This document shows, piece by piece, positions 1 to 64,000 of a stretch of DNA of 64,000 bases. The notes below the pieces were generated by a model. That model had not been told where the DNA came from. It did no database searches and worked only from the letters and a program-made list of their open reading frames with translations. Positions within the stretch are counted from its first letter, which is position 1. Each line of letters starts with the position of its first letter. Source of the DNA: an uncultured candidate division Zixibacteria bacterium (lineage in GTDB: Bacteria; Zixibacteria; MSB-5A5; RBG-16-43-9); NCBI GenBank assembly GCA_963713865.1, contig OY970208.1, positions 2,464,001 to 2,528,000 of the forward strand, in the 5' to 3' direction. The translations under genes were made by a program, and so were the position numbers.

Positions 1-4
1 AAGC

Positions 5-2596
5 GTGGAACCTAACCATTTCACTGAAGAGAATATTGATCTTCTCTCTTCTATTGCCAACCAAGTCGGGGTTGGAATTGAAAACGTTCAGTTATATCTA
101 AAGGAGACCAACAAAGCCAGACGTCTAAGGGTTATCAATCAGATCGGTTTAAAGATCACCTCTATTCTGGATATCGAGAAGGTTCTGGAAGAAGTTATCA
201 GCCTGCTATACTCGGAAATGAATTACTATGGTGTAACTATAGGTTTAATTCATAAGGATGAGTTAATTATAAAAGGTGCCTATGAAGATAATACTGGAAA
301 ACACGCTCAGCATACTCACAGTTTAGATTTAAAAGAAAATAGTATAATTGGCTGGGTGGTGGAAAATAACCAGCCGTTGTTAGTAAGAGACGTGCACTCT
401 GATCCACGCTATTATTATTTTGAGGGATTAAAGGACACCAGATCTGAATTAGCCGTCCCCATCGAATTACAGGGTAAAATCTTGGGGGTTTTAGATGTCC
501 AGAGCAACAAAATCGATTTCTTCGAAGATGAAGATCTACAACTTCTTCAATCCATTGCCAATCAGGCTGCTGTAGCTCTGGAAAACGCCAGGCTCTATGC
601 TAACAGCGAAAAGAAAATTCAAGAGCTTTCGGTTCTAAACGAAGTTGGTAGGGTAGTGAACTCCACCCTGGATTTAGACCAGATTTTAGAACATATCTAC
701 AAACAATTGTCCTCAGTGATTAACTCCCCTTCTTACTATGTGGCTTTATATGATGAGAAAAACGCGAGATTGAATTTCGAGATCTTAATCGATGAAGGGA
801 AGCGATTCTCCAAAACCACCACTCCCTTAGGCGAAGGAACGGTAAGTTATGTAATAAAAACCAAAAAGCCTTTGCTCATTCGCGACATCGAATCTGAGAT
901 TAATAACCTGCCAATCAAGATAGAGACAGTGGGAAGTGAAAAGATCTCTTCCTCCTGGATGGGAGTGCCGATGATGTCCGGGGATAAGGTGTTAGGTGTT
1001 TTAGCTGTAGCCAGTTACGAGAAAAATGCCTTTTCGGAAGAAGACCTTCAATTTTTGACAAATATTTCCAACCAGGCTGCAATTGCCATAGTCAATGCAC
1101 AGCTTTTTCACCAGGTGTTAAAGGGAAAACAGGAATGGGAACAAACCTTCGATTCGATAACCGACCTGATCTGCTTGATCGATCCAGAATATAGAATTAT
1201 CCGGGTGAATAGAACCTTAGCTCAAAAATTAGGTGAACAGCCAGAAGGAATAATCGGTAAAAAATGCCATCAGGTCTTTCATCCTGAGTCAGATACACCC
1301 TGTCCTGAGTGTGCCCATCGTCAAGCTATGATCTCTAAAAAACCCTTTACTCTGGAGACCAAAAGCATAGGGAGTAATGAAATATTTTTGTGTTCAGCTT
1401 TCCCGCGTTTCAGTTCCAAAGAAGAATTCATCGGCAGTGTTTATGTGCTTAGAGATATAACTGAGCAGAAAAGGCTCAGGGAGCAATTAGTCCAGTCGGA
1501 GAAGATGGCTGCGGTGGGACAGTTAGTTTCGGGAGTAGCCCATGAGCTTAATAACCCCTTAGCTGGAGTCATGGGATATGCCCAGCTTTTATTGATGCGA
1601 AATGATCTGGATGACAAAACTCAGAGTTACCTGAACAAAATCAGTAAAGAGTCGGATCGTGCAAAAAACATTGTTAACAATTTACTCACCTTCGCACGTA
1701 AACATAAGCCAGAGAAAAAATTCCTGGATATAAATACTATCCTGGAACAAACCATAGTGTTAAGAGCTTATGACCTGAAAGTCAGCAGTGTCCAGGTACT
1801 TAAAAATTTTGACCCCCAACTGCCCAAGACCATGGCTGATTTCTACCAGCTTCAGCAAGTATTTCTCAATATTTTCAACAATGCCCAGCAAGCTATTCTG
1901 GAATCAAAAGGTAAGGGCGAAATCAAAATCACTACTCAAAAATTGGGAGAGATGATTCAGATAGCTTTTGAAGATAATGGCCCGGGTATCCCGGAGGAGA
2001 ACCTTAACAAAATCTTCGAGCCCTTTTTCACTACCAAGGAAGTAGGAAGGGGAACCGGACTGGGCTTAAGCATCTCATACGGGATAATTCAGCAACATAG
2101 TGGAAAGATCTATGCTCGAAGTACCCTGGGACAGGGTGCCACTTTCATAATCGAGCTACCCATACTAAAAGAAGAGGGTGTAAGTGAAACTGAGAGAAAA
2201 GAAAAACCTAAACCTTTGAAACGAAAGATAGAAAGTAAGAATATTTTAGTGATAGACGATGAGCAATCGATTCTGGATATTCTGATGAATACCTTACAAC
2301 AGGAAGGTCATCAGGTAGATGTGGCATCTAACGGAAGAATAGCTTTATCCAAGGTTAAGGAAACTGACTATGACCTGGTGATAACCGATATAAAGATGCC
2401 AGATTTTGATGGTAGAAGGTTTTTCAAAGAGGTAGAGAAACATAATCAGAAATTAGCTGAAAAGATTATCTTTACCACCGGAGACCTGGCCAATCCCGAA
2501 ACCCAGGCTTTCCTGGAAAATACCAACCGACCTTGCATCGCCAAGCCTTTCAATTTAGAAGATGTCAAACAGACGGTCTTGAGATTTTTTGAATAA
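5..2596 (+). CDS. Hybrid sensor histidine kinase (tandem GAF, PAS, HisKA/HATPase, C-terminal receiver); 5' end truncated by the window
   Basis: Repeated GAF motifs (F..EDLQ.L..IANQAA.A), H-box [11 protein letters not shown]-boxes DNGPGI and GTGLGLSIS, receiver with VIDDE, DIKMP and KPF. Confidence 0.9.
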
Positions 2597-2680
2597 AATT
2601 ATTCCCCTTTTATAAATTATTTTTATAAGGGCACGGCAGGCCGTGCCCTTATTATCATTAAACTTTCTTCCTGAACGATA

Positions 2681-3649
2681 TTATTTTTTCATCTCTTGTC
2701 TGAGTTTTTCTAAATCCTCCTTCAGTTTCTCTAGTTCTTCTTTAAGTCCCTCCAGCTCCTTTTTTAGTTGTCTCTCGTCCGTAGAAAACTCTTTCTGGAT
2801 AAGAGGTTCAGGGATTTTGAGCTTTTCCGTAAATATTTTTATCTTATCCATATCCGGCCGGACCGTCTTTGACCATTCCTCTGCTTCCTGCAGAGTGACG
2901 GAAAATCTCATAGGTTTTTTCTCTCTAAATACTTCCAGATTGACTTTGTCTCCCTTCTCCTTATCAGAGACTATCTCCAGAAGCTCGTCAGAATTTTCAA
3001 CTTTGCGACTATCCACTTCCACGATCACGTCCCCGGCTTTTAATCCAGCTTGTTCTGCTGGACTTTCCTTCTCCACCTCAGTAATCAGCACACCTTCTCC
3101 ATTTTTAACCCCAAAGTAGTTCCCTAACTGATCAGTTAAATCCTGAATGGAAATCCCCAGCTTTGACCCTGAAAAAATAGACATCTTGAAAGGGAATCCC
3201 TTTTTCTTCTCCAGCTGTAGTCCTTCAGGAAAAGGGTTATACATACTTGAGGAAGAACTCTCACCCAGAGTAACCTGGATGATCTTCCTTTTCCCATCCC
3301 GGATGACCTTCAGTTCAATCTTGGTTTTGGGAGAAGTTTTTCTAACTAAACTGGTGAGGTCATCAACTGATAATACCCTCTTGCCATTAAAGGAGATTAT
3401 CACATCCCCATCCTCCAATCCTCCCTCTTCAGCCGGGCTATCCTCCACCACTCCACTGACCAGGACACCCTCTGTGGCTTCATCTAAATCCATTGATTCC
3501 TTTAGTCCAGAGGTAAGCTCCTGCAGATAAACTCCCAGCCAGCCCTGTTTTTTGTCCTTAACAGTTTTTTCAGCCCAGCTTAAGCTCAGGAATAGAAAAA
3601 CTACCAGGACCAGAAGCAGAAGCGTTGCTTTTGATAATTTTTTTAACAT
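2681..3649 (-). CDS. Exported tandem-PDZ domain protein with C-terminal coiled coil; no protease domain visible
   Basis: Signal peptide; two PDZ repeats (GWLGV..SPAEEGGLEDGDVI and KLGISI..SPAEQAGLKAGDVI); AGGAGG ribosome-binding site. Confidence 0.8.
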   Translation of the reverse strand: MLKKLSKATLLLLVLVVFLFLSLSWAEKTVKDKKQGWLGVYLQELTSGLKESMDLDEATEGVLVSGVVEDSPAEEGGLEDGDVIISFNGKRVLSVDDLTSLVRKTSPKTKIELKVIRDGKRKIIQVTLGESSSSSMYNPFPEGLQLEKKKGFPFKMSIFSGSKLGISIQDLTDQLGNYFGVKNGEGVLITEVEKESPAEQAGLKAGDVIVEVDSRKVENSDELLEIVSDKEKGDKVNLEVFREKKPMRFSVTLQEAEEWSKTVRPDMDKIKIFTEKLKIPEPLIQKEFSTDERQLKKELEGLKEELEKLKEDLEKLRQEMKK

Positions 3650-3872
3650 CGTATCACCTCCTTATCGTTTTATCTTTCAATAATTTTTACAATCATTTTA
3701 ACAAAATTGTTCCAGTATTTTGCAAAAATATTATTAATAGTTATAGGGGCGTATTGCAATACGCCCCTACCTCATCCTATATTCTATCAAAAAATATCTT
3801 TACAATTCTAAATTCTGAGGCTAAATTATTTTTCAGGATATTTTTTTCTACCAGTCTTTAAAGGAGGAGAAT

Positions 3873-4169
3873 ATGCCAACCTATATATTGATGACCAAGC
3901 TATCACCGGAGGTAACCAAAAGGATGAAACAGAGGGCTGAACTGGGGAAGGAATGGATGGAGGTAGTTAAAAGCAAATGCCCGGAGGTAAAATTCATCTG
4001 CCATTATGCCCTGCTTGGCCCTTACGATTTTCTGGATATCTACGAAGCCCCGGATGCAGAGACTGCGGCTAAGGTCTCTATGATCAGCCTTTCCTATGGT
4101 GCTATTCAGGCTGAAAGCTGGACTGCTATCCCGTATAAAAGATTTTTGGAACTAAGCCAGGAGATCTGA
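3873..4169 (+). CDS. GYD domain-containing protein
   Basis: MPTYILM start, LLGPYDFLDIYEAPD motif, AAGGAGGAG ribosome-binding site. Confidence 0.8.
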   Translation: MPTYILMTKLSPEVTKRMKQRAELGKEWMEVVKSKCPEVKFICHYALLGPYDFLDIYEAPDAETAAKVSMISLSYGAIQAESWTAIPYKRFLELSQEI

Positions 4170-4318
4170 AATGGGAAATGGTTTTCGTAGTGCGACCCTT
4201 TCAGGGTCGCTTGTTTTTTCCATTCTCTATTGGTTTCCAAACATCTGAGAAAAGAACAGGGGCGTATTGCCATACGCCCCTGCAAACTCCAATCCGCCTT
4301 AGGCGGACAGACTGTATT

Positions 4319-7300
4319 TCAACAAGGCGGAGGTCCGCCCTTGAAAAGGTAATTGATCAAATAAACCACATCGCTGACCGATACTTTACCATCACAATTA
4401 GTATCTCCAACCAGCAATTCTGGAACAGGTGCGACCCCGCCTTTGAAAAGGTAGCTAATTAAGAAGACCACATCAGTAATATCTATTGCCAGATCATAAT
4501 TGACATCTCCTGACAACCATACAGAGGTTTTGGATTTCACCCTTACATCATCTATGTAGAAACCCTCTCCATCGTATGTATATTGGTTATCGCTTACAAA
4601 GGAGAACCTGAGATATACACTTGTACCAGGAGGAATATGGGAAAGATCATAACTGTATTCTAGCCAATCGTTGCCAGTATTCAAAAGCGAGTCCAAAGCG
4701 CCACCTGTACCGATAAAGTCAAGTGTATCAGACTCTCCACTCAATGAGTTTACTATCTCCACATATATCCCATCAACACCGTAGTTGGTCACATCATACC
4801 AAAGCCAGAATAAAAGATTGGATTCAGGACCCAGGATAAAAGAAGAGCTTTTAAGCCAGGATGCCATATTATTATTGAAATACCAGGACCCTTCTATCCC
4901 GTTATACCAGCTCCAATCGCCCGAGTGTTTTCTGTGGCTGCTAAGATGCCATAAGTCATCAGCGCCTCCATGACTCCATTGGCTTGTGCCTGCTTCCATA
5001 TCATCCTTAAATCCCCCTTCGCCAATACTCAGGATGAAACTATCCTGAAACGAACACAGTTCGCTAGTCTCAGCGCGGAGATGCAGATAAGGAAAATAGA
5101 TAGAAGGACAGGTGGGAAGCAGATATACTTCAAAGCTCCCATACAAGCTCTTACCAGAACCAATATCGCCAAAGCTGGCTATGCTATCGGTGATATTTAC
5201 ATAAGGACTGGTGCTGGAAAGATGGCCGGTTACATTCCGCGCCGGCTCCTGTCCCTGGTTTTTCAAATAAAACCGAAGATCGAGATTCTCCCCGGGCTCT
5301 GGCTTGCCATTTCCATTTCCTCCAGCTGCATCATTCACCGAATAATTTTGATATACCAGATTAGGCGTGACCACAATTATAGGAATCATACTGCTCCCGG
5401 AAAATCCAGAGGTATCGCTAAATTCCAGATTAAAATAAATCACCTGATCATTAGGACAATTTGAGTCAATGGCGAATCTATATGGTTCGAGACTTAAACT
5501 GATCTCACCCGGGTTGATGATTCCGAAAGTCTGCACACTATCGGTTATGGTGATGTAGGGGTTGCCTTTTGAGTTCAAAATACCAGTCACGCTATACGCA
5601 GTCTCAGTTCCCCAATTCTTCAGGTTGACAGACATTTGAATGTTTTCTCCGGGATTTGGTAAACCATCACCGTTACCACCTGAAAAATCATCTAAGCTGT
5701 GCTCGTAACAGGAAATGTAAACTCCAGTGGAGACTACCGCTACAGTGTCGATGTAAGGAAGGAAATCGTGAGCAGTTAAGGTAACATACATCTCTCCAGC
5801 AGAGGATGGTGAAATCTCAAAACTAATCTGTCCCTGCTGGTCGGTCAAGCCCCGCTGGTATACCTCATCTCCTTTCATAAGACATACCAAAGCACCCGGC
5901 ACGGATTCCACTCCTCCGAAACCACTGTGAACGGTAATAGTATACTGACTTGTACCCACGATGATTGTGTCTGGATTCTGTACCAGAAGTACTTGAGGTG
6001 TATCCGTCCATATGGACATCTCCGGCTCGCCCAGAAGATTGATCTCATACATACACCAGCGATACACGTTTTCCTGTTGAGCCATAGGAACATAAAAAGA
6101 TTTCATATTTGCTACCGTAGCACCTATGTTATAAATGCTCCTGGAAAACAAAGTAGCGAAGAATTGCTGATCGAACCGGTCCGAATACCCATATTCTGGA
6201 TTACCAGGAGCTCCCCATCCGTATCTCGAATTCCCGATAAAAGCTACGCCTCCGCCATTCGGGTTGTTAATGAAATGTTCTGCCATACAGTCATAATCAA
6301 AAGCAGCAGGCCAGCAGCCGATAGAATAGAGGATCGAATTTCGGGGATTGTTATTGAGCCCATCCATATCAGAACGACCGAGATAATCACTTCCCACCCC
6401 CATCACGCTGTAGTTAGCATGTCCATCATGGTTGATGATATTTTGTCCCTCATTCATGGCTGCCAATACCGTGCTTTTGTTCTCATTTCCTAATGCCTCG
6501 TAGAGTTTGGTAATAGGATCAAACTGTGGGGGAACATATCTTTCGTCGATAAGATCCTTTCCAATCCCTGAGTTAGTGTAAGGATCAGACCATAAGATCT
6601 CTCCTAAAAAAAGCATCTTAGTTTGATAGTCCGTGGGAGGATTCTTCTCATAGGTCAAAATTTTATTCACCAAAGCCTGGGCTTTTGTCACGTTACTGCA
6701 CGAAGCTCTTCCTACGAAAACATCGGAGTACATATCAACTGAGTCCTCCACTTCTCCATAGACATGATTGCCGTTACCGTCCCACGTCCCATCCAGATCG
6801 GAAAAATATAGATCGCACTGTATGTTATTCTCATCTGGATAATAACCCGCTTCGCAGTCCATAGCCCAGGCAACTCTTGCCGGGACCTGATTGACATCCC
6901 CTCCCAGAAGTACCCAGAGGGTTCCCCAGTTCTGGTAAGCATCCTTGATGAAATTCCTTATCCTCTCTGCATTATCATATCCAGAATAATGGCTATAGAT
7001 CCAGTTAGTAGTGACGATCCTTGTTGGGATGCCCTTTTGGGTTTTCCAATCTGCCAGGGGCTGAAATGCGGATACAAAAGAGGTCTCGGTAACGATTATA
7101 TACTCGTAATCTCCCGGAGGAACAAATGATTTTGTGACCCTCTTGGGTTCAAGGTTTAAGCTAACTGCATCGGGGTTCAAAGTAGTTTTTCTTAACACGG
7201 TCTCATAAACCTGAGTACCGGTAAGAGATCTCTTCATTATCGGCAGGGGTCTCTTCCCTCCCGGAGAGTAATTGATCTTGAATTCTATGTGAGAATAGAA

Positions 7301-7795
7301 CTTTACCTTCTTCTCAGCAGGAATATACTGAAGCGGGTAGACCAGGATGTTTGCCAGTTGATACCCTCCTAAAAAACCGGTACCAGTATATTCAAGTAGT
7401 CTGCCCGGGTATTCTATATTCTGTTGATAAATCTTAGGCTCAGGTGGAACAAATAGAATAGGCTGTTGTATAAGAGAAAGGATTCGAGGTGGCTGAACTG
7501 GTAAGATCTGATACTGGTCGGGAAGGAATTCCCCTCTGACATAAGTCACCAGCACCTCTTCCACCTCAGAGCCAGGAGGAAGGGCTACATGAACTAGCTT
7601 TACAGGAAGCTGGGGGAATCCTACTTCATTCGTGATATCACAACCCTTTATATTGAGTATATCAAATCCATCTGAGCTTGAAAAAATCAGATCCTCTGTG
7701 GAGAACTCCACTGTATGAGAAAGTTCCGCGGACTCTGTCTTGCCTGGCCTGAAAAGAAAAAGGAAACACGCTAAAAACAAAATTCTAAGTCTCAT
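4319..7795 (-). CDS. Secreted C25 (gingipain-family) cysteine peptidase with propeptide, Ig-like repeats and C-terminal dockerin-like domain
   Basis: Signal peptide; WKTQKG, VLLGGD, DLYFSDLDG, VGR, catalytic HDGH and SIGC, NLLGEP motifs; C-terminal GDVNYD...GDTNCDG..SDVVYLINYLF duplicated EF-hand-like dockerin. Confidence 0.88.
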   Translation of the reverse strand: MRLRILFLACFLFLFRPGKTESAELSHTVEFSTEDLIFSSSDGFDILNIKGCDITNEVGFPQLPVKLVHVALPPGSEVEEVLVTYVRGEFLPDQYQILPVQPPRILSLIQQPILFVPPEPKIYQQNIEYPGRLLEYTGTGFLGGYQLANILVYPLQYIPAEKKVKFYSHIEFKINYSPGGKRPLPIMKRSLTGTQVYETVLRKTTLNPDAVSLNLEPKRVTKSFVPPGDYEYIIVTETSFVSAFQPLADWKTQKGIPTRIVTTNWIYSHYSGYDNAERIRNFIKDAYQNWGTLWVLLGGDVNQVPARVAWAMDCEAGYYPDENNIQCDLYFSDLDGTWDGNGNHVYGEVEDSVDMYSDVFVGRASCSNVTKAQALVNKILTYEKNPPTDYQTKMLFLGEILWSDPYTNSGIGKDLIDERYVPPQFDPITKLYEALGNENKSTVLAAMNEGQNIINHDGHANYSVMGVGSDYLGRSDMDGLNNNPRNSILYSIGCWPAAFDYDCMAEHFINNPNGGGVAFIGNSRYGWGAPGNPEYGYSDRFDQQFFATLFSRSIYNIGATVANMKSFYVPMAQQENVYRWCMYEINLLGEPEMSIWTDTPQVLLVQNPDTIIVGTSQYTITVHSGFGGVESVPGALVCLMKGDEVYQRGLTDQQGQISFEISPSSAGEMYVTLTAHDFLPYIDTVAVVSTGVYISCYEHSLDDFSGGNGDGLPNPGENIQMSVNLKNWGTETAYSVTGILNSKGNPYITITDSVQTFGIINPGEISLSLEPYRFAIDSNCPNDQVIYFNLEFSDTSGFSGSSMIPIIVVTPNLVYQNYSVNDAAGGNGNGKPEPGENLDLRFYLKNQGQEPARNVTGHLSSTSPYVNITDSIASFGDIGSGKSLYGSFEVYLLPTCPSIYFPYLHLRAETSELCSFQDSFILSIGEGGFKDDMEAGTSQWSHGGADDLWHLSSHRKHSGDWSWYNGIEGSWYFNNNMASWLKSSSFILGPESNLLFWLWYDVTNYGVDGIYVEIVNSLSGESDTLDFIGTGGALDSLLNTGNDWLEYSYDLSHIPPGTSVYLRFSFVSDNQYTYDGEGFYIDDVRVKSKTSVWLSGDVNYDLAIDITDVVFLISYLFKGGVAPVPELLVGDTNCDGKVSVSDVVYLINYLFKGGPPPC

Positions 7796-7931
7796 TACTA
7801 CACCTCCTTAATCAGAAATGAGCAAGTAATTGATCTTTACGAGCTTAATATAAGTGATTTTGTGATTTTGTCAACTTTTCGACTTCATTCTAATAGGATA
7901 AATTAGGTCTATATACTCTACAAATAGTTTC

Positions 7932-7960
7932 TTGACACGTATTATTTTTAGAATTATATT
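7932..7960 (+). promoter_or_regulatory. Putative sigma70 promoter of the GlcF-like gene
   Basis: TTGACA-N17-TATATT about 30 nt upstream of the ATG at 7991. Confidence 0.55.
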
Positions 7961-7990
7961 GACAAAAATTTTTTCGAGGACAATCCCGTT

Positions 7991-9265
7991 ATGTCACAAA
8001 ACGATTACAAATATATAAAAGAACACGAAGACCAGCTTTTAAAATGCCTTAAGTGCGGCACCTGCCTGCCTGCCTGCCCTTTGTATGCGGAGCTTAAATA
8101 TGAGCCAGCCGCACCCAGAGGAAGGGTAGCTTTAATCGATGCCGCCTATAAAGGGGAGATCGACTTAACTGAGGTTTTCAGAAAAAAAATAGCTTTCTGC
8201 CTGAACTGTAAATCCTGCGTGGAAAATTGTCCCAGCGGAGTAAAAGTAGACGACTTGATTTTAACTGCCAGAGCTGAATTAGTCGAAAAAGGAAAGCTGA
8301 CCCTCATAGAAAGACTCATCTTCAGACATCTAATGAAAAGAGGAAGACTCCTCCCCCCTGTAGCTAAATGGGCAACCTTTATGGGCAGATTAGCCCAGAA
8401 AATGCTGCCGAGCAGCACCACCTTAAAACTATTCTTACCTATACCTGAAGGCTTTAAAGAAAGGATTTATCCCCGGATCGCTAAAAAGAACGCACGAAAA
8501 AGATTCCCTGAACTAATCAAGGTAAAAAATCCTAAGATGAGGGTCGGCTATTTTGTTGGCTGCGGAACAGATCTGGTTTATCCTGAGATAGCCGAGGCAG
8601 TGATAAAAGTTTTAACCCATAATGATATCGAGGTTGTCATTCCCAGAGGATGGGTTTGCTGTGGAACTTCAATCTATAACTCTGGTGATTTTAAAACCGG
8701 GATTAAACACGCCAGAAAGAACTTGAAAGTTTTCAATGAAGCTAAAGTGGATGCCATTGTAACCAACTGTGCCTCCTGCGGCTTGACCTTGAAAAAAGAG
8801 TATCCTGAACTTTTGAAAGTTGGAAAATTCGATGCCCCGGTTTATGATATAAACGAATTTCTAACTAAAGTGATTAAACTGAAAGACGATTTCAAATCAA
8901 TCGATTATAAAGTTACCTACCATGATCCCTGCCATCTGAACCGGGGACAGGGAATAAAAGCCGAGCCCAGAAAAATCTTGAAAAGCCTGCCCGGAGTCAA
9001 ATTCACCGATATGAAAGATGCAGACCGGTGCTGTGGCGGAGGAGGCTCTTTCCATTTAAAATATTATCCCATTTCCGTAGGTGTAATGCAGAAGAAATTG
9101 GTCAATATGGAAAAACTCGATGCAGATACCCTGGTAACCTCCTGCCCCGGCTGTATGATGAGATTTGAGGAAACGTTTTTACAGAAACAAAACGGCAAGA
9201 AAGTCAAGCACATAGTCCAGCTCTTAGCTGAAGCCTACGGAGATAAAGATCGTCGAGACGCATAG
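7991..9265 (+). CDS. glcF: GlcF-like Fe-S subunit of a glycolate/lactate dehydrogenase
   Basis: Two CxxCxxCxxxCP motifs, PRGR, two CCG domains (CCG..CASC; HDPCH..CCGGGG..CPGC). Confidence 0.8.
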   Translation: MSQNDYKYIKEHEDQLLKCLKCGTCLPACPLYAELKYEPAAPRGRVALIDAAYKGEIDLTEVFRKKIAFCLNCKSCVENCPSGVKVDDLILTARAELVEKGKLTLIERLIFRHLMKRGRLLPPVAKWATFMGRLAQKMLPSSTTLKLFLPIPEGFKERIYPRIAKKNARKRFPELIKVKNPKMRVGYFVGCGTDLVYPEIAEAVIKVLTHNDIEVVIPRGWVCCGTSIYNSGDFKTGIKHARKNLKVFNEAKVDAIVTNCASCGLTLKKEYPELLKVGKFDAPVYDINEFLTKVIKLKDDFKSIDYKVTYHDPCHLNRGQGIKAEPRKILKSLPGVKFTDMKDADRCCGGGGSFHLKYYPISVGVMQKKLVNMEKLDADTLVTSCPGCMMRFEETFLQKQNGKKVKHIVQLLAEAYGDKDRRDA

Positions 9266-9528
9266 CCATGCGTCTCTCCTTTTTTCTAACAGCTCCTTGT
9301 AGAGAATATCCTGATATTTTCAAATCATTCGTAACAGATTCTCGTAAAAGCTTTAATCAAGTTTAACGTTATAATACAAGCGTGACGCTGAAGTTGGTTC
9401 TGAGAGGTAATCCGTTGCCTGTTCAGTGCCGATTTATATTAATAGTAAAGCTAAAAGATTACAGCTTTTTGCTTGCATTTTAAGCTGTTAGTGTTTTTAT
9501 TTGAGACAAAACTTGAGGGTTTTAAGAG

Positions 9529-10866
9529 ATGAGTCAATATTCCTGTGAGAAAAATGGGGACCCGGTAGAGCTCCTTAAAGATACGATTGAGACTAAAATG
9601 GATAAACTTGCCGGGATCAACCAGATTCTGAAGAAAAAGCTCTTCGATCTGCAGGCTATTTTAGAGCTCAGCCGGCAATTCAACTCAAATCCGGACCTGA
9701 ATTCTCTTCTGGAAAACACTCTTCTGACCGTTGCGAGATGTTTAGAGGTCAAGGGTGGATTTATCGCAGTTCAAAAGACTCCTGATGACAGATCGTTTTC
9801 TCTTACCAGGTCTTGCGGGATCGAGATAAAAAAAGGGTTGGAGTTTTCACCTGATTCCTCCCTGTCTGCATATCTTATAGAAAAGAACAAACCTCTATTC
9901 GTAAAAAATGTAATTAAGGAATTTAAGTCTGGGCTGAAAGAATTTCAAGCTAACGAATTTGAGATTATAATCCCTCTTTTGATAAGAGATAAGGTAAGGG
10001 GTATTCTTTTACTCTCCGGCAAGATTTCCGGTCAGTCCTATTCGGAAAACGATCTGGAATTCCTTTCCCTGCTGACTAATCAGGTAACCATCATAATGGA
10101 AAATTTGCTTTACTCTCGGAACGGGAAAGATGCAGATTCAAAACCTGAGAAAACTCGACCGCACTTTATGCAGACCGAAAGATTGGTACTCTTAGGCCAG
10201 CTTTCCATAGCAATTGCCCAGAAGATAACTGACCCTCTGGGGATAATCAAAAATTATCTGGCTATACTTTCACAATCTTTTAAAAAACCCGATAAATCCC
10301 TGGCTCATCTGAGGGTCATAAAAGAAGAGGTGGATCGGATAGCCCATATCGTAAAACAGCTTACCTATTTCTATCGTCCCAAATCCGAGGTTAAAACCCT
10401 GATAGACATTGGCTCTCTTTTAGAAGACACCCTGTCTTTCGTAGAAAAACAATTTTCCAAAGATAAAATCTTTATAAAGAAGGAATTCCAGTCAGACCTG
10501 CCCAGAATTAAAGTTTATCCGGATGAATTACAACAGGTATTTTTAAACCTTCTGATGAATTCCAGGGATTCTTTGCCTCAGGGAGGGGAGATAGAAGTTT
10601 CTGTGAGCGCTCAAAAGGAGAAGCTGGAAATAGAGTTTAAAGATACTGGCAGATGGATTGAAGAAAATGATATCGCTTTAAACTTCGAGCTTTTTGATCT
10701 CCCGGATGCGGGATCGCAGAGACTGGGATTCTGGGTTTCCTCCGAGATATTAAAAAGACATAATGGTGAGCTAAAGGTAAAAAATAGAGAGGATAGAAAA
10801 GGAAGCTGTTTTAACCTCAGCCTGCCTTTCCGGGAAACGGATCTACAGGACGGTAAATTAGGATGA
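9529..10866 (+). CDS. GAF plus histidine-kinase-like protein with degenerate catalytic motifs (probable pseudokinase)
   Basis: GAF motif; H-box reads IAQKITDPLG (no His); N-box LQQVFLNLLMNS intact; G1 DTGRWI and G2 SQRLGFWVS degenerate. Confidence 0.75.
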   Translation: MSQYSCEKNGDPVELLKDTIETKMDKLAGINQILKKKLFDLQAILELSRQFNSNPDLNSLLENTLLTVARCLEVKGGFIAVQKTPDDRSFSLTRSCGIEIKKGLEFSPDSSLSAYLIEKNKPLFVKNVIKEFKSGLKEFQANEFEIIIPLLIRDKVRGILLLSGKISGQSYSENDLEFLSLLTNQVTIIMENLLYSRNGKDADSKPEKTRPHFMQTERLVLLGQLSIAIAQKITDPLGIIKNYLAILSQSFKKPDKSLAHLRVIKEEVDRIAHIVKQLTYFYRPKSEVKTLIDIGSLLEDTLSFVEKQFSKDKIFIKKEFQSDLPRIKVYPDELQQVFLNLLMNSRDSLPQGGEIEVSVSAQKEKLEIEFKDTGRWIEENDIALNFELFDLPDAGSQRLGFWVSSEILKRHNGELKVKNREDRKGSCFNLSLPFRETDLQDGKLG

Positions 10867-12947
10867 AGACGAAAAATCCGGAAAAAATCTTAATAGTGGA
10901 TAATGAAGTTAGAATGCGTGAGAGTCTCAAGACTCTTCTGCATAACTCCGGGTATGAGGTGGAAACGGTAGAAGATGGGGAGAAAGCCATTTGCCTTATG
11001 AATCAAAATAATTTTGAATTGATAATTGCGGATATAAATATACCAAAAGCCAGTGGGATAGAACTGTTAAGAAAAGCAAAGTCTAAAGATAAAGATGCAC
11101 TGGTCATCCTCATGACCGGTTATGGTTCATTGGATTCTGCCTTAGAGGCGATAAAAGGAGGGGCTTATCACTATTTCCTTAAACCGATCGAGTTTTCAGA
11201 CCTGGAGAGAGTTATAAAAAGCGGGCTGGAGAAAAGGAAAATAGATTTGGAAAGAAAAATCCTTTTAAAAGAGCTTAAAGAGAAAAACGTAGAACTCAAG
11301 ACCAAAGTAGAGGAACTGAATGCCCTATACCAGGCTGGTCGAGCCTTGAGTTCCAAAGATAGTTTAGATGTTCTGCTGGCCAATATCCTTTCGCTGGCGA
11401 CTAAAGTGGTTAAGGCTAAAACCGGCTCCATAATGTTGCTGGATCCTTCAAATAGATTTCTTTTTATAAAAACAGCCATCGGTTTGGAAAAAGAGATTAT
11501 AAAGAATACAAAATTAGAGCTGGGCAAAAGCATATCCGGCTATGTGGCGGAAAAAGGGCAACCGCTTTTAGTGGAAGATGTGGAAAAAGATCCCCGCTTC
11601 AAAAGGACCTCCAGGGAAAAGTATGAGACCAAATCCCTGATCTCGGTCCCCTTGAAAGCTAAAGACAAGATCTTGGGTGTCATAAATCTAAATAACAAAC
11701 TCAGTGGTGAGCCTTTTAATACTAAAGATCTTAAATTGATCTCCACCTTTGCGTCCCAGGCAGCTATAGCGATTGACGATGTATATAATTTTGAGCAGAG
11801 CAGGAAAAAAATTGCCCAGCTCTCGGTTTTGCACCAGATAGCTTCACGCCTTGCTACTTTAGACGATTTTGAGGTAATATCGAGATTCATTTTCATGCAG
11901 TTAAAAAAAATAATCCCTATAGACTTTTCCCTGTGGTTTGACTGGAATGAAAAAAATCAAATGATAAGGCTCAGCTCTATCCATGGGCTGGAGGATAGAA
12001 TTTCAGGGTTGGAGATCCCCATTCTGGATTTAGATATATTCGATCGGGAAAAGCTAAGCCAGAAGATTAAAAAAAGGTTAGAGGAGGAAAAGTTTATTAC
12101 TCCTCAGAGCATTGTTTATTCTTTCCCCATATTAACTGAAGGCACTTTCCTGGGAATATTCTGTGCCGGGAATGTAAAAGGCATAGTTTTATCTCAGGAG
12201 GAAGAAGAGATTATCTCCATAGTAGGCTCGCAAGCATCTTCAATCTATGAACGCCAGCGAGCGATCCTGAATGCAACCAGACTTCTGACTATGGGGAATA
12301 TGATGTCCGAGATAACCCACGATCTAAAAAAACCTCTGACCAATTTAAAAGGGGTAATTCAGCTTTTAAAAGAAGGGAAAAGCGAAGGGAAAAAGGAAGA
12401 GCTCCTGAGAATATTGGATCAGGAGATCAACCGAGCGAGTGAGCTGGTCAGGGAGTTAGTGGATTTCTCCAATCCAGGTAAATATCAGTCAGAGAGAAAA
12501 TCGATCCTTCCCATTTTAGAAAAGGCTTTGAAGCTGCTGGAGACGGACGTAAAAAAGAATCGGATTAGAGTGATTAAAGAATATCCGGATAATCTCCCTT
12601 TAATTTTCATTAACGAGAATGAGCTCTTGGAGGCATTTATAAACGTGCTTTTAAATGCGGTTGAGAGTATGCGCGAAGGGGGAGAACTGAAGTTAGAGCT
12701 GAGCAGGTATTATGATACGCAGAGAGAAGACAGTATTCTTCAGTTCTGTATTGCTGACCAGGGTACGGGGATTCCCAAAGAGAACTTGAATCGGATCTTC
12801 GAACGGTATTTTACTACCAAGGAAGGTGGTTCAGGTTTAGGATTATCCATAGTAGAGAGAATTATCAAAGCCCATAACGGATTTATCAAAGTGGAAAGCC
12901 AGTTAAATAAAGGAACAAAATTCTTTATATGTTTACCCTGTGGTTAG
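10863..12947 (+). CDS. Receiver-GAF-GAF-histidine kinase
   Basis: N-terminal receiver (VDNE, ADINIP, KP), GAF, H-box ITHDLKKPL, DQGTGI, GSGLGLSI; ATGA overlap with the upstream gene. Confidence 0.85.
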   Translation: MKTKNPEKILIVDNEVRMRESLKTLLHNSGYEVETVEDGEKAICLMNQNNFELIIADINIPKASGIELLRKAKSKDKDALVILMTGYGSLDSALEAIKGGAYHYFLKPIEFSDLERVIKSGLEKRKIDLERKILLKELKEKNVELKTKVEELNALYQAGRALSSKDSLDVLLANILSLATKVVKAKTGSIMLLDPSNRFLFIKTAIGLEKEIIKNTKLELGKSISGYVAEKGQPLLVEDVEKDPRFKRTSREKYETKSLISVPLKAKDKILGVINLNNKLSGEPFNTKDLKLISTFASQAAIAIDDVYNFEQSRKKIAQLSVLHQIASRLATLDDFEVISRFIFMQLKKIIPIDFSLWFDWNEKNQMIRLSSIHGLEDRISGLEIPILDLDIFDREKLSQKIKKRLEEEKFITPQSIVYSFPILTEGTFLGIFCAGNVKGIVLSQEEEEIISIVGSQASSIYERQRAILNATRLLTMGNMMSEITHDLKKPLTNLKGVIQLLKEGKSEGKKEELLRILDQEINRASELVRELVDFSNPGKYQSERKSILPILEKALKLLETDVKKNRIRVIKEYPDNLPLIFINENELLEAFINVLLNAVESMREGGELKLELSRYYDTQREDSILQFCIADQGTGIPKENLNRIFERYFTTKEGGSGLGLSIVERIIKAHNGFIKVESQLNKGTKFFICLPCG

Positions 12948-13057
12948 AGTCTTTTTTAGTTTTGCCGATAGGGTAGATAATATCCGAGAAACGAAGACTA
13001 CGAGCCAGCCCGCCCTTTGGGCGTCTGGCTTAGCCACCGTAGGAAAGGCTGGAGCTT

Positions 13058-14449
13058 ATGAGAGATAAAGTAAAGTTGTTAGTCATCGATGATGACCCAA
13101 GTGTCCCCTGGCTTTTAAGCGAAGGGTTAGGAGAGAATTATGAGATCGCTTCAGCCCGGGATGGAAAGGAGGGAATTAAGCTTATTTCTGGAAATAGACC
13201 GGATCTGGTATTGCTGGATATCAAAATGTCAGGGCTGAGTGGGTTTGAGGTTCTGGAGCAGATTAAAGAAATGGATCGCTTATTAGAGGTTATAATGCTT
13301 TCCGGACATAGCGAGACTAAAAATGTTGTGGAGTCGATTCGCCGTGGTGCCTCGGAATTTATAACTAAACCTTTTGATGTGAAAGAAGTTGAAATTCATA
13401 TTCAGAAGGTTCTTGAAAAAAATAAGCTGAAAAAAGAGTTAGACCTGCTGAAATCAGAACTTCAGGCAAAAACTCAGTACGATAAGCTAATCGGAGAATC
13501 TCCCAAAATGTTGCAGGTCAAAAGCTTAATAGAACAGGTAGCGGACTCGGAATTGACTGTGCTTATCAGGGGAGAAAGCGGCACCGGCAAGGAGATAGTT
13601 GCCCGGATGATCCATAACCTTTCCAGCCGTAGAAATGAAACCCTTATAAAGCAAAACTGTGCGGCTATACCCCGTGAGCTTTTGGAGGCTGAGCTATTCG
13701 GGTACGAGAAAGGGTCTTTTACCGGGGCGCATAAGACCAAACCAGGCAGGTTTGAGACCGCTCACAAGAGTACCATGTTTTTAGATGAGATCGGGGATCT
13801 GCCTTTAGAGCTTCAATCCAAGCTCCTCCAGGTCCTAGAGCAACATGAGTTCTTAAGAGTTGGTGGGATAAAAAATATTCAGGTGGACGTACGGATTGTC
13901 TGCGCTACAAATCGAGATCTGGAAAAAGCCTTAGAAAAACAGCTTATGCGAGATGATCTATATTACCGTTTAAATGAGATCACTATCCAGTTGCCTTCCT
14001 TAAGAGAGATCAAGGATGATATTCCTTTTCTGGTTGACCATTTTTTAAAGAAGTATAATCTTCAATATAAAAAAGAATATTCTCAACTTTCTCCGAAAAG
14101 TATGAATCTTCTCCAGGAATATGGCTGGCCTGGAAATGTGAGGCAGTTAGAGAATCTGATTAAACAGATCATTGTGCGAGGGAATGAGAATATCATACTG
14201 GAAACTATTAAGGCAACTATAATACCTTCTGAGACTACAGAAGAGCTCGGATCCCAAACTGAAGAAAAAGACTTTTCTCTTAAAAAAAGGGTAGCTAAAA
14301 CTATCGCCAGTCAGGAAAAGAGATTAATCCTGGAAGTTCTTAACAAGACTAACTGGAACCGGAGAAAAGCGGCAGAGCTTTTGGAAATAAGTTATCGCTC
14401 TTTGCTCTATAAGATCAAAGAATACCGGCTCAATGAAACTGAAAAATAG
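13058..14449 (+). CDS. Sigma54-dependent response regulator (NtrC/AtoC family)
   Basis: Receiver, GESGTGKE, GSFTGA (GAFTGA variant), FLDEIG, WPGNVRQLEN, C-terminal Fis-type HTH. Confidence 0.92.
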   Translation: MRDKVKLLVIDDDPSVPWLLSEGLGENYEIASARDGKEGIKLISGNRPDLVLLDIKMSGLSGFEVLEQIKEMDRLLEVIMLSGHSETKNVVESIRRGASEFITKPFDVKEVEIHIQKVLEKNKLKKELDLLKSELQAKTQYDKLIGESPKMLQVKSLIEQVADSELTVLIRGESGTGKEIVARMIHNLSSRRNETLIKQNCAAIPRELLEAELFGYEKGSFTGAHKTKPGRFETAHKSTMFLDEIGDLPLELQSKLLQVLEQHEFLRVGGIKNIQVDVRIVCATNRDLEKALEKQLMRDDLYYRLNEITIQLPSLREIKDDIPFLVDHFLKKYNLQYKKEYSQLSPKSMNLLQEYGWPGNVRQLENLIKQIIVRGNENIILETIKATIIPSETTEELGSQTEEKDFSLKKRVAKTIASQEKRLILEVLNKTNWNRRKAAELLEISYRSLLYKIKEYRLNETEK

Positions 14450-14720
14450 GAAAGAAATAGCTTTTCTCTCTTATGTAAGTTAGTGCAAAGATTATGAACA
14501 GGGTTGCATATAAATTCCACTATTAAGGATGGAATTTGATTTACCACTCACCTGTCGATAAATAGTGTATGTAATTGTCCGAGAGAAAGAATTTTCACGC
14601 ATACCTACTACACCACGTAATCTTTTGTTAATCATCGACTTATATTCTGCGAGTTAAGTTATCAACATTCTAAAATTTATATTGCCAAAATAAAATGCCG
14701 CAGGTGAAGAGTAAGTTCAA

Positions 14721-14736
14721 TGGCATAAGTTTTGCT
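14721..14736 (+). promoter_or_regulatory. Sigma54 -24/-12 promoter
   Basis: TGGCATAAGTTTTGCT (GG-N10-GC) directly downstream of the enhancer-binding protein gene and ~160 nt upstream of the next CDS. Confidence 0.75.
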
Positions 14737-14897
14737 TTTTTATATAGCGCTTAGTGATTAGAAGTTACCTCTTCGACGATGATTTGACAGATCATAAATT
14801 TTAGGCTCGGATGCCAGCTTCATTTTTAAGGAACACAATACAAAGAAAAATGATTGATAAAGTTTTAAATTTTCATATTTATAAAAGGAGTGTTTGA

Positions 14898-15401
14898 ATG
14901 AATAGCTTCAGGGATGAACTTGATCCAAAACCGGATCATGAAGAATGGGAAGAGACAGATCAGTTTTACAAGAGACACCGTAACTTCGGGCTAAGGGCAA
15001 AGCAGGAGTTAAAGCGAGCAGAGAGATACTGTGAATTTCTATCCCTTTTGGTGGTTGATTTAAGCAGTTTAGCAAAATTTGCTAAAGGTGGTGCTATGAA
15101 AAGTTACCAGCGAGTGGAAACGTTTTTTGAAGAGCTGGAAAGACTGGTTAAAGGAAGCGTGCGGGAGACGGATCTGGTCTCTGGGGTTGAAGACCAGAAA
15201 CTTCTCTTGCTCCTTTCCGAAACGCCTAAGGAAGGTGCTAAAAGTCTATCCAAAAGATTAGGTGAAAAGGTAAAATATTTAGTTTCCAGCACCCTGAAAA
15301 CTCCGCCTGGCTGGCAGGTGCCGATGAATATCCTTTCTTATCCGGACCGGAAAGGGAAAGACAAGTTCTTAGGTTTCATTCAGGAGTTGACCCAATCCTG
15401 A
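14898..15401 (+). CDS. Degenerate GGDEF-like domain protein
   Basis: QELKRAERY..LSLLVVDL, VRETDLV and LLSETPKEGA match the GGDEF scaffold, but the active-site position reads SGVEDQK. Confidence 0.65.
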   Translation: MNSFRDELDPKPDHEEWEETDQFYKRHRNFGLRAKQELKRAERYCEFLSLLVVDLSSLAKFAKGGAMKSYQRVETFFEELERLVKGSVRETDLVSGVEDQKLLLLLSETPKEGAKSLSKRLGEKVKYLVSSTLKTPPGWQVPMNILSYPDRKGKDKFLGFIQELTQS

Positions 15402-15860
15402 TTTTTTTAATCACGCTTTGACAAGGATGTCATCTGCAAAAAAGAAAAGAATTAAAAAATAATTAAAATTAGTAAGAACCCAAAATTCAAGAGTTGATTT
15501 ATCTATTTGTTATTTCGTGTTTGGGAGATAAGTGTTTATTTCCCCTCCTTTTCAAGGGGAAGGTAAGGGAGTGGTTATATATGTAGCGTCAGGTTTTATG
15601 CCCGGCGTTCATTTTCCCATTGAAACGGAAAATACATAAATTAAATTCCTCTCCCTTTTGGAGATTGATAGAATCAGAGTATATCCCGCCCTTAGATGGG
15701 CTGATGCTAAAAAAGCAAGAGCAAGCTCTTGCACTCCACTCAAAAACAGGTAGAGACGCATGGCTATGCGTCTCTACGAGAATTTTGTCGGGTCAGGGGA
15801 CCCGTGTGCAACGGCTATATTGGAACTAGTATCCCCACCTTGCCCGCAAGGTGGGATTAA

Positions 15861-15888
15861 GTAGGGGCGTATTGCAATACGCCCCTAC
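15861..15888. repeat. GTAG-type REP GTAGGGGCGTATTGCAATACGCCCCTAC (representative copy)
   Basis: Perfect 28-bp palindrome; related copies at 3743-3770, 4256-4283 and 35613-35640. Confidence 0.85.
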
Positions 15889-15894
15889 GAAAAG

Positions 15895-17271
15895 CTATTC
15901 AGGGAAGATTTTGCCGGGGTTGATTATTCCTTCAGGATCAAAGGCTTGTTTTATCTTTTTCATAAACTCTATTCCGGCTTTGCCCACTTCTTTTTCTAAG
16001 AATCTTGATTTGGTTGTGCCGATGCCGTGCTCTCCGGAAAGAGTTCCGCCTAACTTTAAAGTCAAATCGAACAATTTCTCTACTGCCTGTTCCACCCGGT
16101 GCATCTTGGCTTTATCTCTGGAGTCGGTCATAAAATTAACGTGCAGGTTTCCATCTCCGGCATGCCCGAAGGTATTTATCTGAACGGTGTAATCTTTTGC
16201 CAGCTTTTTGATTCCCCGGACTAACTCCGGAAGCTGACTGGGAGGAACGCAAACGTCTTCATTTACCTTGGTAGGAGCTAATCTTAATAAAGACGCAGAG
16301 ACAGACCGCCGGATTTTCCAGAGATTGTCTTTTTCCTCTTTGGTGTCTGCAAACCTTAAACTTTTAGCATTATTTCTCTGACAGATCTTTATGATATCTT
16401 CTGCTTCTTTATGAGCTTCTGCTTTTTCTCCGCTGGTTTCGATCAAAAGAACTGCTTCTGCTTTTTCGACCAGGTCAGTTTGGATATATTCCAAGACACA
16501 GGCTAAAGTGTCACCGTCGATGAACTCTAAAATAGATGGAGTGATCCCTGAAGCGGTAATATCCGCTACTACTTTTGCGGCGTCCTCCATCTGGTTGAAG
16601 CCGGCTAAGATCGTTTCCTCATAAGCTGGTTTGGTTAAAAGTCTCAAAGCTATTCTGGTTATCAAAGCCAGAGTCCCTTCGGAGCCATTGATAAGTCCGG
16701 AAAGGTCGTAGCCTGAGTCTCCATCCTGGTCCAGGATTCCTGTTCGGATTATCTCTCCATTATAAAGGATACATTCCAATCCCAGGACATAATTTTTGGT
16801 AACTCCATATTTCCTGCCTCTTAACCCTCCGGCACATTCGGCTACATTTCCTCCTAAAGTCGAGGTTTTCAAACTGGATGGGTCAGGCGGGTAGAAAAGC
16901 CCGATTTTTTCCATCTCATCTGCAAAGTTTTGAGTAACCACTCCTGGCTCAACTACCGCATACATCTTATCTTTATCTACAGATAAAATCTTGTTCATCT
17001 GCTCGAAACTGACCACGATTCCACCTTTGACTGGCAACGAGCCGCCAGTATAACCTGAGCCTGCACCCCGGCTGACGATTGAAATTTTATGGGTTGAAGC
17101 ATATTTCATTAGTTCTACCACCTGTTTAGTGTTCTGCGGAATGACCACTGCATCCGGCATAAAGCTGGTGTTGGTGGCATCGTAGGAATAGCAGAGTCTT
17201 TCCTCATAGGTGGAGAGGAGATTTTTAGGGCCGAAAATTCTTTTTAGGTCTTCAAATAGGTTTTCTTTCAT
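15895..17271 (-). CDS. glcD: GlcD-like FAD-linked oxidase subunit (glycolate/D-lactate dehydrogenase)
   Basis: RGAGSGYTGG, YPPDPSS, GGNVAECAGG, GSEGTL, GHAGDGNLH, SGEHGIG, NPGKIF. Confidence 0.85.
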   Translation of the reverse strand: MKENLFEDLKRIFGPKNLLSTYEERLCYSYDATNTSFMPDAVVIPQNTKQVVELMKYASTHKISIVSRGAGSGYTGGSLPVKGGIVVSFEQMNKILSVDKDKMYAVVEPGVVTQNFADEMEKIGLFYPPDPSSLKTSTLGGNVAECAGGLRGRKYGVTKNYVLGLECILYNGEIIRTGILDQDGDSGYDLSGLINGSEGTLALITRIALRLLTKPAYEETILAGFNQMEDAAKVVADITASGITPSILEFIDGDTLACVLEYIQTDLVEKAEAVLLIETSGEKAEAHKEAEDIIKICQRNNAKSLRFADTKEEKDNLWKIRRSVSASLLRLAPTKVNEDVCVPPSQLPELVRGIKKLAKDYTVQINTFGHAGDGNLHVNFMTDSRDKAKMHRVEQAVEKLFDLTLKLGGTLSGEHGIGTTKSRFLEKEVGKAGIEFMKKIKQAFDPEGIINPGKIFPE

Positions 17272-17586
17272 AGCATCATCCTTCTTTGAAAATGGACTAA
17301 GCTTATCTTAATCTATACGAAATAAAATCGAAAATGAAAAGTGGAGTATAAAGCCATCAAGGTCTTGTCCACAGGATCCTGGTGAGGACTATAGCTTTAC
17401 TATTTTCTCTTGTTTGTGCGGGAATTCCCCAGAATGGGTCTTGACGACAATTCCCGAACCAACTTAAAACCAAAGGGCGAAGAATCTACAGACGAAAGAG
17501 ATTTAGTCGGGCAGTTTTCAACAGCCCGACCTACTGCTACTACTGCTACTATTTACAGAAAAAAAATTGCCAATTATTGACGAATA

Positions 17587-18627
17587 TTATAATAGAAAAA
17601 TATTATTTTCATGACATTTACTAATCATGTCATCAGGCCAAATACTGCTTTGGACTTCACCTATATGAGCCTTTCGAAGGTAAAACATGCAAAGCCGCGA
17701 TTGGCCGATACCACCTCCAATAGAAAGTGGCAATTCGTCATTGAGCAGACGCCTGTGGAAGTATAAATCTTTTCTTTTCATTTCACCCTTAATCTTCAGT
17801 TGTCGCAACAGCGTTTCAGCATTTACTCGTATTCCCATTGAAGAAAGCTCATAGGCACAGTTTAAAATCGGGTAGTAAATCAATATGTCTCCATTCAATC
17901 CCTTGTATTTACTACCAATGGGTGTGGACCAATCATCATAATCTGGGGCTCGACCATCATGCGGTTTGCCGTTTTTCAGGCTGCCGCCAATCCCGATGAT
18001 AAAAACAGCACCGTACTCGTTGCACACAGCTTTTTCCCTTTCATCGGGCGTCAGTTCTGGATATCTTTCCTCTAGTTCTTCACTATGTACAAAAGTAATG
18101 TCTTCCGGAAGGATGGGCTCGATGACGCTGTATTGATGGCAAATATATTTTTCTGTTCTTTTTATGACATCATATATTTTTCGGACAACACCTTGGAGAT
18201 AATTTAGGTTTCTTTCGTTTGGTGATATCACCTTTTCCCAATCCCACTGATCCACATATAGCGAATGCAGGTTGTCCAGACATTCATCTGATCGAATGGC
18301 ATTCATATCGGTGTACAGGCCTTCACCATGCTGAAAATTATAATCGGCCAGCATCATACGCTTCCATTTAGCTAAGGATTGCACGATCTCTGCATTAATA
18401 TCATCCAAAGCCTTTATCTTAAAAGAAACGGGTCTCTCTACACCGTTTAGGTCGTCATTGATACCTGTACCTGCTTTGACAAACAGAGGTGCCGTAACCC
18501 GTTGAAGGTTCAACTCAAATGATAAATTGATCTGGAAAAATTCTTTTATTAGCCGGACTGCTTTTTCCGTTTCTTTCAGATCCAACAATGGTTCATACTG
18601 TTCCGGGATAAATAAACTTGTTCTCAT
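17587..18627 (-). CDS. asnA: Aspartate--ammonia ligase
   Basis: GINDDLNGVE, SLAKWKR, YVDQWDWE, HDGRAPDYDDW, ELSSMGIRV, GGGIGQSR. Confidence 0.95.
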   Translation of the reverse strand: MRTSLFIPEQYEPLLDLKETEKAVRLIKEFFQINLSFELNLQRVTAPLFVKAGTGINDDLNGVERPVSFKIKALDDINAEIVQSLAKWKRMMLADYNFQHGEGLYTDMNAIRSDECLDNLHSLYVDQWDWEKVISPNERNLNYLQGVVRKIYDVIKRTEKYICHQYSVIEPILPEDITFVHSEELEERYPELTPDEREKAVCNEYGAVFIIGIGGSLKNGKPHDGRAPDYDDWSTPIGSKYKGLNGDILIYYPILNCAYELSSMGIRVNAETLLRQLKIKGEMKRKDLYFHRRLLNDELPLSIGGGIGQSRLCMFYLRKAHIGEVQSSIWPDDMISKCHENNIFLL

Positions 18628-18696
18628 AAAATACCTCCTTTCATATCGCTGTTAGCAAATTCAAATCTCTCGCTTATTAGATATAATCATCTGAAG

Positions 18697-19015
18697 GCCT
18701 AACATAGGTTTATCTGTACTAATAAAATTACAATTACGGCTATTTCTAACCATAAAAACCTCCTTACTAACTTGTAATTTTATTTAATCATTTACTTTAA
18801 TCGCAAGCAGTTAGATAATAAATATCTTATAAACTTACAATCTTTTATACAGCTAAAAGAAGTCGCATAAAATGAAAATTAAAATATATCTGTAAACAAG
18901 ATAAATTGCCTTGTTTAGATATGCAAGTAAAATTCTTCCGTCAGGTCAGGGGACCTGACGGTCACGTGAAAGAGATTTAGTCGGGCAGTTTTCCACAGCC
19001 CGACCTACTGCTACT
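18697..19015 (-). repeat. Array spacer copy 1: AT-rich attI-like platform plus two REPs
   Basis: Near-identical to 20193-20510 and 22365-22607; minus strand ends AGATAAA-CCTAT-GTTAGGC. Confidence 0.85.
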
Positions 19016-19027
19016 GACTGGAAGTAC

Positions 19028-19083
19028 CCGAACCTTCGCTGGGGCGCGGTGGTAGCAACGTCGGCTGCACGCGCTTGTTAGCT
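19028..19083 (-). other. Partial integron attC site (R''/L'' half) downstream of the GT14 gene
   Basis: Minus strand AGCTAAC-AAGCG-CGTGCAGCCGACG, 25 nt after the stop codon; the matching second arm is absent. Confidence 0.6.
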
Positions 19084-19108
19084 CGCTCTCCGTGATAAGT
19101 CAAAATGG

Positions 19109-19936
19109 CTACGATAGATTTGACTCCAAGATACTCAAGATGCCTCCATCAACGGTTTCGTCGAATTTGCGGGCAAACAAGTCTTGACTTGCCATCAAGA
19201 AATCAGCGTCTTTGGACGTGAAGTCTCTTGGACGTAACTTTATTGTTCCTAGCGGCACCCAGTCAATGGTCCTTTTATCGTCGTTCACAATAGTTGCCTT
19301 GTAGTTAGTATTCATTATTACCGTCTGAAAGAATCCTTCATCAGATATAAAGGTGTGCCGATAGAATCTCTTGAACCTTTTGACCTCAAAGCTGTAGCAC
19401 ATATATTCACAGAACTTCCTGCTCAAGATCATCCACTGATTTCCGATATAAGGAGTCACGCCTCGAAGATACGGTCGCTTGATAGGAGTGCGTAGTATCC
19501 TCTTGCTAAACTCGATACAGTAGTTCTCGATTCGAGATAGTGTATCAGGGCGTATCTCTCTCTGGTTAGCCACCTTGATGAAATCCCTTCCTATATTGAG
19601 GCTAAGAAAATCCTGGATGTGCGTCTGCGACTTTAGGGGGAAATCCTGTGCGCTAAGGTTTATGAAAAATTCCCATTCCGAGCTGATCTTCAATAACTCC
19701 TTGATGCCTCGCAATTCAGCATCTACCATGCTGTATCCCCCCCAAAGAATGCTTTGGCTTTTCAGCAAGGATGCGTTGGCAAAGCTTGACAAGAAATCTT
19801 GTATCTCCGTCTGTAATCCAACGCCTGATCTCTTATCCACATGAACCAGGTAATAGTTGGCGGGATGGTAAATTGCTCTAAAGAGCCTTTTGAACTGGTT
19901 AGGATACCGATGTACCAAGATGAGGTATGCGATCAT
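19109..19936 (-). CDS. Glycosyltransferase family 14 (Core-2/I-branching beta-1,6-GlcNAc transferase-like)
   Basis: IAYLILVH, YLVHVD, WGGYSMV, FINLSAQDFPL, GNQW, DEGFFQT, FARKFD. Confidence 0.88.
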   Translation of the reverse strand: MIAYLILVHRYPNQFKRLFRAIYHPANYYLVHVDKRSGVGLQTEIQDFLSSFANASLLKSQSILWGGYSMVDAELRGIKELLKISSEWEFFINLSAQDFPLKSQTHIQDFLSLNIGRDFIKVANQREIRPDTLSRIENYCIEFSKRILRTPIKRPYLRGVTPYIGNQWMILSRKFCEYMCYSFEVKRFKRFYRHTFISDEGFFQTVIMNTNYKATIVNDDKRTIDWVPLGTIKLRPRDFTSKDADFLMASQDLFARKFDETVDGGILSILESNLS

Positions 19937-20192
19937 GTCCTTAACGATCTCCTCTAATCTGTATCTTCCTCAATAATTAGCGGGAAACTAACTCTGCACA
20001 GCCTCTTTCACTCGTGAAAACCGAGGCTACGGGCAACTTTCCCACAGTTATTGAGAATATACTATAACTTGTATCTCTCGAATTTCTATCATGGCAAGCC
20101 TTTCATGGTTAGGATATGGCTATGCCAGAATTATATTCCGAATACGACGGCTTGGCCGAAAAAAGGGGCGACACCTTTGCATACAACGAGCG

Positions 20193-20510
20193 GGCTAACA
20201 TAGGTTTATCTGTACTAATAAAACTACAATTACAGATATTTCTAACCCATAGAAACTTCCTTGCTAACTTACAATTTTTTTTAATCATTCCCTTAATTCG
20301 CAACGGAAAGATAATAGATATCTAATAAACTTACCATCTTTTATACAGTTAAAAAAAGCCGCATAAAATGAAAATTAAAATATATCTGCAAGCAAGATAA
20401 CTTGCCTTGTTTAGATATGCAAGTGAAATTTTTCGTCAGGGCAGGGGACCTGACGGGCACGTGAAAGAGATTTAGCCGGGCAGTTTTCCACAGTCCGACC
20501 TACTGCTACT
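20193..20510 (-). repeat. Array spacer copy 2: attI-like platform plus two REPs
   Basis: Aligns with copy 1 over its full length; core GTTAGCC. Confidence 0.85.
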
Positions 20511-20514
20511 TGGC

Positions 20515-20688
20515 TTATGCGCTCCGGTTGGCGAACGATCGACCAGCGTTTACACCGGAACCAAACCCTGTTGCAAAGAAACCGATTTTTGCTGCCAGCG
20601 AGACATCTCTCCAAATCACAATTGAGAAGACAACCGCAAAAACAAAAAACATGATTGATATCCCCATAAGATTTTTGTTTGACCTCAT
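20515..20688 (-). CDS. Small two-helix membrane protein (57 aa, MRSNKNLMGIS...)
   Basis: GAAGGAG ribosome-binding site before the ATG at 20688; two hydrophobic segments; the longer ORF start lies inside a repeat. Confidence 0.6.
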   Translation of the reverse strand: MRSNKNLMGISIMFFVFAVVFSIVIWRDVSLAAKIGFFATGFGSGVNAGRSFANRSA

Positions 20689-20746
20689 CCTAATATCTCC
20701 TTCGTGAATTTTAAAATTACAGCCATATTCACACTCAAACCCGGCT

Positions 20747-20803
20747 ACCCAACACAGGTTAATCTGTACCAATAAAATTACAATTACGGCTATTTCCAAC
20801 CAA
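20747..20803 (-). repeat. Array spacer copy 3, truncated to the ~57 core-proximal bp
   Basis: Matches the other copies up to the AAC/GTT core (GTTGGGT). Confidence 0.8.
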
Positions 20804-20810
20804 ACTATGA

Positions 20811-22328
20811 TTAGCTTTCCTGTTCGGTAGCCTTTGCCCTTTCCTCATAAGACATATCTGCCAGGCGTTTAACTTCGTTCACATCAAGGCCCAATCCTTC
20901 CGCTACGCGACGGCCATAATCCTGGTCCGCTTTATAAAACAAAGCTGTCTGGCGAAATTGAATGCGTTTTTTCGCCTTGCCCAGGTGGTCCACTATGTTG
21001 CCGATCAGGTGATCCCGGTCCTCATCCTGCATAACTTTGCGATAGAGGTTTCCAGGTTGAACAAAGTCATCATTAGGAAAATTAAAGGGGAAACGCCCCG
21101 CCTGGCCTGAAAGTTCAAAAGGAGGTTCGCCTGTTGCGGGATCCGGCCCGGGGCCGTCAAAACTGTTGGGCCAGTAATTGGGTCCACCCCCTCCGTTGGC
21201 GTCAACACGCATGAAACCGTCACGCTGGTAATTGTTTTCCAAAGCGCATTTAGGCGCATTGACTGGAATAAGATGATAATTAGGACCCAGTCTATGAAGG
21301 TGCGTATCATGGTAAGAAAAAACCCTTGCTTGCAGCATCTTATCCGGTGAAACGGCGATTCCCGGGACTACGTTTCCCGGGCAAAAAGCCGCCTGCTCTA
21401 CTTCTGCAAAATAGTTGACGGGGTTACGGTTTAAAACCAGCTTACCAATTTTGACGGGTGGGACTTCTTTATGCGGCCACACTTTAGTGATGTCAAAGAT
21501 ATCCCAGGGGAAATCCTTGGCTTTCTCTGGTGTTAGAATCTGCATCTCCAGCGTCCAGGAAGGATAGTCACCTCGTTCGATAGCATTATACAGATCACGG
21601 GTGGCGTGATCCGGATCTTCCCCGCAGAGCCTCTTCGATTCCTGGCGGGTCAGATTCTTGATACCCTGATCTGTCTTGAAATGGTATTGTACCCAGAAAT
21701 ACTCCCCCTTATCATTGTACCATTTGAAGGTGTGGCTACTATAACCGTTCATATGCCGGTAAGCGGCCGGTGTTCCCCTGTCGGAGAAAAGAATGGTAAC
21801 TTGATGAACGGATTCGGGAGTAAGAGACAGAAAGTCCCAAAACATGTCCGGATCAGGCAGATTGGTTGCGGGGCGCCTTTTCTGGGTGTGGATGAAGTCG
21901 GGGAACTTAAGTGGATCCCGGATAAAAAATACCGGCGTGTTGTTGCCCACGAGGTCATAATTGCCTTCTTCAGTGTAGAATTTCAATGCAAAGCCGCGTG
22001 GGTCCCGTGCAGCATCGGCTGAGCCCCTTTCACCACCAACGGTGGAAAAGCGAGCGAAGACTTCCGTGCGCTTTCCCACTTTTGAAAGAAACTTGGCTTT
22101 GGTGTACCTGGTCACATCGGCAGTAACTTCGAAATAACCAAATGCTCCAGCTCCTTTTGCATGCACGACACGTTCGGGAATTCGCTCACGGTCGAAGTGG
22201 GCTAATTTTTCCAGCAAATGGGCATCCTGCATGAGTACAGGTCCACGTTCACCGGCTGTCATGCTGTTCTGGTCGTCAGCCACAGGGATTCCAAAAGCTG
22301 TGGTTAGTCTTTTTTTCTCTTCTTTCAT
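20811..22328 (-). CDS. katA: Monofunctional heme catalase (small subunit)
   Basis: [47 protein letters not shown]. Confidence 0.95.
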
Positions 22329-22364
22329 GGCTTACCTCCTTCCTGTAATTATGAATCCATAGCT

Positions 22365-22607
22365 ATATAACATAGGTTTATCTGTACTAATAAAATTACA
22401 ATTACGGCTATTTCTGACCATAAAAACCTTTTTGCTAACTTATAATTTTATTTAATCATTTACTTTATTTACAAGCAGTAAGATAATAAATTTCTAATAA
22501 ACTTACCCTCTTTTATACGGCTAAAAGAAACCGCATAAAATGAAAATTAAAATAAATCTGAAAAAAAGATAACTTTCCTTTTTCAGGTATGCAAGTAAAA
22601 CTTTTCC
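22365..22607 (-). repeat. Array spacer copy 4: attI-like platform
   Basis: Aligns with copies 1 and 2; core GTTATAT. Confidence 0.85.
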
Positions 22608-22714
22608 CTCCCTAAATTAAGCAGCCACCCTTGATGTGTTGTCAAGTGTCACTACCTGACAGCCATAAGTACTTGACGTCAGGAGGTAACTCCTGACGCC
22701 ACAATTCAACAATA

Positions 22715-23224
22715 TTATTTTTGCCTTTTTCCTTCCGCATCGAACCATTCACTGTCTGGACATACCGGCTCAGCCTGGTTTCTCCTCACATTATCTCCCT
22801 GGATGGAAGCCATTATGAAATTCTCCGGAGGAACTGGTGAACCGAAAAGACGGCGCAACATAGCCAGCTGTCCCGCGTGTGACATAGCATCTGAGAAGGG
22901 TCCCTGAAGCATCCTTTCAGGAGTAGTGCCCTGGAATGGCGTTCCCTGTTCCAGATGTGTCCTGAGACTATCAAGTATCCTGTGAAACTCCTCGATTTCC
23001 AGATTAAAGTTGTCTTTGATCTCAGGTCTGAACTTTCCTCCAACAAAAAACGTCCTGGCGTATCCCAGAACATTGGTCATATGAAAAACTATTTGATGAG
23101 GCGTCCTGACACCAGGAGCGGCACGGAAACTCGCAAATTCAGGCGGAGCATCCCTGAGGGCTTTTTGCGCTCGATAAGCTATTGCCCCAAGAAAGTGGCG
23201 AAGTATCATTCTTTTATCATCCAT
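22715..23224 (-). CDS. DinB/YfiT-like hypothetical protein
   Basis: Helical pattern with RTPHQIVFHM and SHAGQLAMLRRLFG. Confidence 0.6.
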   Translation of the reverse strand: MDDKRMILRHFLGAIAYRAQKALRDAPPEFASFRAAPGVRTPHQIVFHMTNVLGYARTFFVGGKFRPEIKDNFNLEIEEFHRILDSLRTHLEQGTPFQGTTPERMLQGPFSDAMSHAGQLAMLRRLFGSPVPPENFIMASIQGDNVRRNQAEPVCPDSEWFDAEGKRQK

Positions 23225-23557
23225 ACAAGCTCACCTTTTGGCAGTATAATAAAAGTTTCTCTAATCTTGCAAGAGAAATTCCTATGTCTGGTCAAGGGAA
23301 ATGATTGGCATGTGTACAAAACAATTTCCCTCCCTCGATGGGAGGGAATAAAAGGGAGGGTGTTAACATTATTTTATTACCCTCTCCCCCGCCTCTGGCG
23401 GGATTTTCAACCTATCCCTCTCCCATTAAGGGAGAGGGAACTAAAAAAAATATCCCACCCCGCTTCTGGCGGGATGGGATACCAAAATCGCAAGGAGATC
23501 CACTTGGATGTCCCTGCAATTATTTGGACAGGACACTGTCCTGTCCCTACAAAAAGA

Positions 23558-24652
23558 TTATTTTATATCAAACTTAATATTTATCTCCTGAGACAACTTC
23601 TCCAGCTGGCCATAGACTTTGTCCTGCAAGGGCAACCCGTTTTTCTTATAATAATCCCATTTCTCAAATTCCTTTTCTCCGTGGATATAAATTCTTTTTT
23701 CTCCTTCGGCTTTATTGGCGCTTTTCAGCTCGTTGATCATCCTGTCCATCATTTTTTTGAATGTATCCAGTGGAATGAAATTATCTATCTTTATCGCTCC
23801 AAAGAAATGCCCTACATTGGAGAATTTCTGGGAAGGGTCTCTTTTGGAATCGACATAAGGTCCGTATGCTGCTCCGGAGAGTATTCCGGAGAAGATATCT
23901 ACCAGGACCGAAAGCCCATATCCTTTATGCCCGCTGAACTCCTCGCCGGCTCCGCCTAAAGGAAGAACTCCGCCTCCTGCGGCTTTGGTCATATTGTCCA
24001 GAACCTTTTTGGTATCAGTTGTGGGAACGCCCTTTTCGTCCACTGCCCAGCCCAAGGGAAGAGGTTTTCCCAGACGGTCCAGGACCTCTAATTTTCCCCT
24101 CGGAACCACAGTGGTTGCCATATCCAGTACAAAAGGTCTTTCTTTTGCGGTGGGGAAGACCACGCTGATCGGATTGGTGCCGATGATCATATCCCGGCTG
24201 AAAGTGGGAACACCCAATGGAGCTGAGTTGGTCATAGAAATCCCGCAGAGATTTTCTTTTATCGCCATCATCGAATAATATCCGGCAATTCCAAAATGAT
24301 TGGAATTTCCAACGGTAACCAGGCCTACTCCTGCTTTTTTGGCTTTATCGATAGCCAATTTCATTCCAAAAAGCCCGGCTGGCTGGCCTAAACCGTTTTC
24401 TCCGCTCACTGCTGCAGTGGTGGGAGTTTCTTTTATGATCTTGGGCTTGACTTTGGGTAGTATCTTCCCGTTTTTGATCCCGTTGACGTATCTCATCAGG
24501 CGGGCAACTCCGTGTGAGGGGATAGCCCTGAGGTCTGCCTGGACCAGATTATCTGCAGTTACCTCTGCATCTTCTTTGGTTACTCCCAAGTCGATGAATA
24601 CCTGAGTACAAAAGCTGCTCAGCTTTTTATCATTGACCAGTATGTCTGCCAT
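23558..24652 (-). CDS. Ldh_2 family (malate/L-lactate/ureidoglycolate dehydrogenase-like) oxidoreductase
   Basis: SHGVARL, NHFGIAGYY, GTNPIS, LDMATT, GHKGYGL. Confidence 0.85.
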   Translation of the reverse strand: MADILVNDKKLSSFCTQVFIDLGVTKEDAEVTADNLVQADLRAIPSHGVARLMRYVNGIKNGKILPKVKPKIIKETPTTAAVSGENGLGQPAGLFGMKLAIDKAKKAGVGLVTVGNSNHFGIAGYYSMMAIKENLCGISMTNSAPLGVPTFSRDMIIGTNPISVVFPTAKERPFVLDMATTVVPRGKLEVLDRLGKPLPLGWAVDEKGVPTTDTKKVLDNMTKAAGGGVLPLGGAGEEFSGHKGYGLSVLVDIFSGILSGAAYGPYVDSKRDPSQKFSNVGHFFGAIKIDNFIPLDTFKKMMDRMINELKSANKAEGEKRIYIHGEKEFEKWDYYKKNGLPLQDKVYGQLEKLSQEINIKFDIK

Positions 24653-24692
24653 TCTTACTCCTTTTTTAAAAGTTTATTTCTTCCTGAACGGA

Positions 24693-25961
24693 TCAATTCT
24701 GGACCATACAAGGATAAATCAATCCTCCCTGTGGCATAATGTAAGCTTTGAAATCCTCCCCGTGCCTGGTTTTAATCTTATCCAGTGCATCTTCCAGGTT
24801 TTCCGCATATTTGAAGAGCCTTTTCTCTAAGAAATCTTTTTTCATAGAGGAGATAACGTAAACCTGATAATTCTTAAGAGTTTTGGAGTTAATCACTGCG
24901 GTGTGACCACCAACCACAATGTCTTTTTCCCTGGTATTCAAAAGCTCATCACAACAGGAAGCATTTGCCAGCCATTTATCAAAGGTATCTGAGCCGATCC
25001 CCTCCCTGGATTCGGTAAGCATCACTACGGTTCCTCCCTCTTTTACCACCTCTTTGGCGTTGTTCATTGTCTTCATAGTTTGATAAAGATTGACGTCCTT
25101 GGGATAACCTCCGGCACTGGCTATAACCGCATCGGCTAAGCAATCGATTTTTACTTTATAAAGCTGATTGCAGGCAGCCACCCCGGCCAGGAAAGCTTCT
25201 TTTAAATCTCCAGCTACTATCTTTACTATTTCCTTTTTATCGTTTATCACCACATTTAGCAGAAAATCTACTCCCGCCCTACGGGCGGCTTCTTCCATTT
25301 CCAGATTTATCGGGTTATCATTAAGCCTGGCAATCCCCACTCCCGGCCTGCATACCATAGCATGGTTTGCCCGGATGGTTTCTCTACCCGCTACTCCAGG
25401 CAGAATCCCTTTTCTACCGCCGGAATACCCTCCGAAATAATGAGTGGTGATAAGTCCGGTCATCACCACTAAGTCAGATTCCTTGATCAGTTTATTTACC
25501 AAAAGCTCGTTCCCGGTAGAAAGATTACCGAAAGATACAAGATCTTTGTCACATTCATGGCTTATCAATTCATAGTTATCAACTATCTCATCCCCGAAAT
25601 TATCCCGATTTTCCTTGTCAGTGTGGGGTCGGTGCGCTCCGGTTCCCACTAAAAAACTGATATCCTCATTTTTTATTCCACCAGCATTTAATTCCTCAAG
25701 AATGGGGATAAGAAAATTATACCCTGGTCGTTTGTAAGGGGTGCCACGGGTGAAATCGCTTACCACAATAACTGCTGTCTTCTTCCTTTTGGCTAATTCG
25801 CTTAATCTTTTACTTTTGATTGGATTCTGTAATGCCTGGATAGCTGACTGGTTAACGTCTGAAAGACCCGGAACTTTTTCCAATTCTAAGACTTTAAGAA
25901 GGTTTTTATCTTGAAGATTTAACTCTTTATAACCATCGCCGTATTTTAGGTTTATTTTCAT
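24693..25961 (-). CDS. larA: LarA-family nickel-pincer-dependent lactate/2-hydroxyacid racemase
   Basis: SDFTR, GTGAHR, HYFGGYSGGRKGILPG, GGYPKDVNLYQTMK. Confidence 0.8.
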   Translation of the reverse strand: MKINLKYGDGYKELNLQDKNLLKVLELEKVPGLSDVNQSAIQALQNPIKSKRLSELAKRKKTAVIVVSDFTRGTPYKRPGYNFLIPILEELNAGGIKNEDISFLVGTGAHRPHTDKENRDNFGDEIVDNYELISHECDKDLVSFGNLSTGNELLVNKLIKESDLVVMTGLITTHYFGGYSGGRKGILPGVAGRETIRANHAMVCRPGVGIARLNDNPINLEMEEAARRAGVDFLLNVVINDKKEIVKIVAGDLKEAFLAGVAACNQLYKVKIDCLADAVIASAGGYPKDVNLYQTMKTMNNAKEVVKEGGTVVMLTESREGIGSDTFDKWLANASCCDELLNTREKDIVVGGHTAVINSKTLKNYQVYVISSMKKDFLEKRLFKYAENLEDALDKIKTRHGEDFKAYIMPQGGLIYPCMVQN

Positions 25962-26250
25962 AAATTTTCCTCGTTTCTACTATTAATACGCAGATGCGAA
26001 ATAAAATATATCAAAGCCGTTTTCAGGAAGCAAGGGTTTTTTGTGAAATTTTTAACAAAGTTATTTATCCTGCAGTGCGAGACGATGAATGGTAAATGAC
26101 GGATATCGGATGGTTATTCTTTTATAGGGGAGGGGATTGTTGAGCTTTGCAAAATCGCACTTTGCGGTGGTTCCTTCCCGTTTTTTCGGGCTACCCTACA
26201 TATTTCCCTAATCCGGTAAACCCACGTTGCCCTAAAGTGGGTTAATTCTT

Positions 26251-26478
26251 TTATCTCCTGAAAAATATATTAAACAAAATAAAAAGCAGGGAAAGAATCA
26301 GGCTGATCAAAACAGAGGAAGCTAAGGGAAAGTAAAACGAAAAATTTTTCTTTTGAATATAAACATCTCCGGGAAGTTTTCCGAAGAATGGCAATTTTCC
26401 AAAAAGGAGCATAGCGCCACCTAAAAGGACTAAAATTACACCAAATAGAATTATTAACTTGCTCAAATTAGTAATCAT
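26251..26478 (-). CDS. DUF2905-family small membrane protein
   Basis: GKLPGD...FYFPLASS motif. Confidence 0.8.
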   Translation of the reverse strand: MITNLSKLIILFGVILVLLGGAMLLFGKLPFFGKLPGDVYIQKKNFSFYFPLASSVLISLILSLLFILFNIFFRR

Positions 26479-26557
26479 TTCCCTTTGAACTCTTAAACTT
26501 TCGAACTTTTAAACATTTTCAAAAGGCCGCATCCCCAAAGGAATTTACCAGCATAGG

Positions 26558-27304
26558 CTATTTTTTGCCAATTACTCTATAATTTAACCCCAGAGACATG
26601 GCGTTCTCACTAATCCCTTCGCTTGAGCCTAATCTTCCCGCTAAATCCAGATGCCAGTTCCTGAATAATTTGAAACTGGTCTTTGCTACCAGTCCCGCAG
26701 CATCATATGGTCCACCACTTAATCCTATCCACCAAGTAGAAGATTTAATTCCAAATCCCATACCCATATTAGCATAACCACCGCCAGAATAGAGCGGAAC
26801 GTTTTCCAATACACTCACAGAAAAATATAACTTTTTAGTGCCGAGACGGATGTGCCCGCTGGGAAAGGTCTCTCCCCCTTTCTCATCTTCAGAGACATCT
26901 AAGGTCTTCTGTGCAAAAAAAGGACCCGTCCCAATCCCAAACCCTTTCCACTCCAGAGAAAAATCAGGATTAAAATAGAAATTCGTCCTATCTTTAAATA
27001 GATAGGCATCATAATCATCAAGATATACTCTGGATACAGGTGTTTTATCTGAGATATAACCGCTTCTCAAGCCGATTTTGACCGGTGATTTAAACTTATG
27101 GTCAACCGAGAAACCAAAGTCATTAAATGGGATTTTATCTTTGGTAAGCACCTGCCCCTCACAACCGCGAGTAACATAGGCATAAGATCCTAAACCACCA
27201 GCGATTTTCAAATTAGTTTCAGTGCTGTCCTTCCCATCATTCTCTACCCCTATCAATAAAGGTAGGACAGCAAAGAAGCTTAATATTCTTGTGATTTTTC
27301 TCAT
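26558..27304 (-). CDS. Hypothetical exported protein, possibly outer-membrane beta-barrel
   Basis: N-terminal hydrophobic segment; Gly/aromatic alternating strands ending SLGLNYR. Confidence 0.55.
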   Translation of the reverse strand: MRKITRILSFFAVLPLLIGVENDGKDSTETNLKIAGGLGSYAYVTRGCEGQVLTKDKIPFNDFGFSVDHKFKSPVKIGLRSGYISDKTPVSRVYLDDYDAYLFKDRTNFYFNPDFSLEWKGFGIGTGPFFAQKTLDVSEDEKGGETFPSGHIRLGTKKLYFSVSVLENVPLYSGGGYANMGMGFGIKSSTWWIGLSGGPYDAAGLVAKTSFKLFRNWHLDLAGRLGSSEGISENAMSLGLNYRVIGKK

Positions 27305-27457
27305 CTAAACCTCATTTTTTATAGAGTTGCCGAGCAAGGTTGAAGCCTTGCTCTATCTCATCTGGCACGGTAATTCCAATTCCCGTATCAACAAAGAACC
27401 AACCAAAGATTCTTCGCCCCTACGGGGACTCAGAATGACATTATAAAAGCAACCCAA

Positions 27458-28027
27458 TCATTTCCCCTTTGAACTTTTGAACCCTTGAACCTTTGAACCT
27501 TTTTTCTCATATCTTTCCTTCTCACTGAAAATACACCCGCAATACTTCTGACGATATAAATTCAATTCCTTAGCCATATTTTTACCTTCGTAATACCCTG
27601 GTCTTAAATCCTCATAGAAGAATTTTATATCATATTTTTTGGCCAGCTCTTCTCCAATTTCATTTATCAGCTCATGCTTTTGAGTAGGGCTGACTAAAAG
27701 GGTGGTTGAAAAAGCCTCAAACCCCTTTTCTTTAGCTACCCGGGCAGTTCTCTCTAATCTTAACTGGTAACAGAATCGACAACGGTCTTCTAAATGAGGC
27801 ATAACTGCCTGAAGATATTCTACCAGATCATAAGAATCCTCATAGATTATTGGAAAAACTTTAGCCCATTCTAAATATCCTGCCGCCTCTAACCTGTTCT
27901 GATATTCAGTGTAGGGGTGAATATTAGGATTATACCAGAAACCAGTAAGTTTGTGACCTTTTTCAGTTAATCTTTTTAGAGGATAGGTCAGGCAGGGACC
28001 ACAGCAGACATGAATCAGAATCTCCAT
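27458..28027 (-). CDS. queH: Epoxyqueuosine reductase QueH
   Basis: LIHVCCGPC, YNPNIHP, RCRFCY, FSTTLLVSP, YRQKYCGCIFS; start moved to 28027 because the upstream ORF extension is a REP. Confidence 0.9.
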   Translation of the reverse strand: MEILIHVCCGPCLTYPLKRLTEKGHKLTGFWYNPNIHPYTEYQNRLEAAGYLEWAKVFPIIYEDSYDLVEYLQAVMPHLEDRCRFCYQLRLERTARVAKEKGFEAFSTTLLVSPTQKHELINEIGEELAKKYDIKFFYEDLRPGYYEGKNMAKELNLYRQKYCGCIFSEKERYEKKGSKVQGFKSSKGK

Positions 28028-28109
28028 AGATCTCTCGATAGTAGGTCGGGCTGTCCCGCCTTTGGCGGGACTACCCGACAAAACTTATGGTGGTTAGCTC
28101 ACCTGACTT

Positions 28110-29129
28110 TTAAAATAGCTCGTTCTGGGGCTTTGATTCTCGTTTTATCTCTAAATGCTGGTAAGCTGAATCGGTAGCGACTCTCCCTCGAGGTGTTCGA
28201 GCTAATAGACCTTCCGTAATTAAAAATGGCTCGTATATTTCTTCAATCGTATCCTCTTCCTCTCCCACTGCTACTGCTATAGTATTTATGCCTACTGGTC
28301 CACCTTTAAATTTATGTATAATCACTTCTAATATCCGCTTATCCATCTCATCTAAACCCAATTCATCCACATCTAACATCTTTAAAGCTTCGATCGCCAC
28401 TTTGCGGTCTATCTTCCCCTTAGCTTTCACCTGTGCATAATCCCGGACTCTCCTAAGAAGACGATTAGCCACCCGGGGAGTTCCTCTGGACCTTTTGGCA
28501 ATTTCTAAAGCCCCTTCATCTGTGATAAAAATATTTAATATCTTAGCTGAACGGTGAACGATTTTAAACAGGTCGTCCGGTATATAAAAATCTAAGCGGT
28601 TTACCAGTCCGAACCTGGACCTTAAAGGAGAGGTTAGAAGCCCTGCTCGGGTTGTGGCACCGATAAGGGTAAACTGATTCAGATTTATCTTTACCGATCT
28701 GGCAGAAGGACCTTTTTCTATCATTATATCCAAGGTGAAATCCTCCATAGCTGGATATAGATATTCCTCTACTATATGACTCAGCCGGTGAATTTCATCG
28801 ATAAATAGAACTTCTCCTTTTTGCAGATTGGTCAGAATCCCGGCTAAATCAGCCGGTTTATCTAAAATGGGACCGGAAGTAGATTTTATATTAGTCCCCA
28901 TCTCTTTGGCAATGATAAAAGCCAGGGTAGTTTTCCCCAGTCCTGGAGGACCATAGAAAAGGGTATGCTCTAAAGACTCTTTCCTTTTCTTGGCCGCTTG
29001 AATAAAAATCTTCAGGTTTTCTTTAACCTTATCCTGCCCCACGAATTCATCAAAGCGACAAGGGCGTAAAGTTAAATCAAGTTCTAACTCTTCAGTTAAC
29101 ACCTGCGGTGAAGTTATTCTTTCTGCCAT
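28110..29129 (-). CDS. ruvB: Holliday junction branch-migration helicase RuvB
   Basis: [29 protein letters not shown]. Confidence 0.97.
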
Positions 29130-29209
29130 AATCTCTCAAATTAGTAGACAGTAGGTAGTAGACAGTAAACAGGGCAACCCATCCTCTTTCCCTGTCTACT
29201 GTATGCTGT

Positions 29210-29821
29210 CTACTGTCTACTGTTTACTTGCTTTAACGCTCTTTTAATCAACTCTTCTACCGATAGCTTCTCTTTTGCCCCTTCTTTCCCTTTCTCGATA
29301 GCCTTCTTTGCCTCGTAACGATTATACCCTAAGGAGAACAGGGCTAAGATAGCTTCCTGTTCGATCTGTGAATCTTCCCTATCTTTTATTTTTATCTTTA
29401 AATCTTTTTTCAAATCTAATTTCTCTAATTTTTCCTTTAGTTCTACTATCAATCTCTGGGCAGTTTTTCTGCCAATCCCGGGGATATTGGTGAGAAAATC
29501 TATCTGTTCATCCATTATTGCCCGGTGAAAATCTTCAACTGATATAAAGGATAAAATCCCTAACCCGGTTTTTGGACCTATTCCGTTAACCGAAAGCAGA
29601 GTCTCGAAAAGCCATTTCTCTCCCGTAGTGAAAAACCCATAAAGCTGAAGGCAATCCTCCCTTACATAATAATAGGTAAGAATCTTCACCTTTGAGCCGA
29701 TCTCACCTATCCTCTCAAAAGTGGAGATGGGGATATTAACGCTATATCCCACCCCCTGCACATCTAAGATCAGCTGGGTGGGATTTTTCTCCACCAGTTT
29801 TCCTTCCAAATATGCTATCAA
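29210..29821 (-). CDS. ruvA: Holliday junction branch-migration protein RuvA
   Basis: MIAYLEG, GVGY, LYGF, GIGPK, PGIGRKTAQR; TTG start. Confidence 0.95.
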   Translation of the reverse strand: MIAYLEGKLVEKNPTQLILDVQGVGYSVNIPISTFERIGEIGSKVKILTYYYVREDCLQLYGFFTTGEKWLFETLLSVNGIGPKTGLGILSFISVEDFHRAIMDEQIDFLTNIPGIGRKTAQRLIVELKEKLEKLDLKKDLKIKIKDREDSQIEQEAILALFSLGYNRYEAKKAIEKGKEGAKEKLSVEELIKRALKQVNSRQ

Positions 29822-29833
29822 GTTTCTCTTGTC

Positions 29834-30361
29834 CTATGGATCCGTTTCCCGGATCATCTCTTTTAAGCGTTTTTTACTCTTCAATTTATTCAGATGACAT
29901 AAGGCGATTGCCAGAGCATCGGTAGCGTCTAAAGGTTCAGGTGTTTTTTTCAACTGCAACATATTTTTCACCATATACTGCACCTGCATCTTAGAGGCTC
30001 CTCCAGTTCCAGTGATGGAAGATTTAATCTCCCTGGGCGAATATTCAGCTACCGGTATCTTTGCCTGAGCACCAGCCAGTAATGCCACACCTCTTATCTC
30101 ACCCATAACCAGGGCCGACCTGGCATTCTTGCTGTAAAAAGCTTCCTCTACTGCTAATTCATCCGGTTTTCTTTTATCAATTATCTCTTTAATTCCCGAA
30201 TAAATCTCTTTCAGTCTCTGGGGTAACTGCTTTTTAGAGGATACTTTAATAGTGCCATAATCAACCAGCACTGCTCTGTTATGATTATCTTTTATGATCC
30301 CATATCCGGTTACCGTGCTTCCCGGATCTATCCCCAAGATAATTAAATTATCTTTACCCAA
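29834..30361 (-). CDS. ruvC: Crossover junction endodeoxyribonuclease RuvC
   Basis: ILGIDPG, EYSP, DATDALAIALCH. Confidence 0.95.
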   Translation of the reverse strand: MGKDNLIILGIDPGSTVTGYGIIKDNHNRAVLVDYGTIKVSSKKQLPQRLKEIYSGIKEIIDKRKPDELAVEEAFYSKNARSALVMGEIRGVALLAGAQAKIPVAEYSPREIKSSITGTGGASKMQVQYMVKNMLQLKKTPEPLDATDALAIALCHLNKLKSKKRLKEMIRETDP

Positions 30362-30396
30362 AGATCAAACTCCATTCTCCTGAAGAATCAGTTAAA

Positions 30397-31146
30397 TTAC
30401 GCGCTCATCTTCATCATAATCTCTTCAGCGATATCGAAGTTAGCATAGACCTTCAGCACATCCTCATGGTCTTCTAAACCTTCCATCAATTTAAGCATCT
30501 GCTCAGCTTCTTTTCCTTCTAACTTCACGAAGGTCTGCGGAAGCATGGTTAATTCTGCACTGGAATAGGCGATTTTATTCTGGTCTAAAGCCTTTCTGAC
30601 TTCCTCGAACATATTAAAAGGGGTTACTATCTCATAATATCCCTGCTCAGACCGCATATCAATAGCCCCAGCCTCCAACACGATCTCCATCAGTTTGTCC
30701 TCATCTGCCTTCCCTTTCTCCACATTGATCAAACCTCTTTTTTCAAACATCCAGCCCACACATCCAGCCTCGCCCAAGTTCCCGTTATTCCGGGTAAAAA
30801 TATGCCTGATCTCAGAGACAGATCGATTTTTATTATCCGTGGTTACTTCGACTAAAACCGCTACTCCACCCGGTCCATACCCCTCATAGTTTACCTCCTC
30901 ATAGGTAACCCCCGGAAGCTCTCCTGTCCCTTTCTTTATCGCCCTGTCAATATTAGAAGCTGGCATATTAGCCGCTTTAGCGGCTAAGATCGCAGTTCTC
31001 AAGCGGGGATTTCCATTTGGATCACCTCCGCCATGCCGGGCGGCAACAGTTAGCTCTTTAATGAGCTTAGTGAAGACTTTACCTCTTTCCGCATCGGTTT
31101 TTTCTTTCTTTCTTTTTATGGTTGCCCATTTCGAATGACCGGACAT
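30397..31146 (-). CDS. yebC: YebC/PmpR family protein
   Basis: [25 protein letters not shown]. Confidence 0.95.
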
Positions 31147-31768
31147 ATTTCTAATCCTCCTTTTCTATCCTCTTCAACGGATTCATTTCAAGATAGGTGC
31201 ATTACCGGATCCGCTTCTTGGATTTAAGAAAATCTATTTCTTTTTATAATAAATAGAATCTCTCAAAAAAGGCAATAGAAATTTGAATTGACCCCAAATA
31301 AAAAAATTAGGTCGGGTAGCTCACCTAATGTTTGGAACCCGGCCTACTCCTCTGGTAGGGGCAATTTCCAGATGGATCCAAATGGACATGAATTGTCCCT
31401 ACACTTTTTCTGCTCCGTCAGGAGCTACTCCTGACGTCCGACCTGTGTTATATGAAAAGCTTCTGACACAACGATTGAAAAACTATAGGAGCGTATTGTC
31501 ATACCCTCCACGCATTACACACTTAATCAGTGCCTTTCAAGTCTCCTGACCTGGCAAACCAAAACTCTGTCGTAAGGTCGGGGGACCTGACGGATACAGC
31601 CTCACCTCTGCGACTTCTTCCGTTGCCACAGGAGTGGCAACGCTACCATCTCCTTAAATAAATGTAGCGGAAGGCTTTAACCTTCCATGTTTTCTTTTCA
31701 ACCTTTGAACCTTTAAACATTTGAACTATATTCTTTATGGAGGTCTAAAGACCTCCTCTTCATAAATA

Positions 31769-33853
31769 CTATTTCTGCTCCTTCTCCTTTGCCTCTTGCG
31801 CCTCTTTGATTATCTTCTCTGCGATCTCACGTGGAACTTCTTCATAATGGGAGAAAGAGCGGGTGTGAATCCCTCTCCCTTGAGTTAAGGAGCGCAGAGA
31901 AGTCGAATATTTATATAATTCCGCCAGGGGAACCAAAGCTTTTATCTTCTGAAAATTGCCACCGCTCTCCACTCCCAGGATCTTACCTCTGCGTGACGAT
32001 AAATCACCCATTACATCACCCATAAACTCCTCCGGCACAGTTACCTCAACATTATATACCGGCTCAAGCAACACCGGCTTTGCCTCTGCAGCTGCTTTTT
32101 TAAATCCCATTGAGCCAGCTATTTTAAAAGCCATATCCGAGGAATCAACTGTATGATAGGTACCATCGTAGATGGAGACTTTCAGATCCACCATCTTATA
32201 ACCTGCTACTACCCCTTCGTTCATCGCCTCCACCACCCCCTTCTCTACTGCAGGGATATACTTACCGGGAACTGCCCCACCTACAACCTCATCTACAAAC
32301 TGAAATCCTTCACTCCGCCCCAGAGGCTCCAATCTTAACCAGCAATCACCATACTGCCCTCTGCCTCCTGATTGTCTTTTATATTTACCCTGGGCTTCAA
32401 CCTTGGCTTTGATCGTTTCTCTGAAAGGTATTCTGGGCTTCTCGATCTCTACTTCTACCCCGAATTTCCTCTTTAGTCTATCCACAATTACCTCTAAGTG
32501 CAGTTCGCCCTGTCCATAAACGATGGTCTGTTTTATATCTGCATCCACCTCCATAATGAAAGTCGGGTCTTCCTCGTGCAATTTTGAAAAACCATTGGCA
32601 ATCTTTTCCTCATCTCCTTTAGCTTTAGCTCTAATAGCTAAATTTATCACCGGTTTAGGAAATTCAATAGCTGGAAGCACAATCGGGTCTTTTTTATCAC
32701 ATAGGGTATCTCCGGTATGAGTATTTTTCAGTTTAACCACCGCACCTAAATCCCCAGCTATGACCATCCCGGTCTCTCTTCTCTCTCTGCCATTCATCGC
32801 AGAGATCTGTCCAATTCGCTCTGTGGTATTAGTAACTGAATTGAAAACGTCCTCTCCGGTTTTGAGTTTCCCTGAAAATACTTTAAAAAAGGAGAGCTCA
32901 CCTACATGTGGTTCCGATACAGTTTTAAACACTAAAGTAGCCAGAGAACCATCCGGAGATATCTTTATAACTTTTTCTTTATCAGAATTATGTACTTTAA
33001 CTTTTAACTCCCCAAAATCAGCCGGGGAAGGAAAGAAATCCACCACATGTTCTAAAAGGAGCTTAACTCCCCAGCAATTTGTAGCAGAGCCACAAAAGAT
33101 TGGAAAAAGTTTATGTTCTTTAATCCCTTTTCTTAAACCGATTTTAAACTCCTCCTCGGTTAAAGCTCCTTTTTCAAAATATTTCTCTAAAAGATTATCT
33201 TCTGCTTCAGCCACAGCTTCTATTAATTTCTCCCTGGCTTTTTTAACCTTCTCCTCTAATTCTGGAGGGATTTTATCCTCTTTTGTCTCAGTTCCACTAA
33301 ATAGATAAGCCTTCATCTTAACCAGATCAACCATTCCTTTGAAATTTAGTCCTTCATCTACCGGTATCTGTAAAGGTATAGCTTGATGGCCAAATCTTTT
33401 TTGAACTGCTTTAACCACTTTATCAAATTCCGAATGTTCTTTATCCAGTTTATTTATAAAGAAAGCTCTGGAGATTCCATATTTCTCAGCAATTGACCAG
33501 ACCTGCTCAGTTCCAACCTCAACTCCGGATAAAGCTGAAAGTAAAATCAAAGCTGTTTCAGTCACCCTTAATCCACCTACCACCTCTCCTATAAAATCTG
33601 CATAACCCGGCATATCAACTAAATTAATCTTACAATCTTTCCATTCCAAATGCAGCAGGGAAGCGGAAATTGAGATTTTACGGGAAATCTCATCTTCATT
33701 ATAATCTGAAACTGTGTTCCCCTCATCCACCTTGCCCAACCGGGTAGTAATCCCTGTAGTATAAAGCATCGCCTCCACCAGGGAGGTCTTACCTGCACCT
33801 CCATGCGCTACCACCCCCAGATTTCTAAGCTGTTCACTTTTAAATTCCTTCAA
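31769..33853 (-). CDS. fusA: Elongation factor G paralogue (EF-G2-like), outside the str operon
   Basis: Five-domain EF-G (GQGELHLE, QSGGRGQYG, HTVDSSDMAF); G-motifs AHGGAGKT, RKISI, DMPGY, NKLD; TTG start after AAGGAGG. Confidence 0.88.
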   Translation of the reverse strand: MKEFKSEQLRNLGVVAHGGAGKTSLVEAMLYTTGITTRLGKVDEGNTVSDYNEDEISRKISISASLLHLEWKDCKINLVDMPGYADFIGEVVGGLRVTETALILLSALSGVEVGTEQVWSIAEKYGISRAFFINKLDKEHSEFDKVVKAVQKRFGHQAIPLQIPVDEGLNFKGMVDLVKMKAYLFSGTETKEDKIPPELEEKVKKAREKLIEAVAEAEDNLLEKYFEKGALTEEEFKIGLRKGIKEHKLFPIFCGSATNCWGVKLLLEHVVDFFPSPADFGELKVKVHNSDKEKVIKISPDGSLATLVFKTVSEPHVGELSFFKVFSGKLKTGEDVFNSVTNTTERIGQISAMNGRERRETGMVIAGDLGAVVKLKNTHTGDTLCDKKDPIVLPAIEFPKPVINLAIRAKAKGDEEKIANGFSKLHEEDPTFIMEVDADIKQTIVYGQGELHLEVIVDRLKRKFGVEVEIEKPRIPFRETIKAKVEAQGKYKRQSGGRGQYGDCWLRLEPLGRSEGFQFVDEVVGGAVPGKYIPAVEKGVVEAMNEGVVAGYKMVDLKVSIYDGTYHTVDSSDMAFKIAGSMGFKKAAAEAKPVLLEPVYNVEVTVPEEFMGDVMGDLSSRRGKILGVESGGNFQKIKALVPLAELYKYSTSLRSLTQGRGIHTRSFSHYEEVPREIAEKIIKEAQEAKEKEQK

Positions 33854-34091
33854 ACTATCCTCCTTATTTTCAGATAAATCTGCTATGTAATTCAAAACAC
33901 CAAAATATATATTATTTATAATTTGTCAACTATCTTCTTCTCAAAAAAAGAAGAGACGCATCGCCATGCGTCTCTACAATCTTCCTTTTACCTTTTTCCT
34001 CTCACCTTTATAGACAAAATCCTGTCGGGTGGCTCGCTACAAGCGAGCAACTCGACCTACATATCTATTCCCGAAATATCAAATGATTATG

Positions 34092-35030
34092 CTACTTTGA
34101 ATCCTCGGATTCGAAAAATCTTCGCTGTAAATCCTTCACAATTTCCTCCACCATATTTTTAAATGCCTTATCCTTGAAATTCTCTTCAGCCATATAGCCT
34201 TTAAAAACTGCCCATCCTTTTTCCTTTTCATCTTTCTGAACATAATTTAAAAATATTGAAATAGCTTTACCTATATAATAATCTGAACCCTTTTCCTCAA
34301 TATCCATTTCTTTTATATCCTTCTCTATCTCGTATATCTTCTCTTCATAATATAAGGAAAATTCCTTTGATGCTTCTTGATATCTATCCTTTTCCCAGGT
34401 ATAGATAAAATCAACGCTGGGTGAACAGGCATGGCAGAGGTCCATATACCTATTCACTTCCCATTCAGCATCCAGAACCAAAAGCTCATCTATGGCGTCT
34501 CCATTCAAATCGCGTATTCCATGAATAACCTGCGTTTCCGGAAGATGGGGAAGAAATTCCCTAACCTTATGATCTTTTACCTGAAACACCTTCAAATACT
34601 CACAGGTCCAGCAGTTTCCACCAGTCCCACCGGTAACAATTAATTCTTTTAATCCATCCTTATTTATATCTTTAGCTCTACTGCTATCTCCACTTAGACT
34701 ATTTCCCAATTCATAGGACCACTCAACTAAGTTATAGATCTCAATTAATCTTGTTCCTTTCAGTTCATAGACAACCATACTATCCTGACGGTTTAAATCA
34801 TCTGACTCCTGCTGGCTGATGATGGCTATCACCTGCTGGTTTTTGTTATCCAGACTTTCGAAGATTGTATCTTTTATGCTATAACCCTCCTTCAAATTTG
34901 CGACTATCTCCCTCTGAAAAATCTCTCTGGTATCCTTTTCTTTTTTCTTAAACAGGAGTGAAAGCAAGAGAATAAGAACTATTACCCCGATTAAGATCAA
35001 CCCTGAAATATAAATCTGTTTTTTCTGCAT
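34092..35030 (-). CDS. Hypothetical membrane-anchored protein with two DxNxDG-type loops
   Basis: N-terminal TM helix; DINKDGLKEL and DLNGDAIDEL, each followed by a CxxC (CWTC, CHAC). Confidence 0.65.
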   Translation of the reverse strand: MQKKQIYISGLILIGVIVLILLLSLLFKKKEKDTREIFQREIVANLKEGYSIKDTIFESLDNKNQQVIAIISQQESDDLNRQDSMVVYELKGTRLIEIYNLVEWSYELGNSLSGDSSRAKDINKDGLKELIVTGGTGGNCWTCEYLKVFQVKDHKVREFLPHLPETQVIHGIRDLNGDAIDELLVLDAEWEVNRYMDLCHACSPSVDFIYTWEKDRYQEASKEFSLYYEEKIYEIEKDIKEMDIEEKGSDYYIGKAISIFLNYVQKDEKEKGWAVFKGYMAEENFKDKAFKNMVEEIVKDLQRRFFESEDSK

Positions 35031-35227
35031 AATGTTTGGCGAAAAATAAGCAAATCCTCATCTATTGTCAAATAAAAAAAGAACAAAAAATGGCGGAATA
35101 CTGTTTTATCCCTGCAGATAATTATCCTCTGCTTTGTAAGGAGAGGGAAAGAGGGGGGTTATACGGTAAGCCAGTCTTTTGTCTGACTCTAAAAAATGAA
35201 AGGTTGTCCCGCCTCTGGCAGGATGTT

Positions 35228-37894
35228 CTACATCTCTTTCAGCAGTTCTTTGATATCATAATCCTGAAAATTCTCTAACGTCTTTTTATTTAAATCGATT
35301 TTATCTTTTTTCAAATTTAATCTGTAAGAACCAACACGATTATTCTCGATCAGTGGTTTTTCTGAATGAGGAAGTTCTCTTTTCAGACGGTAAATGTACT
35401 TCCCTTGGTTATCCCCTTCCTCCAAATCCAGTTTATGAATCCAGCCATCCTCCTTTTTAAAAACTGCCCAGGCTAATTTGAATAAATATCTGAAACTTTT
35501 ATGGCTGAGCAGAAACCTTCTGCCATTTAGAATAATCGTATATTTCCCCTTAACCAAACTTCCATCTAAAATAAGTTTGCTTTTGGTAGAATCTCTTTTC
35601 CAGAAATTGAAGGTAGGGGCGTATTGCCTTACAACCCTACCAATTTTCCCGGACTCTTGAAGCTTTATCTCTTCTTTTAGCTTGATACCCACCTTTTCAG
35701 GAATTATATTTTTCAACTCCTCTAATTTTATTTCCTTAATCTGGTTTTTAGAGGTAATTCCTTTCAGAGATAGTTTCCAGAGAAAATTTCGTCCCAACCC
35801 TGAGACCTTTAATTTTGCTATTTCAATCATATCCTGACCTATCCCAAACTGAACTTGCCATGCTAAATTCTTTAAAATCTTTTCCAATCCCTCCCCGCAA
35901 TTCAAAATCCGGGCAATGGCAGAGGTAGAATCTAAAAGCCAGGCAAGCTCCTGGGCAATCTGGGAGATAAAACCACTTCTCAGACCATATTCATTTTCTA
36001 AATCATATAGAGGAGCAGGAGTTATCCAGTCACAGAAAAACAAAGAAAGTTTAAGCCTGGAAAGCTGCCTGGAGGATAACTGTCCACTTGAGATGGATAA
36101 AAACTCTTTTAACCTTTGCTCTGAGATACTATCCTGAGTAAATCTTCCTTTTAGTTTTTCTTGATAAACCCTGTTCTCTATTTCATGAAAAGTAAGAGGC
36201 GTATAAATCCTTTCACCATCTTTAGTCTTAAGAAGTTCATAAAACCAGCCCAATGGGTCTCCGATTGGATCCATTGTGAACAAATTCGGATTAACCGGTT
36301 CGGATGAGCTTTCTTTTTCCAGTTTTCTCTTGATCGCCAAGCCAGTTTCAATTTTTATCCCCTGGATAGATATGACTTTCCCCAAAGCAGTTACATAAAG
36401 GGCACCTTTTTCATCTGAGGTTAATATATTTTCCTCAATCAATTTTGAAATATTTTCATTTATACCATTTTGATCTCGATTTATAACGTCAGCTGAAAAG
36501 GTGTTGGCTAAATACTTTCTCAACCCTGCAGAATCCTTAGCCAGGCCCGAGGATACCAGGTCGAGGATGACATCCTCTAAATCTATTTTATCCAGAACCG
36601 GAATCAGCTTTTCTTCCTTGCCTTCGACATACTTATCCCAGAGTGAATCGAAATGAAACTGGTTACCTGCTAAAAGAACTGACCTGCCAAACTCTTTTTC
36701 CAGACCGAATCTTCCAGCTCTTCCGGACATATTCTCATATTCATTCCAGGTTAAGGGAACCATAACCCCTTTGTCGGTAAACTCGCCGCTTTCATATTTC
36801 AAGGTTTCTATAAAAACCGTCCTGGCTGGGAGATTTACCCCCATGGCTAAGGTGCTGGTTGCAAATACCAGTTTAATCTCTTTTTCAAGATAGGAATGTT
36901 CGACTAAACCCCTTTCTTCATAGGTTAAATCAGCATTATGGAATGCAATCCCTTTTTGGAGGCAGAATTCTAACTTTTCCTTAAGGCTGGTAACTTCAAG
37001 CTCAGCTAACTTCTCTAACACTTCGGAGGCAGGTTCTCCTTTGAACTCATCTGCAAATAGAATAGCCATCTTGATAGTCTCATTTCTGCTTTTCAGGAAG
37101 ACTAAAACCTGTTCTCCTTTCTCTAAGAGCATCTGGAGATTGGGAAATAGAATTTTTTCTATTTCTTCGCTTTCAACTTCTATGAATTTCTCCTCTCCTT
37201 CTTCCTGAGAGTTATATTCTTTATAAGTAAATATTCCTTTATATAGAATCCCCTGTAAAAGCTCAACCGGTCTCTTTTTCTCTAAAAGGTACTTGCATCC
37301 CAGCCAGGAAGCTAATCTCTCTACCTCCCCCAAGACTGCAGATAAGCCAATAATCTGTGGTTTGTATCCGGAATTCAGAACTTTGAGCAAAGCCAACTCC
37401 AAAACCTGACCCCGTGAGCTGTCTCCGATCATCTGTAACTCATCTATGATCAAAAGGTCTATGTTCCTCAGTAAGTCTAAGTTTTTAAGCAGCAGTTGAT
37501 TGAACTTTTCATATATCATAATACCTAAATCGAAATCACCTTTTTCCAAATCTGAATCAAACTCCCTTCTGTCTTTTGTAGATATAACTATCTTTATCCC
37601 TAAATTTGAATATTTAGTTTGAAAATCTGAAAACTTCTCCTCGGCAATTGCCTTAAGCGGAACCAGATAAACTGTCTTTTTTCGTCTAAAAATAGAACTG
37701 ATAGCCGCCATTTCTCCACAGAATGTCTTTCCGGAAGAAGTAGGGGCTGAGATTATCAGACTCTCCCCATTTAAAAGATTAAAACGCGTAACTGCTGATG
37801 ATTGTAAAGGTAATAACTTTTCCCCCTGACTTTCTTCCCAGGTCTTGATAATACTTTCCGGGATACCATATTTTAATAATTTTTTAACTTCCAT
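35228..37894 (-). CDS. Ski2/Hel308-like SF2 helicase with an extra C-terminal domain
   Basis: APTSSGKT, VPLKAIAEEK, IIDELQ, GLSA, GIAFHNADL, TSTLAMGVNLPA, MSGRAGR, HhH-like VSGLGR. Confidence 0.88.
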   Translation of the reverse strand: MEVKKLLKYGIPESIIKTWEESQGEKLLPLQSSAVTRFNLLNGESLIISAPTSSGKTFCGEMAAISSIFRRKKTVYLVPLKAIAEEKFSDFQTKYSNLGIKIVISTKDRREFDSDLEKGDFDLGIMIYEKFNQLLLKNLDLLRNIDLLIIDELQMIGDSSRGQVLELALLKVLNSGYKPQIIGLSAVLGEVERLASWLGCKYLLEKKRPVELLQGILYKGIFTYKEYNSQEEGEEKFIEVESEEIEKILFPNLQMLLEKGEQVLVFLKSRNETIKMAILFADEFKGEPASEVLEKLAELEVTSLKEKLEFCLQKGIAFHNADLTYEERGLVEHSYLEKEIKLVFATSTLAMGVNLPARTVFIETLKYESGEFTDKGVMVPLTWNEYENMSGRAGRFGLEKEFGRSVLLAGNQFHFDSLWDKYVEGKEEKLIPVLDKIDLEDVILDLVSSGLAKDSAGLRKYLANTFSADVINRDQNGINENISKLIEENILTSDEKGALYVTALGKVISIQGIKIETGLAIKRKLEKESSSEPVNPNLFTMDPIGDPLGWFYELLKTKDGERIYTPLTFHEIENRVYQEKLKGRFTQDSISEQRLKEFLSISSGQLSSRQLSRLKLSLFFCDWITPAPLYDLENEYGLRSGFISQIAQELAWLLDSTSAIARILNCGEGLEKILKNLAWQVQFGIGQDMIEIAKLKVSGLGRNFLWKLSLKGITSKNQIKEIKLEELKNIIPEKVGIKLKEEIKLQESGKIGRVVRQYAPTFNFWKRDSTKSKLILDGSLVKGKYTIILNGRRFLLSHKSFRYLFKLAWAVFKKEDGWIHKLDLEEGDNQGKYIYRLKRELPHSEKPLIENNRVGSYRLNLKKDKIDLNKKTLENFQDYDIKELLKEM

Positions 37895-37983
37895 TTACCC
37901 CTCCATAGAAAAACAGTCTAAAGTCTATAGTCCATAGGCTATAGTCTTTTTTAGCCTTTAGACTATAGCCTTTTGCCTATATT

Positions 37984-38012
37984 ATAATACTGCCCATTTG
38001 TGCAGTTGTCAA
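37984..38012 (-). promoter_or_regulatory. Sigma70 promoter of the helicase with a palindromic operator in the spacer
   Basis: Minus strand TTGACA-N17-TATTAT; ACTGC-N8-GCAGT at 37989-38006. Confidence 0.6.
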
Positions 38013-38450
38013 GAAAAAAATAAAAAAAGTGATAAATTTGTCATTGCGAGGAATCCCCTACGGGGACGACGAAGCAATCTGTCTCCTGAAAGATAAACGG
38101 ATTGCTTCGCTCCTTTTAGTCGCTCGCAAAGACACTTTCTGTGTAGTAGCTTGAGTTAGTGGTAGCTCAGACATTCCTGTCTGAGCTTTAAGGAATCCCG
38201 CCTTGGGCGGGATTCTACCAACTTTAAAACAAAAGACCCAGGTTAAGAACAACCCGGGTCTACCAGTTTTTATAAAGAAGAATGGTAAGGAATGGTTATT
38301 TACGGTCACGAATCACGGGCAACAGTCACTCTCTTTTCACTCCAAAATCAATTTCTCAAACTGATCCACCAAACTATTGAAAAGCTCAATCGTTTTATTA
38401 ATCGGCTCAGGAGAGCTCATATCCACACCCGCTTTTTTCAGGATATTAAT
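38006..38450. repeat. Diverged direct repeat of 42649-43236 (intergenic region plus pepF 3' end)
   Basis: Collinear blocks TTGTCAAGAAAAAAATAAAAAA, GCTCGCAAAGACACTTTCTGTGTAGTAGCTTGAGTTAG, TTTACGGTCACGAATCACGG and the pepF tail. Confidence 0.9.
38337..38450 (-). pseudogene. pepF: Orphan 3' fragment of pepF (37 codons plus stop)
   Basis: INILKKAGVDMSSPEPINKTIELFNSLVDQFEKLILE* versus pepF ...DMTSP...LIME*. Confidence 0.9.
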
Positions 38451-38461
38451 TATAATAAAGA

Positions 38462-38628
38462 TCAAATCTGAGGTACTGGTAGGCCTCGAGATAAAACTAG
38501 TTCTGCCTCCGGCAATATGCGAACAATGCTCTCTTCTGTAAATCGATGCCGACCCATATTATCCTCTTTCCTCAGTCCAGTTTAATGTACTAACTTCTAA
38601 GCTGGACCGAAATATGGGGGGCAGGTCA
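38462..38628 (-). mobile_element. IS3-family (IS407-like) remnant: left end and truncated orfA
   Basis: Terminus TGACCTGCCCCCCATATTTCGGTCCAG, then RBS and MGRHRFTEESIVRILPEAELVLSRGLPVPQI* (38557-38462), resembling IS3 OrfA N-termini. Confidence 0.7.
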
Positions 38629-38684
38629 CTCCTTTCACGTCGCCTTTTGGACCATCATCCATATAAGGCAGGACGTAAAGAACT

Positions 38685-39122
38685 TCACTTCTTTCTCTGC
38701 CCGACCTTCTTGTCACGCTCACGGTATTCTTTTTCGACCTTTTGCCTTTCTTGCTTTTCTACTCCACGATATTCCTTCTCGATCCTGGCTCTTTCTTCAT
38801 CATTTGCCTGATGTTGCCTGTAATGATCTCCGAACTTCGCATCCTTGCCGTAATTGTATTTCCTGAAGACGAAAACTCTGCGGTCTTCGTGCCTGGGGCG
38901 GTAATAATACCCATTGCCCACAAAATAGAAATCATAGAAATCGCAGTCTACGACCGTCGCACCCCACTGTTGATATCGATGGCAGTCATAGCAATAACGG
39001 GGATGGTCGTAAGAGTATGCCGTTCCGCCAGATATGCCTCCTCCACCGTACAAAACGCACCCGCCTATCACCAACCCCAATATCCCCAGGAGAACCCCTA
39101 AAACCAAGTTTCTGCTTGGCAT
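38685..39122 (-). CDS. Hypothetical lipoprotein with a CxxCH motif and charged C-terminus
   Basis: AAGGAGG RBS before ATG 39122; lipobox-like VIGGC; CYDCH. Confidence 0.6.
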   Translation of the reverse strand: MPSRNLVLGVLLGILGLVIGGCVLYGGGGISGGTAYSYDHPRYCYDCHRYQQWGATVVDCDFYDFYFVGNGYYYRPRHEDRRVFVFRKYNYGKDAKFGDHYRQHQANDEERARIEKEYRGVEKQERQKVEKEYRERDKKVGQRKK

Positions 39123-39564
39123 TTCTGCCTCCTTTCTTGGTTTGTTGATTGTTTTTAGCCACTTGAGTGGCTTCTCGCCCAGCTTAACAAACCTGGTTCT
39201 AAAAGTCAAGGATTTTATCTAATCTTCTCCACGTTTTTCATCACCGAGGTTTTTTCGGACTGGCTTCAGCTCCTGATTATTAGGTGCAGTTTGATAAGCC
39301 AGGGAGCCATCCAAATTCTCAAGCTGCTTTGAGATATGTTCAGGTTAGCTACAGGGGTTAATTTTGTAATTTATTAAACTAAAAGAGAATACACGAGGGG
39401 TGAGTTAATATATTTTGGGAGAGAAAAACTACCCCTCTAAGGTCATAAACCCTCCTGTCCATCAGAACCACTCACTATTTCTCTAACTGTAGCAAGCAGG
39501 TATAGGCATCCTCGCCCCGCTGTGCGAGTATTTTGCACACACACCCCTGAACTACTTCAAAAAT

Positions 39565-39614
39565 CTCCAGCATTCCCATCCGGAATGGCTTTGTTTGTGC
39601 TTCAAGCGTCCGAA
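39565..39614. repeat. 50-bp direct repeat of 40926-40975
   Basis: 49 of 50 positions identical by eye; copies the 3' end of the 365-aa gene. Confidence 0.9.
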
Positions 39615-39641
39615 TACCATTGTCAGGCGATGCTGGTTAAA

Positions 39642-39866
39642 CTACGGCTTTCTCTTGCGCCCAATGATGACCAATACAATTCCACCGGCAAGCGCTAATC
39701 CGCCAAAGAGAGGTGGCACCGGAAACCTCGTCTTGGCTTCTGCGCTGGTTTTGAAGGGGCCAATGTGGATGCCCTTCACGTGCGTGGTGAATGTGATGAA
39801 TTGTAAAAGAAGGACCAAGACGCCGAGGATAATGAGAACGAGTCCTATAAACATTATCGGTTTCAT
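39642..39866 (-). CDS. Small two-TM membrane protein (DUF3185-like)
   Basis: AAGGAG RBS; MKPIMFIGLVLIILG...IGP...PVPPLFGGLALAGG. Confidence 0.7.
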   Translation of the reverse strand: MKPIMFIGLVLIILGVLVLLLQFITFTTHVKGIHIGPFKTSAEAKTRFPVPPLFGGLALAGGIVLVIIGRKRKP

Positions 39867-39909
39867 GCGTTTAAGCTCCTTTTTTGAGAAATCTTGCGAG
39901 TGCAAACGA

Positions 39910-40059
39910 CTACATCGGTTTGCGTCCTGTAATGACTCTGACCAGCACCACCACGATAGCGATAACCAGCAGAGCATGAATTACTCCGCCCATAGTGTAG
40001 CCGCTCAACAATCCAAGCAGCCACAAAACCAAAAGAATCACACAGATAGTCCAAAGCAT
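39910..40059 (-). CDS. lmo0937-family small membrane protein (49 aa; missing from the ORF track)
   Basis: Manual translation MLWTICVILLVLWLLGLLSGYTMGGVIHALLVIAIVVVLVRVITGRKPM*; AAGGAG RBS. Confidence 0.85.
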   Translation of the reverse strand: MLWTICVILLVLWLLGLLSGYTMGGVIHALLVIAIVVVLVRVITGRKPM

Positions 40060-40163
40060 ATTCGGCTCCTTTCCGGCGAACAATGTCGCCTAATGTTAGA
40101 GTTAAATATGGAACCAAAACTGATCGAAACTTCATCCATCAGGAGGCCCGCACCTGCAACAAT

Positions 40164-40838
40164 TTAATTTGAACCGGCTTGAGCTTGCGCCGCCTTTTTC
40201 AGCTTGTCGTTCGCAAAAATGGCAACTTCAACGCGCCGGTTTTGCTGACGACCATAGTCCGTATCGTTTGAAGCGATTGGGTTCATCTCACCCAGGCCGA
40301 CCATGGAAATCCTTGAACCGGGAACACCACGACCCATTAGATAGTTGGTAACAGATTGAGCACGACGTTCGGACAATTTTAGGTTATAGTCTTCACTGCC
40401 GCTGTTGTCCGTATCTCCTTCAATGAGGATGTCCGTGTCGGGGTATTTGTTCAAAATCTTGGCGAGACTCTCGATGTTTGTTTTTGCCTGCGGTCGCAAG
40501 TCCGATTTATCCCAATCGAAAAGAAGGCCCGAATCAAACGTGATCTTGATTCCTTCTCCTATGCGCTCGATCCTCGCTCCTTTCAGATCCGCCCTTATCG
40601 CTGCGGCTCGCTTGTCCATCTCATTACCGATCAGAACCCCGGCTGTTCCCCCGACTGCCGCCCCGATGATGGCGCCAACGGCAGTGTTTCCTGCCGCATG
40701 TCCGATAACACCACCAATAGCTCCTCCGGCGCCTGCGCCGATCGCTCCGCCCTTGGCTTTGTTACTCCAGGAGGCGCACCCGTTACTGAGGGTGAAGAGC
40801 AAAGCCCCACACAACAACAGAATGACTGCTTTTTTCAT
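40164..40838 (-). CDS. OmpA-family lipoprotein with glycine zipper
   Basis: Lipobox SNGC, GA-rich zipper, LLFDWDKS, EGDTD, NLKLSERRA, NRRVE. Confidence 0.9.
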   Translation of the reverse strand: MKKAVILLLCGALLFTLSNGCASWSNKAKGGAIGAGAGGAIGGVIGHAAGNTAVGAIIGAAVGGTAGVLIGNEMDKRAAAIRADLKGARIERIGEGIKITFDSGLLFDWDKSDLRPQAKTNIESLAKILNKYPDTDILIEGDTDNSGSEDYNLKLSERRAQSVTNYLMGRGVPGSRISMVGLGEMNPIASNDTDYGRQQNRRVEVAIFANDKLKKAAQAQAGSN

Positions 40839-40912
40839 GGTGAACACTCCTTAAATTAGGATACTTTGTGATAAAGCAATTAAGTCGCTCAGCGATCTAG
40901 ACGCGATTTGGA

Positions 40913-42010
40913 TTACTTTATAAACCTCCAGCATTCCCATCCGGAATGGCTCTGTTTGTGCTTCAAGCGTCCGAAGCGCGGCGGGCGGTAGAATACCTCT
41001 ACCCCCTCGCTCATCCCCGGCAGGATGTAGGCAGAGTCTTCGGCGCAATCGCAGTGCTCAATGGATGCCGGTGTTTGTCCCTTCAATGTGGTCAAGGCCT
41101 GATCGTAGACACTGTCGACGGAGTGCAAGAATCCCTGCACGCGATCCACATCGTACACGGCAACAGTGACCGCCGTCTGGATATCTTCTGTCAGCCGGTC
41201 GAACGCATGCTGAGCGAACATCTTCGCAAATGCAGACACATCTCCACCTGGCAAACCGACATCCAGCTGCTCAAATGGACCGAGATCGAAGTAAGAAAGA
41301 TGAAGATTGTCGGGAGAAGCGATGATGTATCGCCCGTACGGAGCAAGCGCGGCGATGGTGTGGGGTGTGCCGTTGAAACACGTGGAGAGTACGATGAGAT
41401 CGAACTTCGTGGAATCGCCTGTGATGCGTATCAATCCGTCGGCTAGGTCATCTACCGTGAACGTCCGATGCGAGTACGATGCATCGTAGCCGGCGCCGCC
41501 GAATTCAGGGATTTCGTGACCGAAGTAGAGGAACAATCTCACCAGCTGAGGTCGCTCTTCCGCGCGGAAGCGGTGATAGAGCTCCACTTCAGGATCGAAG
41601 CGAGATGGTCCCTGACCGCGCCAGTACGATTCTTTGGCAAGGAGCCGTCCGTTCCGGTAATAATAGAATTTTCCGTCACGGAGAGGAAAAAAGAGCAAGA
41701 TGTGCCTCCTGCGTCTTTCATGAAAGATGAACACCTCGGCTTGCGTGTTCCGCTCAGCGACCGTTTTCGCTTTTGCGAGAGCCTCCTCATCTGCTCTGTA
41801 CGCATTGCCGCGGGCATCATGATAGAGGTAGCCACCATCGCCGTGGATGATGCATACGATTGAGTAGCGCGGTGGTGTGAGCATACTCTCCTCCCCAAGC
41901 GGAGTTACACGGTGAGCAGGGAGGATGGAACTGCACGAAGAGAGGAACAACGCGAGTGCCACGCAGGAGCTGACACCCGCAAAGAGCATCGCAGCATCCA
42001 TGCGTGGCAC
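40913..42010 (-). CDS. Hypothetical lipoprotein, possible clan-CD (clostripain-like) peptidase
   Basis: Lipobox LSSC; YFGHE and FDLIVLSTC followed by YIIASP, as expected for a His-Cys dyad. Confidence 0.55.
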   Translation of the reverse strand: MPRMDAAMLFAGVSSCVALALFLSSCSSILPAHRVTPLGEESMLTPPRYSIVCIIHGDGGYLYHDARGNAYRADEEALAKAKTVAERNTQAEVFIFHERRRRHILLFFPLRDGKFYYYRNGRLLAKESYWRGQGPSRFDPEVELYHRFRAEERPQLVRLFLYFGHEIPEFGGAGYDASYSHRTFTVDDLADGLIRITGDSTKFDLIVLSTCFNGTPHTIAALAPYGRYIIASPDNLHLSYFDLGPFEQLDVGLPGGDVSAFAKMFAQHAFDRLTEDIQTAVTVAVYDVDRVQGFLHSVDSVYDQALTTLKGQTPASIEHCDCAEDSAYILPGMSEGVEVFYRPPRFGRLKHKQSHSGWECWRFIK

Positions 42011-42075
42011 TCGTGAAAAATCGTTTGAGAGGGCTTTGCATACCCAAGGCCGAGAATGTTCGCTCTCTGGAGAGA

Positions 42076-42525
42076 CTACGCCAGAAGGATCACAATGATT
42101 ATGATCAAGAGTAGCGCGACCAGGCTGATGGTTACCGTCTGGGCGGCCTGCTCCATATCCTGCACGACATAATCAGAGAAAGCATCCAGTTGCTCATCGG
42201 ACACACGCTCGTAACCATTAAGGCCCGTGAGCTCATCTTGTTTCTCTTGAAGGGTAGATTTTAAGAGAGCAATGCCGGCTTGATCGTGTTTCGAAATCAG
42301 CGGTGAGCTTTGAACTTTGTCCAGCGCTTTAGACATTTTTTCAAATGATTTGTTGAGGATTTCACGTTTCTGCAATGGATCGGTCGTCGCTTTCACTTTG
42401 AGTGAGGCGTTGTTAAAGTACTTTTGAAGACCGTCTTGTCCAAACGCAATCCCCGCATAAGCCATGACAAGCATCATCATGACAAACATCATGACGATCG
42501 ATCGGAAAGCTTTTCGTCCTGTCAT
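42076..42525 (-). CDS. Hypothetical exported protein with C-terminal membrane anchor
   Basis: AAGGAGGAG RBS, signal peptide, terminal hydrophobic helix. Confidence 0.7.
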   Translation of the reverse strand: MTGRKAFRSIVMMFVMMMLVMAYAGIAFGQDGLQKYFNNASLKVKATTDPLQKREILNKSFEKMSKALDKVQSSPLISKHDQAGIALLKSTLQEKQDELTGLNGYERVSDEQLDAFSDYVVQDMEQAAQTVTISLVALLLIIIIVILLA

Positions 42526-43122
42526 AACTCCTCCTTTCGTGGAATTGAAAAAAGTTAATTGGTTACCCGCGACGAAATGATTCCCATCTGATTTACCAGA
42601 TTATGCTCACACGCACTTTCTGATCAAAAATATAACTCCCCCTAAATCTTGTCAAGAAAAAAATAAAAAACGTGATAAATCTATCATTGCGGGGAATCCC
42701 GCAGTATGCGGGACGACGAAGCAATCCGACTCTGAAAATTTAAAATGTAGCGGAGGTCTTCAGACCTCCATCTCTTGGAAGACTAAAGTCTTCCGCTACC
42801 AAGGGCTCGCAAAGACACTTTCTGTGTAGTAGCTTGAGTTAGCGGTGGGTTAGGCTTCCTACCTCACCATAGGGAACAGGCAGTCCTGGCAACGGATCCT
42901 TAGGAGATGCCTGTTCTACCAACTTTAAAACAAAAAACCCAAGCTAAGAGCAACCTGGGTCTACCAGTTGATTAACTATTTACACTCAAATTTATCTCAC
43001 TCTAATATTAATTTGAATGTGTCCGTCGGGTCCCCCGACCCGACGGAAGAATAGCGATCCTAAAAGTGTCACCCTACAAAAATCTTTACGGTCACGAATC
43101 ACGGACAACAGTCATCCTCTTT

Positions 43123-45009
43123 TCACTCCATTATCAATTTCTCAAACTGATCCACTAAGCTGTTGAAAAGCTCAATCGTTTTATTAATCGGTTCCGGGGA
43201 AGTCATATCCACACCTGCTTTTTTCAGGATATTGATCGGATAATCAGATGAGCCAGTCTTAAGAAAACTCTGATACTGGGCTAAGGCTTCCTTATTACCC
43301 TTATGAATCTCCGTGGAAAGATAGGTGGAAGCCGCATAAGAGGTGGCATATTGATAGACGTAGAAGTTCCGGTAGAAATGGTAGATTCGAAGTGCACCTA
43401 AATCGCTTATCGAATCCCGGTAAAGCTCCGGACCCCAATACTTCTGTAAAATCTCTCTATATACTTTTCTGGTCACACTGGCTGACAGAGCTTCTCCTTT
43501 TTCCATCTTCTCATGAGCTGTTTTATCAAAATCCGCTAAAAGAGTCTGCAAATAGAAAGTCCCGATGATCTGCTGAATATAATATTCCAATAGATAGAGC
43601 TTCTGGTTTTTGTCTTTAGCGTGATCGATCATATATTGTATAAGAAGCGCCTCATTGGTAGTAGAGGCAACTTCTGCGGTGAAAATAGAGTGCCCTCCAT
43701 AAACATAAGGTTCGTTCTTACTAGTATAGTAACGATTTAAACAATGACCCATCTCATGGGCAACGGTAAACATATTTTCCAGAGTATTATTATAGTTTAG
43801 TAACATATAAGGATGTGTGGCATAAGATCCCCAGGAATAGGCACCGCTATTCTTACCTTCTGTTTCAAATACATCCACCCAACCTGAATTGAATCCCATC
43901 TTTAAATCTTTTAAATAATCTTTTCCCATGGGAGCTAACGCCGTTTGAATAATCTTCAAAGCAGAATCATAAGGTATCTCCATCTTCGCTTCCGGGACTA
44001 AGGGAACGTAAAGGTCGTAAGTGTAGAGTGTATCTACTTTGAGAACCTTTTTTCTCAGGGATATATATCTGTGCAGAGGTTCTAAATTATTGCTTACCGC
44101 TTGAATTAAATTCTCATAAACCGAGACCGGAATGTTGCTATTATCCAGGGAGGCTTCTAAGCAGGAATTATATTTACGTGCCCGGGAAAAGAAAATATCT
44201 CTATTAAGCTGAGTAGTTAAAGTTGCTCCTAAAGTATTCAGATATTTCAGATAGGTCGAATTATAAGCATAACTTGCATCCCGCCTGACACGTCGGTCAG
44301 TCGATTCTAAAAACTTAGAGTATCTTTCTTTGGTGAGCTGAACCTCCTCCCCATTCTCATCTTTAATCGAGGGGTATTTTATATCCGCATCATCTATCAT
44401 CGTGAAGATCTTCAAGGGACCCTGGGCCAAATCTCCGGACAAGGCTAAAATCCTCTCCTCTTCAGGAGACAGGATATGAGCTTTGGTGCGCAATAGATTA
44501 TCAAAATAGAACTGATATAAACCCAACCCTTTTTCCGATTGAATGAAGCTTTTGATCTCTTCATCCGGAATGGTCAGTATCTCCGGCTGGATAAAAGAAG
44601 TGGCTTCATCTAACTGGGTATTCAGACCTGTTATGCGATCGGACAATTGCTGGAAATTGGAATTCCTGGTATCCTCATCTAATTTCATATTGGCATAAAC
44701 GTACAGTTTTCCCATAACGATTGAAACGCTGTCATTCAAAGCCAAACAGTCATAAAGCTTTTTACCAGATTCAGCTAAATGTCCCTTAAAAGCGGAGACC
44801 TGAGGGATAAGCTCTTTTATCTTAATGAAATCTTTTTCCCAGGCTTCAGTCGTGGGGTAGATATCTTCCAGTTTCCATTTGTATTTGTCCGCTATATCTG
44901 AACGCTGGGGAATCGCTTTGGTTTTGGACTGGGCAAAAACGTTAGCCACGCAAAGCAACAGAAAAAGTATAACCACCCCTGAGACGAAAAATCTCTCAAC
45001 CTTTTTCAT
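43123..45009 (-). CDS. pepF: Oligoendopeptidase F (M3B) with signal peptide
   Basis: WKLEDIY, GKNSGAYS, HEMGH, AEVAST, HFY..FYVYQYA. Confidence 0.92.
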   Translation of the reverse strand: MKKVERFFVSGVVILFLLLCVANVFAQSKTKAIPQRSDIADKYKWKLEDIYPTTEAWEKDFIKIKELIPQVSAFKGHLAESGKKLYDCLALNDSVSIVMGKLYVYANMKLDEDTRNSNFQQLSDRITGLNTQLDEATSFIQPEILTIPDEEIKSFIQSEKGLGLYQFYFDNLLRTKAHILSPEEERILALSGDLAQGPLKIFTMIDDADIKYPSIKDENGEEVQLTKERYSKFLESTDRRVRRDASYAYNSTYLKYLNTLGATLTTQLNRDIFFSRARKYNSCLEASLDNSNIPVSVYENLIQAVSNNLEPLHRYISLRKKVLKVDTLYTYDLYVPLVPEAKMEIPYDSALKIIQTALAPMGKDYLKDLKMGFNSGWVDVFETEGKNSGAYSWGSYATHPYMLLNYNNTLENMFTVAHEMGHCLNRYYTSKNEPYVYGGHSIFTAEVASTTNEALLIQYMIDHAKDKNQKLYLLEYYIQQIIGTFYLQTLLADFDKTAHEKMEKGEALSASVTRKVYREILQKYWGPELYRDSISDLGALRIYHFYRNFYVYQYATSYAASTYLSTEIHKGNKEALAQYQSFLKTGSSDYPINILKKAGVDMTSPEPINKTIELFNSLVDQFEKLIME

Positions 45010-45335
45010 GGCACCTCCTCAATTTTTAATGGTTTATCTTTTCTTTTAATTACTCACCGTTAACTACCCACTAAATACGGTCTTTCTTCGAAAAGTTGCA
45101 AAAAATGACTGCTGAATAAGGAGATATCAAAAAGTGATTTTTCTCATTTAAAATCTACAGAAGTTTGATATTTTTTTAAGTGCATTCTAATAGCTATAAT
45201 AATGTAATTTTCTATATAGTTAGTAATGCCTTTTTTTTTAAGGAATGCAAGATATGAACAACAACATGGCTTTGAATCACAAACATGCAACTTAAACACG
45301 AAAGAATCCTAAATACCAATAACTATCATTTCCAA

Positions 45336-45418
45336 TGCCGAAGGGGGGATTTGAACCCCCACGTCTTGTGGACACTGCGCCCTGAACACAGCGTGTCTGC
45401 CAATTCCACCACTTCGGC
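45336..45418 (-). tRNA. tRNA-Leu (anticodon CAG); CCA not encoded
   Basis: GCCGAAG/CTTCGGC acceptor stem, GGAATTGGCAGAC D-arm, CTGTG-TTCAGGG-CGCAG anticodon arm, long variable arm, GGTTCAAATCC T-arm. Confidence 0.95.
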
Positions 45419-45670
45419 TCTGGGCTAATATAATTTTTCAGCAAGTCTTGAGCAAGAGAAATTTAAAAGATTTGTAGTATAATCTGTCATTCTGAGGAAG
45501 TTCGTCTTTGGCGAGACGACCGAAGAATCTGCTTAATTTCAGTGTGCCCGCAGAATGAACCCACTCAAAAATTGTAGGGATGGGGTAACCCCACCCCTAC
45601 AAAAAATCGCTTTTATGTCCGTCGCCCTCCTTAGGCGGACTGACCCGTTGGAATAAACAAATTTGAATTC

Positions 45671-47212
45671 TTACGCTTTAAACCTATCGGTAATCTCTTC
45701 TTCCTCATCTACAGAGAAGACCTTAAACTCATCTGCAGATAAATTCTCATCCTTTTCTGGCAGGATTTCTATTCTCAACATCCGGCACAGCTTTTTTATC
45801 CTGCTCTCTTTCCCTTCAGATAAGATCCGATAAACTTCTGGATGAATACAAAGCTTGAATTTTTTATCCACGGAGCGAACTTTTGCTCTTTTGAACCATC
45901 TTTCAATTTTGGCTGCCAAGGTTTCCTTGGATAAAACCCTGCCAATTCCGTTACAGGTGGGACAGGGCTGGCTGAAAGTATAAAGCAGGCTGGGTCTTAT
46001 CCTCTCCCTTGTCATCTCGACCAGTCCAAAATCTGATATGGGAAGGATGCTATGTTTTGAGCGGTCATTTTTAAATGAGGCTTTGAATTCCTCAAAAACT
46101 TTCTTCCGATTTTCAAAAGATTCCATATCGATAAAATCGACAATTATCAGTCCCCCTATATCTCTGAGTCTTATCTGACGGGCTATCTCCCGGGAAGCTT
46201 CTAAATTAGTCTTCAAGATAGTGGTCTGCTGGTCTGACTTTCCTACAAATCTGCCGGTATTAACGTCGATAGTAACCATAGCTTCAGTCTGATCGATGAC
46301 TATATACGCACCCTTTCTTAACCAGACCCTTCGATCTAACATTTTTTCAATCTGGCTTTCAATATTGTAGAAATCGAATATCGGTATATCCTTATCATAA
46401 AGGATTACCTTCTGTCTGAGACCAGGTGCTATCACCTGTAGATATGAGCGTATTTTTTTGTACTCCCACTTAGAATCGATCATCACCTGATTAACCTCAG
46501 ATGATAGCTGATCCCGGATCACTCTGGCAACCAGCCCCATATCCTTATGCACCAGTGCCGGAGCCTTTTTTTTCTCCGCCTCCCTTCTTATCTTTTTCCA
46601 TAAATTCAAAAGAAGCCGGATATCATTTTTAAATTCTTTCTGATTTTTCCCTTCAGCCACAGTGCGTATAATCGCACCAAACCCCTCTGGTTTTAGCTCT
46701 GAGACTACTCTTTTCAGCCTTTTTTTCTCTTCACGCTCAATTATCTTTCTGGATACCCCTATATGCTCTTCCCCGGGAACTAATACCAGATATCTTCCAG
46801 CTAAAGAAAGTTGTGAGGTAACCTTAGGTCCTTTAGTACCCATCTGCTCTTTCATTATCTGAACCAGAATTTCCTGCCCTTTTTTCAAAAGCTCCTCAAT
46901 CTTTTGTGGGGCTTTCTTTTTCTTTCTCTGGGCTAACTCCTCCTCTTCCAGGAAATCTGCTTCATACAACTCGGTGATGTCCGAGATATGTAAAAAAGCA
47001 CTCCTTTCCAGACCAAGATCTAAAAATGCTGCTTGCATCCCTGGAAGTACTGCCTTAACTATCCCCTTGTAAATATCCCCCACTATCCTTTCACTTTCAG
47101 GCCTTTCAACCCAGAGCTCCATCAATTTAGAATTTTCTAAAACCGCAATCCGGGTTTCAAATTCCGATGAGTTAATTATAATATCTTTCTGCAACTTAAT
47201 CTCTCCTGTCAT
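45671..47212 (-). CDS. rng: Ribonuclease E/G family
   Basis: S1 domain (VLPGMQAAF), IDVNTG, QIRLRDIGGLIIVDFIDM, CPTCNG. Confidence 0.9.
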   Translation of the reverse strand: MTGEIKLQKDIIINSSEFETRIAVLENSKLMELWVERPESERIVGDIYKGIVKAVLPGMQAAFLDLGLERSAFLHISDITELYEADFLEEEELAQRKKKKAPQKIEELLKKGQEILVQIMKEQMGTKGPKVTSQLSLAGRYLVLVPGEEHIGVSRKIIEREEKKRLKRVVSELKPEGFGAIIRTVAEGKNQKEFKNDIRLLLNLWKKIRREAEKKKAPALVHKDMGLVARVIRDQLSSEVNQVMIDSKWEYKKIRSYLQVIAPGLRQKVILYDKDIPIFDFYNIESQIEKMLDRRVWLRKGAYIVIDQTEAMVTIDVNTGRFVGKSDQQTTILKTNLEASREIARQIRLRDIGGLIIVDFIDMESFENRKKVFEEFKASFKNDRSKHSILPISDFGLVEMTRERIRPSLLYTFSQPCPTCNGIGRVLSKETLAAKIERWFKRAKVRSVDKKFKLCIHPEVYRILSEGKESRIKKLCRMLRIEILPEKDENLSADEFKVFSVDEEEEITDRFKA

Positions 47213-47276
47213 ATCTACCTGACTTTAGTCAGGTAGGTTTTATGCCCCGCCACAGCGGGATTGTTAATTGTGCCAT

Positions 47277-48065
47277 TCAAACTCTTCCATTCCGGATGAT
47301 ATGTAAGGCTTTTTCTATTTTTTCTAAATCCACCCTGGTATTCATACAGGGTCCAAAGGGACGTTTATTTAAAATTCCATAAACTGGAATAGGATAAACA
47401 TCCTGAATCCCGCTGGTCAAATCTCTTTCACAGGCAACCGCCACAATCACCGTCGGTCTTTTCTCCACTATCACCTTACGAGCCAGGGTTCCGCCGGTTG
47501 CAATCGAAAGAGGAGTATAGTATTTATCTCCCAATTCGATTATCTGACTGATCTGGCATTTGCCGCACATTCGGCAGTTGCGGTAATCCGTGGTAACTTT
47601 TTGCGGACAATCGTAATTCTGCAGACAGTGAGAAAGAAGAATCAAAATTCGCTCCGGGTTAATCCTCTTCCTGGTGGCATTGAACAGGGAATTATTAACC
47701 GCCACAAATGATTGTCTGATCTGGTCCTTTGACCATCCGAAAAGTCTGCTTAAAATTAGATTAATCGGGAAAAGAATTTTCAAGGTAATCTGTTTTTCAC
47801 CATGCGGGAAAAGAAAATCTTTTTCAGTTAAGGCCGATAAAATTATCAGGAAAAGACCACCGCTTATTATTGCCAGACCTATCCCCAGGAAGAGCTTCAC
47901 TCCTAAAGACAGGTATGGATTCAGACTACCCAGGCGGGGAGAAACTAAATACCAGAATCCGATTACCATAAGGACTAACACCAGAAGACTTAAAATCGAG
48001 AGAAATAAAAAAATACCTTTACCCTTGTTTTCATTGCTGGCTATTCGATATTCGCTGTTCGACAT
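47277..48065 (-). CDS. DUF116 family membrane protein
   Basis: SHCLQ, CRMCGKC, ATGGT, VACERDL, GPCMNT. Confidence 0.85.
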   Translation of the reverse strand: MSNSEYRIASNENKGKGIFLFLSILSLLVLVLMVIGFWYLVSPRLGSLNPYLSLGVKLFLGIGLAIISGGLFLIILSALTEKDFLFPHGEKQITLKILFPINLILSRLFGWSKDQIRQSFVAVNNSLFNATRKRINPERILILLSHCLQNYDCPQKVTTDYRNCRMCGKCQISQIIELGDKYYTPLSIATGGTLARKVIVEKRPTVIVAVACERDLTSGIQDVYPIPVYGILNKRPFGPCMNTRVDLEKIEKALHIIRNGRV

Positions 48066-48142
48066 TTGATATTCGCTTTTAGCTTTTTGAACTTTTTTTC
48101 AGCTACTTGCTACCAGCTACTTGCTTTTTTGACTTTTGCCTT

Positions 48143-49117
48143 TTAACCCAGCTTCTCCCCAATTTCTATCCTGTATCCTCTCAAAAACTCTTCAGCTTCA
48201 AGTTTTTTCTTACCTTCCAATTGAAGCTCCTTTAATCTTAAAATACCTTTCTGAGTTTGAACTAATAACCCGCTTTTCTGGTCTGCTTTAATTATTTTCC
48301 CAAACTCTGTTGAAGAGTTCTCATCTATCTCTACTTTAGTTTTATAGACCTTCAATAGTTTACCTCTCAAAAAAGTAAATGCTCCCGGTTGAGGAGAAAG
48401 ACCTCTTATCAGGTTATTTATTTCCTGAGCTGATTTCGACCAGTTGATTCTGCACAACTCTTCAGTTATCTTAGGAGCTAAGCTTACTTCTAAATCATTC
48501 TGAGCATAGGTTCTCACTTCTCTTTTTTCGATCAAGTCTATGGTCTCCAATAAAACTTCTGCTCCAATTATGGAAAGTCTTAAAGAAAGCTCTCCAAAAG
48601 TTTCCTCCGGATATATCTCAACCTCTTTTTGCAAGATAATCCCTCCAGTATCCACTTTCTTCTGGATAAAAAATGTTGTCAGACCGGTAATCTTTTCACC
48701 CTTAATGAGTGCCCAGTTTATCGGGGCAGCCCCTCTGTATTTCGGCAGAAGAGAGGCATGCAGATTGATTGTGCCCGAAGGAGGTAAACTGAAGATTCTC
48801 TCCGGAAGAATCCGGAAAGCTACAACCGTAATCAAATCCGGCTTTAATTCATTAAGAGCTCGATAGAATTCCTCAGATTTCAAATCCTCAGGAGTTAAAA
48901 CTTTTCTTGTGGATCTCCCACTGGATCCATTCTGGACAATTTCGGACAGGTTATGCTTCTCTGCAAATTCTTTCACTGGCGAAGGTAAAAGCTTCAAACC
49001 TCTCCCTCTGGGTTTATCCGGCTGAGTTACTATCCCTGCGATCTGATGCTTACTATTCAAAAGCAGTTCCAGACTGGGCAGGGCAAACTCAGGAGTTCCC
49101 ATAAAAACAATCCGCAT
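48143..49117 (-). CDS. fmt: Methionyl-tRNA formyltransferase with a 14-aa in-frame insertion
   Basis: FMGTPEFA, VTQPD, NLHASLLPKYRGAAPI. Confidence 0.96.
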   Translation of the reverse strand: MRIVFMGTPEFALPSLELLLNSKHQIAGIVTQPDKPRGRGLKLLPSPVKEFAEKHNLSEIVQNGSSGRSTRKVLTPEDLKSEEFYRALNELKPDLITVVAFRILPERIFSLPPSGTINLHASLLPKYRGAAPINWALIKGEKITGLTTFFIQKKVDTGGIILQKEVEIYPEETFGELSLRLSIIGAEVLLETIDLIEKREVRTYAQNDLEVSLAPKITEELCRINWSKSAQEINNLIRGLSPQPGAFTFLRGKLLKVYKTKVEIDENSSTEFGKIIKADQKSGLLVQTQKGILRLKELQLEGKKKLEAEEFLRGYRIEIGEKLG

Positions 49118-49264
49118 ATTTTTCGTTATTCGCTTTTCGCTATTGGCTTTTCGCTGTTTGTTTTTTAATATTCTTTTTAAGTTACTTGCTATTCCACCTT
49201 TGAACTATTGAACTTTTGAACCCTTGAACTTTTTAGCATTCAGCCTTTAGACTATAGACTATTT

Positions 49265-49771
49265 TTATCTTTCTTCTGAGATTTTTCTCAATTTTTTTCC
49301 TAAGAGTGTCCTTTTAATAGTGCTGAGATGGTCAATGAACAAAACGCCGTTCAGATGATCAATCTCGTGTAATAAAGCCCTACTCAAAAGCCCTTCTCCT
49401 TCAATCTCGACTTTATTCCCGGATAAATTCAAACCTCTTACTTTAACTTTACGTGCCCTGGTCACATTCTCATAGATCCCAGGAGCTGAAAGACATCCTT
49501 CCTCAATTACCTGCTCCTCTGAAGACTCAATTAATTCCGGATTGAGCATAATTACCGGTTCTTCTTCTCCGTCTATATGAATCCGGTCTATCACGAAAAT
49601 CCTTTTGGCAACTCCAACCTGATTAGCCGCCAGCCCGATCCCTTTAATAGACTTCAAAGTCTCCACCATATCCGCGGCTAACTTCTTGATTTCATCATCG
49701 ATAACTGAAATCTCCTCAGCCCTTCTTCTCAATACCGGATTCCCGTATTTTCTCAGCTTTAAAATAGCCAT
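49265..49771 (-). CDS. def: Peptide deformylase
   Basis: GIGLAANQVG, EGCLS, HEIDHLNG. Confidence 0.96.
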   Translation of the reverse strand: MAILKLRKYGNPVLRRRAEEISVIDDEIKKLAADMVETLKSIKGIGLAANQVGVAKRIFVIDRIHIDGEEEPVIMLNPELIESSEEQVIEEGCLSAPGIYENVTRARKVKVRGLNLSGNKVEIEGEGLLSRALLHEIDHLNGVLFIDHLSTIKRTLLGKKLRKISEER

Positions 49772-50001
49772 ACTATCTCGCTTATCGCTTTTAGCCTTTC
49801 GCTATTTGTTTTCTAACCCTGAACTGTTCGTGTTTACCAGGTCTCCTGAGCTGGTAAGTTCAAATCCCCTCTCCTTTTTAAGGAGAGGGTCAGGGTGATG
49901 TTTCCATTTTCGCTATTCGCTGTTCGTTATTCGCCTTTTGAACTTTTTTTCAGCTACTTGCTACCTGCTACCAGCTACATGCTTTTTTGACTTTAGCCTT
50001 A

Positions 50002-50322
50002 TTACTCTCCTTTCTCCACCCTTCCCGCGATAGAGCTTTTAAGAAACTCTATTTTCACTTCATCCGCCACTTTCAAAACTACGACATTTTCCTTCTCATT
50101 GAACCCTATAATTGTACCGAACATCCCTGAGTTAGTTACAACCTTATCCCCTTTTCTAAGGCTCTCTAACATTAGCCTGTGTTCCTTCTGCCTTTTCTGC
50201 TGAGGTCGGATTAAGAGTAAATAAAATACACCAATAATCAAAATCCAGGGTAGCCAGAGCAATATCCCTCCACTACTCTGTTGTCCGCCTTGTGTCCCCA
50301 TAGCATAAACGGATTCAAACAT
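50002..50322 (-). CDS. yajC: Preprotein translocase subunit YajC
   Basis: FYLLLIRPQQK, GDKVVT; follows tgt. Confidence 0.92.
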   Translation of the reverse strand: MFESVYAMGTQGGQQSSGGILLWLPWILIIGVFYLLLIRPQQKRQKEHRLMLESLRKGDKVVTNSGMFGTIIGFNEKENVVVLKVADEVKIEFLKSSIAGRVEKGE

Positions 50323-50489
50323 TTTTACTCCTTTCGAGTAAGTTTAAATTTTTTACGCATCCAAATCTTCTTTCTTTGTGAATAATTCGGCGGGCAAGGT
50401 TGCCCGCTCTACGAAAGAGTAATTGATTAGACGTCGTAGGCAGGGCTCCCGACCCTGCTAATTTAAGTTTTTTAGAGACCCTGTAAAAT

Positions 50490-51641
50490 CTATTGAGTCT
50501 CTTCTCCTTTTGAATTCGAAGATTTATACTCCTCTAAAAATTGTTTCCTCCATTTTGTGAAAAATCCTTGCATAATCGACTCTCTTATCTCTCTCATCAG
50601 GCTAAGATAAAAATGTAAGGAGTGAATGGTAGCCAATCTCAGCCCGGCTATTTCCCCGCTTTGAAAAAGGTGTCTTAAATAAGCACGGGAATAATTCTTA
50701 CAAGCCAGACAGTCACAATTTTCATCTATGGGAGTGAAATCCTCCGCATACCTGGCAGCTTTGATAATCATCTTCCCCTTGCGAGTAAAGATCGTTCCGT
50801 TACGTGCATTTCTGGTAGGCAGAACGCAATCGAACATATCCACTCCGACAGAAACCCCTTCCACAATATCCTCCGGAGTGCCCACTCCCATTAAATATCT
50901 GGGCTTATCCTCCGGCAAATATTTTAGAGTTTGATCAACGATCTCCAGCCTCATATCTTTAGGTTCTCCCACTGAAAGACCGCCTAAAGCCAGCCCTGAG
51001 AAGTCCAGATCTACCATAAAACTGGCACACAGCTCCCTGAGGTTCGGATAAATCCCGCCTTGAATTATTCCGAAAAGAGTTTGCTTTTCTTTTTTCTCAT
51101 TTTTTTCATGCTCGAATTTAGACCTTTTTGCCCAGTCCATGGTGAATTCAGTTGCTCTTCTGGTAAAAGGATAGGAAGAGGGGTAAGGGACGCATTCATC
51201 TAAAGGCATAATGATATCCGCACCCAACGAATGTTGTATCTCTATAACCTTTTCCGGAGTGAACTGATGAGAAGAACCATCCAAATAAGATTTAAAACTA
51301 ACCCCTTCCTCAGATACTTTAGCTAAGGGATTCAAACTAAAAACCTGATACCCTCCGCTATCCGTTAGCATAGGTTTTTTCCAGCTCATAAAACTATGCA
51401 GCCCCCCAGCTCTCTCAATTAATTTATGTCCGGGTCGGAGATATAGATGATAGGTATTACCCAGGATTAGCTCCGCCCCTAAATCTTCCATCTCTTTTGA
51501 GCACAGGGTCTTGATTGAAGCCTGAGTTCCCACTGGCATAAAAACCGGGGTGTTTATCTCTCCATGCGGGGTATCCAGCCAGCCTGCCCGGGCAGAAGAT
51601 TCTTCATCCTTTTTTACAATCTTAAAATCGAAACTATTCAA
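50490..51641 (-). CDS. tgt: Queuine tRNA-ribosyltransferase
   Basis: TPVFMPVGT, NTYHL, DSGGYQ, PRYLMGVG, DMFDCV, CxCxxC. Confidence 0.96.
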   Translation of the reverse strand: MNSFDFKIVKKDEESSARAGWLDTPHGEINTPVFMPVGTQASIKTLCSKEMEDLGAELILGNTYHLYLRPGHKLIERAGGLHSFMSWKKPMLTDSGGYQVFSLNPLAKVSEEGVSFKSYLDGSSHQFTPEKVIEIQHSLGADIIMPLDECVPYPSSYPFTRRATEFTMDWAKRSKFEHEKNEKKEKQTLFGIIQGGIYPNLRELCASFMVDLDFSGLALGGLSVGEPKDMRLEIVDQTLKYLPEDKPRYLMGVGTPEDIVEGVSVGVDMFDCVLPTRNARNGTIFTRKGKMIIKAARYAEDFTPIDENCDCLACKNYSRAYLRHLFQSGEIAGLRLATIHSLHFYLSLMREIRESIMQGFFTKWRKQFLEEYKSSNSKGEETQ

Positions 51642-51643
51642 AT

Positions 51644-52219
51644 CTAATCTTTCTCTTTTTTAATAAACCCGTATCCGCCTAACCTCTTGGAAAGACCCCC
51701 CCAGTACTCCTGAGCTTTTGTGCAGTAAACCAGGGGTTTAAGCTTGTTTATATCCGGCCTGTCCTGTTTATCCAAATATTCCTCATCTGCGTGAGTGGCT
51801 ACTATGTCTGCAACAAAAAGGTCATGCGAGCCTAACTCCAATATATGTCTAACCTGGCATTCCAGGTTAATCGGGCATTCTTTGATTAAAGGAGCTTTAA
51901 CTACAGAACCACCCACCGGGGTGAGATGAGCTTTTTCAAATTTATTCACATCTCTACCCGAATAAGTCCCGCAGAAATCGGTTTGCTTCAAAAGCTCCTC
52001 TGTGGTAAGGTTTACCACAAACTCACCTGATTTCTGGATAATACTATGAGAGAATCTGGATTTGCGAATGCCTAAGGTAAGCATCGGCGGTTCTGAACAG
52101 GCAACTCCTATCCAGGCAGCAGTGATAATATTCGGTTTATTATTCCCCCATTGACAGCTTACCATTACCGCGGGAAGAGGAATAAGCAGAGTTTGGGGTT
52201 TTAATTTCTTTTTAGCCAT
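51644..52219 (-). CDS. Flavin reductase family protein
   Basis: PLPAVMVS, GEFVVN, ECPINLEC, GSHDLF. Confidence 0.85.
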   Translation of the reverse strand: MAKKKLKPQTLLIPLPAVMVSCQWGNNKPNIITAAWIGVACSEPPMLTLGIRKSRFSHSIIQKSGEFVVNLTTEELLKQTDFCGTYSGRDVNKFEKAHLTPVGGSVVKAPLIKECPINLECQVRHILELGSHDLFVADIVATHADEEYLDKQDRPDINKLKPLVYCTKAQEYWGGLSKRLGGYGFIKKEKD

Positions 52220-52275
52220 ATTTTACTCCTTCTTATTTAGCTGGTAGCAGGCAGCTATTAGCTTGTAGCTTTTTA

Positions 52276-53668
52276 CTACTTGCTACCTGCTACTTGCTTT
52301 TTAAATAGTACTGCTAAAGCCTCTTTAATACTTTTTACCCCTGAAATCTCGATCTTGAATTTACCCTTTAAATTCTTCAAATTACCATCTGGAATCACAC
52401 AGCTTTTGAATCCTAACTTTTCCCCTTCTTTAATTCTTCTCTCGATTTGACTTATGCTTCTCACCTCTCCTCCCAAGCCTACCTCACCCATAATCAAAAA
52501 ATCCTTTCTGACCGGAACATTCTTGAAATTAGAGACCACTGCCGCAACTACCCCTAAATCAATGGCTGGTTCATCAATCCAGACTCCCCCAGCCACATTT
52601 ATGAAGACATCTGTGGAGGATACTCTAAGATTTTCTCTTTTTTCTAAAATAGCCAAAAGCAATGAGAGTCTTTTATAATCTATGCCTGAACAAACTCTTT
52701 GAGGCATTCCATAGACTGTAGGCGAAACCAATGCTTGTAATTCCACTAAAAGAGGTTCTGGTTCCCTCTAAGGAACAAACCACCACCGAGCCGGATATGT
52801 CCTCTTCCATCTCAGATAGAAAAAGCTCTGAGGGATTATCTACTTCCTGAAGCCCTTTTTCTTCCATCTGGAAAACACCGATTTCATTGGAAGAGCCGAA
52901 CCGGTTTTTAGCTGACCTCAAAATCCGAAAAGCGTAATTTTTCTCACCTTCAAAATAAAGCACCGTATCCACCATATGTTCTAAAACCCTGGGACCAGCT
53001 AAGGAACCATCCTTGGTTACATGCCCAACCAAGAAAACAGCAACCCCTTTACCTTTGGCAAAATTTATTAGTTTTGAGGCACATTCCCTTATCTGGGAGA
53101 TAGACCCTGGAGCACTCTCCAGATCTGGAGAATAAGTAGTCTGAATCGAATCGACAACTGCCATAGAAGGAGGATTTTTCTCTAGAGCTTCTATGATCGC
53201 ATCTAAGTTCGTTTCAGTTAATATCTCTATTTTATCCGAATCTATCCCCATCCTTAAAGCCCGTAATTTAACCTGCTTTATAGATTCCTCTCCTGTGATA
53301 TACAGAACTCGACCTAAGTTCTCTGCTACTTTTTGACTGGTCTGGAGCAATAGAGTGGATTTCCCAATCCCCGGATCCCCACCCACCAAGACAACTGAAT
53401 CCTTTACAATCCCTCCACCCAAAACCCTATCTAACTCACCTATCCCAGTTTTCATCCTGTCCTCTTCCCCGAATTTAACCTGGCTTAAAGGAAGTGGAGT
53501 AGTTCTTAATTCATATCTTTCAATTCTTTTTTCTTTTTTCCTGGATACTTTTTCCTCAACCAGACTATTCCAGGAAAGACAATCCGGACATTTCCCCATC
53601 CATTTGGGAAAACTGCTTCCGCAGGATTGACAGATGAAAACCGTTTTTAATTTATCAACACCAGCCAT
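52276..53668 (-). pseudogene. radA: DNA repair protein RadA/Sms split by a +1 frameshift (true lesion or sequence error)
   Basis: C4 zinc finger, GDPGIGKST and KNRFG in the first frame; Lon-like domain in the second; extra base at 52756/52757 breaks EGTRPLLVE. Confidence 0.88.
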
Positions 53669-53831
53669 AAATTTTGCTATTTGCTATTGGCTTTTCGCTT
53701 TTTGCTCAAACCATCCCGTCGGGTCAGGGGACCCGATGGTCACATTAAATTTGCTTGAAGCTTTGTGTTTTAGCTCCTTGCTGCAAGCTACCTGCTACTT
53801 GCTTTTTATTTTCCTTTTTCCATCTTCCTTT

Positions 53832-54581
53832 TTATGTTAATGTAGGAATTGGTCCCTCAGACGATCCTTCAATAAATTGTCTGACCACCGGGTCAGTTGT
53901 ATTTTTTGTCTCCTCGGGCGTCCCGGTAAATACGATCTTACCCTCATACAGCATAGCGATCCGGTCTGCTATTTTATAGGCGGAAACTATATCGTGCGTA
54001 ACTGCTATGGAGGTTATTGATAGCGTATTTCTGAGGGTAATTATCAACTCGTTGATCACATCCGCCATAATCGGGTCCAGACCCGTGGTAGGCTCATCAT
54101 ACAGAACGAACTCCGGGTCCATAGCAATAGCCCTTGCCAGCCCCACTCTTTTTTTCATCCCGCCGGAAAGCTCAGCTGGTTTTAAATCCTCTACCCCGGC
54201 CATACCCACCAATCTTAATTTCTCTTTGACAACTTCTCCTATCTTCTCTTTTCCTAGATGGGTATGTTCCGTTAATCCTAAGCCAACATTCTCCTCCACC
54301 GTCATCGAATCAAAAAGGGCTGAACCCTGAAAGAGCATCCCAAACCTTTTACGCAGATGATACAGCTTTTCATCATTATATGCAGTTATCTCTTCACCAT
54401 CGATAAAAATCTTACCCTTGTCCGGCCTCATCAGCCCGATGATATGTTTCAAAAGAACGCTTTTGCCACACCCGCTCCTGCCGAGAATGACGATAGTTTC
54501 CCCTTTATCTATATTCAGGTCTACTCCATTCAAGACCTGATTTCCGCCAAAACTTTTGTATAACTCTTTTATCTCAATCAT
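53832..54581 (-). CDS. mlaF: MlaF/Ttg2A-family ABC ATPase
   Basis: GRSGCGKS, LFQGSALFDSM, LSGGMKKR, YDEPTTGLDP. Confidence 0.85.
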   Translation of the reverse strand: MIEIKELYKSFGGNQVLNGVDLNIDKGETIVILGRSGCGKSVLLKHIIGLMRPDKGKIFIDGEEITAYNDEKLYHLRKRFGMLFQGSALFDSMTVEENVGLGLTEHTHLGKEKIGEVVKEKLRLVGMAGVEDLKPAELSGGMKKRVGLARAIAMDPEFVLYDEPTTGLDPIMADVINELIITLRNTLSITSIAVTHDIVSAYKIADRIAMLYEGKIVFTGTPEETKNTTDPVVRQFIEGSSEGPIPTLT

Positions 54582-54842
54582 TTTTTAGCTGGTAGCTATT
54601 AGCTTGTAACTTTTTAAAACCTTTGAACTATTGAACTTTCAGTGTTTGCCAGGTCCCCTGACCTGGCAATTTTCCCGTCGGGTCAGGGGACCCGACGACC
54701 ACATAAACTTTCTTTTTTAGCTCCTTGCTACATGCTACCTGCTCCTTGCTTTTTGTTTTTTTATCCCTTGAACAATTGAACTTTTGAGCCTTTGAACCTA
54801 TTATTTCTGCTTTTAGCTACAAGCTACCTGCTCCTTGCTTTT

Positions 54843-55619
54843 CTAAGTTCCAAACAAAAACGATGCCAGTATATAGTCCGTAATCAAAATCATCACGCTG
54901 GCTAATACCACTGCCCGGGTAGTTGATCTTCCTACCCCTTCAGCCCCGCCTTCAGTTTTAAACCCCTGATAACAGCCAACCAGAGCAATTATCCCTCCAA
55001 AGACAAAAGCTTTTAAAAGCCCAGCCCATAAATCCCGCATATGGAAGAAAAGCTTCAGACCATTTAAAAAAGTATAACTGGAAACATTCAAAAAAACAAC
55101 CGAGACCAGAAGACCACCCAATATAGCAATGAAATCTGAAAAGACGGTTAAGACCGGAAGCATTATTATGCCGGACACAAATCTGGGAGTAACTAAATAT
55201 TTAACCGGGTCTAAAGCCAGAGTTTTTAAAGCATCGATCTGCTCCGTAACTTTCATCGTGCCAAGTTCAGCCGCAATAGAAGCACCAACCCTTCCGGCTA
55301 CCACTAAAGCAGTTAAAACCGGCCCCAACTCCATTATTACTGATTTACCCACCGCTGTGCCTAAATATCTCATAGGCACATAATCAGAGAACATATAAGC
55401 CGCCTGAACGCTTGCCACTCCACCGGTGAAGATCGAGGTAACCAGGATCAAAGGTAAAGAATTAACCCCCATATATAGCATCTGCTCTGCAATGAGATGA
55501 AATCTTTTAAAACTGCCTGGCAAACCTAAAATGATATTCTTGATTAAAATCGAGACCCCGCCCACATCTTCAAAAAACAGGGTGGTCTTTCTCCCAACCA
55601 CCCTGAAAGGGTTTTTCAT
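54843..55619 (-). CDS. mlaE: MlaE-family ABC permease
   Basis: ELGPVLTAL, GRVGA, AELGTMKVTEQIDAL, GGAEGVG. Confidence 0.88.
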   Translation of the reverse strand: MKNPFRVVGRKTTLFFEDVGGVSILIKNIILGLPGSFKRFHLIAEQMLYMGVNSLPLILVTSIFTGGVASVQAAYMFSDYVPMRYLGTAVGKSVIMELGPVLTALVVAGRVGASIAAELGTMKVTEQIDALKTLALDPVKYLVTPRFVSGIIMLPVLTVFSDFIAILGGLLVSVVFLNVSSYTFLNGLKLFFHMRDLWAGLLKAFVFGGIIALVGCYQGFKTEGGAEGVGRSTTRAVVLASVMILITDYILASFLFGT

Positions 55620-55669
55620 TTTAAACAACTATACCAACTCCTATGGAAACATATTTGATAGAACTATTT

Positions 55670-57043
55670 TTAAAAAGGTGTTTCGCGATGAATTTCTAAG
55701 TTCTCAAATCGGGCATAATCTTTTATGAAACTTAAAAAAACGCTTCCCGTAGGTCCATTCCGGTGTTTACTTACCAGGATCTCGGCTATACCTTCACTAT
55801 TTTCTTTCTTCCCATAAATATCTATGGTATTTATTCCATACATCTCCGGACGCCACACAAACATAACCAGGTCCGCATCCTGCTCTATGGCTCCGGACTC
55901 CCTTAAATCTGCTAAAAGTGGTCTTTTCTCTCCACCTCTTTTCTCTACTTCCCTGGAAAGCTGGGAAAGAGCTAAAACCGGCACACTCAAATCCTTAGCC
56001 AATCCTTTTAAGGCTCTGGAGATCAAGGAGATCTCCTGCTGGCGATTCTCCGCACCCTTTGGACCCTGCATCAATTGAAGATAATCTATAATTATAAGCC
56101 CGACATTCTCTCTGGCTTTTAGTCGGCGGGCTTTAGCTCTCATCTCTAAGATCCCGATGCTGGGAGTATCATCTAAAAAGATTTTAGCCTCAGATAAAGG
56201 ACCAGCCGCAATCGAAAGGTTAGCCCACTCATGGTCAGACAGCTTTCCGGTTCTCATCCGGTGAGCAGATATGCGTGCCCGGCTGCACAACATCCGGTTG
56301 GCTAACTGATTTTTAGCCATCTCCAAACTGAAAATAGCCACAGGTGTTTTTGCTTCAATCGCCACATATTCCGCTATGGATAAGCTGACTGAGGTCTTAC
56401 CCATAGAAGGTCTGCCAGCCACAACTACTAAATCGGAAGGCTGTAAACCGGCAGTTAAACTATCTAAGTCTTTAAATCCAGTAGGAAGTCCGGTGATCTG
56501 TCCTTCCCTGATCTTATCTATCGATTCAAAAGTATGCGGTAAGATCTCTCCTAAATGCACAAAACCCTGTTTAACCCTTTTCTCCGAGATATCGAACACT
56601 TTCTGTTCAGCCGCATCTAAAAGATCATCCACCTCCTCGGTTAAATCGTAACATCTGGTGATTATCTCTGTAGTCGCCTGGATCAGTTTTCTTAAAGTCG
56701 CTTTTTCTAAAACTATTTTGGAGTGATATTCGATATTGGCTGAGGAAACTACATTGCCAGCTAAATCCAGTAGAGCCTCCCTCCCGCCTATCTCTTCTAA
56801 CTCACCTCTTTTAGAGAGTTCCTCTGCTAAAGTGATCAGGTCAACCGGCTCATTTCTATCATATAAAGAGACCATAGCCAAAAATATTTTGGCATAAGCT
56901 GGCTTATAAAAACAATACTCATCAATATTCTCCACCGCCAAACCTATAGCCTCCCGGTCCAAAAGCATCGCCCCTAAGACCGATTGTTCAACTTCTATAG
57001 CTTGCGGTGGAACCCTCTCTGTTCCAATCATTTTCTCATTCAT
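55670..57043 (-). CDS. dnaB: Replicative DNA helicase DnaB, no intein
   Basis: EQSVLG, GRPSMGKT, IDYLQL, LSQLSR, DLRESGAIEQDAD; start set at 57043 because the longer extension is short-repeat DNA. Confidence 0.95.
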   Translation of the reverse strand: MNEKMIGTERVPPQAIEVEQSVLGAMLLDREAIGLAVENIDEYCFYKPAYAKIFLAMVSLYDRNEPVDLITLAEELSKRGELEEIGGREALLDLAGNVVSSANIEYHSKIVLEKATLRKLIQATTEIITRCYDLTEEVDDLLDAAEQKVFDISEKRVKQGFVHLGEILPHTFESIDKIREGQITGLPTGFKDLDSLTAGLQPSDLVVVAGRPSMGKTSVSLSIAEYVAIEAKTPVAIFSLEMAKNQLANRMLCSRARISAHRMRTGKLSDHEWANLSIAAGPLSEAKIFLDDTPSIGILEMRAKARRLKARENVGLIIIDYLQLMQGPKGAENRQQEISLISRALKGLAKDLSVPVLALSQLSREVEKRGGEKRPLLADLRESGAIEQDADLVMFVWRPEMYGINTIDIYGKKENSEGIAEILVSKHRNGPTGSVFLSFIKDYARFENLEIHRETPF

Positions 57044-57109
57044 AAACTCTTCGAGTTTAGGTGGTAGGTAAAAGGTTATAGGTTTTAGGTACCTACCCCC
57101 TATCACCTA

Positions 57110-57811
57110 CTACCTATGACCTTTTATTTTATCATATTCACTTCTCAAAAACTGCACATCCTCCCAGGTATCCTTTTTGAATTGTGGGTATCTTAAAAGA
57201 GCGGCTGGATGGTAGGTTACCAGAAATTTTATTCCCTGATAATCATGAAATTCCCCTCTAAGTCGATTTAAAGGAGTATTGGTTTTCAAAAGAGCCTGGG
57301 CAGAAATCCTGCCTAAAGCACAGATAAGTTTTGGCTGGATTAATTTTATCTGTTCTATAAGATAAGGCTCGCATTGTTCGATCTCGTCCGGCAACGGGTC
57401 TCTATTTTCCGGTGGGCGGCATTTTAAGATATTGGCAATATATACCTCTTCCCTTTTGAATTTTATCGCCGCTAAAATCTTATTTAAAAGCTGACCGGCT
57501 CTACCTACAAACGGCTCTCCCTGCAGGTCTTCATCTCTGCCTGGAGCTTCTCCCACGAACATAATATCAGCCTTACTACTTCCAGCGCCAAAAACGAAAT
57601 TGGTTCTGCTTCTATAAAGCTGGCATTTCTGACAATCCTTTATCTTTTGACAAAATTCTTCCAGCAAGTTTTTTTTATTTGGCTTTTTCCGGCATTCGAA
57701 TTTCAGGTCAGAAGGAAGCTGAAACTCATCCACTCCTAAATCCATCTGTTGTTTTAAATATTTTTTTGCTAAGGCAAAAGCCTCAACCATCTGTAAATAT
57801 TTATCTTCCAT
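57110..57811 (-). CDS. Family 4 uracil-DNA glycosylase
   Basis: [28 protein letters not shown]. Confidence 0.92.
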
Positions 57812-57887
57812 TTTTCTTCAAAATAGGTGTTAAGTTATAGGTCATAGGTTGTAGGAGTTTCCCCTATTACCTATTACCTACCACCTA

Positions 57888-59084
57888 TCACCTTTTTAAA
57901 AGTTTAGCAACCCGAACAATTATCTTCTCTGCCAGCTCTCTTTTAGACATTAAGGGTAATTTCTCGATCTTCCCTTTTTTATCTATCAAAGTAGCGATAT
58001 TGGTATCAACTTCAAATCCTGCCCCTTGGCGATCGGGATTATTTACCGCGATCAGGTCCAGATTTTTTTCTTTTAATTTTAATTTAGCATTTTTGATCTC
58101 ATTTTCGGTTTCTACAGCAAAACCAACCAGGACTTTTTTACCTTTTCTCTTGCCCATCTCTTTGAGTATATCCGGAGTGGGCTTGAGTTTTAAATCCAGC
58201 TCTGCATCTTCTTTTTTTATCTTGCCTCTTGAAATCTTTTGAGGCGCAAAATCAGAAACTGCGGCAGTCATAATCAGAACATCAGATTTCCCGAAGTTTT
58301 TCTGGACTGCCTTATACATCTCCTGTGTAGTTCTGATCTTGACCAGATTAATTCCGGGAGATGGAAAAAGATTAGTTGGACCGCTGATCAAAGTCACCTT
58401 CGCCCCTCTTCTAAAAGCCTCCTCCGCTATGGCATAACCCATCTTCCCGGAAGAGCGATTGGATAAAAACCTAACTGCATCAATAGGCTCCTCAGTTCTG
58501 GAAGCTGTAATCAAAATCGACTTTCCGGTTAGATCTTTTTTCTCTACTAACATTTTTATGACTTCATTTTGAATCTCCTCTGGTTCCGCCATTCTCCCTC
58601 TGCCAACATCACCACAAGCCAGGTTTCCAATTCCAGGTTCAATGAACCTGTATCCTAATTTTTTAAGCTTTTCGATATTTTGCTGACAGACAGGATTCTC
58701 GTACATATTCACATTCATTGCTGGAGCTAAAAGAACTGGTGCCTTGGTGGAACTTATAACCGTGGTCAGGATGTCATCTGCCATCCCGGAAGAGATTTTT
58801 CCTATCAGATTATAGGTAGCTGGAGCAACCAAAACCAGATCCGCCCAATGGGCTAAATTTATGTGCCTGGTGCCAACCATCCGGTGCTGTGGAAACATTT
58901 CCGTAACCACCTCATTTTCAGATAAAGTCTCCATCGTCAAAGGAGTGATGAAATTCGCACCTGCCTGGGTCATAACCACCTGAACTTCTGCCCCTATTTT
59001 TTTCAAACGTCTGCAAACTTCAGCCGCTTTATAAGCCGAAATCCCCCCTCCTATCCCTAAAATTATCTTCTTACCTTTTAACAT
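57888..59084 (-). CDS. coaBC: Phosphopantothenoylcysteine decarboxylase/ligase CoaBC
   Basis: GGISAYK, APAMN, LACGD.G.GRM, NRSSGKMG, AAVSDF, GFAVET. Confidence 0.95.
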   Translation of the reverse strand: MLKGKKIILGIGGGISAYKAAEVCRRLKKIGAEVQVVMTQAGANFITPLTMETLSENEVVTEMFPQHRMVGTRHINLAHWADLVLVAPATYNLIGKISSGMADDILTTVISSTKAPVLLAPAMNVNMYENPVCQQNIEKLKKLGYRFIEPGIGNLACGDVGRGRMAEPEEIQNEVIKMLVEKKDLTGKSILITASRTEEPIDAVRFLSNRSSGKMGYAIAEEAFRRGAKVTLISGPTNLFPSPGINLVKIRTTQEMYKAVQKNFGKSDVLIMTAAVSDFAPQKISRGKIKKEDAELDLKLKPTPDILKEMGKRKGKKVLVGFAVETENEIKNAKLKLKEKNLDLIAVNNPDRQGAGFEVDTNIATLIDKKGKIEKLPLMSKRELAEKIIVRVAKLLKR

Positions 59085-59150
59085 CTTTTTTTCTCCCCCT
59101 CAAACTTTTTCTATTTTAAATCTTTTTCTTTTGAACTTTTAAACTATGTA

Positions 59151-59612
59151 TTATTTACTATCCTGCTCCATCCAGAAAAAGCTATTTGTGCTTTTTCTCA
59201 AACTATTATCCGAGAAAAATAAAAGATTGGTTAAATTTTTAATGGTCTCTAAATCTACCTTTTCCTTTCCCAGGGCTAAAGATTTACTGATTAAAATCTC
59301 TATCTCTTTTCTGTCTAAAAGACCTAATTCCTCTATCTGATATAAAAACCCATAACCCTCTGAGGTAAAATATTCTTCTTTGAAACCTTTTAGCCAGCCA
59401 CAGAGATTACTTTTTTCATTTTCAAGTTTAGAGAATTTTTCTGGCTTGTTTAAGAGCCAGAGGTAAGCTTTTTTGATCTCTTTTTCAGAAAACCCCAATT
59501 CCATTAAATCCTTAAAAACTTTTACCAGATCTCCTACCTTACCCTGATTGCTCTTGGCATATTGGGCTAAATAGATGATTATGTCTATAACTTTGTTTTC
59601 TAAATCTTCCAC
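59151..59612 (-). CDS. DUF494/Smg-like protein
   Basis: KVIDIIIYL, LGFSEKEIKKAYLWL, GFLYQIEELGLL; GTG start after GAGGTG. Confidence 0.65.
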   Translation of the reverse strand: MEDLENKVIDIIIYLAQYAKSNQGKVGDLVKVFKDLMELGFSEKEIKKAYLWLLNKPEKFSKLENEKSNLCGWLKGFKEEYFTSEGYGFLYQIEELGLLDRKEIEILISKSLALGKEKVDLETIKNLTNLLFFSDNSLRKSTNSFFWMEQDSK

Positions 59613-59725
59613 GTAAATTTCACCTCGTAAATAATTTATCATAAACCTAAACTAAAATCAAGTAATTATTTTTAAAGAAAAAAATCGTTTCCCTTGATAG
59701 GAAAGGCGAGACTATCAATTTCCTC

Positions 59726-59836
59726 TGTCATTGCGAGGAGTCTCACCGAAAATGCACGACGAAGCAATCTGTTTTGTAGGGACAGAATCTCGCCTCAGGC
59801 GGATTCTGTCCTTACGTCTCTCGGTTCGCAATGACT
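59726..59836. repeat. GTCATTGCGAG...GCAATCT long palindromic element (representative copy)
   Basis: TGTCATTGCGAGGA...CGAAGCAATCT...TCGCAATGAC; relatives near 38039-38133, 42684-42727, 45486-45530 and 27407-27440. Confidence 0.7.
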
Positions 59837-59888
59837 ATTATGCTAACTCACAGCATTTATATGAAAACCAATTTCTCACAGGAAATCA

Positions 59889-61466
59889 TCAATGCTTGAA
59901 ATGTCTTATCCCGGTGAAAACCATAGCTATCTGGTGTTCATTGGCCGCTTTAATAACCTCAGGGTCTCCTTTTGAACCACCTGGCTGGATAATCGCCTTC
60001 ACTCCAGCTTTAGCTGCCTCATCCAACCCATCTCTCATCGGGAAAAAAGCATCCGACGCTAAAATCGAGCCTTTAGCTCTTTCACCCGCTTTTATAGCTG
60101 AGATTATGACTGAATCCACCCGGCTCATCTGCCCTGCACCAACTCCTACGGTTTTCTCGCCCTGCACTAAGACGATGGCATTCGATTTTACATGCTTGAC
60201 TACTTTCCAGGCAAAAAGCAAAGATTTAATCTGCTCCGGAGTAGGTTGTACCTGGGTTACAACTTTCAAATCGCTCTCTTTAAGTTCGTGTTCATCTGCA
60301 TCCTGAAGAAGAGCTCCACCCTTAATAATCTTATAAGTTTTCTGCCCTTTAACTTTTCCTTTTAAAATTTCCGGACAGGCTAAGAACCTTCGATTTTTCT
60401 TTTTGATTAGAAGTTCTAAAGCTTTATCTTCATACCCTGGAGCGAGCACACATTCCACAAAAAAGGTTTCATCTATTTTTTTTGCAGTTTCCAGATCTAC
60501 AATCCGGTTTAATCCAATAACAGAGCCAAAAGCTGAGACCGGGTCTGAAGCTAAGGCATCTTCATAGGCTTGAGCTAAAGTATCTGCACCAGCTGACCCG
60601 CAGGGATTGGTATGCTTGAGGATACAAGCAAAGGGTCTTTTAAAATCTCCGATCATGTTTAAAGCTGCATCTAAATCCACAATGTTATTATAGGAAAGTT
60701 CTTTGCCGGATAAAATTTTTGAAGCAGGTATACTTGCCTCTGCAAAACCTGGAGCTTTATAAAGCGCTGCCTTTTGATGTGGATTTTCACCATATCTCAA
60801 ATCTTGCACCTTTTCATAAAATAGAGTCAAATATGAAGAAAACCTGTCCTCTTTTATCGCCTTCTTTTCAAAGTAATTGGCAATAGCTCCATCATAATAA
60901 GCTGTATGTTTGAAAGCTTCCAAGGCTAAATCGTATCTGGAAGAAAGGCTCAGGCTCCCCTTCTTCTCTTTGAGCTCCTGAATTATTCTATCATAACTTT
61001 CAGGGCTGGTAATTATAGCGACATAATTGAAATTTTTTGCGGCCGCTCTAATCAGACTCACTCCTCCGATATCTATATTCTCTATAGCTTCTGTATCTGT
61101 GACTTCTGGTTTGGAGATGGTCTTTTCAAAAGGATAAAGATTTACCACCACCAGGTCTATGAGTTTTAATTTTTGTTCCCTTATCTCTTTTTTATGCTCC
61201 TTATCTTCTCGTAAGGCTAAGATTCCGCCAAATACCTTAGGATGTAAAGTCTTAACCCGACCTCCTAAGATTTCAGGAAATTCAGTAAAAGAAGAGATGG
61301 AGACGGCCTGGATGCCGTTCTTCTTGAGTTCATTTAAAGTCCCGCCAGTGGAGATGATCTCAACTCTTAAACTTTGTAGCTGACGAGCGAATTCAACCAA
61401 GCCTTTCTTGTCTGAAACACTAATCAACGCTCTTTTTATTTTAATTGTTCCTTTTTCTTCAGACAT
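59889..61466 (-). CDS. purH: AICAR transformylase/IMP cyclohydrolase PurH
   Basis: ALISVSDK, GRVKTLHP, LRYGENPHQ, KHTNPCG, SDAFFP, RHFKH. Confidence 0.97.
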   Translation of the reverse strand: MSEEKGTIKIKRALISVSDKKGLVEFARQLQSLRVEIISTGGTLNELKKNGIQAVSISSFTEFPEILGGRVKTLHPKVFGGILALREDKEHKKEIREQKLKLIDLVVVNLYPFEKTISKPEVTDTEAIENIDIGGVSLIRAAAKNFNYVAIITSPESYDRIIQELKEKKGSLSLSSRYDLALEAFKHTAYYDGAIANYFEKKAIKEDRFSSYLTLFYEKVQDLRYGENPHQKAALYKAPGFAEASIPASKILSGKELSYNNIVDLDAALNMIGDFKRPFACILKHTNPCGSAGADTLAQAYEDALASDPVSAFGSVIGLNRIVDLETAKKIDETFFVECVLAPGYEDKALELLIKKKNRRFLACPEILKGKVKGQKTYKIIKGGALLQDADEHELKESDLKVVTQVQPTPEQIKSLLFAWKVVKHVKSNAIVLVQGEKTVGVGAGQMSRVDSVIISAIKAGERAKGSILASDAFFPMRDGLDEAAKAGVKAIIQPGGSKGDPEVIKAANEHQIAMVFTGIRHFKH

Positions 61467-61486
61467 TCTTAACCTCTTTCCTAAAG

Positions 61487-62392
61487 TTATTTGTTTATTA
61501 ACCTTTTTAAGGCCTCTTCATATTTTTCTTTTGTTTTCAGGATTACATCTTCAGGAAGCTCTGGTGCTGGTGGTTTTTTATTCCAGTTTATTTTCTCCAG
61601 ATAATCCCGCACAAATTGTTTATCAAAACTTTCCTGGGACTTACCTGGTGAATAAACTTGCTTAGACCAGAAACGAGATGAGTCCGGAGATAAAATCTCG
61701 TCTATCAGGATGACCTTCTCTCCAGAAAAGCCGAATTCAAACTTAGTATCTGCGATGATCATCCCTTTCCTCTCAGCATAATCTGAACACTTCTGATAGA
61801 TAGCCATACTCTTCTCTTTGAGGTATTCAGATAAACTTGACCCGATTTTTTTCTTCATCTCCTCGAAGCTGATATTCTCATCATGTCCGCTCTCCGCTTT
61901 GGTAGCTGGAGTAAAAATCGGAAAAGAAAGTTTTTCCGACTCCTTAAGGTCATCTGGAAGCTGGTAGCCCAGTATTTCTATCCTTCCACTCTTGGATAAA
62001 TCTATTTTCTCCTGGTATTCCTTCCACAAAGAACCAGAGATATAACCTCTGACCACGCATTCCACATCAATCCTTTTAGCTTTCTTAACCAGCATTGACC
62101 GGTCCTCTAAGCTCTCCCTGTATTTATGTAACTCTGCTGGATAATCATCCACTTTAAAACTCAGGAGATGATTATCGATTAAATCTTTAACCAGCTCAAA
62201 CCAGAATAAGGACATCCTGGTCAACACCTTTCCCTTTCCAGGAATCCCATTCGGAAGTACCACATCAAAAGCAGATAAACGGTCAGTTGCTATGATTAAA
62301 AGTTTATCCTTTAAGTCATACACATCTCTGACCTTTCCTTGAGCATAAATAGGGAATTCTTTAATTTCTGTCTTTAATAACGCTTTTTCCAT
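61487..62392 (-). CDS. purC: SAICAR synthetase PurC
   Basis: GKVRDVY, ATDRLSAFD, ECVVRGY, DTKFEFG, PDSSRFW. Confidence 0.96.
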   Translation of the reverse strand: MEKALLKTEIKEFPIYAQGKVRDVYDLKDKLLIIATDRLSAFDVVLPNGIPGKGKVLTRMSLFWFELVKDLIDNHLLSFKVDDYPAELHKYRESLEDRSMLVKKAKRIDVECVVRGYISGSLWKEYQEKIDLSKSGRIEILGYQLPDDLKESEKLSFPIFTPATKAESGHDENISFEEMKKKIGSSLSEYLKEKSMAIYQKCSDYAERKGMIIADTKFEFGFSGEKVILIDEILSPDSSRFWSKQVYSPGKSQESFDKQFVRDYLEKINWNKKPPAPELPEDVILKTKEKYEEALKRLINK

Positions 62393-62439
62393 TTTATTCC
62401 CCTTAAAGTTAAAGATTAAGGAGTCTGCTGTAACTTATT

Positions 62440-63066
62440 TTATGTCTTGATATAAGCACGATTATCTTTTACCTCTACTCTGCTTTCAGCAAAAAGTTGA
62501 ATCGCCTCTTTATAGGTTTGATGTTCCACTTTAAGGACTCTTTCAGCTAAACTTTCTGGAGTATCATCATCTTTAACTTCCACTGGCTTTTGTATTACAA
62601 TTGCACCATGATCATAGACCTCATCCACAATGTGGACAGTTACTCCAGTGATTTTCACCCCCGATTTTATCACCGCCTCGTGCACGTGAATACCATACAT
62701 TCCTGGTCCCCCAAAATGAGGAAGTAGTGCCGGATGGATATTCAGGATTCTATTTTTATAAGCCCGGATAATTACAGGAGAAAGTATTTTCATATACCCG
62801 GCTAAGACCACCATATCTATCTGATTTTCTTTTAAAACTTCAAGCAGCCTCTGGTCGAACTCCTCGAGAGTAGTAAACTGTTTATGGCTCAGATGCAAAG
62901 CCGGGATATTATGATTTTTAGCTCTCTCTAAGGCAAAAGCTTTACTGTTATTACTGATAACTATCTTAATCTCAGCTAATAGCTCTCCCCTTTCTATCGC
63001 ATCAATCAAAGCTTGAAGATTCGTCCCTCCACCTGAACAAAGGATTGCTAAGTTCAGTTTTTTCAT
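62440..63066 (-). CDS. purN: Phosphoribosylglycinamide formyltransferase PurN
   Basis: SGGGTNLQA, LAGYM, NIHPALLP. Confidence 0.95.
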   Translation of the reverse strand: MKKLNLAILCSGGGTNLQALIDAIERGELLAEIKIVISNNSKAFALERAKNHNIPALHLSHKQFTTLEEFDQRLLEVLKENQIDMVVLAGYMKILSPVIIRAYKNRILNIHPALLPHFGGPGMYGIHVHEAVIKSGVKITGVTVHIVDEVYDHGAIVIQKPVEVKDDDTPESLAERVLKVEHQTYKEAIQLFAESRVEVKDNRAYIKT

Positions 63067-63094
63067 TTCTCCAAATTCTCCTTATTCATTTATT

Positions 63095-63180
63095 CCGTCG
63101 GGTCAGGGGACCCGACGGGCACGTGAAAGTAACTAAACTGTGCCTGCCTTTCTGTGCTCGTCAGGTCCCCCGACCTGGCG
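63095..63180. repeat. Two REP palindromes downstream of the RAYT gene
   Basis: CCGTCGGGTCAGGGGACCCGACGG-GCAC (63095-63122) and an inverted variant (63154-63180). Confidence 0.85.
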
Positions 63181-63190
63181 AATTAAGACC

Positions 63191-63745
63191 TCAAAAACTT
63201 AATAACTCAGTGTCAACTTTAATTATTGAATGGTCATTCAAAATATAATTTCTGGCACTAGAATATCGATAATCCTCAGGTTTCTCTACTAATCCTTCTT
63301 TGCCCGGATTATTATGGATATAGTCTATTTTAGTTCTTAATATCTTAGGACTATAGACACCTAAATCATCATATCCTAGTTGCCAGATTTGATATTCCCA
63401 ATTCTTTTTCTTGGGTTCTTCTAATCTAAATAATTTCAACCAATTTATTCTCTTGTCTTTCTCCATCTGCTCACGCAATTTCCTAGCTGTAAATATTTTA
63501 AAGTCTTCTATAATTTTAGAAATTTCTTTTACTCTTTCCTGGTCTGGATAAATCAACAAATGAATATGATCTGGCATAACTACGTAGGCAATCAGCTTAA
63601 AAGCATACTTTTCTCTATAAAAGCTAATATTCTCTAAAATTATATCAATATATTTTTTCTCTTTGAAAATCTTGACAAATTTATTAACGCTTGTTGTGAT
63701 AAAATAACTATTACCTTCGAAATATTTCCTGCCTCTTAAAGGCAT
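63191..63745 (-). mobile_element. REP-associated tyrosine transposase (RAYT/TnpA-REP, Y1 HUH family)
   Basis: YFITTSV, YVVMPDHIHLL (HUH), IWQ, YIHNNP, YRYSSA; start set at ATG 63745; REPs on both sides. Confidence 0.88.
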
Positions 63746-63756
63746 ATAATTTCCAC

Positions 63757-63937
63757 CCGTTAGGTCAGGGGACCTAACGGTCACATGTAAAGTGTGCCTT
63801 CTTGTGTCCGCAAGGACCCCTGACCTTGCAGATAAAATTCTTACCGTCGGGTCAGGGGACCCGACGGGCACATTGAAACGGTCATGAAATCATAGTCACA
63901 GTATTACCGTGCCTACCAGATCCCCTAACCTGGCAGG
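63757..63937. repeat. Four alternating REP palindromes upstream of the RAYT gene
   Basis: Copies at about 63757-63784, 63804-63830, 63844-63871 and 63909-63937, consensus GTGN-CCGTCGGGTCCCCTGACCCGACGG. Confidence 0.85.
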
Positions 63938-64000
63938 AACTTCTATGCTTTTATTTTATGAGCAAACCTCTTTCCAAACTCAAAACATCTATTCAGTTCC

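Follow-up and report, generated by a model that had tools for sequence, protein, structure and literature searches.

The closest known kinds of repeat to the unit described here are the REP/REPIN elements and the small dispersed repeats (SDRs) of cyanobacteria. SDR1–8 of the Nostocaceae, reportedly described by Elhai et al. in 2008, are said to be mobile, to measure about 20–27 nt and to occur within other repeats as well as within their own copies, and an RNA copy followed by reverse transcription has reportedly been suggested for them. The SDRs are treated in PMC4390886, PMC5861425 and PMC3116915; according to excerpts of these sources HIP1, a palindrome (GCGATCGC), is where SDR5 inserts, precisely between nt 3 and nt 4 (PMC4390886), and no SDR was found outside the Nostocaceae (PMC5861425). 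For REPs, an excerpt of PMC8266576 states that RAYTs act on single-stranded REPs, cleaving ssDNA beside the REP hairpins and joining it without duplication, and includes a REP of only 23 nt. REPs within ORFs, others placed in small palindromes and others again that provide stop codons are likewise described in PMC3733652. Finally, excerpts on Rickettsia palindromic elements (RPEs) report their presence in frame in unrelated housekeeping genes, which stay open (PMC10969869, PMC3733652).

A Family of Short Polar Insertions

The insertions of 18–22 nt, rarely 26 nt, found in the 2.72 Mb host genome (G000) and its relatives very probably form a genuine insertional element. The strict pattern TCC-N3-7-GGATCC-N3-7-GGA has 64 matches in G000, compared with 2–4 in order-5, 4–8 in order-3 and 4–14 in order-1 Markov simulations (four simulations per order), i.e., the enrichment over background that a first-pass annotation of the DNA had proposed to check is present. 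The looser pattern of that annotation matches at 100 places across the genome (83 forward, 81 reverse); two of its matches at 49468–49484 and 56138–56165 of the stretch studied here look like chance. With tighter loop rules 59 perfect copies and 108 copies with one mismatch were counted genome-wide, compared with 0 and 20 in the reversed genome, a control that errs on the low side, the reversed core CCTAGG being rare in itself; the one-mismatch copies exceed it by about 90. Across 31 related genomes the reversed-pattern control gave 0–1 matches per strand in each, and true copies reach 156. The unit is abundant only in the host's order, and its copy number varies widely between related genomes, from 2 in G005 to 156 in G001; G010, G011, G013 and G015 have no more than background counts. 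Recent bursts are apparent from at least 11 identical 22-mers in G002, and the same 22-mer is present in 53 metagenome contigs. The first-pass annotation had not recognised a described element, and no description of its sequence was found; a literature search with two 12-mers of the unit listed two papers, both unrelated judging by their titles. Few units of mobile DNA that have been seen are as small as this one.

Polarity is a feature of the unit: the module that always comes first is the short one, TCC-(3–4 nt)-GGA with the consensus TCC-TAC-GGA, and it abuts a longer module TCC-(4–8 nt)-GGA, GGATCC being their junction. TCC directly follows TCCTACGGA in 15 cases, and in none does GGA precede it. 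All four 3-nt blocks are invariant and the loops variable, and the 18-nt form consists of two abutted inverted 9-mers, TCCTACGGA and its complement. A GTAG/CTAC tetranucleotide is present in 26 of the 64 copies, at an internal position. The earlier description as two mini-hairpins in tandem does not hold for the unit alone, which is unstable: folded as ssDNA, isolated copies reach −0.4 to −3.2 kcal/mol with z values of −0.8 to +0.9 compared to shuffles. As the modules fold no better than shuffled sequences and their stems comprise 3 bp only, they are poor hairpin substrates on their own. The four TCC/GGA blocks may instead act as recognition words for a protein.

Copies in the Window

The window, i.e., the whole stretch of 64,000 nt that was analyzed, contains the motif at all eight places listed by the first-pass annotation, and each of them reads as given there; two of the eight are nested pairs of 21-mers rather than single 42-nt copies. 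The 22-nt copy at 10829..10850 (minus strand; one core mismatch, AGATCC) lies within the final codons of an ORF for a GAF histidine kinase (9529–10866), just ahead of position 10863, where the next ORF starts. It is identical at 20 of 22 positions to the reverse complement of the 22-nt copy at 29832..29853 (plus strand), as had been noted; the latter overlaps the stop codon of ruvC (29834–30361, minus strand) just upstream of ruvA. Both are filled in relatives, the 29832 copy being common to G001 and the 10829 copy, which is decaying, having counterparts at this position in both G001 and G002. An old shared copy shows 4 differences in 22 nt, with flanks that are 92% identical. The intergenic 21-nt copy at 17368..17388 (plus strand), TCC-ACA-GGATCC-TGGTGA-GGA, has the left flank CTTG, as does the 29832 copy; it is missing in G001, where the surrounding stretch is otherwise diverged too.

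Exact empty sites were found for two other copies. The degenerate 22-nt copy at 24682..24703 (plus strand; core GGATCA) provides the last codons and the stop of a larA-type ORF (24693–25961, minus strand; Pfam Lar_N/LarA_C); the site shows an exact 22-nt gap without duplicated bases in G001 and G002, and it is spanned gap-free by contigs from three environmental runs. The intergenic 22-nt copy at 42884..42905 (minus strand) is placed in the loop of a GAACAGGCA/TGCCTGTTC REP hairpin, for which G001 shows an exact 22-nt gap and about 26 paralogous REPs have loops of 3–4 nt. Removal of a copy, which had been proposed to restore the empty site, thus agrees with orthologues at the larA end and at this REP. 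The near-palindromic 20-nt copy of the (4,4–5) subfamily at 31367..31386 (unstranded) occupies the loop of a REP hairpin, GTAGGGGCAATT/AATTGTCCCTAC at about 31355–31402, for which six paralogues have a plain 4-nt loop CATG and the orthologue is not alignable. The composite of REP and copy has a folding energy of −10.9 kcal/mol (z −3.6).

For one subfamily the targets include the GGATCC centre of copies already in place, resulting in nested 42-mers in which one 21-mer is inserted between GGATC and C of another. In the Ski2-like DEAD-box helicase ORF (35228–37894, minus strand) the pair at 36249..36290 (plus strand) consists of a degenerate outer (3,6) 21-mer (36249–36259 and 36281–36290) and an inner (4,5) 21-mer (36260–36280), adding 14 residues. 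This site is empty in G003, G004, G006 and G007, carries the outer 21-mer only (7 residues) in G005, and carries outer and inner units (14 residues) in G000–G002. Similarly, the pair at 48905..48946 (plus strand) in fmt (48143–49117, minus strand) has an outer (3,6) 21-mer (48905–48915 and 48937–48946) and an inner (4,5) 21-mer (48916–48936) and adds the 14 residues SEIVQNGSSGRSTR, also in G001 and G002. Five of five family relatives show an exact 42-nt gap between AACCTC and AAAGTT, and none of 13 distant Fmt homologues has the insert. With the relatives set aside, the best-matching Fmt sequences show about 50% identity and come from MAGs labelled Ignavibacteria or Bacteroidota. In metagenome contigs, nesting between GGATC and C was found for three of ten (4,4–5)-type copies, in two distinct flank contexts.

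Precise Insertion and Target Preference

Insertion of new copies takes place at the DNA level; what is added runs exactly from the first T to the last A, and the target is not duplicated. Comparison of G000 with G001, which belong to the same genus, over 365 kb of aligned sequence plus the window gave ten clean filled/empty differences of 18–26 nt without target duplication, in both directions: those filled in G000 measure 21, 22, 22, 22 and 22 nt, those filled in G001 18, 21, 22, 22 and 26 nt. These orthologous sites bear out the earlier claim of precise insertion without target duplication, and the dispersal and precision of the insertions agree with a very small mobile unit, non-autonomous by its size. 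For a MITE of a DDE transposon the inverted 9-mers are there, but its hallmark, a duplicated flank, was found at no clean site.

Insertion favours sites just 3′ of CC(T)N, hairpin tips and palindrome centres. CCT occupies positions −4 to −2 in 18 of 59 perfect copies compared to a background of 1.9% (other flank read in reverse: about 7%), and in 22 young G002 copies C, C and T reach 86%, 73% and 82% at −4, −3 and −2, with CC(T)N preceding 14 of them. The exact 22-mer was found in 38 independent contexts in metagenome contigs; CC is present in 26 of these (background 5.7%), and 13 have a stem of 7 bp or more at their flanks (background 0.5%). The target word is a preference and not obligatory, CC being missing in 12 of the 38 contexts, and the right flanks of the copies share almost no word.

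Copies have landed exactly at the tips of hairpins and, with the reading frame preserved, inside essential genes too; within genes, 21-nt units survive as 7-residue loop insertions. On crude longest-ORF gene calls, 15 of 59 perfect copies lie well inside ORFs with a minimum length of 150 aa. Of these 15, 14 measure 21 nt, compared to 12 of the 36 copies between genes (Fisher p 1.2e-4), pointing to selection on reading frame. Copies in ORFs occur in any reading frame, in both orientations and in unrelated proteins, with no orientation preference relative to the genes (41 antisense, 36 sense). Five of the 15 deep copies were confirmed as insertions against homologues; for histidine ammonia-lyase, DapF and class II aldolase the best solved homologues have gaps of 5–7 residues exactly at the copies. 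G000 and G001 agree exactly in several of the copies within ORFs.

Possible Mechanisms of Mobility

The unit would be moved in trans, through cutting and joining by an enzyme that works on single-stranded or extruded hairpin DNA, and a Y1 HUH nuclease (RAYT or IS200-type TnpA) would be the most likely class. The single-strand HUH-type chemistry proposed earlier is compatible with the absence of duplication, the polar 5′ target word, the hairpin-tip targets and the presence of Y1 genes (PF01797) in 31 of 31 relatives; G000 encodes eight, an IS200-type TnpA included. Against it stand the lack of strand bias, of Y1 genes beside copies and of a Y1 cluster tracking copy number. IS608-type elements show a replication-strand orientation bias; for the unit, orientation and local GC skew were not associated (Fisher p 0.79 with perfect copies, 0.20 with one mismatch), in a test weakened by the irregular skew profile that this genome has. 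A HUH/RAYT gene flanked by copies, which the first-pass annotation suggested looking for, is not among the eight Y1 ORFs of G000: no copy is within 900 nt of any of them, the nearest being at 933 nt, and the hairpins that flank each ORF are different ones, particular to that ORF. Y1 genes are also present in the four relatives with background copy counts (G010, G011, G013 and G015). Clustering of 68 Y1 proteins gave no cluster whose distribution tracks copy number; the one cluster shared by six high-copy genomes is represented three times in G005 as well, with its 2 copies. For the IS200-type TnpA, searches for close homologues gave G006 and G016 only, and not G001 with its 156 copies. That annotation named no mobiliser, which agrees with Y1 genes unlinked to copies and with high-copy genomes in which neither reverse transcriptase nor TopIB was found. 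Assigning the enzyme to the Y1 HUH proteins in particular is tentative and rather doubtful; taken as one statement, the anatomy, the behaviour and this mechanism of a non-autonomous 18–22 nt micro-element appear to us evenly balanced between right and wrong.

Alternatively, no dedicated transposase might be involved: fragile sites or hairpin tips would break, e.g., by a hairpin nuclease, and be repaired by copying a filled site, either through gene conversion between REP paralogues or through microhomology-primed template switching at the CCTN flank. Many copies are placed in members of large REP families, in which the arms provide homology over tens of bases, and copies in REP families could spread by gene conversion instead of transposition. 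REP-associated copies share loop variants such as GT[ACT]AATA in the GCGACCCT REP, suggesting spread as a composite with the REP. Moreover, donor and target have the CC(T)N flank in common, and no mover was found. Nevertheless, we regard this explanation as unlikely, given the base-exact boundaries in unique contexts without flank similarity (fmt, helicase, larA, the 18- and 21-nt sites). Furthermore, no hairpin is present in 22 of the 38 contexts in which the master 22-mer was found, the right flank offers almost no word for a return switch, and the ragged tract lengths expected of template switching are not seen.

Movement via an RNA copy and reverse transcription would account for the defined ends and the very small size of the unit, and size and nesting parallel the cyanobacterial SDRs; it is nevertheless very improbable, as reverse transcriptase (PF00078) gave no match in G000, a closed genome, or in G001, G002, G004, G006, G007 and G008 and matched in only 6 of 31 relatives, and as copies show no preferred orientation relative to genes. 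It is just as improbable that the units are footprints, i.e., the two ends remaining after excision of a larger transposon, to which the 18-nt form bears a likeness in its abutted 9-mers, resembling terminal repeats with nothing between them. Solo 9-mers of the two TAC-loop forms number 17–19 compared to 13–19 in reversed-sequence controls, so the closed genome contains no separated ends of a full-length element; in addition no target duplication remains, and neither unit-in-unit nesting nor bursts of identical copies fit a scar. That the unit is an immobile, host-selected motif (a protein binding site or part of a terminator), arisen repeatedly or kept by selection as its invariant blocks with variable loops and the in-ORF copies identical in G000 and G001 might suggest, is hardly credible in view of the precise presence/absence at orthologous sites, the decay of the old shared copy ahead of its flanks, the placement in any frame and orientation of unrelated proteins and the range of 2 to 156 copies between related genomes.

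Comparison With Known Systems

The unit has features in common with several described systems. With the RPEs it shares palindromic repeats in frame in unrelated housekeeping genes that stay open, but RPEs measure about 100–150 bp and add tens of residues, whereas the unit adds 7, or 14 when nested. Derivatives of IS200/IS605 resemble it in the absence of target duplication, the polar insertion 3′ of a short word and the palindromic ends, and G000 encodes an IS200-type TnpA; however, the described non-autonomous derivatives are above 100 nt, i.e., about five to ten times larger, and here the target word is degenerate, strand bias is absent and TnpA was not found in most high-copy genomes.

REPs and REPINs are also short palindromic dispersed repeats, and the hosts studied here are rich in REP families and Y1 genes. 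The earlier statement that the unit is smaller than typical REPs holds only marginally, considering the 23-nt REP in the excerpted source. The differences are in arrangement: REPs have a conserved GTAG 5′ of a stable hairpin, at its end, whereas here the GTAG is internal and at the opposite end, the stems of 3 bp are unstable, no copies flank Y1 genes, and the unit is a single piece of 18–22 nt, not a REPIN doublet with spacer, and has the loops of ordinary REPs in the genome among its insertion sites. The extragenic location that is a hallmark of REPs is not seen for the perfect copies deep in ORFs, although intragenic REPs are in print, as the excerpted source describes.

The SDRs belong to Nostocaceae, to which the present host is unrelated, and they were compared with the unit by description; no reverse transcriptase was found here in high-copy genomes. 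Both fall into the same size class, are dispersed at high copy number, show evidence of recent mobility, and insert inside other repeats, here the REP loops, as well as inside their own copies, here the nested pairs with the G005 intermediate. Finally, SDR5, according to the excerpt on HIP1, inserts at a fixed point in a GATC-containing palindrome, as the (4,5) subfamily does here between GGATC and C.

Copy number and structure of the unit

The window covers bases 2,464,001–2,528,000 of the Zixibacteria source genome. This genome is a single contig of 2,723,046 nt with 40.4% G+C, in which the loose pattern of the first-pass annotation occurs at 100 places and the strict pattern TCC-N3-7-GGATCC-N3-7-GGA at 64. 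All eight stretches that this annotation had named in the window were confirmed on re-reading. Its expectation of an enrichment over background was borne out as well, as Markov-simulated genomes (four simulations per order) contained the strict pattern only 4–14 times at order 1, 4–8 times at order 3 and 2–4 times at order 5, which preserves the GGATCC count. Under tighter loop rules, 59 perfect copies and 108 copies with one mismatch in the twelve fixed bases were obtained, compared to 0 perfect and 20 one-mismatch copies in the reversed genome, a control that is not strict enough, the reversed core being rare in itself. The excess over the simulations and the reversed control shows that the unit family is real, with about 150 recognisable copies in the source genome.

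The four triplets of the unit are near-invariant and its loops are variable. With the short loop placed first, three subfamilies can be told apart: TCC-TAC-GGATCC-GTTTCTC-GGA (22 nt), TCC-TAC-GGATCC-AAATTC-GGA (21 nt) and the near-palindromic TCC-GAAT-GGATCC-ATTCT-GGA (20–21 nt). Units of 18 nt, in which both loops have 3 nt, and of 26 nt exist as well. The polarity is fixed, as TCCTACGGA is followed by TCC 15 times and never preceded by GGA, which is mirrored by the complement, and the junction of a circularly permuted unit (TCC-long-GGA-TCC-TAC-GGA) has 0 instances in the genome. Isolated units fold as single-stranded DNA with only −0.4 to −3.2 kcal/mol, which is no better than shuffled sequences (z −0.8 to +0.9), and the earlier term “two mini-hairpins” therefore describes a symmetry and not a structure. 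Neither covariation between the loop ends nor a relation between target word and unit sequence was seen by eye in the copy listings. The copies are randomly spaced, with 3 pairs closer than 3 kb vs. 3.6 expected, and showed neither clustering nor pairs bounding a larger element. Regarding the hexamer composition of the genome, most palindromic hexamers are strongly depleted (CTAG-containing hexamers, CGTACG and ACGCGT at 0.05–0.1 of expectation), GGATCC is found at 0.98 and TCCGGA at 3.2 of expectation, and the mini-inserts hold about one sixth of all GGATCC sites.

Filled and empty sites in related genomes

Evidence for insertion comes from the same-genus genome G001, which is approximately 90% identical to the source genome and of which 444,642 nt were taken, resulting in about 365 kb aligned in 85 segments, in addition to alignments of the window. 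Ten clean unit-sized differences were identified, in each of which the other genome is empty and the flanks are not duplicated. Five are filled in G001 and empty in the source genome (18, 21, 22, 22 and 26 nt) and five show the reverse (one of 21 nt and four of 22 nt, including those at window positions 24682 and 42884). Precise empty sites without target duplication, of the kind that had been proposed by removing copies by hand, thus exist in a relative and in both directions. Two further G001-only candidates (L024:8022 and L026:15522) sit in larger indels and were left out of this count. Among 11 perfect copies of the source genome in aligned sequence, six are shared with G001, two are cleanly absent and three lie in diverged stretches; conversely, eight of 18 aligned perfect copies of G001 are shared with the source genome. 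In environmental contigs from four runs, which derive from relatives 90–99% alike and are thus weakly informative on unit polymorphism, the copy at 24682 was spanned gap-free in three runs, and no clean omission of 20–22 nt was found among the contig rows listed.

Two observations were made alongside. The intergenic stretch at window ~28027–28109, which in the window itself has a GTCGGG...CCCGAC hairpin, is replaced in contigs of two environmental runs by ~23–35 nt holding the unit TCCTACAGATCCATTTCTCGGA. Moreover, an 18-nt insert, TCGAATTTGACCTTGAGG, is filled in G001 and empty in the source genome at two loci and may be another short repeated insert.

Target choice and REP hairpins

Left of the short module, the base preferences are consistent across three data sets, i.e., the source genome, the same-genus genome G002 and metagenome contigs. 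In the source genome CCT is present at positions −4 to −2 in 18 of the 59 perfect copies vs. 1.9% of random positions and ~7% for the reverse-read other flank, and 22 young copies of G002 have C in 86%, C in 73% and T in 82% at −4, −3 and −2. Furthermore, CC precedes the exact master 22-mer in 26 of 38 distinct contexts, collected from 53 metagenome contigs, vs. 5.7%, and it is kept in 16 of the 22 contexts without a hairpin. The word persists in empty sites, e.g., CCTT|TAGG and CACCTT|CATTT, and is therefore part of the target and not of the unit. The (4,5) subfamily, named by its two loop lengths, is flanked differently, by AATT|CA in a REP family and by GGATC|C where it lies inside other units, showing that the target choice varies between subfamilies.

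Copies are also found at palindrome centers. A flanking stem of at least 7 bp, counted if within 5 nt of the insertion point, is present in 13 of the 38 metagenome contexts vs. 0.5% at random, often with exactly symmetric placement, and a stem of at least 6 bp flanks eight of 36 intergenic copies of the source genome vs. 2.8%. In five REP hairpin families of this genome many members have loops of 2–6 nt and a few have the unit in the loop. Part of the counts probably reflects gene conversion among such REP paralogues, which cannot account for the unique sites.

The hairpins themselves were also surveyed. The source genome has at least five REP-like families with the stems GGGGCAATT, GCGACCCT, AACAGGCA, TAAACCT and GTCAGAC, each with ~6 to 38 plain members (window examples at 31355–31402 and 42873–42916). 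With several REP families and eight Y1 HUH genes flanked by yet other hairpins, it seems to be a genome with multiple REPtrons. In the GCGACCCT...AGGGTCGC family, about three to four hairpins have a different loop filling of 24 nt, of the type GCTTGTCCCGTCGTAGGCGGGATT and containing TCCCG...CGGGA, which may represent a second mini-insert family.

Nested units and copies in reading frames

Two stretches of 42 nt, located in fmt and in the gene of a Ski2-like DEAD-box helicase, can each be read as a (3,6) 21-mer whose GGATC|C site holds an inserted (4,5) 21-mer; these host genes rule out a glycosyltransferase motif. Fmt carries 14 residues extra compared to 13 distant homologues, and in DNA sequence five family members of three other genera lack exactly these 42 nt between AACCTC and AAAGTT. 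The helicase insert is missing in four relatives, present as a degenerate 21-nt outer unit alone (7 residues) in G005, another member of the family, and present as outer and inner unit (14 residues) in three genomes of this genus. The G005 helicase represents a natural intermediate in a stepwise nesting process. Nesting of this type was also found for three of ten (4,4-5)-type copies of metagenome contigs, in two distinct flank contexts.

By a crude ORF prediction of our own, with 87% of the source genome covered, 36 of the 59 perfect copies are intergenic and the family is therefore enriched outside genes. Fifteen copies are situated far inside ORFs of ≥150 aa, using all three phases and both orientations, and 14 of these have 21 nt vs. 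12 of the 36 intergenic copies (Fisher p 1.2e-4). They sit, among others, in histidine ammonia-lyase, DapF, class II aldolase, a histidine kinase, NfeD and a RecG-wedge protein, and in the first three cases alignment with the best solved homologue shows a gap of 5–7 residues exactly at the copy. Units of 22 nt touch ORFs at their ends only, where they supply the last codons and the stop, as for larA and ruvC in the window. A 21-nt unit can provide essential enzymes (Fmt, DapF, histidine ammonia-lyase and the helicase) with loops of 7 or 14 residues and units can rewrite gene ends (larA, ruvC), which bears on protein evolution and on gene calling.

Distribution across genomes

The motif is found 156 and 108 times in two other genomes of the genus, 2–104 times in six other genomes of the family and 1–78 times in 22 members of the order that belong to three further families, with only 0–1 matches of the reversed pattern on each strand of a genome. 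The rest of the phylum, sampled by 110 genomes, has sums of 0–11, except for G114 (24) and G047 (21). The matches in G114, from another family of the phylum, are mostly 20-nt forms such as TCC-ATAC-GGATCC-GTAT-GGA and could represent an independent branch of the family or one acquired by transfer. Identical master 22-mers number at least 11 in G002 among the matches listed and two in the source genome. Viral contigs yielded no perfect match to the master 22-mer, and Rfam reported only a single tRNA on the window. Such bursts and losses between genomes are the pattern expected of a mobile element, and copies that differ between close relatives could serve as strain markers.

Search for the mobilizing enzyme

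A sequence of ~20 nt is too short to encode a protein. Y1 HUH nuclease genes (PF01797) are present in all 31 relatives searched, and the source genome has eight, each flanked by its own hairpins. One encodes a Y1_Tnp protein of 226 aa on the minus strand (window 63191–63871), with a CCGTCGGGTC/GACCCGACGG hairpin on one side and the nearest mini-insert more than 5 kb away. The first-pass annotation had proposed looking for a nuclease gene flanked by clustered copies; for the Y1 genes this did not hold, as the surroundings of all eight are free of copies out to 900 nt. Moreover, no Y1 cluster tracked the copy number among 68 proteins of 14 genomes (60 of ~160 hits plus the eight of the source genome, without family member G008 and most of family f2), clustered at ≥40% identity. 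Close homologues of IS200-type TnpA were found only in G006, of the same family, and in the relative G016, and a reverse transcriptase was not found in the source genome, G001, G002, G004, G006, G007 and G008. A search for IS91-type Y2 proteins gave 0 of 31, which is uninformative as the control matched nowhere.

The orientation of the unit is unrelated to gene direction (ORFs of the source genome) and to local GC skew. This genome has an irregular cumulative GC skew, with a fall from 1.95 Mb across the numbering origin to 0.45 Mb, a plateau up to 1.05 Mb and a rise thereafter. The profile implies unequal or rearranged replichores, and any strand-bias test is weaker for it.

The IS110 family was rejected as mover, since it is present in only six of the 31 genomes and, among the nine of the source genome's own family, was found in the source genome alone, with three transposase matches of identical score (197072–197509, 1082065–1082502 and 2436760–2437197). 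A poxvirus-like TopIB, an idea derived from the CCCTT-like target, was dismissed, as PF01028 is present in 0 of 31 genomes and the control matched in Deinococcus.

Mechanism and comparison with known systems

As a summary, the unit of 18–22 nt inserts precisely, in a polar manner and without duplication; it has a 5′ target word and a liking for hairpin tips, it nests and it survives in frame in genes. We infer that it is moved by a trans-acting enzyme on single-stranded or extruded DNA. The lack of a duplication, the one-sided target word and the hairpin targets resemble HUH single-strand transposition and the action of RAYTs on REPs (PMC8266576; PMC3333891). The HUH reading is opposed by the absence of a strand bias, by stems that are not stable and by the finding that no Y1 gene is linked to the copies.

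A more far-reaching reading, which we regard as rather unlikely, is that the unit makes up an entire single-strand DNA transposon and would be the smallest one known. In this case, the two TCC...GGA modules would act as its left and right ends in their minimal form, recognized by an enzyme of the Y1 HUH class or of a class not yet known. Guided by CC(T)N at the exposed tips of hairpins, this enzyme would release the unit as a very small circle and insert it elsewhere without a duplication. Loop-variant subfamilies would have different targets, so that the unit itself would encode the target choice.

According to PMC8266576, the spread of REP-like and other very short repeats is still poorly understood. 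The unit family provides clear rules, i.e., exact ends, polarity, a target word, hairpin-tip preference and nesting. Together with recent bursts and many genomes with and without the unit, the question of its spread becomes testable with oligonucleotides and a few candidate proteins.

Among the nearest systems are the small dispersed repeats (SDRs) of Nostocaceae, likened here by description and not by sequence, which were reportedly described by Elhai in 2008 as being 21–27 nt long. SDR5 inserts between nucleotides 3 and 4 of HIP1, as stated in one citing paper, and according to another none were found outside Nostocaceae. Neither a second example nor a mechanism for these cyanobacterial mini-repeats was found in the literature searched. 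REPs as short as 23 nt exist (PMC8266576), and REPs also occur inside ORFs, inside small palindromes and as stop-codon donors (PMC3733652). The unit differs from the REP definition in GTAG position, hairpin stability and RAYT linkage. As no published description was found in the literature by its 12-mers or among the papers citing the SDR work (titles and abstracts), the unit is filed as a new form of very short mobile palindromic repeat, which in its in-frame insertion resembles the Rickettsia palindromic elements.

Follow-up and report, generated by a model that had tools for sequence, protein, structure and literature searches.

Four genes of the window (the whole 64,000-nt stretch of DNA analyzed here) are preceded by copies of a repeat that is a composite of modules: A, a 3' hairpin; B, a REP-like hairpin; C, an AT-rich promoter-like segment; and D, an element of 60–80 nt. 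By analogy with the promoter-early stem-loop (PeSL) cassettes of T4-type phages, and with about even confidence, we suggest that the array is a series of self-contained promoter/leader–gene–terminator units whose shared modules would act as portable homology. In such a unit, an AT-rich promoter region of sigma-70 type (C) and D would stand before a single accessory gene, followed by terminator-like 3' hairpins (A and the REP-like B); the roughly 320-nt A-B-C-D repeat would arise wherever the 3' modules of a unit meet the 5' modules of its neighbor. The original prediction had proposed an integron-like platform, multiplied and loaded independently at each copy. A promoter-like platform is indeed multiplied before different genes and at least one of these looks captured, whereas the attI/integrase mechanism did not hold.

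Modular layout of the array

All four genes are encoded on the minus strand, with the repeats ahead of them in that orientation. A repeat search of the window recovered copies far beyond chance: a 243-nt repeat in three copies (18700–18942; 20196–20438, 79%; 22368–22610, 89%) and a 59-nt piece in four (18694–18752, 20190–20248, 20744–20802, and 22362–22420; 80–86% to the reference copy). A BLAST search of the whole genome with the 336-nt unit returned 321 nt at 89% (20192–20510) and 243 nt at 89% (22368–22610), together with short matches of 55 nt at 91% (20748–20802) and 53 nt at 96% (17494–17545). Both searches confirmed the predicted repeats before asnA, the GT14 gene, the small membrane gene, and katA. 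The original prediction gave three copies of ~240 bp and one of ~57 bp; two copies are in fact about 320 nt long, with the two extra hairpin modules (A and B) at the 3' end of the preceding gene, and the match at 17494–17545 is a fifth piece. The module order is A-B-C-D before asnA and before the GT14 gene and C-D before katA; D stands alone before the small membrane gene, and A stands alone after asnA.

The solitary third copy of A (17494–17545, minus strand) is a hairpin, GTCGGGC-N11-GCCCGAC, with AGTAGC repeats before it; it lies directly 3' of asnA and marks the array end. The asnA gene itself (aspartate–ammonia ligase; 17587–18627, minus strand; Pfam PF03590, 2.7e-108) is an extra, xenologous copy. 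Its D copy (18694–18775, minus strand; 82.9 bits to model R1), a conserved leader/promoter-proximal element, ends in ACAGATAAACCTATGTT immediately before AGG. The adjoining module C (18776–18937, minus strand; C2 18776–18859, C1 18860–18937) is AT-rich and promoter-like, carrying TTGCAT-17-TATCTT (read by eye) and TTGCGA-18-TAAAAT, with a predicted site at 18806–18777. At the 3' end of the GT14 gene (18938–19020, minus strand) lie modules B (18938–18969), whose REP-like 10-bp hairpin has a short T run behind it, and A (18970–19020); they are terminator-like, with an RNA fold z of −3.87 relative to shuffles.

The GT14/Core-2 I-branching family glycosyltransferase gene (19109–19936, minus strand; PF02485, 1.3e-42) is preceded by a 250-nt conserved leader (19937–20188) and then by the second A-B-C-D composite (20189–20510, minus strand; D 20189–20271, 64.6 bits; C 20273–20430; B 20434–20464; A 20465–20510). 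A 57-aa hydrophobic ORF follows (20515–20688, minus strand), a small membrane protein conserved in the relatives G001 and G003, for which a Pfam scan returned no family. Between this ORF and the katA stop codon lies the short copy, D alone (20743–20818, minus strand; 59.5 bits). The monofunctional catalase gene katA (20811–22328, minus strand; PF00199, 5e-201) is preceded by the C-D composite (22361–22610, minus strand; D 22361–22441, 76.4 bits; C 22444–22600), and upstream of the katA unit, 3' of a DinB-like gene, is a large hairpin region (22615–22715, minus strand; z −4.78, 0 of 200 shuffles as stable). These Pfam matches bear out the gene identities first assigned to asnA, the GT14 gene, and the catalase. 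Promoter-like sites numbered 31, against 11.7 ± 3.6 in shuffles, and several fell within repeat modules.

The window asnA is only 48–49% identical to the native asnA of the source genome, G000 (2707008–2708069), and to those of relatives, and a search of 40 relatives turned up none closer. Its best metagenome relative shares 76% amino acid identity; neither D nor any other module was found in the 80 metagenome loci holding its nearest relatives. In the array, the end of D and the start of A bracket the foreign gene exactly. At least this one gene looks captured, and homologous recombination alone does not explain its arrival there.

Conservation, position and distribution of module D

Across 47 aligned D copies from many genomes, 1.6–2.0 bits per position are held across TTATTAGTACAGATAAACCTATGTT; past it, the values drop to 0.9, 1.1, 0.5, and 0.7 and then to 0.1–0.3 bits. 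Conservation ends ~4 nt past GTT, so that the similarity stop just after GTT, first noticed in the four window copies, is general, and the boundary coincides with GTT everywhere. The 25–37-nt 3' core is retained even in truncated copies. AGATAAA, the 5-nt spacer, and GTT are conserved in D, with a ATGGTTAG-like repeat upstream, as predicted; the predicted upstream GTTAG-like direct repeats are present, but only the nearer one (ATGGTTAG/A) is moderately conserved in other copies. An attI is a simple site in which two integrase-binding boxes, in inverse orientation, enclose the GTT crossover, with direct repeats upstream. Because the bases after GTT hold only 0.5–1.1 bits in the 47-copy alignment, D has no conserved right-hand box.

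RNAalifold returned no consensus structure for the 47 copies on either strand. As single-stranded DNA, D folded no better than shuffles (z −0.99, +0.38, +0.51, and +1.01), compared with z −5.33 and −4.74 for an attC-like control from the same genome (L001:2385–2465). D is neither a structured RNA nor an attC, and the early remark that the repeat lacks an attC-like palindrome was correct.

The genes that follow D are a mixed accessory set, with start codons a few to about 75 nt beyond it, and the copies often form arrays. Of the 56 copies followed by an ORF, 47 have its start no more than 65 nt from an anchor set 8 nt past GTT, always on the same strand. Given this closeness to start codons, D most likely contains or abuts the transcription start, together with an operator or leader signal common to D-linked genes, and would be a conserved, unstructured promoter-proximal/5'-leader element. 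In two genomes (G042 and G043), a consensus TTGACA-17-TATAAT module lies a few nucleotides upstream of D, and therefore D must be transcribed there; in family f4 and G003, a TTGCAT-like −35 is paired with a TAATTT or TATTTT −10, and the start predicted by eye falls at the core ACAG. No convincing sigma-70 hexamers are present in the D core itself, its about 37 conserved positions exceed what a promoter needs, and a core of 26–28 nt is short for RecA-dependent exchange, all of which sit uneasily with the preferred reading.

Listing the genes after GTT, as originally proposed, gave mixed accessory cargo: Pfam families included TIR, SieB, AHJR nuclease, BrnT, FRG, Ymh, GNAT, SRPBCC, ABM, and methyltransferases, and 23 of the 41 D-linked proteins scanned had no family. 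The largest arrays, lying between housekeeping genes, reach seven D copies in about 6 kb (L081), and after every copy come one or a few small genes.

The source genome carries eight D copies, and the number per genome ranges from 0 to 12. In the order, 15/34 genomes carry D, and so does a second clade that lies outside the phylum sample; within the class of the source genome it is confined to one order (12/151 genomes, all in families f1, f2, and f4). The core is nearly identical in these two clades, which do not share a phylum sample, and its pattern had no matches in viral contigs. D is the old, widely shared part of the unit. Its patchy spread fits a mobile entity better than an inherited regulatory site.

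Variation between relatives and competing explanations

Close relatives differ at the repeats. Between G000 and its sister genome G001, a 2970-bp segment holding the asnA and GT14 units differs, with two A copies at its bounds; the GT14 unit lies elsewhere in G001, beside a TIR gene, and the C module before katA is missing there, leaving D alone. A hotspot between mnmE and mnmG, beside dnaA, differs among G000, G003, and G001, the first two carrying distinct D-linked cargo and the third other content, and a dapF–aminotransferase hotspot differs between G044 and G041, with the junction within a shared 28-nt D core. A 108-nt internal indel of the element is flanked by a short direct repeat. The indel junctions thus fall in module A, in the D core, upstream of D, and at short direct repeats, and no junction can be pinned to one nucleotide. 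When relatives are compared, the D core remains with the gene after it (katA, GT14) while the upstream part varies. This pattern does not look like a fixed platform receiving cassettes between the G and TT of the core.

The attI interpretation also required an integrase. No IntI scored above the NCBIfam cut-off in the source genome; its only trace is a 97-aa C-terminal relic at about 753.9 kb, about 1.7 Mb from the array, with a different downstream region, a classical attC of its own, and no D beside it. IntI passed the cut-off in 7 of 285 genomes of the phylum. D was absent from five of these seven; the other two, G014 and G031, hold it on contigs other than that of IntI, and a D profile search of the IntI loci of G014, G031, and G037 (L039–L041) found nothing. 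In the order, 13 of the 15 genomes with D gave no IntI match. D was never seen adjoining an intact IntI, the sole adjacency being a truncated 137-aa fragment in G042, 125 nt from D; the repeat essentially never occurs beside an integron integrase, the outcome that the original prediction had named as counting against itself. The other such outcome, a similarity boundary away from GTT in other copies, was not seen. Among the repeats at 17.4–22.7 kb none showed attC-like folding; the array has no attC partner sites, and hairpins A and B have no AAC...GTT flanks. The source genome has no serine recombinase, and its tyrosine recombinases are two Xer-like proteins and the IntI relic, nothing else; no recombinase for a site-specific route was found. 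Beside the mapped arrays of G000, G001, G041, G042, and G043, no recombinase was noticed among the ORFs, a minority of which were Pfam-scanned. With no intact IntI, no co-occurrence of D and IntI, no attC partners, and no fixed junctions, the attI/integrase reading is not supported. A CALIN is a cluster of attC sites lacking an integrase, with at least two such sites (imperfect palindromes with R''/L''–L'/R' boxes) spaced by cassettes; the array does not belong to this class either, D being unstructured.

A broader version of this idea appears unlikely: gene cassettes would be exchanged site-specifically, with D or its GTT-ended core as the crossover site and insertion directly 3' of GTT, by an integrase acting in trans on an attI-like site or by an unknown recombinase. 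It would account for the conservation boundary at GTT in 47 copies, for arrays of up to seven D in about 6 kb with one or a few small genes each between housekeeping genes, for a cargo spectrum like that of integron cassettes, and for the G041/G044 junction in the D core. It would also account for three observations that fit poorly with the preferred reading: the xenologous asnA exactly between D and A, the patchy occurrence of D over two clades, and the D copy 125 nt from a truncated IntI fragment. The recombinase and attC results given above speak against it, namely the lack of an intact IntI or serine recombinase in G000, only Xer-like tyrosine recombinases, the separation of D from IntI in the phylum (D absent in 5/7, on other contigs in 2/7) and the order (13/15), and an unfolded D without attC partners; so do the other junctions, whether in module A, upstream of D, or at a short direct repeat, and the linkage of the D core to katA and GT14 across genomes while the upstream part changes.

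We regard as more doubtful still the idea of a non-autonomous mobile element: the long form of roughly 200 nt (from CAGATATA to CCTATGTT), MITE-like or descended from one end of an IS, would insert upstream of genes and bring an outward promoter with it, many copies being 5'-truncated. The long form has the same 5' start in unrelated contexts in both clades, one copy abutting the truncated IntI gene; the copies nest within one another through 5' truncation, occurrence is patchy over the clades, and G000 holds eight Y1 (HUH) transposase-like genes. By eye, however, the ends show neither terminal inverted repeats nor target-site duplications. Y1 transposases use a hairpin, and D has none of that kind. 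There are just 0–12 copies per genome, and the element is always directed toward a downstream gene, its 3' end adjoining the ribosome-binding site, which fits selection for function and not random insertion. The least probable of the explanations considered is that D encodes a short leader peptide (MV[RK]NSR[DN]CNFISTDKPML...) with its own Shine–Dalgarno sequence, whose translation or stalling controls the downstream gene by coupling. Several copies do have AGGAGG, 7 nt, and then ATG; the frame crosses the core and ends at most about 35 nt from the main start codon or overlaps it (asnA, katA, c668, c672, and L066), and the 24 nt after ATG are constant in length in divergent copies. Yet the aligned ATG occurs in only 19/53 copies and ATG with an open frame of at least 18 codons in 18/53, the remaining copies carrying ATA, ACG, AAG, AGG, or 1-nt indels, and copies reduced to the 3' core have no such ORF. 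Moreover, within the core, conservation at third codon positions comes close to that at first and second ones in the 47-copy alignment (about 1.6 vs 1.7–1.8 bits), which indicates nucleotide-level constraint on the D core.

Comparison with known repeat systems

The closest model for the preferred reading is the PeSL cassette. Composite promoter/terminator motifs of T4-type phages are reported to mediate insertions, deletions, and replacements of small non-essential genes by recombination; these short terminator-plus-promoter repeats lie between small non-essential, often ORFan genes in hyperplastic regions, and changes between close relatives end in the repeats, with no dedicated recombinase described there (PMC2839356, PMC4122927). 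The units described here likewise flank small non-essential or ORFan genes in variable regions, and the indels of relatives end in repeats. The systems differ in that PeSLs reside in T4-type phage genomes, where they form mini-circles, and the present units in bacterial chromosomes, for example between mnmE and mnmG, and in that D far exceeds a promoter in length and conservation and is common to two clades; promoter and terminator activity here is predicted.

An integron attI platform shares with the array a promoter-bearing platform followed by a promoterless-looking gene, an end of similarity at GTT, upstream direct repeats, varied cargo, and co-oriented genes. In contrast, the array has no intI beside D, no attC, and a platform repeated before every gene; its D core travels with the downstream gene, and D and IntI do not co-occur across genomes. 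Like a CALIN, it lacks an integrase, lies between housekeeping genes, and strings together single-gene units with a repeated element between them, but that element is not an imperfect palindrome and is unfolded as single-stranded DNA, and hairpins A and B lack AAC...GTT flanks. Module B resembles REP/BIME repeats with their RAYT transposases: it is a short extragenic palindrome with 37 copies in the genome, against 0–2 in shuffled genomes, and B-like matches (window 63090–63129, 63757–63790, and 63827–63871) flank a Y1 (HUH) transposase-like gene, a 226-aa ORF (window 63191–63871) with a PF01797 match at 2527440–2527676 of G000. This behavior is limited to B; C and D are non-palindromic, few in copies, and always point at a gene start. 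As a mosaic of independently occurring modules, the whole repeat recalls BOX elements and, as modular intergenic repeats, Correia elements.

Under the preferred reading, general recombination between shared modules would delete, move, and homogenize units, and the repeats probably help to shuffle accessory genes by ordinary recombination, with the shared modules letting new genes come under the same control.

Modules of the array and a REP-type repeat

The repeat in the window is a mosaic of four modules, A, B, C, and D. Module A, a hairpin of the form GTCGGGC-N11-GCCCGAC, always follows a gene; module B combines a 10-bp hairpin with a short T run on its 3' side; module C is AT-rich and promoter-like; and module D spans ~60–80 nt with the 3' end ...ACAGATAAACCTATGTT. 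The repeats are real, with identities of 79–96% over 53–321 nt, far beyond chance, and the original prediction was right to picture one platform copied ahead of many different genes. No Rfam family matched the repeat (E up to 1), and across the whole window only one tRNA reached the gathering score.

All genes of the array are encoded on the minus strand. A DinB-like ORF (23224–22715) is followed by a large hairpin region (22715–22615), a C-D composite (22610–22361), and katA (22328–20811; Pfam catalase). D alone (20818–20743) precedes a 57-aa membrane ORF (20688–20515), beyond which an A-B-C-D composite (20510–20189) lies upstream of a 250-nt leader (20188–19937) and the GT14 gene assigned by Pfam (19936–19109). 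Another A-B-C-D composite (19020–18694) stands upstream of asnA (18627–17587; Pfam AsnA), with A alone 3' of that gene (17545–17494), and a FAD-linked oxidase gene is last in order (17271–15895). The leader, which runs from D to the GT14 start codon, is kept in two relatives of the source genome (G000), namely G001, of the same genus, and G008 (loci L026 and L009); it contains a terminator-like hairpin (20047–20027) and had no match in Rfam.

Module B is a REP-type repeat. B-type hairpins number 37 in the G000 genome versus 0–2 in shuffles. In the window, copies at 63090–63129, 63757–63790, and 63827–63871 flank a 226-aa ORF (63191–63871, minus strand) that matched the Y1/HUH transposase family PF01797 with 37.8 bits, and further hairpins occur at 43019–43052 and 31417. 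This ORF and its flanking hairpins look like a REP/RAYT pair; G000 has eight Y1_Tnp-like genes.

Sequence, distribution, and linked genes of module D

Alignment of 47 D copies revealed an information peak of 1.6–2.0 bits over TTATTAGTACAGATAAACCTATGTT; TTAT-N8-ATAA and CCTATGTT are candidate functional motifs. The proposed boundary at GTT proved real and general: the next four bases carry 0.9, 1.1, 0.5, and 0.7 bits, after which the signal falls to background. About 37 positions are conserved, unstructured, and fixed at their end point ahead of the ribosome-binding site. The copies form a nested series of long form, D alone, and core, in which the 3' end is always retained. The long form (~200 nt), present in both clades described below, consists of the 3' part of C1 (the first of two parts of C), C2, and D; the smallest is a core of 25–37 nt. 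The start of the first ORF falls, on the same strand, within 65 nt of an anchor placed 8 nt past GTT in 47 of 56 copies.

No consensus secondary structure was found on either strand of the 47 aligned copies, and a structured RNA or riboswitch was rejected on this ground. As single-stranded DNA, D folds like its own shuffles; an attC-like site of G000 gave z scores of -5.3 and -4.7 in the same test. Only 18 of 53 copies keep intact the ORF that begins at a well-placed ATG within D, and third codon positions are nearly as well conserved as the first and second, which argues that the constraint acts on nucleotides and not on a peptide.

The D profile found eight copies in G000, four of them in the window and the others, all on the minus strand, at 83.0, 668.3, 669.8, and 672.3 kb. 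Each of these four ends ~11–35 nt upstream of a start codon, and the genes behind them are SieB-like or have no Pfam name. The copies at 668–672 kb form an array between mnmG and mnmE, adjoining yidC, rnpA, and dnaA. With the sequence-only model R1, D was detected in 15 of the order's 34 genomes, with 0–8 copies per genome. A sample of 151 genomes of the class gave 12 with D, all of them from three families of this order.

When species-representative genomes were scanned for an exact D pattern, 29 loci were returned, labelled candidate division WOR-3, Ca. Stahlbacteria, 'uncultured Ignavibacteria', or unclassified 'bacterium', together with single MAG contigs labelled Cloacimonadota, Atribacterota, and Thermoplasmatota. 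Three Clostridioides/Metaclostridioides (mangenotii) matches shared the 23-mer alone, in apparent coding sequence, and were taken as chance. Five genomes drawn from the exact-pattern loci (G041–G045) carry 1–12 D copies each, and D occurs in 11 of 31 genomes around G042. As these five and the relatives of G042 fall outside the 285-genome phylum sample of G000, we infer that D is spread over two clades not united by that phylum.

The D-linked genes are an accessory set with many defence and stress functions and are no metabolic regulon. Their Pfam names include catalase, AsnA, GT14, SieB, AHJR-like nuclease, BrnT, FRG, Hypoth_Ymh, GNAT, SAM-methyltransferase, FMN reductase, SRPBCC, ydhR/ABM, PEMT, RRM, CBS, DUF5674, and DUF4185, as well as TIR (two clear matches and one under the cut-off); 23 of 41 D-linked proteins in the main scan had no Pfam family. 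In several genomes, D units stand as arrays between housekeeping genes, as in G041, with seven copies in ~6 kb between dapF and an aminotransferase gene, and G042 has six copies across 14 kb. In the second clade, the D-linked units, as mapped in G041, end in a different conserved hairpin of 34 nt (L081 ~8323–8356, 11856–11888, 12455–12488, and 13495–13528); the 3' module is thus lineage-specific, and the 5' module D is common to both clades.

Integron integrases, the foreign asnA, and changes of units between relatives

The original prediction had described attI-like platforms, by comparison with attI1 and its G|TT crossover, served by an integrase possibly acting in trans. This mechanism was not supported: no integron integrase of G000 exceeded the NCBIfam cut-off, and in no case was D seen beside an intact IntI. 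Among the 285 phylum genomes, nine had an IntI match at E <= 1e-50, seven of them over the cut-off; D (E <= 0.01) was absent from five of those seven genomes, and a single D was found in each of the other two (G014 and G031), on contigs other than that of IntI. The D profile had no match on the IntI loci L039–L041. The sole adjacency was found in G042, where a 137-aa IntI fragment ending mid-motif lies 125 nt upstream of a co-oriented long-form element; the fragment has the look of a relic truncated by this element and not of one half of a working pair. Directly upstream of this fragment are about four tandem copies of a GC-rich repeat of ~60 nt (L076 8980–9260).

G000 itself holds a relic integron outside the window, at ~753.8–754.9 kb (L001 1417–1710 and 1951–2465). 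A 97-aa frame at ~753.9 kb has the IntI C-terminus (106.7 bits to positions 247–315 of TIGR02249), and the 5' part of intI is missing; 3' of this frame, on the same strand, are a 145-aa gene, SnoaL-like by eye, and a classical attC-like palindrome with a single-strand DNA fold of z -5.3. D is not present there. A scan for attC as AAC...GTT hairpins missed an attC-like control and matched coding sequence, and was discarded. G000 has no serine recombinase and only two other tyrosine recombinases, both Xer-like; the gene of one (1580083–1580902) is broken into two frames, of 264 and 67 aa, which may reflect a frameshift or an assembly error. Compared by eye with the consensus sequence, D did not fit a dif-like Xer site.

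G000 carries two asnA genes, and the one in the window is foreign. Its identity to the native gene (2707008–2708069) is 49%, and a search of 40 relatives gave it no match closer than 48–49%. The native gene matches the copy of the 28 relatives in which a match was obtained. The nearest metagenome relatives of the window gene (80 loci) reach at most 76% amino acid identity, and neither D nor the other modules were found at these loci. Even so, the gene fills precisely the interval from where D ends to where A begins. This exact fit, the lack of modules at the loci of its nearest relatives, and the patchy conservation of D across two clades do not suit ordinary homologous exchange and speak for a site-specific or transposition mechanism. 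We consider it unlikely that D units move by site-specific recombination, and transposition appears less probable still. Comparisons between relatives placed junctions in several modules, and the D core stayed with katA and GT14, each retaining its own core between genomes; exchange through homology or short repeats fits this pattern better than one fixed crossover. G001 lacks a 2970-bp segment of the asnA and GT14 units that is bounded by two A copies. Its GT14 unit lies elsewhere, upstream of a TIR gene, in a shorter C-D form lacking 108 nt between two short direct repeats, and D stands upstream of its katA without C. At the mnmE-mnmG hotspot, the D-linked genes differ between G000 and the related genome G003, the content of G001 is different again, and what had looked like an orthologous flank next to the mnmE-proximal D could not be aligned beyond D between G000 and G003. 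At the dapF hotspot, G044 and G041 share flanks and differ in content, with a junction within a 28-nt D core common to both. It is likewise doubtful that the D core serves as crossover site for a cassette system not described before, one using neither attC nor IntI, in which a recombinase encoded elsewhere would capture foreign genes such as asnA directly 3' of GTT and build integron-like single-gene arrays of accessory and defence genes at the mnmE-mnmG and dapF-aminotransferase hotspots in at least two clades of uncultured WOR-3-labelled bacteria.

Contigs of four metagenome runs were also compared with 15800–23400 of the window. The asnA body (17578–18593) was almost uncovered, and its neighbours were covered. 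Joints in contig sets X3 and X4 skip from 17463 to 18936 and from 18761 to 22668–22692, and others omit ~108 nt within the repeat, in X1 (18755 to 18864) and in X2 (20223 to 20331); with contigs aligned at 88% likeness and most joint sides shorter than 30 nt, they give weak hints of G001-like variants.

Putative expression units and their meaning

Our best reading of these sequences is that the units are self-contained, exchanged through homology or short repeats: C would act as the promoter of each unit, D as a leader or promoter-proximal signal ahead of the gene, and A and B as hairpin terminators at the 3' end. A module with the promoter consensus TTGACA-17-TATAAT stands immediately 5' of D in both G042 and G043, from which we infer that D is transcribed in these genomes. 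The spacer of the module has CGTGATTGTA in common with D. This second repeated module, set in a C-rich context, is mostly just upstream of D and also occurs without it (L077 ~3200–3250, 4200–4260, 15590–15640, 16890–16940, and 18590–18650; L079 ~9040–9090 and 11210–11280). Family f4 of the order and G003 have a TTGCAT-like -35 and a TAATTT/TATTTT -10, and transcription is predicted to start at ACAG of the D core.

G000 has eight sigma-70-family genes. A T7-like single-subunit RNA polymerase (PF00940) was considered as the enzyme that might read a long promoter; no match was found in G000, nor in the control genomes. An RfaH/ops-like leader was not supported, with one NusG-family gene and no paralogue in G000, and LexA, Fur, and PerR boxes and sigma-54, sigma-28, and ECF promoters did not fit by the same visual comparison.

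PeSL promoter-stem-loop cassettes of T4-type phages, as outlined in PMC2839356 and PMC4122927, shuffle small non-essential genes in modular fashion and are the closest described system. A literature search pairing WOR-3 with integron returned no description of the repeat, which does not establish its absence from print. For integron biology, the array is a caution that a boundary at GTT, even when direct repeats lie upstream, is insufficient to call an attI.

Across uncultured lineages, accessory units marked by D turn up repeatedly at fixed hotspots. If the self-contained units operate as proposed, the chromosomes of poorly known bacterial lineages rely on a device known from T4-type phages, in which each accessory gene would be bracketed by a standard terminator-promoter-leader module, so that any unit could be expressed anywhere and swapped by recombination without a dedicated enzyme. 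This would give a simple account of the turnover of defence and stress genes at fixed hotspots and let D serve as a marker by which to search metagenomes for accessory units. D could also be a handle for finding a regulator or enzyme that recognises it.

Follow-up and report, generated by a model that had tools for sequence, protein, structure and literature searches.

Nesting of two 21-nucleotide repeats in unrelated genes of an uncultured Zixibacteria bacterium

Introduction

How does a similar piece of DNA come to lie in frame in two unrelated genes that read it in different frames? This question is raised by a stretch of 64,000 nucleotides from an uncultured Zixibacteria bacterium (contig OY970208.1; hereafter the window), in which a helicase gene and the methionyl-tRNA formyltransferase gene fmt each carry a 42-nt insert. 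Both inserts are composites of two repeat elements, which we call A and B, with B lying inside A. An initial annotation of the helicase insert had proposed that such DNA is mobile and had offered two options, namely that the 42-mer moves as a unit or that the element targets its own G|GATCC site. The features of the two loci are as follows.

35228..37894, minus strand: host gene, Hel308/Ski2-like helicase, 888 aa
36249..36290, minus strand: 42-nt composite insert in the helicase gene, A with B inside, adding residues 536-549
36281..36290, minus strand: outer element A, left 10 nt, most of hairpin 1, up to the G|G bond
36260..36280, minus strand: inner element B, 21 nt, decayed, with three mismatches to the commonest B
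36249..36259, minus strand: outer A, right 11 nt, in a variant lacking the TAG that would be in frame at phase 2 with the common A
48143..49117, minus strand: host gene, methionyl-tRNA formyltransferase (fmt)
48905..48946, minus strand: second composite, in fmt, codon phase 0, SEIVQNGSSGRSTR
48916..48936, minus strand: inner B of the fmt composite; 21 nt are absent over the B span in a relative's contig

Composite inserts in the helicase and fmt genes

The open reading frame at 35228-37894 encodes a protein with the domains DEAD, Helicase_C and Helicase_dom4_arc, and the top PDB matches of this protein are Hjm/Hel308. The composite is present in frame on the minus strand at 36249-36290, as had been annotated. 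It enters at codon phase 2, and residues 535-549 are encoded as NPNLFTMDPIGDPLG. The claimed identity to the fmt insert of about 31 of 38 nt was reproduced (31 of the first 38 nt), and over the full length 32/42 nt of the helicase composite are identical to the fmt composite (48905-48946). The two genes indeed use different reading frames, and because the codon phase is 2 in the helicase gene and 0 in fmt, unlike peptides result from similar DNA. A scan of the whole 2.72-Mb genome placed the fmt insert at 10 mismatches from the helicase 42-mer and the next match at 15, and the reversed genome used as a control gave nothing below 17 mismatches; scan and control together rule out chance similarity of the two inserts. 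When the same genome was scanned for additional 42-mers, no third composite was found beside those in the helicase gene and fmt. An Rfam search of the window detected one tRNA and nothing else.

The alignment with other helicases, which the annotation had called for, revealed a clean 14-codon gap. Among 30 helicase loci of relatives, 25 have the empty length and three, all belonging to the same genus as the window, carry 14 additional codons; the remaining two are an ambiguous +7 allele (G005) and an unrelated +10 allele (G059). The same three genomes also carry the additional 14 codons in fmt, the other 27 of 30 fmt loci being empty. Among 121 fmt proteins, 114 are empty, four have 14 extra residues and three have seven, for instance SEIGSTG, which is the in-frame reading of A alone. 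Moreover, one low-depth contig lacks 21 nt across the span of B in fmt. In a model of the helicase (alignment-based, mean pLDDT 74), the insert region corresponds to a low-confidence loop (residues 531-544) flanked by the helices 515-530 and 548-555.

Architecture, copies and folding of the elements

A and B follow one design, TCC-Nx-GGATCC-Ny-GGA, that is, TCC-loop-GGATCC-loop-GGA. In the genome of the window, the exact architecture was counted 24 times for A of 21 nt (x=6, y=3), 24 times for A of 22 nt (7,3), six times for B of 21 nt (5,4) and three times for the (4,4) form, most other combinations being found about 0-3 times. Profile scans of this genome gave 54, 60 and 22 matches (overlapping sets) and 0-1 in the reversed-genome control. 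Further copies in the window are as follows.

29832..29853, minus strand: stand-alone 22-nt A, providing the last codons and the stop of the open reading frame 29834-30361
10829..10850, plus strand: stand-alone 22-nt A close to the 3' end of the open reading frame 9529-10866
42884..42905, plus strand: stand-alone 22-nt A, intergenic, inside a REP-like hairpin
31367..31386, no strand assigned: B-like variant of 20 nt within a GTAG REP hairpin

Location within GTAG REPs is frequent for both elements. Each of them could fold into two abutting mini-hairpins. In the 21-nt A, positions 4 and 9 pair in 40/46 copies, against a mean of 31.2 after shuffling (p=0.0002), with the caveat that related copies are not independent data points. 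Of 97 A copies, 63 have GNA as loop 2, and the variants of the first loop of B are GAA, GTA and GGA. It has been shown that d(GNA) loops form very stable DNA hairpins (PMC3201870). The folds of single copies are no better than those of shuffled sequences (z -0.07 to -1.09), and for the consensus B a single long hairpin is slightly better than the twin fold (-3.7 vs -2.4 kcal/mol). Hairpin 2 is inverted in a few A copies (4 identified), and a search for same-strand circular permutations of the elements found none. No target-site duplication was detected, the distribution of duplication lengths resembling a random one. No preference of the copies for a replication strand was seen (60/111 leading, p=0.45, with a poor estimate of the origin).

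The annotation had further asked whether coding copies are biased to multiples of three. This bias holds: 29/46 of the 21-nt A copies and 2/48 of the 22-nt copies lie within called open reading frames, as judged by a crude caller with some miscalls, the difference between the two sizes being large nonetheless. Copies with a length that is a multiple of three persist in surface loops of proteins as probably neutral inserts of 7, 14 or 21 residues.

Distribution among genomes and host genes

The composite was found at 16 places in 6/61 related genomes, all of the same family as the window, and a search by junction pattern gave 20 places in 6/9 genomes of this family. A scan of metagenomes yielded 50 loci, of which 36 are unique by their flanks. 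A-type patterns are present in 27/61 genomes, with copy numbers from 0 to 97. The exact B pattern occurs at 38 loci in GTDB species genomes, and 34 of these are in four assemblies, three titled Zixibacteria and one titled Ignavibacteria; the other four are single matches elsewhere. The host organisms appear to be known from metagenome assemblies only. Further host genes of the composite are uvrC, nnr, folD, murI and a sugar-phosphate nucleotidyltransferase gene, and genes for an MlaE permease and an aminotransferase are putative hosts, identified without comparison to clean empty alleles. In viral contigs, neither B (0 matches) nor fmt was matched, and the 21 matches to a 15-base A pattern are estimated to be due to chance.

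Empty, half-filled and filled sites

Orthologous sites were found in three states. At uvrC, the site is empty in four genomes (G003, G004, G006, G007), filled with A only in G000 and G001 and with A and B in G002. At nnr, four genomes are empty, G004 has A only, and G006 and G008 have A and B. Besides uvrC and nnr, fmt and a nucleotidyltransferase gene also have alleles with A only. Since the empty, A-only and A+B states occur at orthologous sites of fmt, uvrC and nnr, B enters an A that is already resident. The outer A retains its private, locus-specific variants once B has arrived, and parsimony on helicase gene trees favours prior entry of A at uvrC and nnr. At fmt, the tree leaves the direction between A-only and A+B unfixed (AU p=0.06). 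A deeper nesting was observed at the start of murI in G001, where 63 additional nt represent B within a reversed B within A. The mobility at the DNA level and the nesting proposed in the annotation are supported, and A and B are very probably mobile elements with stepwise nesting.

There is also evidence for movement of the composite in one piece. At 3/36 unique metagenome sites (L293/L308, L268/L284 and L290), a further A contains a whole 42-mer at its G|GATCC; the third of these sites holds A only in the genome of the window. A rare left variant of A together with a rare B loop was found in 3/3 vs 2/33 (Fisher p=0.0014; the copies are not independent). Because the 42-mer lies whole inside another A at three unique loci, it likely moves as a unit too, and because the composite retains the TCC...GGA ends of A, it is likely mobile as one piece. 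We infer that most composites were formed in two steps, A and then B, and that the 42-mer probably moves as a unit on occasion. The two options of the annotation, unit movement and site targeting, are therefore not mutually exclusive; both routes are supported.

Target of B

The sites entered by A have an N|NAGG-like preference, and B has the target consensus Y-N-T-G|N-A (67 sites, orthologous repeats included). The G|GATCC of the 21-nt A is a B-type site of this kind, and the 21-nt A acts as a strong hot spot for insertion of B. At the family level, 18 B sites have a GATCC-like right flank, and 17 of them lie in A and one in B; in the metagenomes, the hosts of B (n=36) are all 21-nt A and never 22-nt A. 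The same TG|GA is present in 8/51 copies of the 22-nt A in the genome of the window, and 247 TGGATCC sites exist. Bare GGATCC was never used as a B site, neither in the family (0/18) nor in the metagenomes (0/36). Moreover, of two paralogous loci, one has an unrelated 18-nt insert at this very position of A. The target at this bond is therefore the element itself, which may be recognised by its fold, by an enzyme bound to it or through a short stretch of homology. Hairpin tips in general are not supported as targets, the pairing of flanks being near that of shuffled sequences, and insertions at the GGA|TCC joint were looked for without finding any. The annotated idea that the element targets its own G|GATCC can be kept in so far as this bond of A is entered, but B mostly targets its sister A rather than itself. 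Neither is G|GATCC sufficient as a target, with bare sites at 0/18 and 0/36 and the 22-nt A never a host, nor is it the sole one, because B is also found at other Y-N-T-G|N-A sites.

History of the helicase site

Five of 26 full-length helicase proteins carry the composite, G005 has the ambiguous seven residues, and the rest are empty, including P0004, the closest non-carrier. A helicase tree built without the insert columns, for which 15 of the 24 long rows were used, rejected a single clade of carriers (AU p=0.0001). Therefore, either this bond received an insert on two occasions or there was a loss or exchange of the insert; it seems that the site was filled in two separate lineages. Besides its first composite, the helicase gene of P0005 contains another one and a reversed A. 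Neither the 30 loci nor the 26 proteins include a clear A-only allele of the helicase gene, and reads aligned to this gene revealed no shorter allele. The +7 allele of G005 can be read as such an A-only allele but is ambiguous, because its codons also align with the ancestral segment. All carriers seen at the DNA level have the A variant lacking the frame-stopping TAG, which suggests filtering by selection. By analogy with fmt, two-step filling of the helicase site is slightly favoured.

Proposed mechanism and alternative explanations

The best overall explanation, and one that we hold with some confidence, is that B inside A results from pasting without duplication and that twin hairpins are likely moved in trans by a nicking and strand-transfer enzyme. 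Stem covariation and GNA loops led us to infer a folded, single-stranded substrate. The substrate would be the twin hairpins, and the mover would be encoded elsewhere and act in trans. Excision is predicted to yield a closed dumbbell of 21 nt, the new joint of which would restore GGATCC. As to the class of the enzyme, an HUH protein of the Y1 type is our best, albeit tentative, guess because of the duplication-free chemistry, eight Y1 matches and no RVT_1 match in the genome of the window. Indeed, strand transfer by Y1 HUH enzymes creates no target duplication (PMC8266576). The window contains one gene of this class.

63191..63871, minus strand: Y1 (RAYT-like) transposase gene, a candidate for the enzyme class only, with no A or B adjacent

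Among the matches listed, Y1 genes are present eight times in the genome of the window and in 34/34 genomes, B-free ones included. Again among the matches listed, A or B lies near Y1 genes at 2/45 family loci, with one copy each, which is about background; at three of the 45 loci the motif filter recovered no Y1 open reading frame and counts are missing, the one in the genome of the window having no element. Across the order, the value is 0/30 for the best Y1 loci. GTAG REPs of their own flank the family RAYTs, and neither linkage nor a shared distribution pointed to a cognate RAYT among these loci. Characterised RAYTs cleave C|T or C|A (PMC8266576), and only 8/70 target bonds of A are compatible with this on either strand. 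Furthermore, four matches to tyrosine recombinases were obtained, and only 2/2292 open reading frames in this genome are flanked on both sides by copies within 400 nt, neither of them resembling a mobile-element gene when inspected by eye.

It is conceivable, but rather unlikely, that the insert of the helicase gene, like many other composites, came in already assembled as a 42-mer, the A-only alleles elsewhere having a separate history or reflecting precise loss of B. The helicase gene fits this account, with no clear A-only allele, an empty closest relative (P0004) and carriers for which a single clade is rejected (AU p=0.0001). So do the empty-to-full pairs without an intermediate at folD, L096, L271, L282, L288 and L313, the whole composites inside another A, compared with A in A without B in 0/9 family genomes, and the loop variants that composite Bs share (11/18 and 19/36 vs 3/49 free copies). 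However, at fmt, uvrC and nnr the resident A, private variants included, also occurs by itself, parsimony favours A first at the latter two, and the outer left halves are diverse (11 variants among 36 sites); the +7 allele of G005 can be aligned as a decayed A-only allele, another alignment being equally good. We regard it as improbable that A transposes and that B reaches A from composites by short-homology gene conversion or single-strand annealing via the 10- and 11-nt halves of A, without special target recognition. The restriction of hosts to the 21-nt A (36/36, none of 22 nt), the tie of B variants to the composite state and the identity of the uvrC B of G002 with the unusual fmt B would all agree with such a route. 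Yet differences from the A consensus near the junction are kept after entry of B (folD, L289, L304), B also lies with precise ends in a reversed B and at many non-A sites, and the available homology is very short; the usual needs of RecA exceed the 10 or 11 nt offered by A.

Even less credit can be given to replication template switching at hairpins, primed by the common TG/NA flanks, which would dispense with a dedicated enzyme. No linked enzyme was found, the inverted hairpin-2 variants resemble products of template switching and many copies lie within hairpins, but the ends are precise at aligned orthologous sites, one bond is reused by different inserts, and copy numbers range from 0 to 97 across related genomes. 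An RNA route with a reverse transcriptase is very improbable: the G-T pairs common in hairpin 1 (25/46) and the sense orientation of 14/18 coding composites would be in line with it, whereas intergenic copies have no sense bias, GNA triloops favour DNA, and a search for RVT_1 in the genome of the window (94% complete) gave no match. The least credible source of the target, and one largely refuted, is a BamHI-like nuclease cutting G|GATCC, by analogy to HIP1 as the target of SDR5. The bond that B enters in A is at the G|GATCC position, and SDR5 is inserted precisely within HIP1 (PMC4390886). However, GGATCC is not enriched (394 observed vs 387 expected), bare sites were never hit among the 18 and 36 sites despite 247 TGGATCC, no GATC duplication is found, and 49/67 B sites have no GATCC.

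The preferred reading of hairpins moved in trans may be extended to a bolder proposal, which we consider doubtful at present: A and B may be the smallest transposons that an enzyme moves, nicked dumbbells of 21 nt that are released as closed minicircles of single-stranded DNA and integrate scarlessly, with a bound sister element as the preferred target. This would create mobile composites of 42 and 63 nt, place the same 14-residue peptide in unrelated housekeeping proteins and lead to hits at the same bond in separate lineages.

Comparison with known systems

The movement of repeats of 20-40 nt such as REPs and SDRs is a question that has long been open. The A/B family offers two defined 21-mer substrates, one exact bond that is reused across genomes and natural empty, half-filled and filled alleles; therefore, an oligonucleotide nicking and joining assay can be designed directly. 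The family also illustrates a route by which unrelated proteins may acquire the same loop peptide and small elements may merge into larger mobile units. If there is such an enzyme, its scarless insertion of 21-42 nt would make it interesting as a tool. In the literature searched, which covered main texts and later descriptions of SDRs, no account of the A/B family was found, and a 2026 preprint (10.64898/2026.09.22.753630) does not deal with the family either.

Small dispersed repeats (SDR), especially SDR5, of Nostocaceae were reportedly described by Elhai et al. in 2008, and we know of no identified mover for them. Like A and B, they are very small dispersed repeats whose insertion is precise, at a single bond within a short palindrome. 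SDR5 is inserted precisely in the palindrome HIP1 (PMC4390886, PMC5861425), which is highly iterated, whereas the palindrome that hosts B belongs to another mobile element and GGATCC is unenriched. The twin-hairpin design, the mobility of the composite and the different phylum also set A and B apart, the comparison being based on published descriptions of SDRs.

The GTAG REP/REPIN-RAYT systems likewise comprise short hairpin repeats in a RAYT-rich genome. Copies of REPs within genes are known (PMC3733652), and a REPIN can integrate within another REPIN or next to it (PMC3733652, PMC3116915). However, REPs have GTAG 5' of a single hairpin, whereas A and B start with TCC; GTAG is confined to the vicinity of the 3' end in A and is absent from B. 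REPs and REPINs also have an adjacent cognate RAYT, of which none was found for A and B among the Y1 loci listed, and C|T or C|A cleavage, which few A target bonds (8/70) would fit, and the location of about two-thirds of the 21-nt A copies in called open reading frames is a difference of A. MITEs have terminal inverted repeats of 15-30 bp and a target duplication, in contrast to the 3-bp TCC/GGA ends and the missing duplication of A and B. Derivatives of IS200/IS605 share with A and B the lack of target duplication, the hairpin ends and the strand-specific folds (PMC8266576). They differ in that A and B are only 21 nt in size, with no autonomous partner sharing their ends in a search of the genome of the window. 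A fixed one-sided target of 4-5 nt and a lagging-strand bias are features of IS200/IS605; for A and B, a weak, loose consensus mostly 3' of the insertion and no replication-strand bias (60/111 copies leading, the origin being uncertain) were seen, which may be further differences.

Palindromic DNA in frame within unrelated, probably functional genes has been described for Rickettsia palindromic elements (RPEs; PMC3733652), and A and B resemble them by lying in frame in the helicase gene, fmt, uvrC, nnr, folD, murI and others. With about 105-146 bp (PMC3184786), RPEs are longer than A and B and their composites, which measure 21-63 nt and nest mutually. The GC clusters of yeast mitochondria (GC42) are found stand-alone or merged at the same homologous site, with a variable number of merged copies (PMC4478555). 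They are thus similar to A and B as small hairpin elements that occur in both forms, but they are GC-rich, organellar and flanked by AG/ACT direct repeats, unlike A and B, which have no duplication. Taken together, micro-elements that are similar in kind are already in print. The present analysis adds series of three states in named genes, evidence for the composite as a unit and the specificity of B for its host, together with a probable second filling of one bond.

Element A at gene ends and other repeats of the window

Two 22-nt copies of element A were found at the 3' ends of open reading frames (ORFs):

29832-29853 (-), encoding the final codons and the stop codon of ORF 29834-30361, which we take to be a ruvC-like gene
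10829-10850 (+), lying within the final codons of ORF 9529-10866

The intergenic regions between 26476 and 59160 contain tandem units of 7-8 nt (families D2, D5 and D6), which separate many genes and are accompanied by several families of REP hairpin repeats. Moreover, a 243-nt repeat is present in three copies (18700-18942, 20196-20438 and 22368-22610) between the genes of 17587-22328, and these copies possibly represent cassette-like junctions. One gene on the minus strand (52276-53668), presumably RadA/Sms-like as named from its sequence, is apparently split into the two overlapping ORFs 52673-53668 and 52276-52746.

Inserts and single copies across genomes

In genome G000, the paralogous loci C1:767747 and C1:795292 have A in common; in one of them, the G|G position of A that B uses is occupied by an unrelated insert of 18 nt. 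At a locus of genome G002 (L132), a reversed B hosts another B in its first loop; as read by eye, the bond differs from G|GATCC. An exact-pattern search of the GTDB species genomes revealed one exact B copy each at L213, L218, L224 and L230, in assemblies whose titles name Anaerolineaceae, Clostridia, Ignavibacteria and a further member of the Zixibacteria; these single copies may reflect transfer, misbinning or chance. The source genome of the window also contains single TCC...GGA hairpins of 13-17 nt as repeats.

In-frame inserts in related helicases

In the helicases of genus g3 (L024, L025), segments of up to 45-47 residues, composed of REP-like and GC-rich hairpins, are inserted in frame around residue 470. 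This loop is a second insertion hot spot. Furthermore, the helicase of a genome from another family (L029, genome G026) contains a GC-rich in-frame insert of 30 nt, which shows the same twin-hairpin design, TCC...GGATCC...GGA, as A and B.

Follow-up and report, generated by a model that had tools for sequence, protein, structure and literature searches.

The window, by which we mean the whole 64,000-nucleotide stretch analysed here, carries on its minus strand, at 48143–49117, an open reading frame of 324 amino acids that corresponds to fmt, the gene for methionyl-tRNA formyltransferase (positions refer to the window unless marked 'genome'; G000 denotes the window's own genome, and G001 and G002 its congeners). 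Both Pfam domains of the enzyme are recognized in the product (Formyl_trans_N, E = 8.3e-39; Formyl_trans_C, E = 2.4e-31), and its best PDB matches are Fmt chains, down to E = 5.7e-65. From the translations we read the neighbourhood as apparently ordinary, with def upstream and DUF116-like and RNase E/G-like genes downstream, and a search of Rfam gave no match within 47000–51000. We found no further Fmt of full length in G000; the only other formyltransferase-like match there (62473–62856, minus strand), which shows 29% identity to Fmt and lies in an open frame of 213 residues, is probably PurN-like rather than a spare Fmt.

Within fmt, positions 48905–48946 hold a 42-bp composite micro-element that on the minus strand reads TCCGAAATTG[TCCAGAATGGATCCAGTGGGA]GATCCACAAGA and is translated as SEIVQNGSSGRSTR, residues 58–71 of the product, placed between KHNL and KVLTP. 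The inner 21 bp (TCCAGAATGGATCCAGTGGGA; 48916–48936, minus strand) agree at 19 of 21 positions with TCCAGAATGGATCCATTCGGA, a near-palindromic 21-mer recurrent elsewhere in G000 that serves as the consensus of an element we call A. The outer 21 bp, divided into a left part of 10 nt (TCCGAAATTG; 48937–48946, minus strand) and a right part of 11 nt (GATCCACAAGA; 48905–48915, minus strand), match the left and right halves of copies of a second element, B (consensus TCCGAATTTGGATCCGTAGGA); a whole B copy that the left 10 nt match lies, for example, at genome 118264 and reads TCCGAATTTGGATCCGTAGGA. The two elements have a common layout, TCC - spacer - GGATCC - spacer - GGA. The inner 21-mer occurs a single time in the window at up to three mismatches, where none is expected, scores 33.0 bits on a weight matrix for A, and is identical across G000, G001 and G002; the right 11 nt of the outer unit read GATCCATAGGA in both congeners, in which the insert peptide is SEFVQNGSSGRSIG.

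A lineage-specific insertion in Fmt

We compared 30 fmt loci, one each from 30 related genomes. The 14 codons are present in the three genomes of the same genus (G000–G002) and absent from all 27 other relatives, whose Fmt has about 310 codons against 324 and whose helix end runs directly into KVLTP-like sequence, leaving the clean 14-residue gap that the original prediction, made from the sequence, had expected in Fmt orthologues. The same gap, of 13–14 residues in a residue-level alignment, appears at the insert point in three solved Fmt chains (4iqf, 3tqq and 1fmt), and among 80 metagenome Fmt homologues, all of them distant (at most 53% identity), 78 have no residue in the 14 insert columns and two have one. 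A loop of similar length in distant orthologues, which had been named in advance as the observation that would count against an insertion, was thus found neither in the solved structures nor in the 80 metagenome homologues. The fmt insert is a lineage-specific insertion.

Nor is it an artefact of assembly, since three independent assemblies contain it and the contigs of two further public runs cross the whole fmt stretch with 0 gaps. In the contigs of four public runs there was no joint skipping 21 or 42 bp at fmt; contigs drop rare variants, so rare empty alleles may still exist. All genomes and contigs of the genus that we examined have the composite, with neither a B-alone allele nor an empty site among them. 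Contigs of the runs X1 and X2 carry a different base at 48921, inside the inner unit and one step nearer to canonical A, and a separate contig with uvrC-like flanks retains the window's base at the matching position.

An AlphaFold2 model of Fmt, built from the 30-sequence alignment, has a mean pLDDT of 88.3 and a pTM of 0.86; residues 60–70 form the only stretch with pLDDT below 50 and lie between a helix (47–54) and a strand (72–74), as would be expected had the insert become a surface loop, the possibility raised with the original prediction. In Rossmann-type folds, helix-to-strand turns point away from the substrate side. N118, H120 and D156, which we take to be the catalytic residues of the formyltransferase site, are invariant across the 30 sequences; together with the lack of a second full-length Fmt in G000, this suggests, at the level of sequence, that fmt still encodes a functional enzyme. 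Between G000 and its congeners there are three differences within the insert (I/F, T/I and R/G), and all three alter the amino acid, so that, small as the numbers are, the peptide seems only weakly constrained. Where a canonical A copy would give Ile-Arg, the variant in fmt encodes Ser-Gly.

Two dispersed families of 21-bp elements

Plain k-mer counts along the fmt insert showed no striking excess, and the A family came to light through 12-mer contexts. At up to three mismatches, A has 10 strand matches in G000 and 23 in each of G001 and G002, 4–9 in three genomes of a neighbouring genus (G006–G008) and 1–2 in five genomes of another family; a reversed-pattern control gave none, except for one match in G019. 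With the weight matrix, 27 strand matches in G000 reach at least 14 bits, compared with two in reversed-genome controls. In a genome collection covering 185,579 species the exact 21-mer occurs at 24 loci, all within six assemblies of this lineage, four titled Zixibacteria or Zixiibacteriota and two uncultured Ignavibacteria; exact copies are present in G016 and G026, from a second family of the same order. Folded as single-stranded DNA, A forms a weak hairpin (-3.7 kcal/mol, z = -1.6). The fmt copy does not fold (z = -0.55), its hairpin symmetry having been lost, and for that reason this copy may now be immobile. Canonical A has no stop in any of its six frames.

Elsewhere in the window, a degenerate A-like copy lies at 24683–24703 (minus strand; 17.3 bits on the A matrix), with no ORF of at least 150 amino acids over it. 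A weak one (31366–31386, plus strand) sits in the loop of a GTAG-type hairpin repeat, where the flanks gtaggggcaat...attgtccctac make the host hairpin; its score is 12.5 bits, at which the reversed-genome control also matches. Many A copies occupy loops of GTAG-type hairpin repeats and of a 'ggtcggg...cccgacc' hairpin family (for example at genome 371487, 1431734 and 2194269 of G000). Host hairpin and guest A seem to have been amplified together as whole units, notably in G001 and G002.

Element B gives 44 strand matches of at least 20 bits in G000, against one in the control. At up to three mismatches its pattern is present in 29 of 41 relatives, and the seven genomes that belong to the class but to other orders lack it. 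Copy number is 46 in G001, 44 in G016, 16 in G026 and 0–10 in most other genomes of the two genera to which G016 and G026 belong, so that the loads of G016 and G026 stand high against those of their congeners; this unevenness suggests recent lineage-specific bursts, or else horizontal spread of the element or of its mobilizer. More than half of the strong B copies in G000 (24 of 44) fall within stop-to-stop ORFs of at least 200 amino acids, where the usual reading is S-E-F-G-S-x-G or an equivalent from the reverse strand; canonical B has a stop in one of its forward frames. B has no hairpin arms. Immediately 3' of these 44 copies nAGG is over-represented (34 have G at +4), resembling the AGGA at which B itself ends. 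Such a bias could arise from a preferred target or from host hairpins amplified along with B, and co-amplified host repeats do confound it in part.

Insertions in other genes and the nesting of A in B

Comparison with relatives indicates that these elements have entered many other genes. A second 42-bp composite (36249–36290, minus strand) lies in a helicase-like gene of the window (35231–37894, minus strand), where it is read in another frame, as PNLFTMDPIGDPLG; it is present in G000–G002 and missing from all 11 other relatives aligned. In dapF, G000 and G001 have gained 21 bp of A (SEWIHSG), absent from all seven other loci examined, a count that omits five loci (L043–L047) without the anchor motif. 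A heptosyltransferase-phosphatase gene has a 21-bp A gain (VQNESIW) in G000 only, the site being without it in all 11 others, including both congeners. Four B copies picked from long ORFs proved in every case to be 21-bp insertions relative to outgroup genomes, and for two of the four, degenerate copies occur in one other genus too. Gains in the reverse sense, in G001 or G002 with the site empty in G000, were seen in a MiaB-like gene (21 bp), in a YqeY-like gene (42 bp) and at three intergenic or gene-end sites. In G001 the beginning of murI (L123; G001:C8, about position 38501) has 63 additional bases, apparently three 21-bp units lying one within another, which lengthen the product by 21 residues behind its first codon; the corresponding site in G000 (genome 1403797–1403806) is empty. 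The 14-residue peptide type of the fmt insert is found again in uvrC of G002 and in a membrane protein of G006 and G008. No target duplication was seen at any empty/filled pair compared. At some sites the pattern of presence and absence could reflect precise loss instead of gain. The suggestion that fmt had received a mobile micro-repeat is borne out: both 21-bp units belong to dispersed families whose presence and absence differ between sister species.

The clearest view of how the composite is built comes from uvrC. Its site is empty in all 13 relatives outside the genus; B stands there alone in G000 (SEFGARG) and G001 (SEFGSRG); and in G002 it holds B plus A, with A inserted at G/GATCC, exactly within B. 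Because one site thus shows empty, B-alone and B-plus-A states, nesting is a real stepwise process. In a nucleotidyltransferase gene, likewise, G000 has only B where G002 has the composite, and with these two genes the original reading of the fmt insert, as one element lying inside the G/GATCC of another, is upheld. G001 and G002 are sisters (93.3% nucleotide identity, against 89–90%), which makes a gain of A in uvrC of G002 the shortest account. In the uvrC B copy of G000 the GGATCC has been lost.

The A copy in uvrC of G002 is the ...AGTGGGA variant found in fmt, which no other copy among those listed has; the shared variant suggests a composite of the fmt type as its source, and we infer that A was possibly copied into uvrC through the 10–11 bp of B flank that the two sites share. 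Copies of the entire 42-bp composite occupy 13 places in six genomes, with unrelated flanks and with ends at exactly TCC and GGA. As it recurs as a unit, the fmt insert may have come ready-made, in one step rather than two; arrival of the composite and arrival of B followed by A both fit the data.

Origin, movement and relation to known repeats

Our reading, which we consider quite probable, is that fmt holds a single copy, 42 bp long, of a composite formed by two gene-less mobile micro-elements of 21 bp. The composite would have arrived there a single time, in the ancestor shared by the species of this Zixibacteria genus, whether ready-made or as B and then A, at a helix-to-strand turn of the N-terminal Rossmann-type domain. 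Since each unit is seven codons long and is read in a stop-free frame, fmt remains open and is presumably translated, and its product would carry a tolerated, disordered, Ser/Gly-rich surface loop of 14 residues, with both translation and neutrality judged from the sequence. A and B appear to behave as selfish DNA, reaching new sites without target duplication and often entering the loops of other hairpin repeats, and each other; their short length, in-frame position and harmless peptide loops would let them persist within genes. With units also lying in frame inside many housekeeping genes, the wider implication would be that very small selfish DNA adds short loops to conserved proteins.

One might instead suppose that the units are not selfish at all but are DNA signals centred on GGATCC, such as sites for host-protein binding or recombination, that are held by selection, the Fmt peptide being a by-product. 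Such signals would account for the TCC...GGATCC...GGA layout kept in both families, for the identity of the inner 21 bp of fmt in three species that otherwise differ at about 8–10% of sites, and for the exact A copies in the second family of the order (G016 and G026). Against selected signals, copy number is unstable among close relatives (0–10 copies of B in most of one genus, 44 in G016), occupied sites differ between sister species, copies decay (the symmetry of A in fmt and the GGATCC of uvrC in G000 have gone), and other populations have a different base at 48921, within the inner unit. Nor does the genome show any enrichment or avoidance of GGATCC, with 394 occurrences against 387 expected. 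On balance we regard selected signals as an improbable explanation. We give somewhat less weight still to the idea that Fmt keeps the 14-residue loop as an adaptation, for a new contact or regulation, and that the loop's likeness to the repeats is secondary. The loop is kept in frame in three species and in the contigs of other runs, and Ser-Gly in place of the Ile-Arg of canonical A suits a flexible loop; yet every difference in the insert between G000 and its congeners alters the amino acid, pointing to weak constraint, the AlphaFold2 model gives the insert no structure, and a like 14-residue peptide occurs in unrelated proteins (those of uvrC in G002 and the membrane protein of G006 and G008).

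An origin on the spot, by slippage or duplication of neighbouring sequence with the nested parse a coincidence, might be read from short internal direct repeats in the insert (TCCGAAATTG and TCCAGAATGG at a spacing of 10 nt, GATCCA twice at a spacing of 12 nt), but we think it very improbable: the flanking 450 bp contain no source sequence for the insert, matches of 37–42 bp at 12 other places with unrelated flanks contradict a local origin, and the inner unit stands alone in dapF and other genes. An intein or intron in fmt was rejected on size (42 nt), and a BamHI-type cut-and-ligate origin was set aside because GGATCC shows no sign of restriction avoidance and the junctions G/TCC and GGA/GATCC do not fit one.

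For a composite of two mobile micro-elements, the account we prefer, the question becomes what moves them. Our leading candidate is mobilization in trans, as single-stranded DNA, by a Y1 enzyme of the IS200/RAYT type, combined with short-homology copying for the entry of A into B; we hold this to be a doubtful proposal. The window contains a Y1_Tnp match at 63440–63676 (minus strand; G000:C1:2527440–2527676; E = 3.8e-9) that is a candidate for such an enzyme, one of eight matches to this family (PF01797) in G000. The family is present in 39 of 41 relatives regardless of their element load, so that its distribution gives no support to a Y1 mobilizer, and B, not being a hairpin, fits the REP/RAYT model poorly.

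Comparison with described classes of short repeats leads us to set A and B apart from several of them. Miniature inverted-repeat elements (MITEs) have terminal inverted repeats and a target-site duplication and measure 50–500 bp; A and B differ in having TCC/GGA termini only, no target duplication and a length of 21 bp. Closer in size are the small dispersed repeats (SDR), for which we know of no enzyme. SDR4–6 of Nostocaceae are reportedly mobile repeats of 21–27 nt, said in the account attributed to Elhai et al. 2008 (Genome Res 18:1484) to lie mainly between genes. A and B share with them a unit of 21 nt and presence or absence between sister genomes. There is also a parallel to the entry of A into the GGATCC core of B: a passage in PMC5861425 indicates that SDR5 may insert at a short palindrome, HIP1. 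The differences are of phylum, presumably of sequence and, in A and B, the entry into essential genes, with 24 of 44 strong B copies in long ORFs.

For the REP/REPIN-RAYT system we drew the features compared from passages of PMC3116915 and PMC3733652. REPs too are very short dispersed repeats; A forms a hairpin and co-occurs with GTAG-type REPs, often in REP loops, and Y1-family genes are present in the same genomes. REPs have a GTAG or CGTC tag and a hairpin of 20–40 bp, whereas A and B start with TCC and end with GGA, and REPs are extragenic, in contrast to the strong B copies of G000, 24 of 44 of which fall within ORFs of at least 200 amino acids.

Among the closest analogues, along with the SDRs, are the Rickettsia palindromic elements (RPE) to which the original prediction had pointed, and which passages of PMC10969869 describe as gene-less palindromic repeats of about 150 bp that add peptides in frame to unrelated housekeeping genes, the peptide being thought compatible with the fold of the host protein. 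The analogy, including its proviso that the present elements are far shorter, stands: A and B lie in frame within unrelated genes (fmt, dapF, uvrC, helicase, heptosyltransferase, murI and others), as units of only 21 bp. RPEs, however, are confined to Rickettsia and measure about 100–150 bp, whereas A and B, at 21 bp (42 bp as a composite), belong to Zixibacteria and are by description set apart; unlike RPEs, they nest inside each other, and B has no hairpin. A and B lack defining features of the RPE, REP/REPIN and MITE families and therefore fall outside all three, and a limited literature search found no published account of such elements in Zixibacteria or of 21-bp in-frame elements.

It is conceivable, at odds that we put a little short of even, that A and B represent the smallest mobile DNA living mainly inside genes: seven-codon units, adapted by their length, open frames and Ser/Gly-rich readings to survival in coding sequence, that home into each other's GGATCC core, build loops of 14 and 21 residues stepwise and are moved without duplication by a mechanism not yet described. 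The insertions indicate that mobile DNA of 21 bp can colonize essential, conserved genes such as fmt, dapF, uvrC and murI without breaking them, and that nesting can build longer protein loops. The elements thereby offer a concrete and datable source of lineage-specific indels in conserved proteins, and their inserts are natural tolerance maps for loop insertion. Sister genomes with empty, single and double states, together with candidate Y1 enzymes, make this a tractable case for how very small repeats move. There is also a practical warning, in that in marker-gene phylogenies such inserts will resemble strain markers or errors of alignment. If A and B are indeed the smallest class of gene-dwelling mobile DNA, this clade would be carrying out a natural, ongoing peptide-insertion scan of its own essential proteins.
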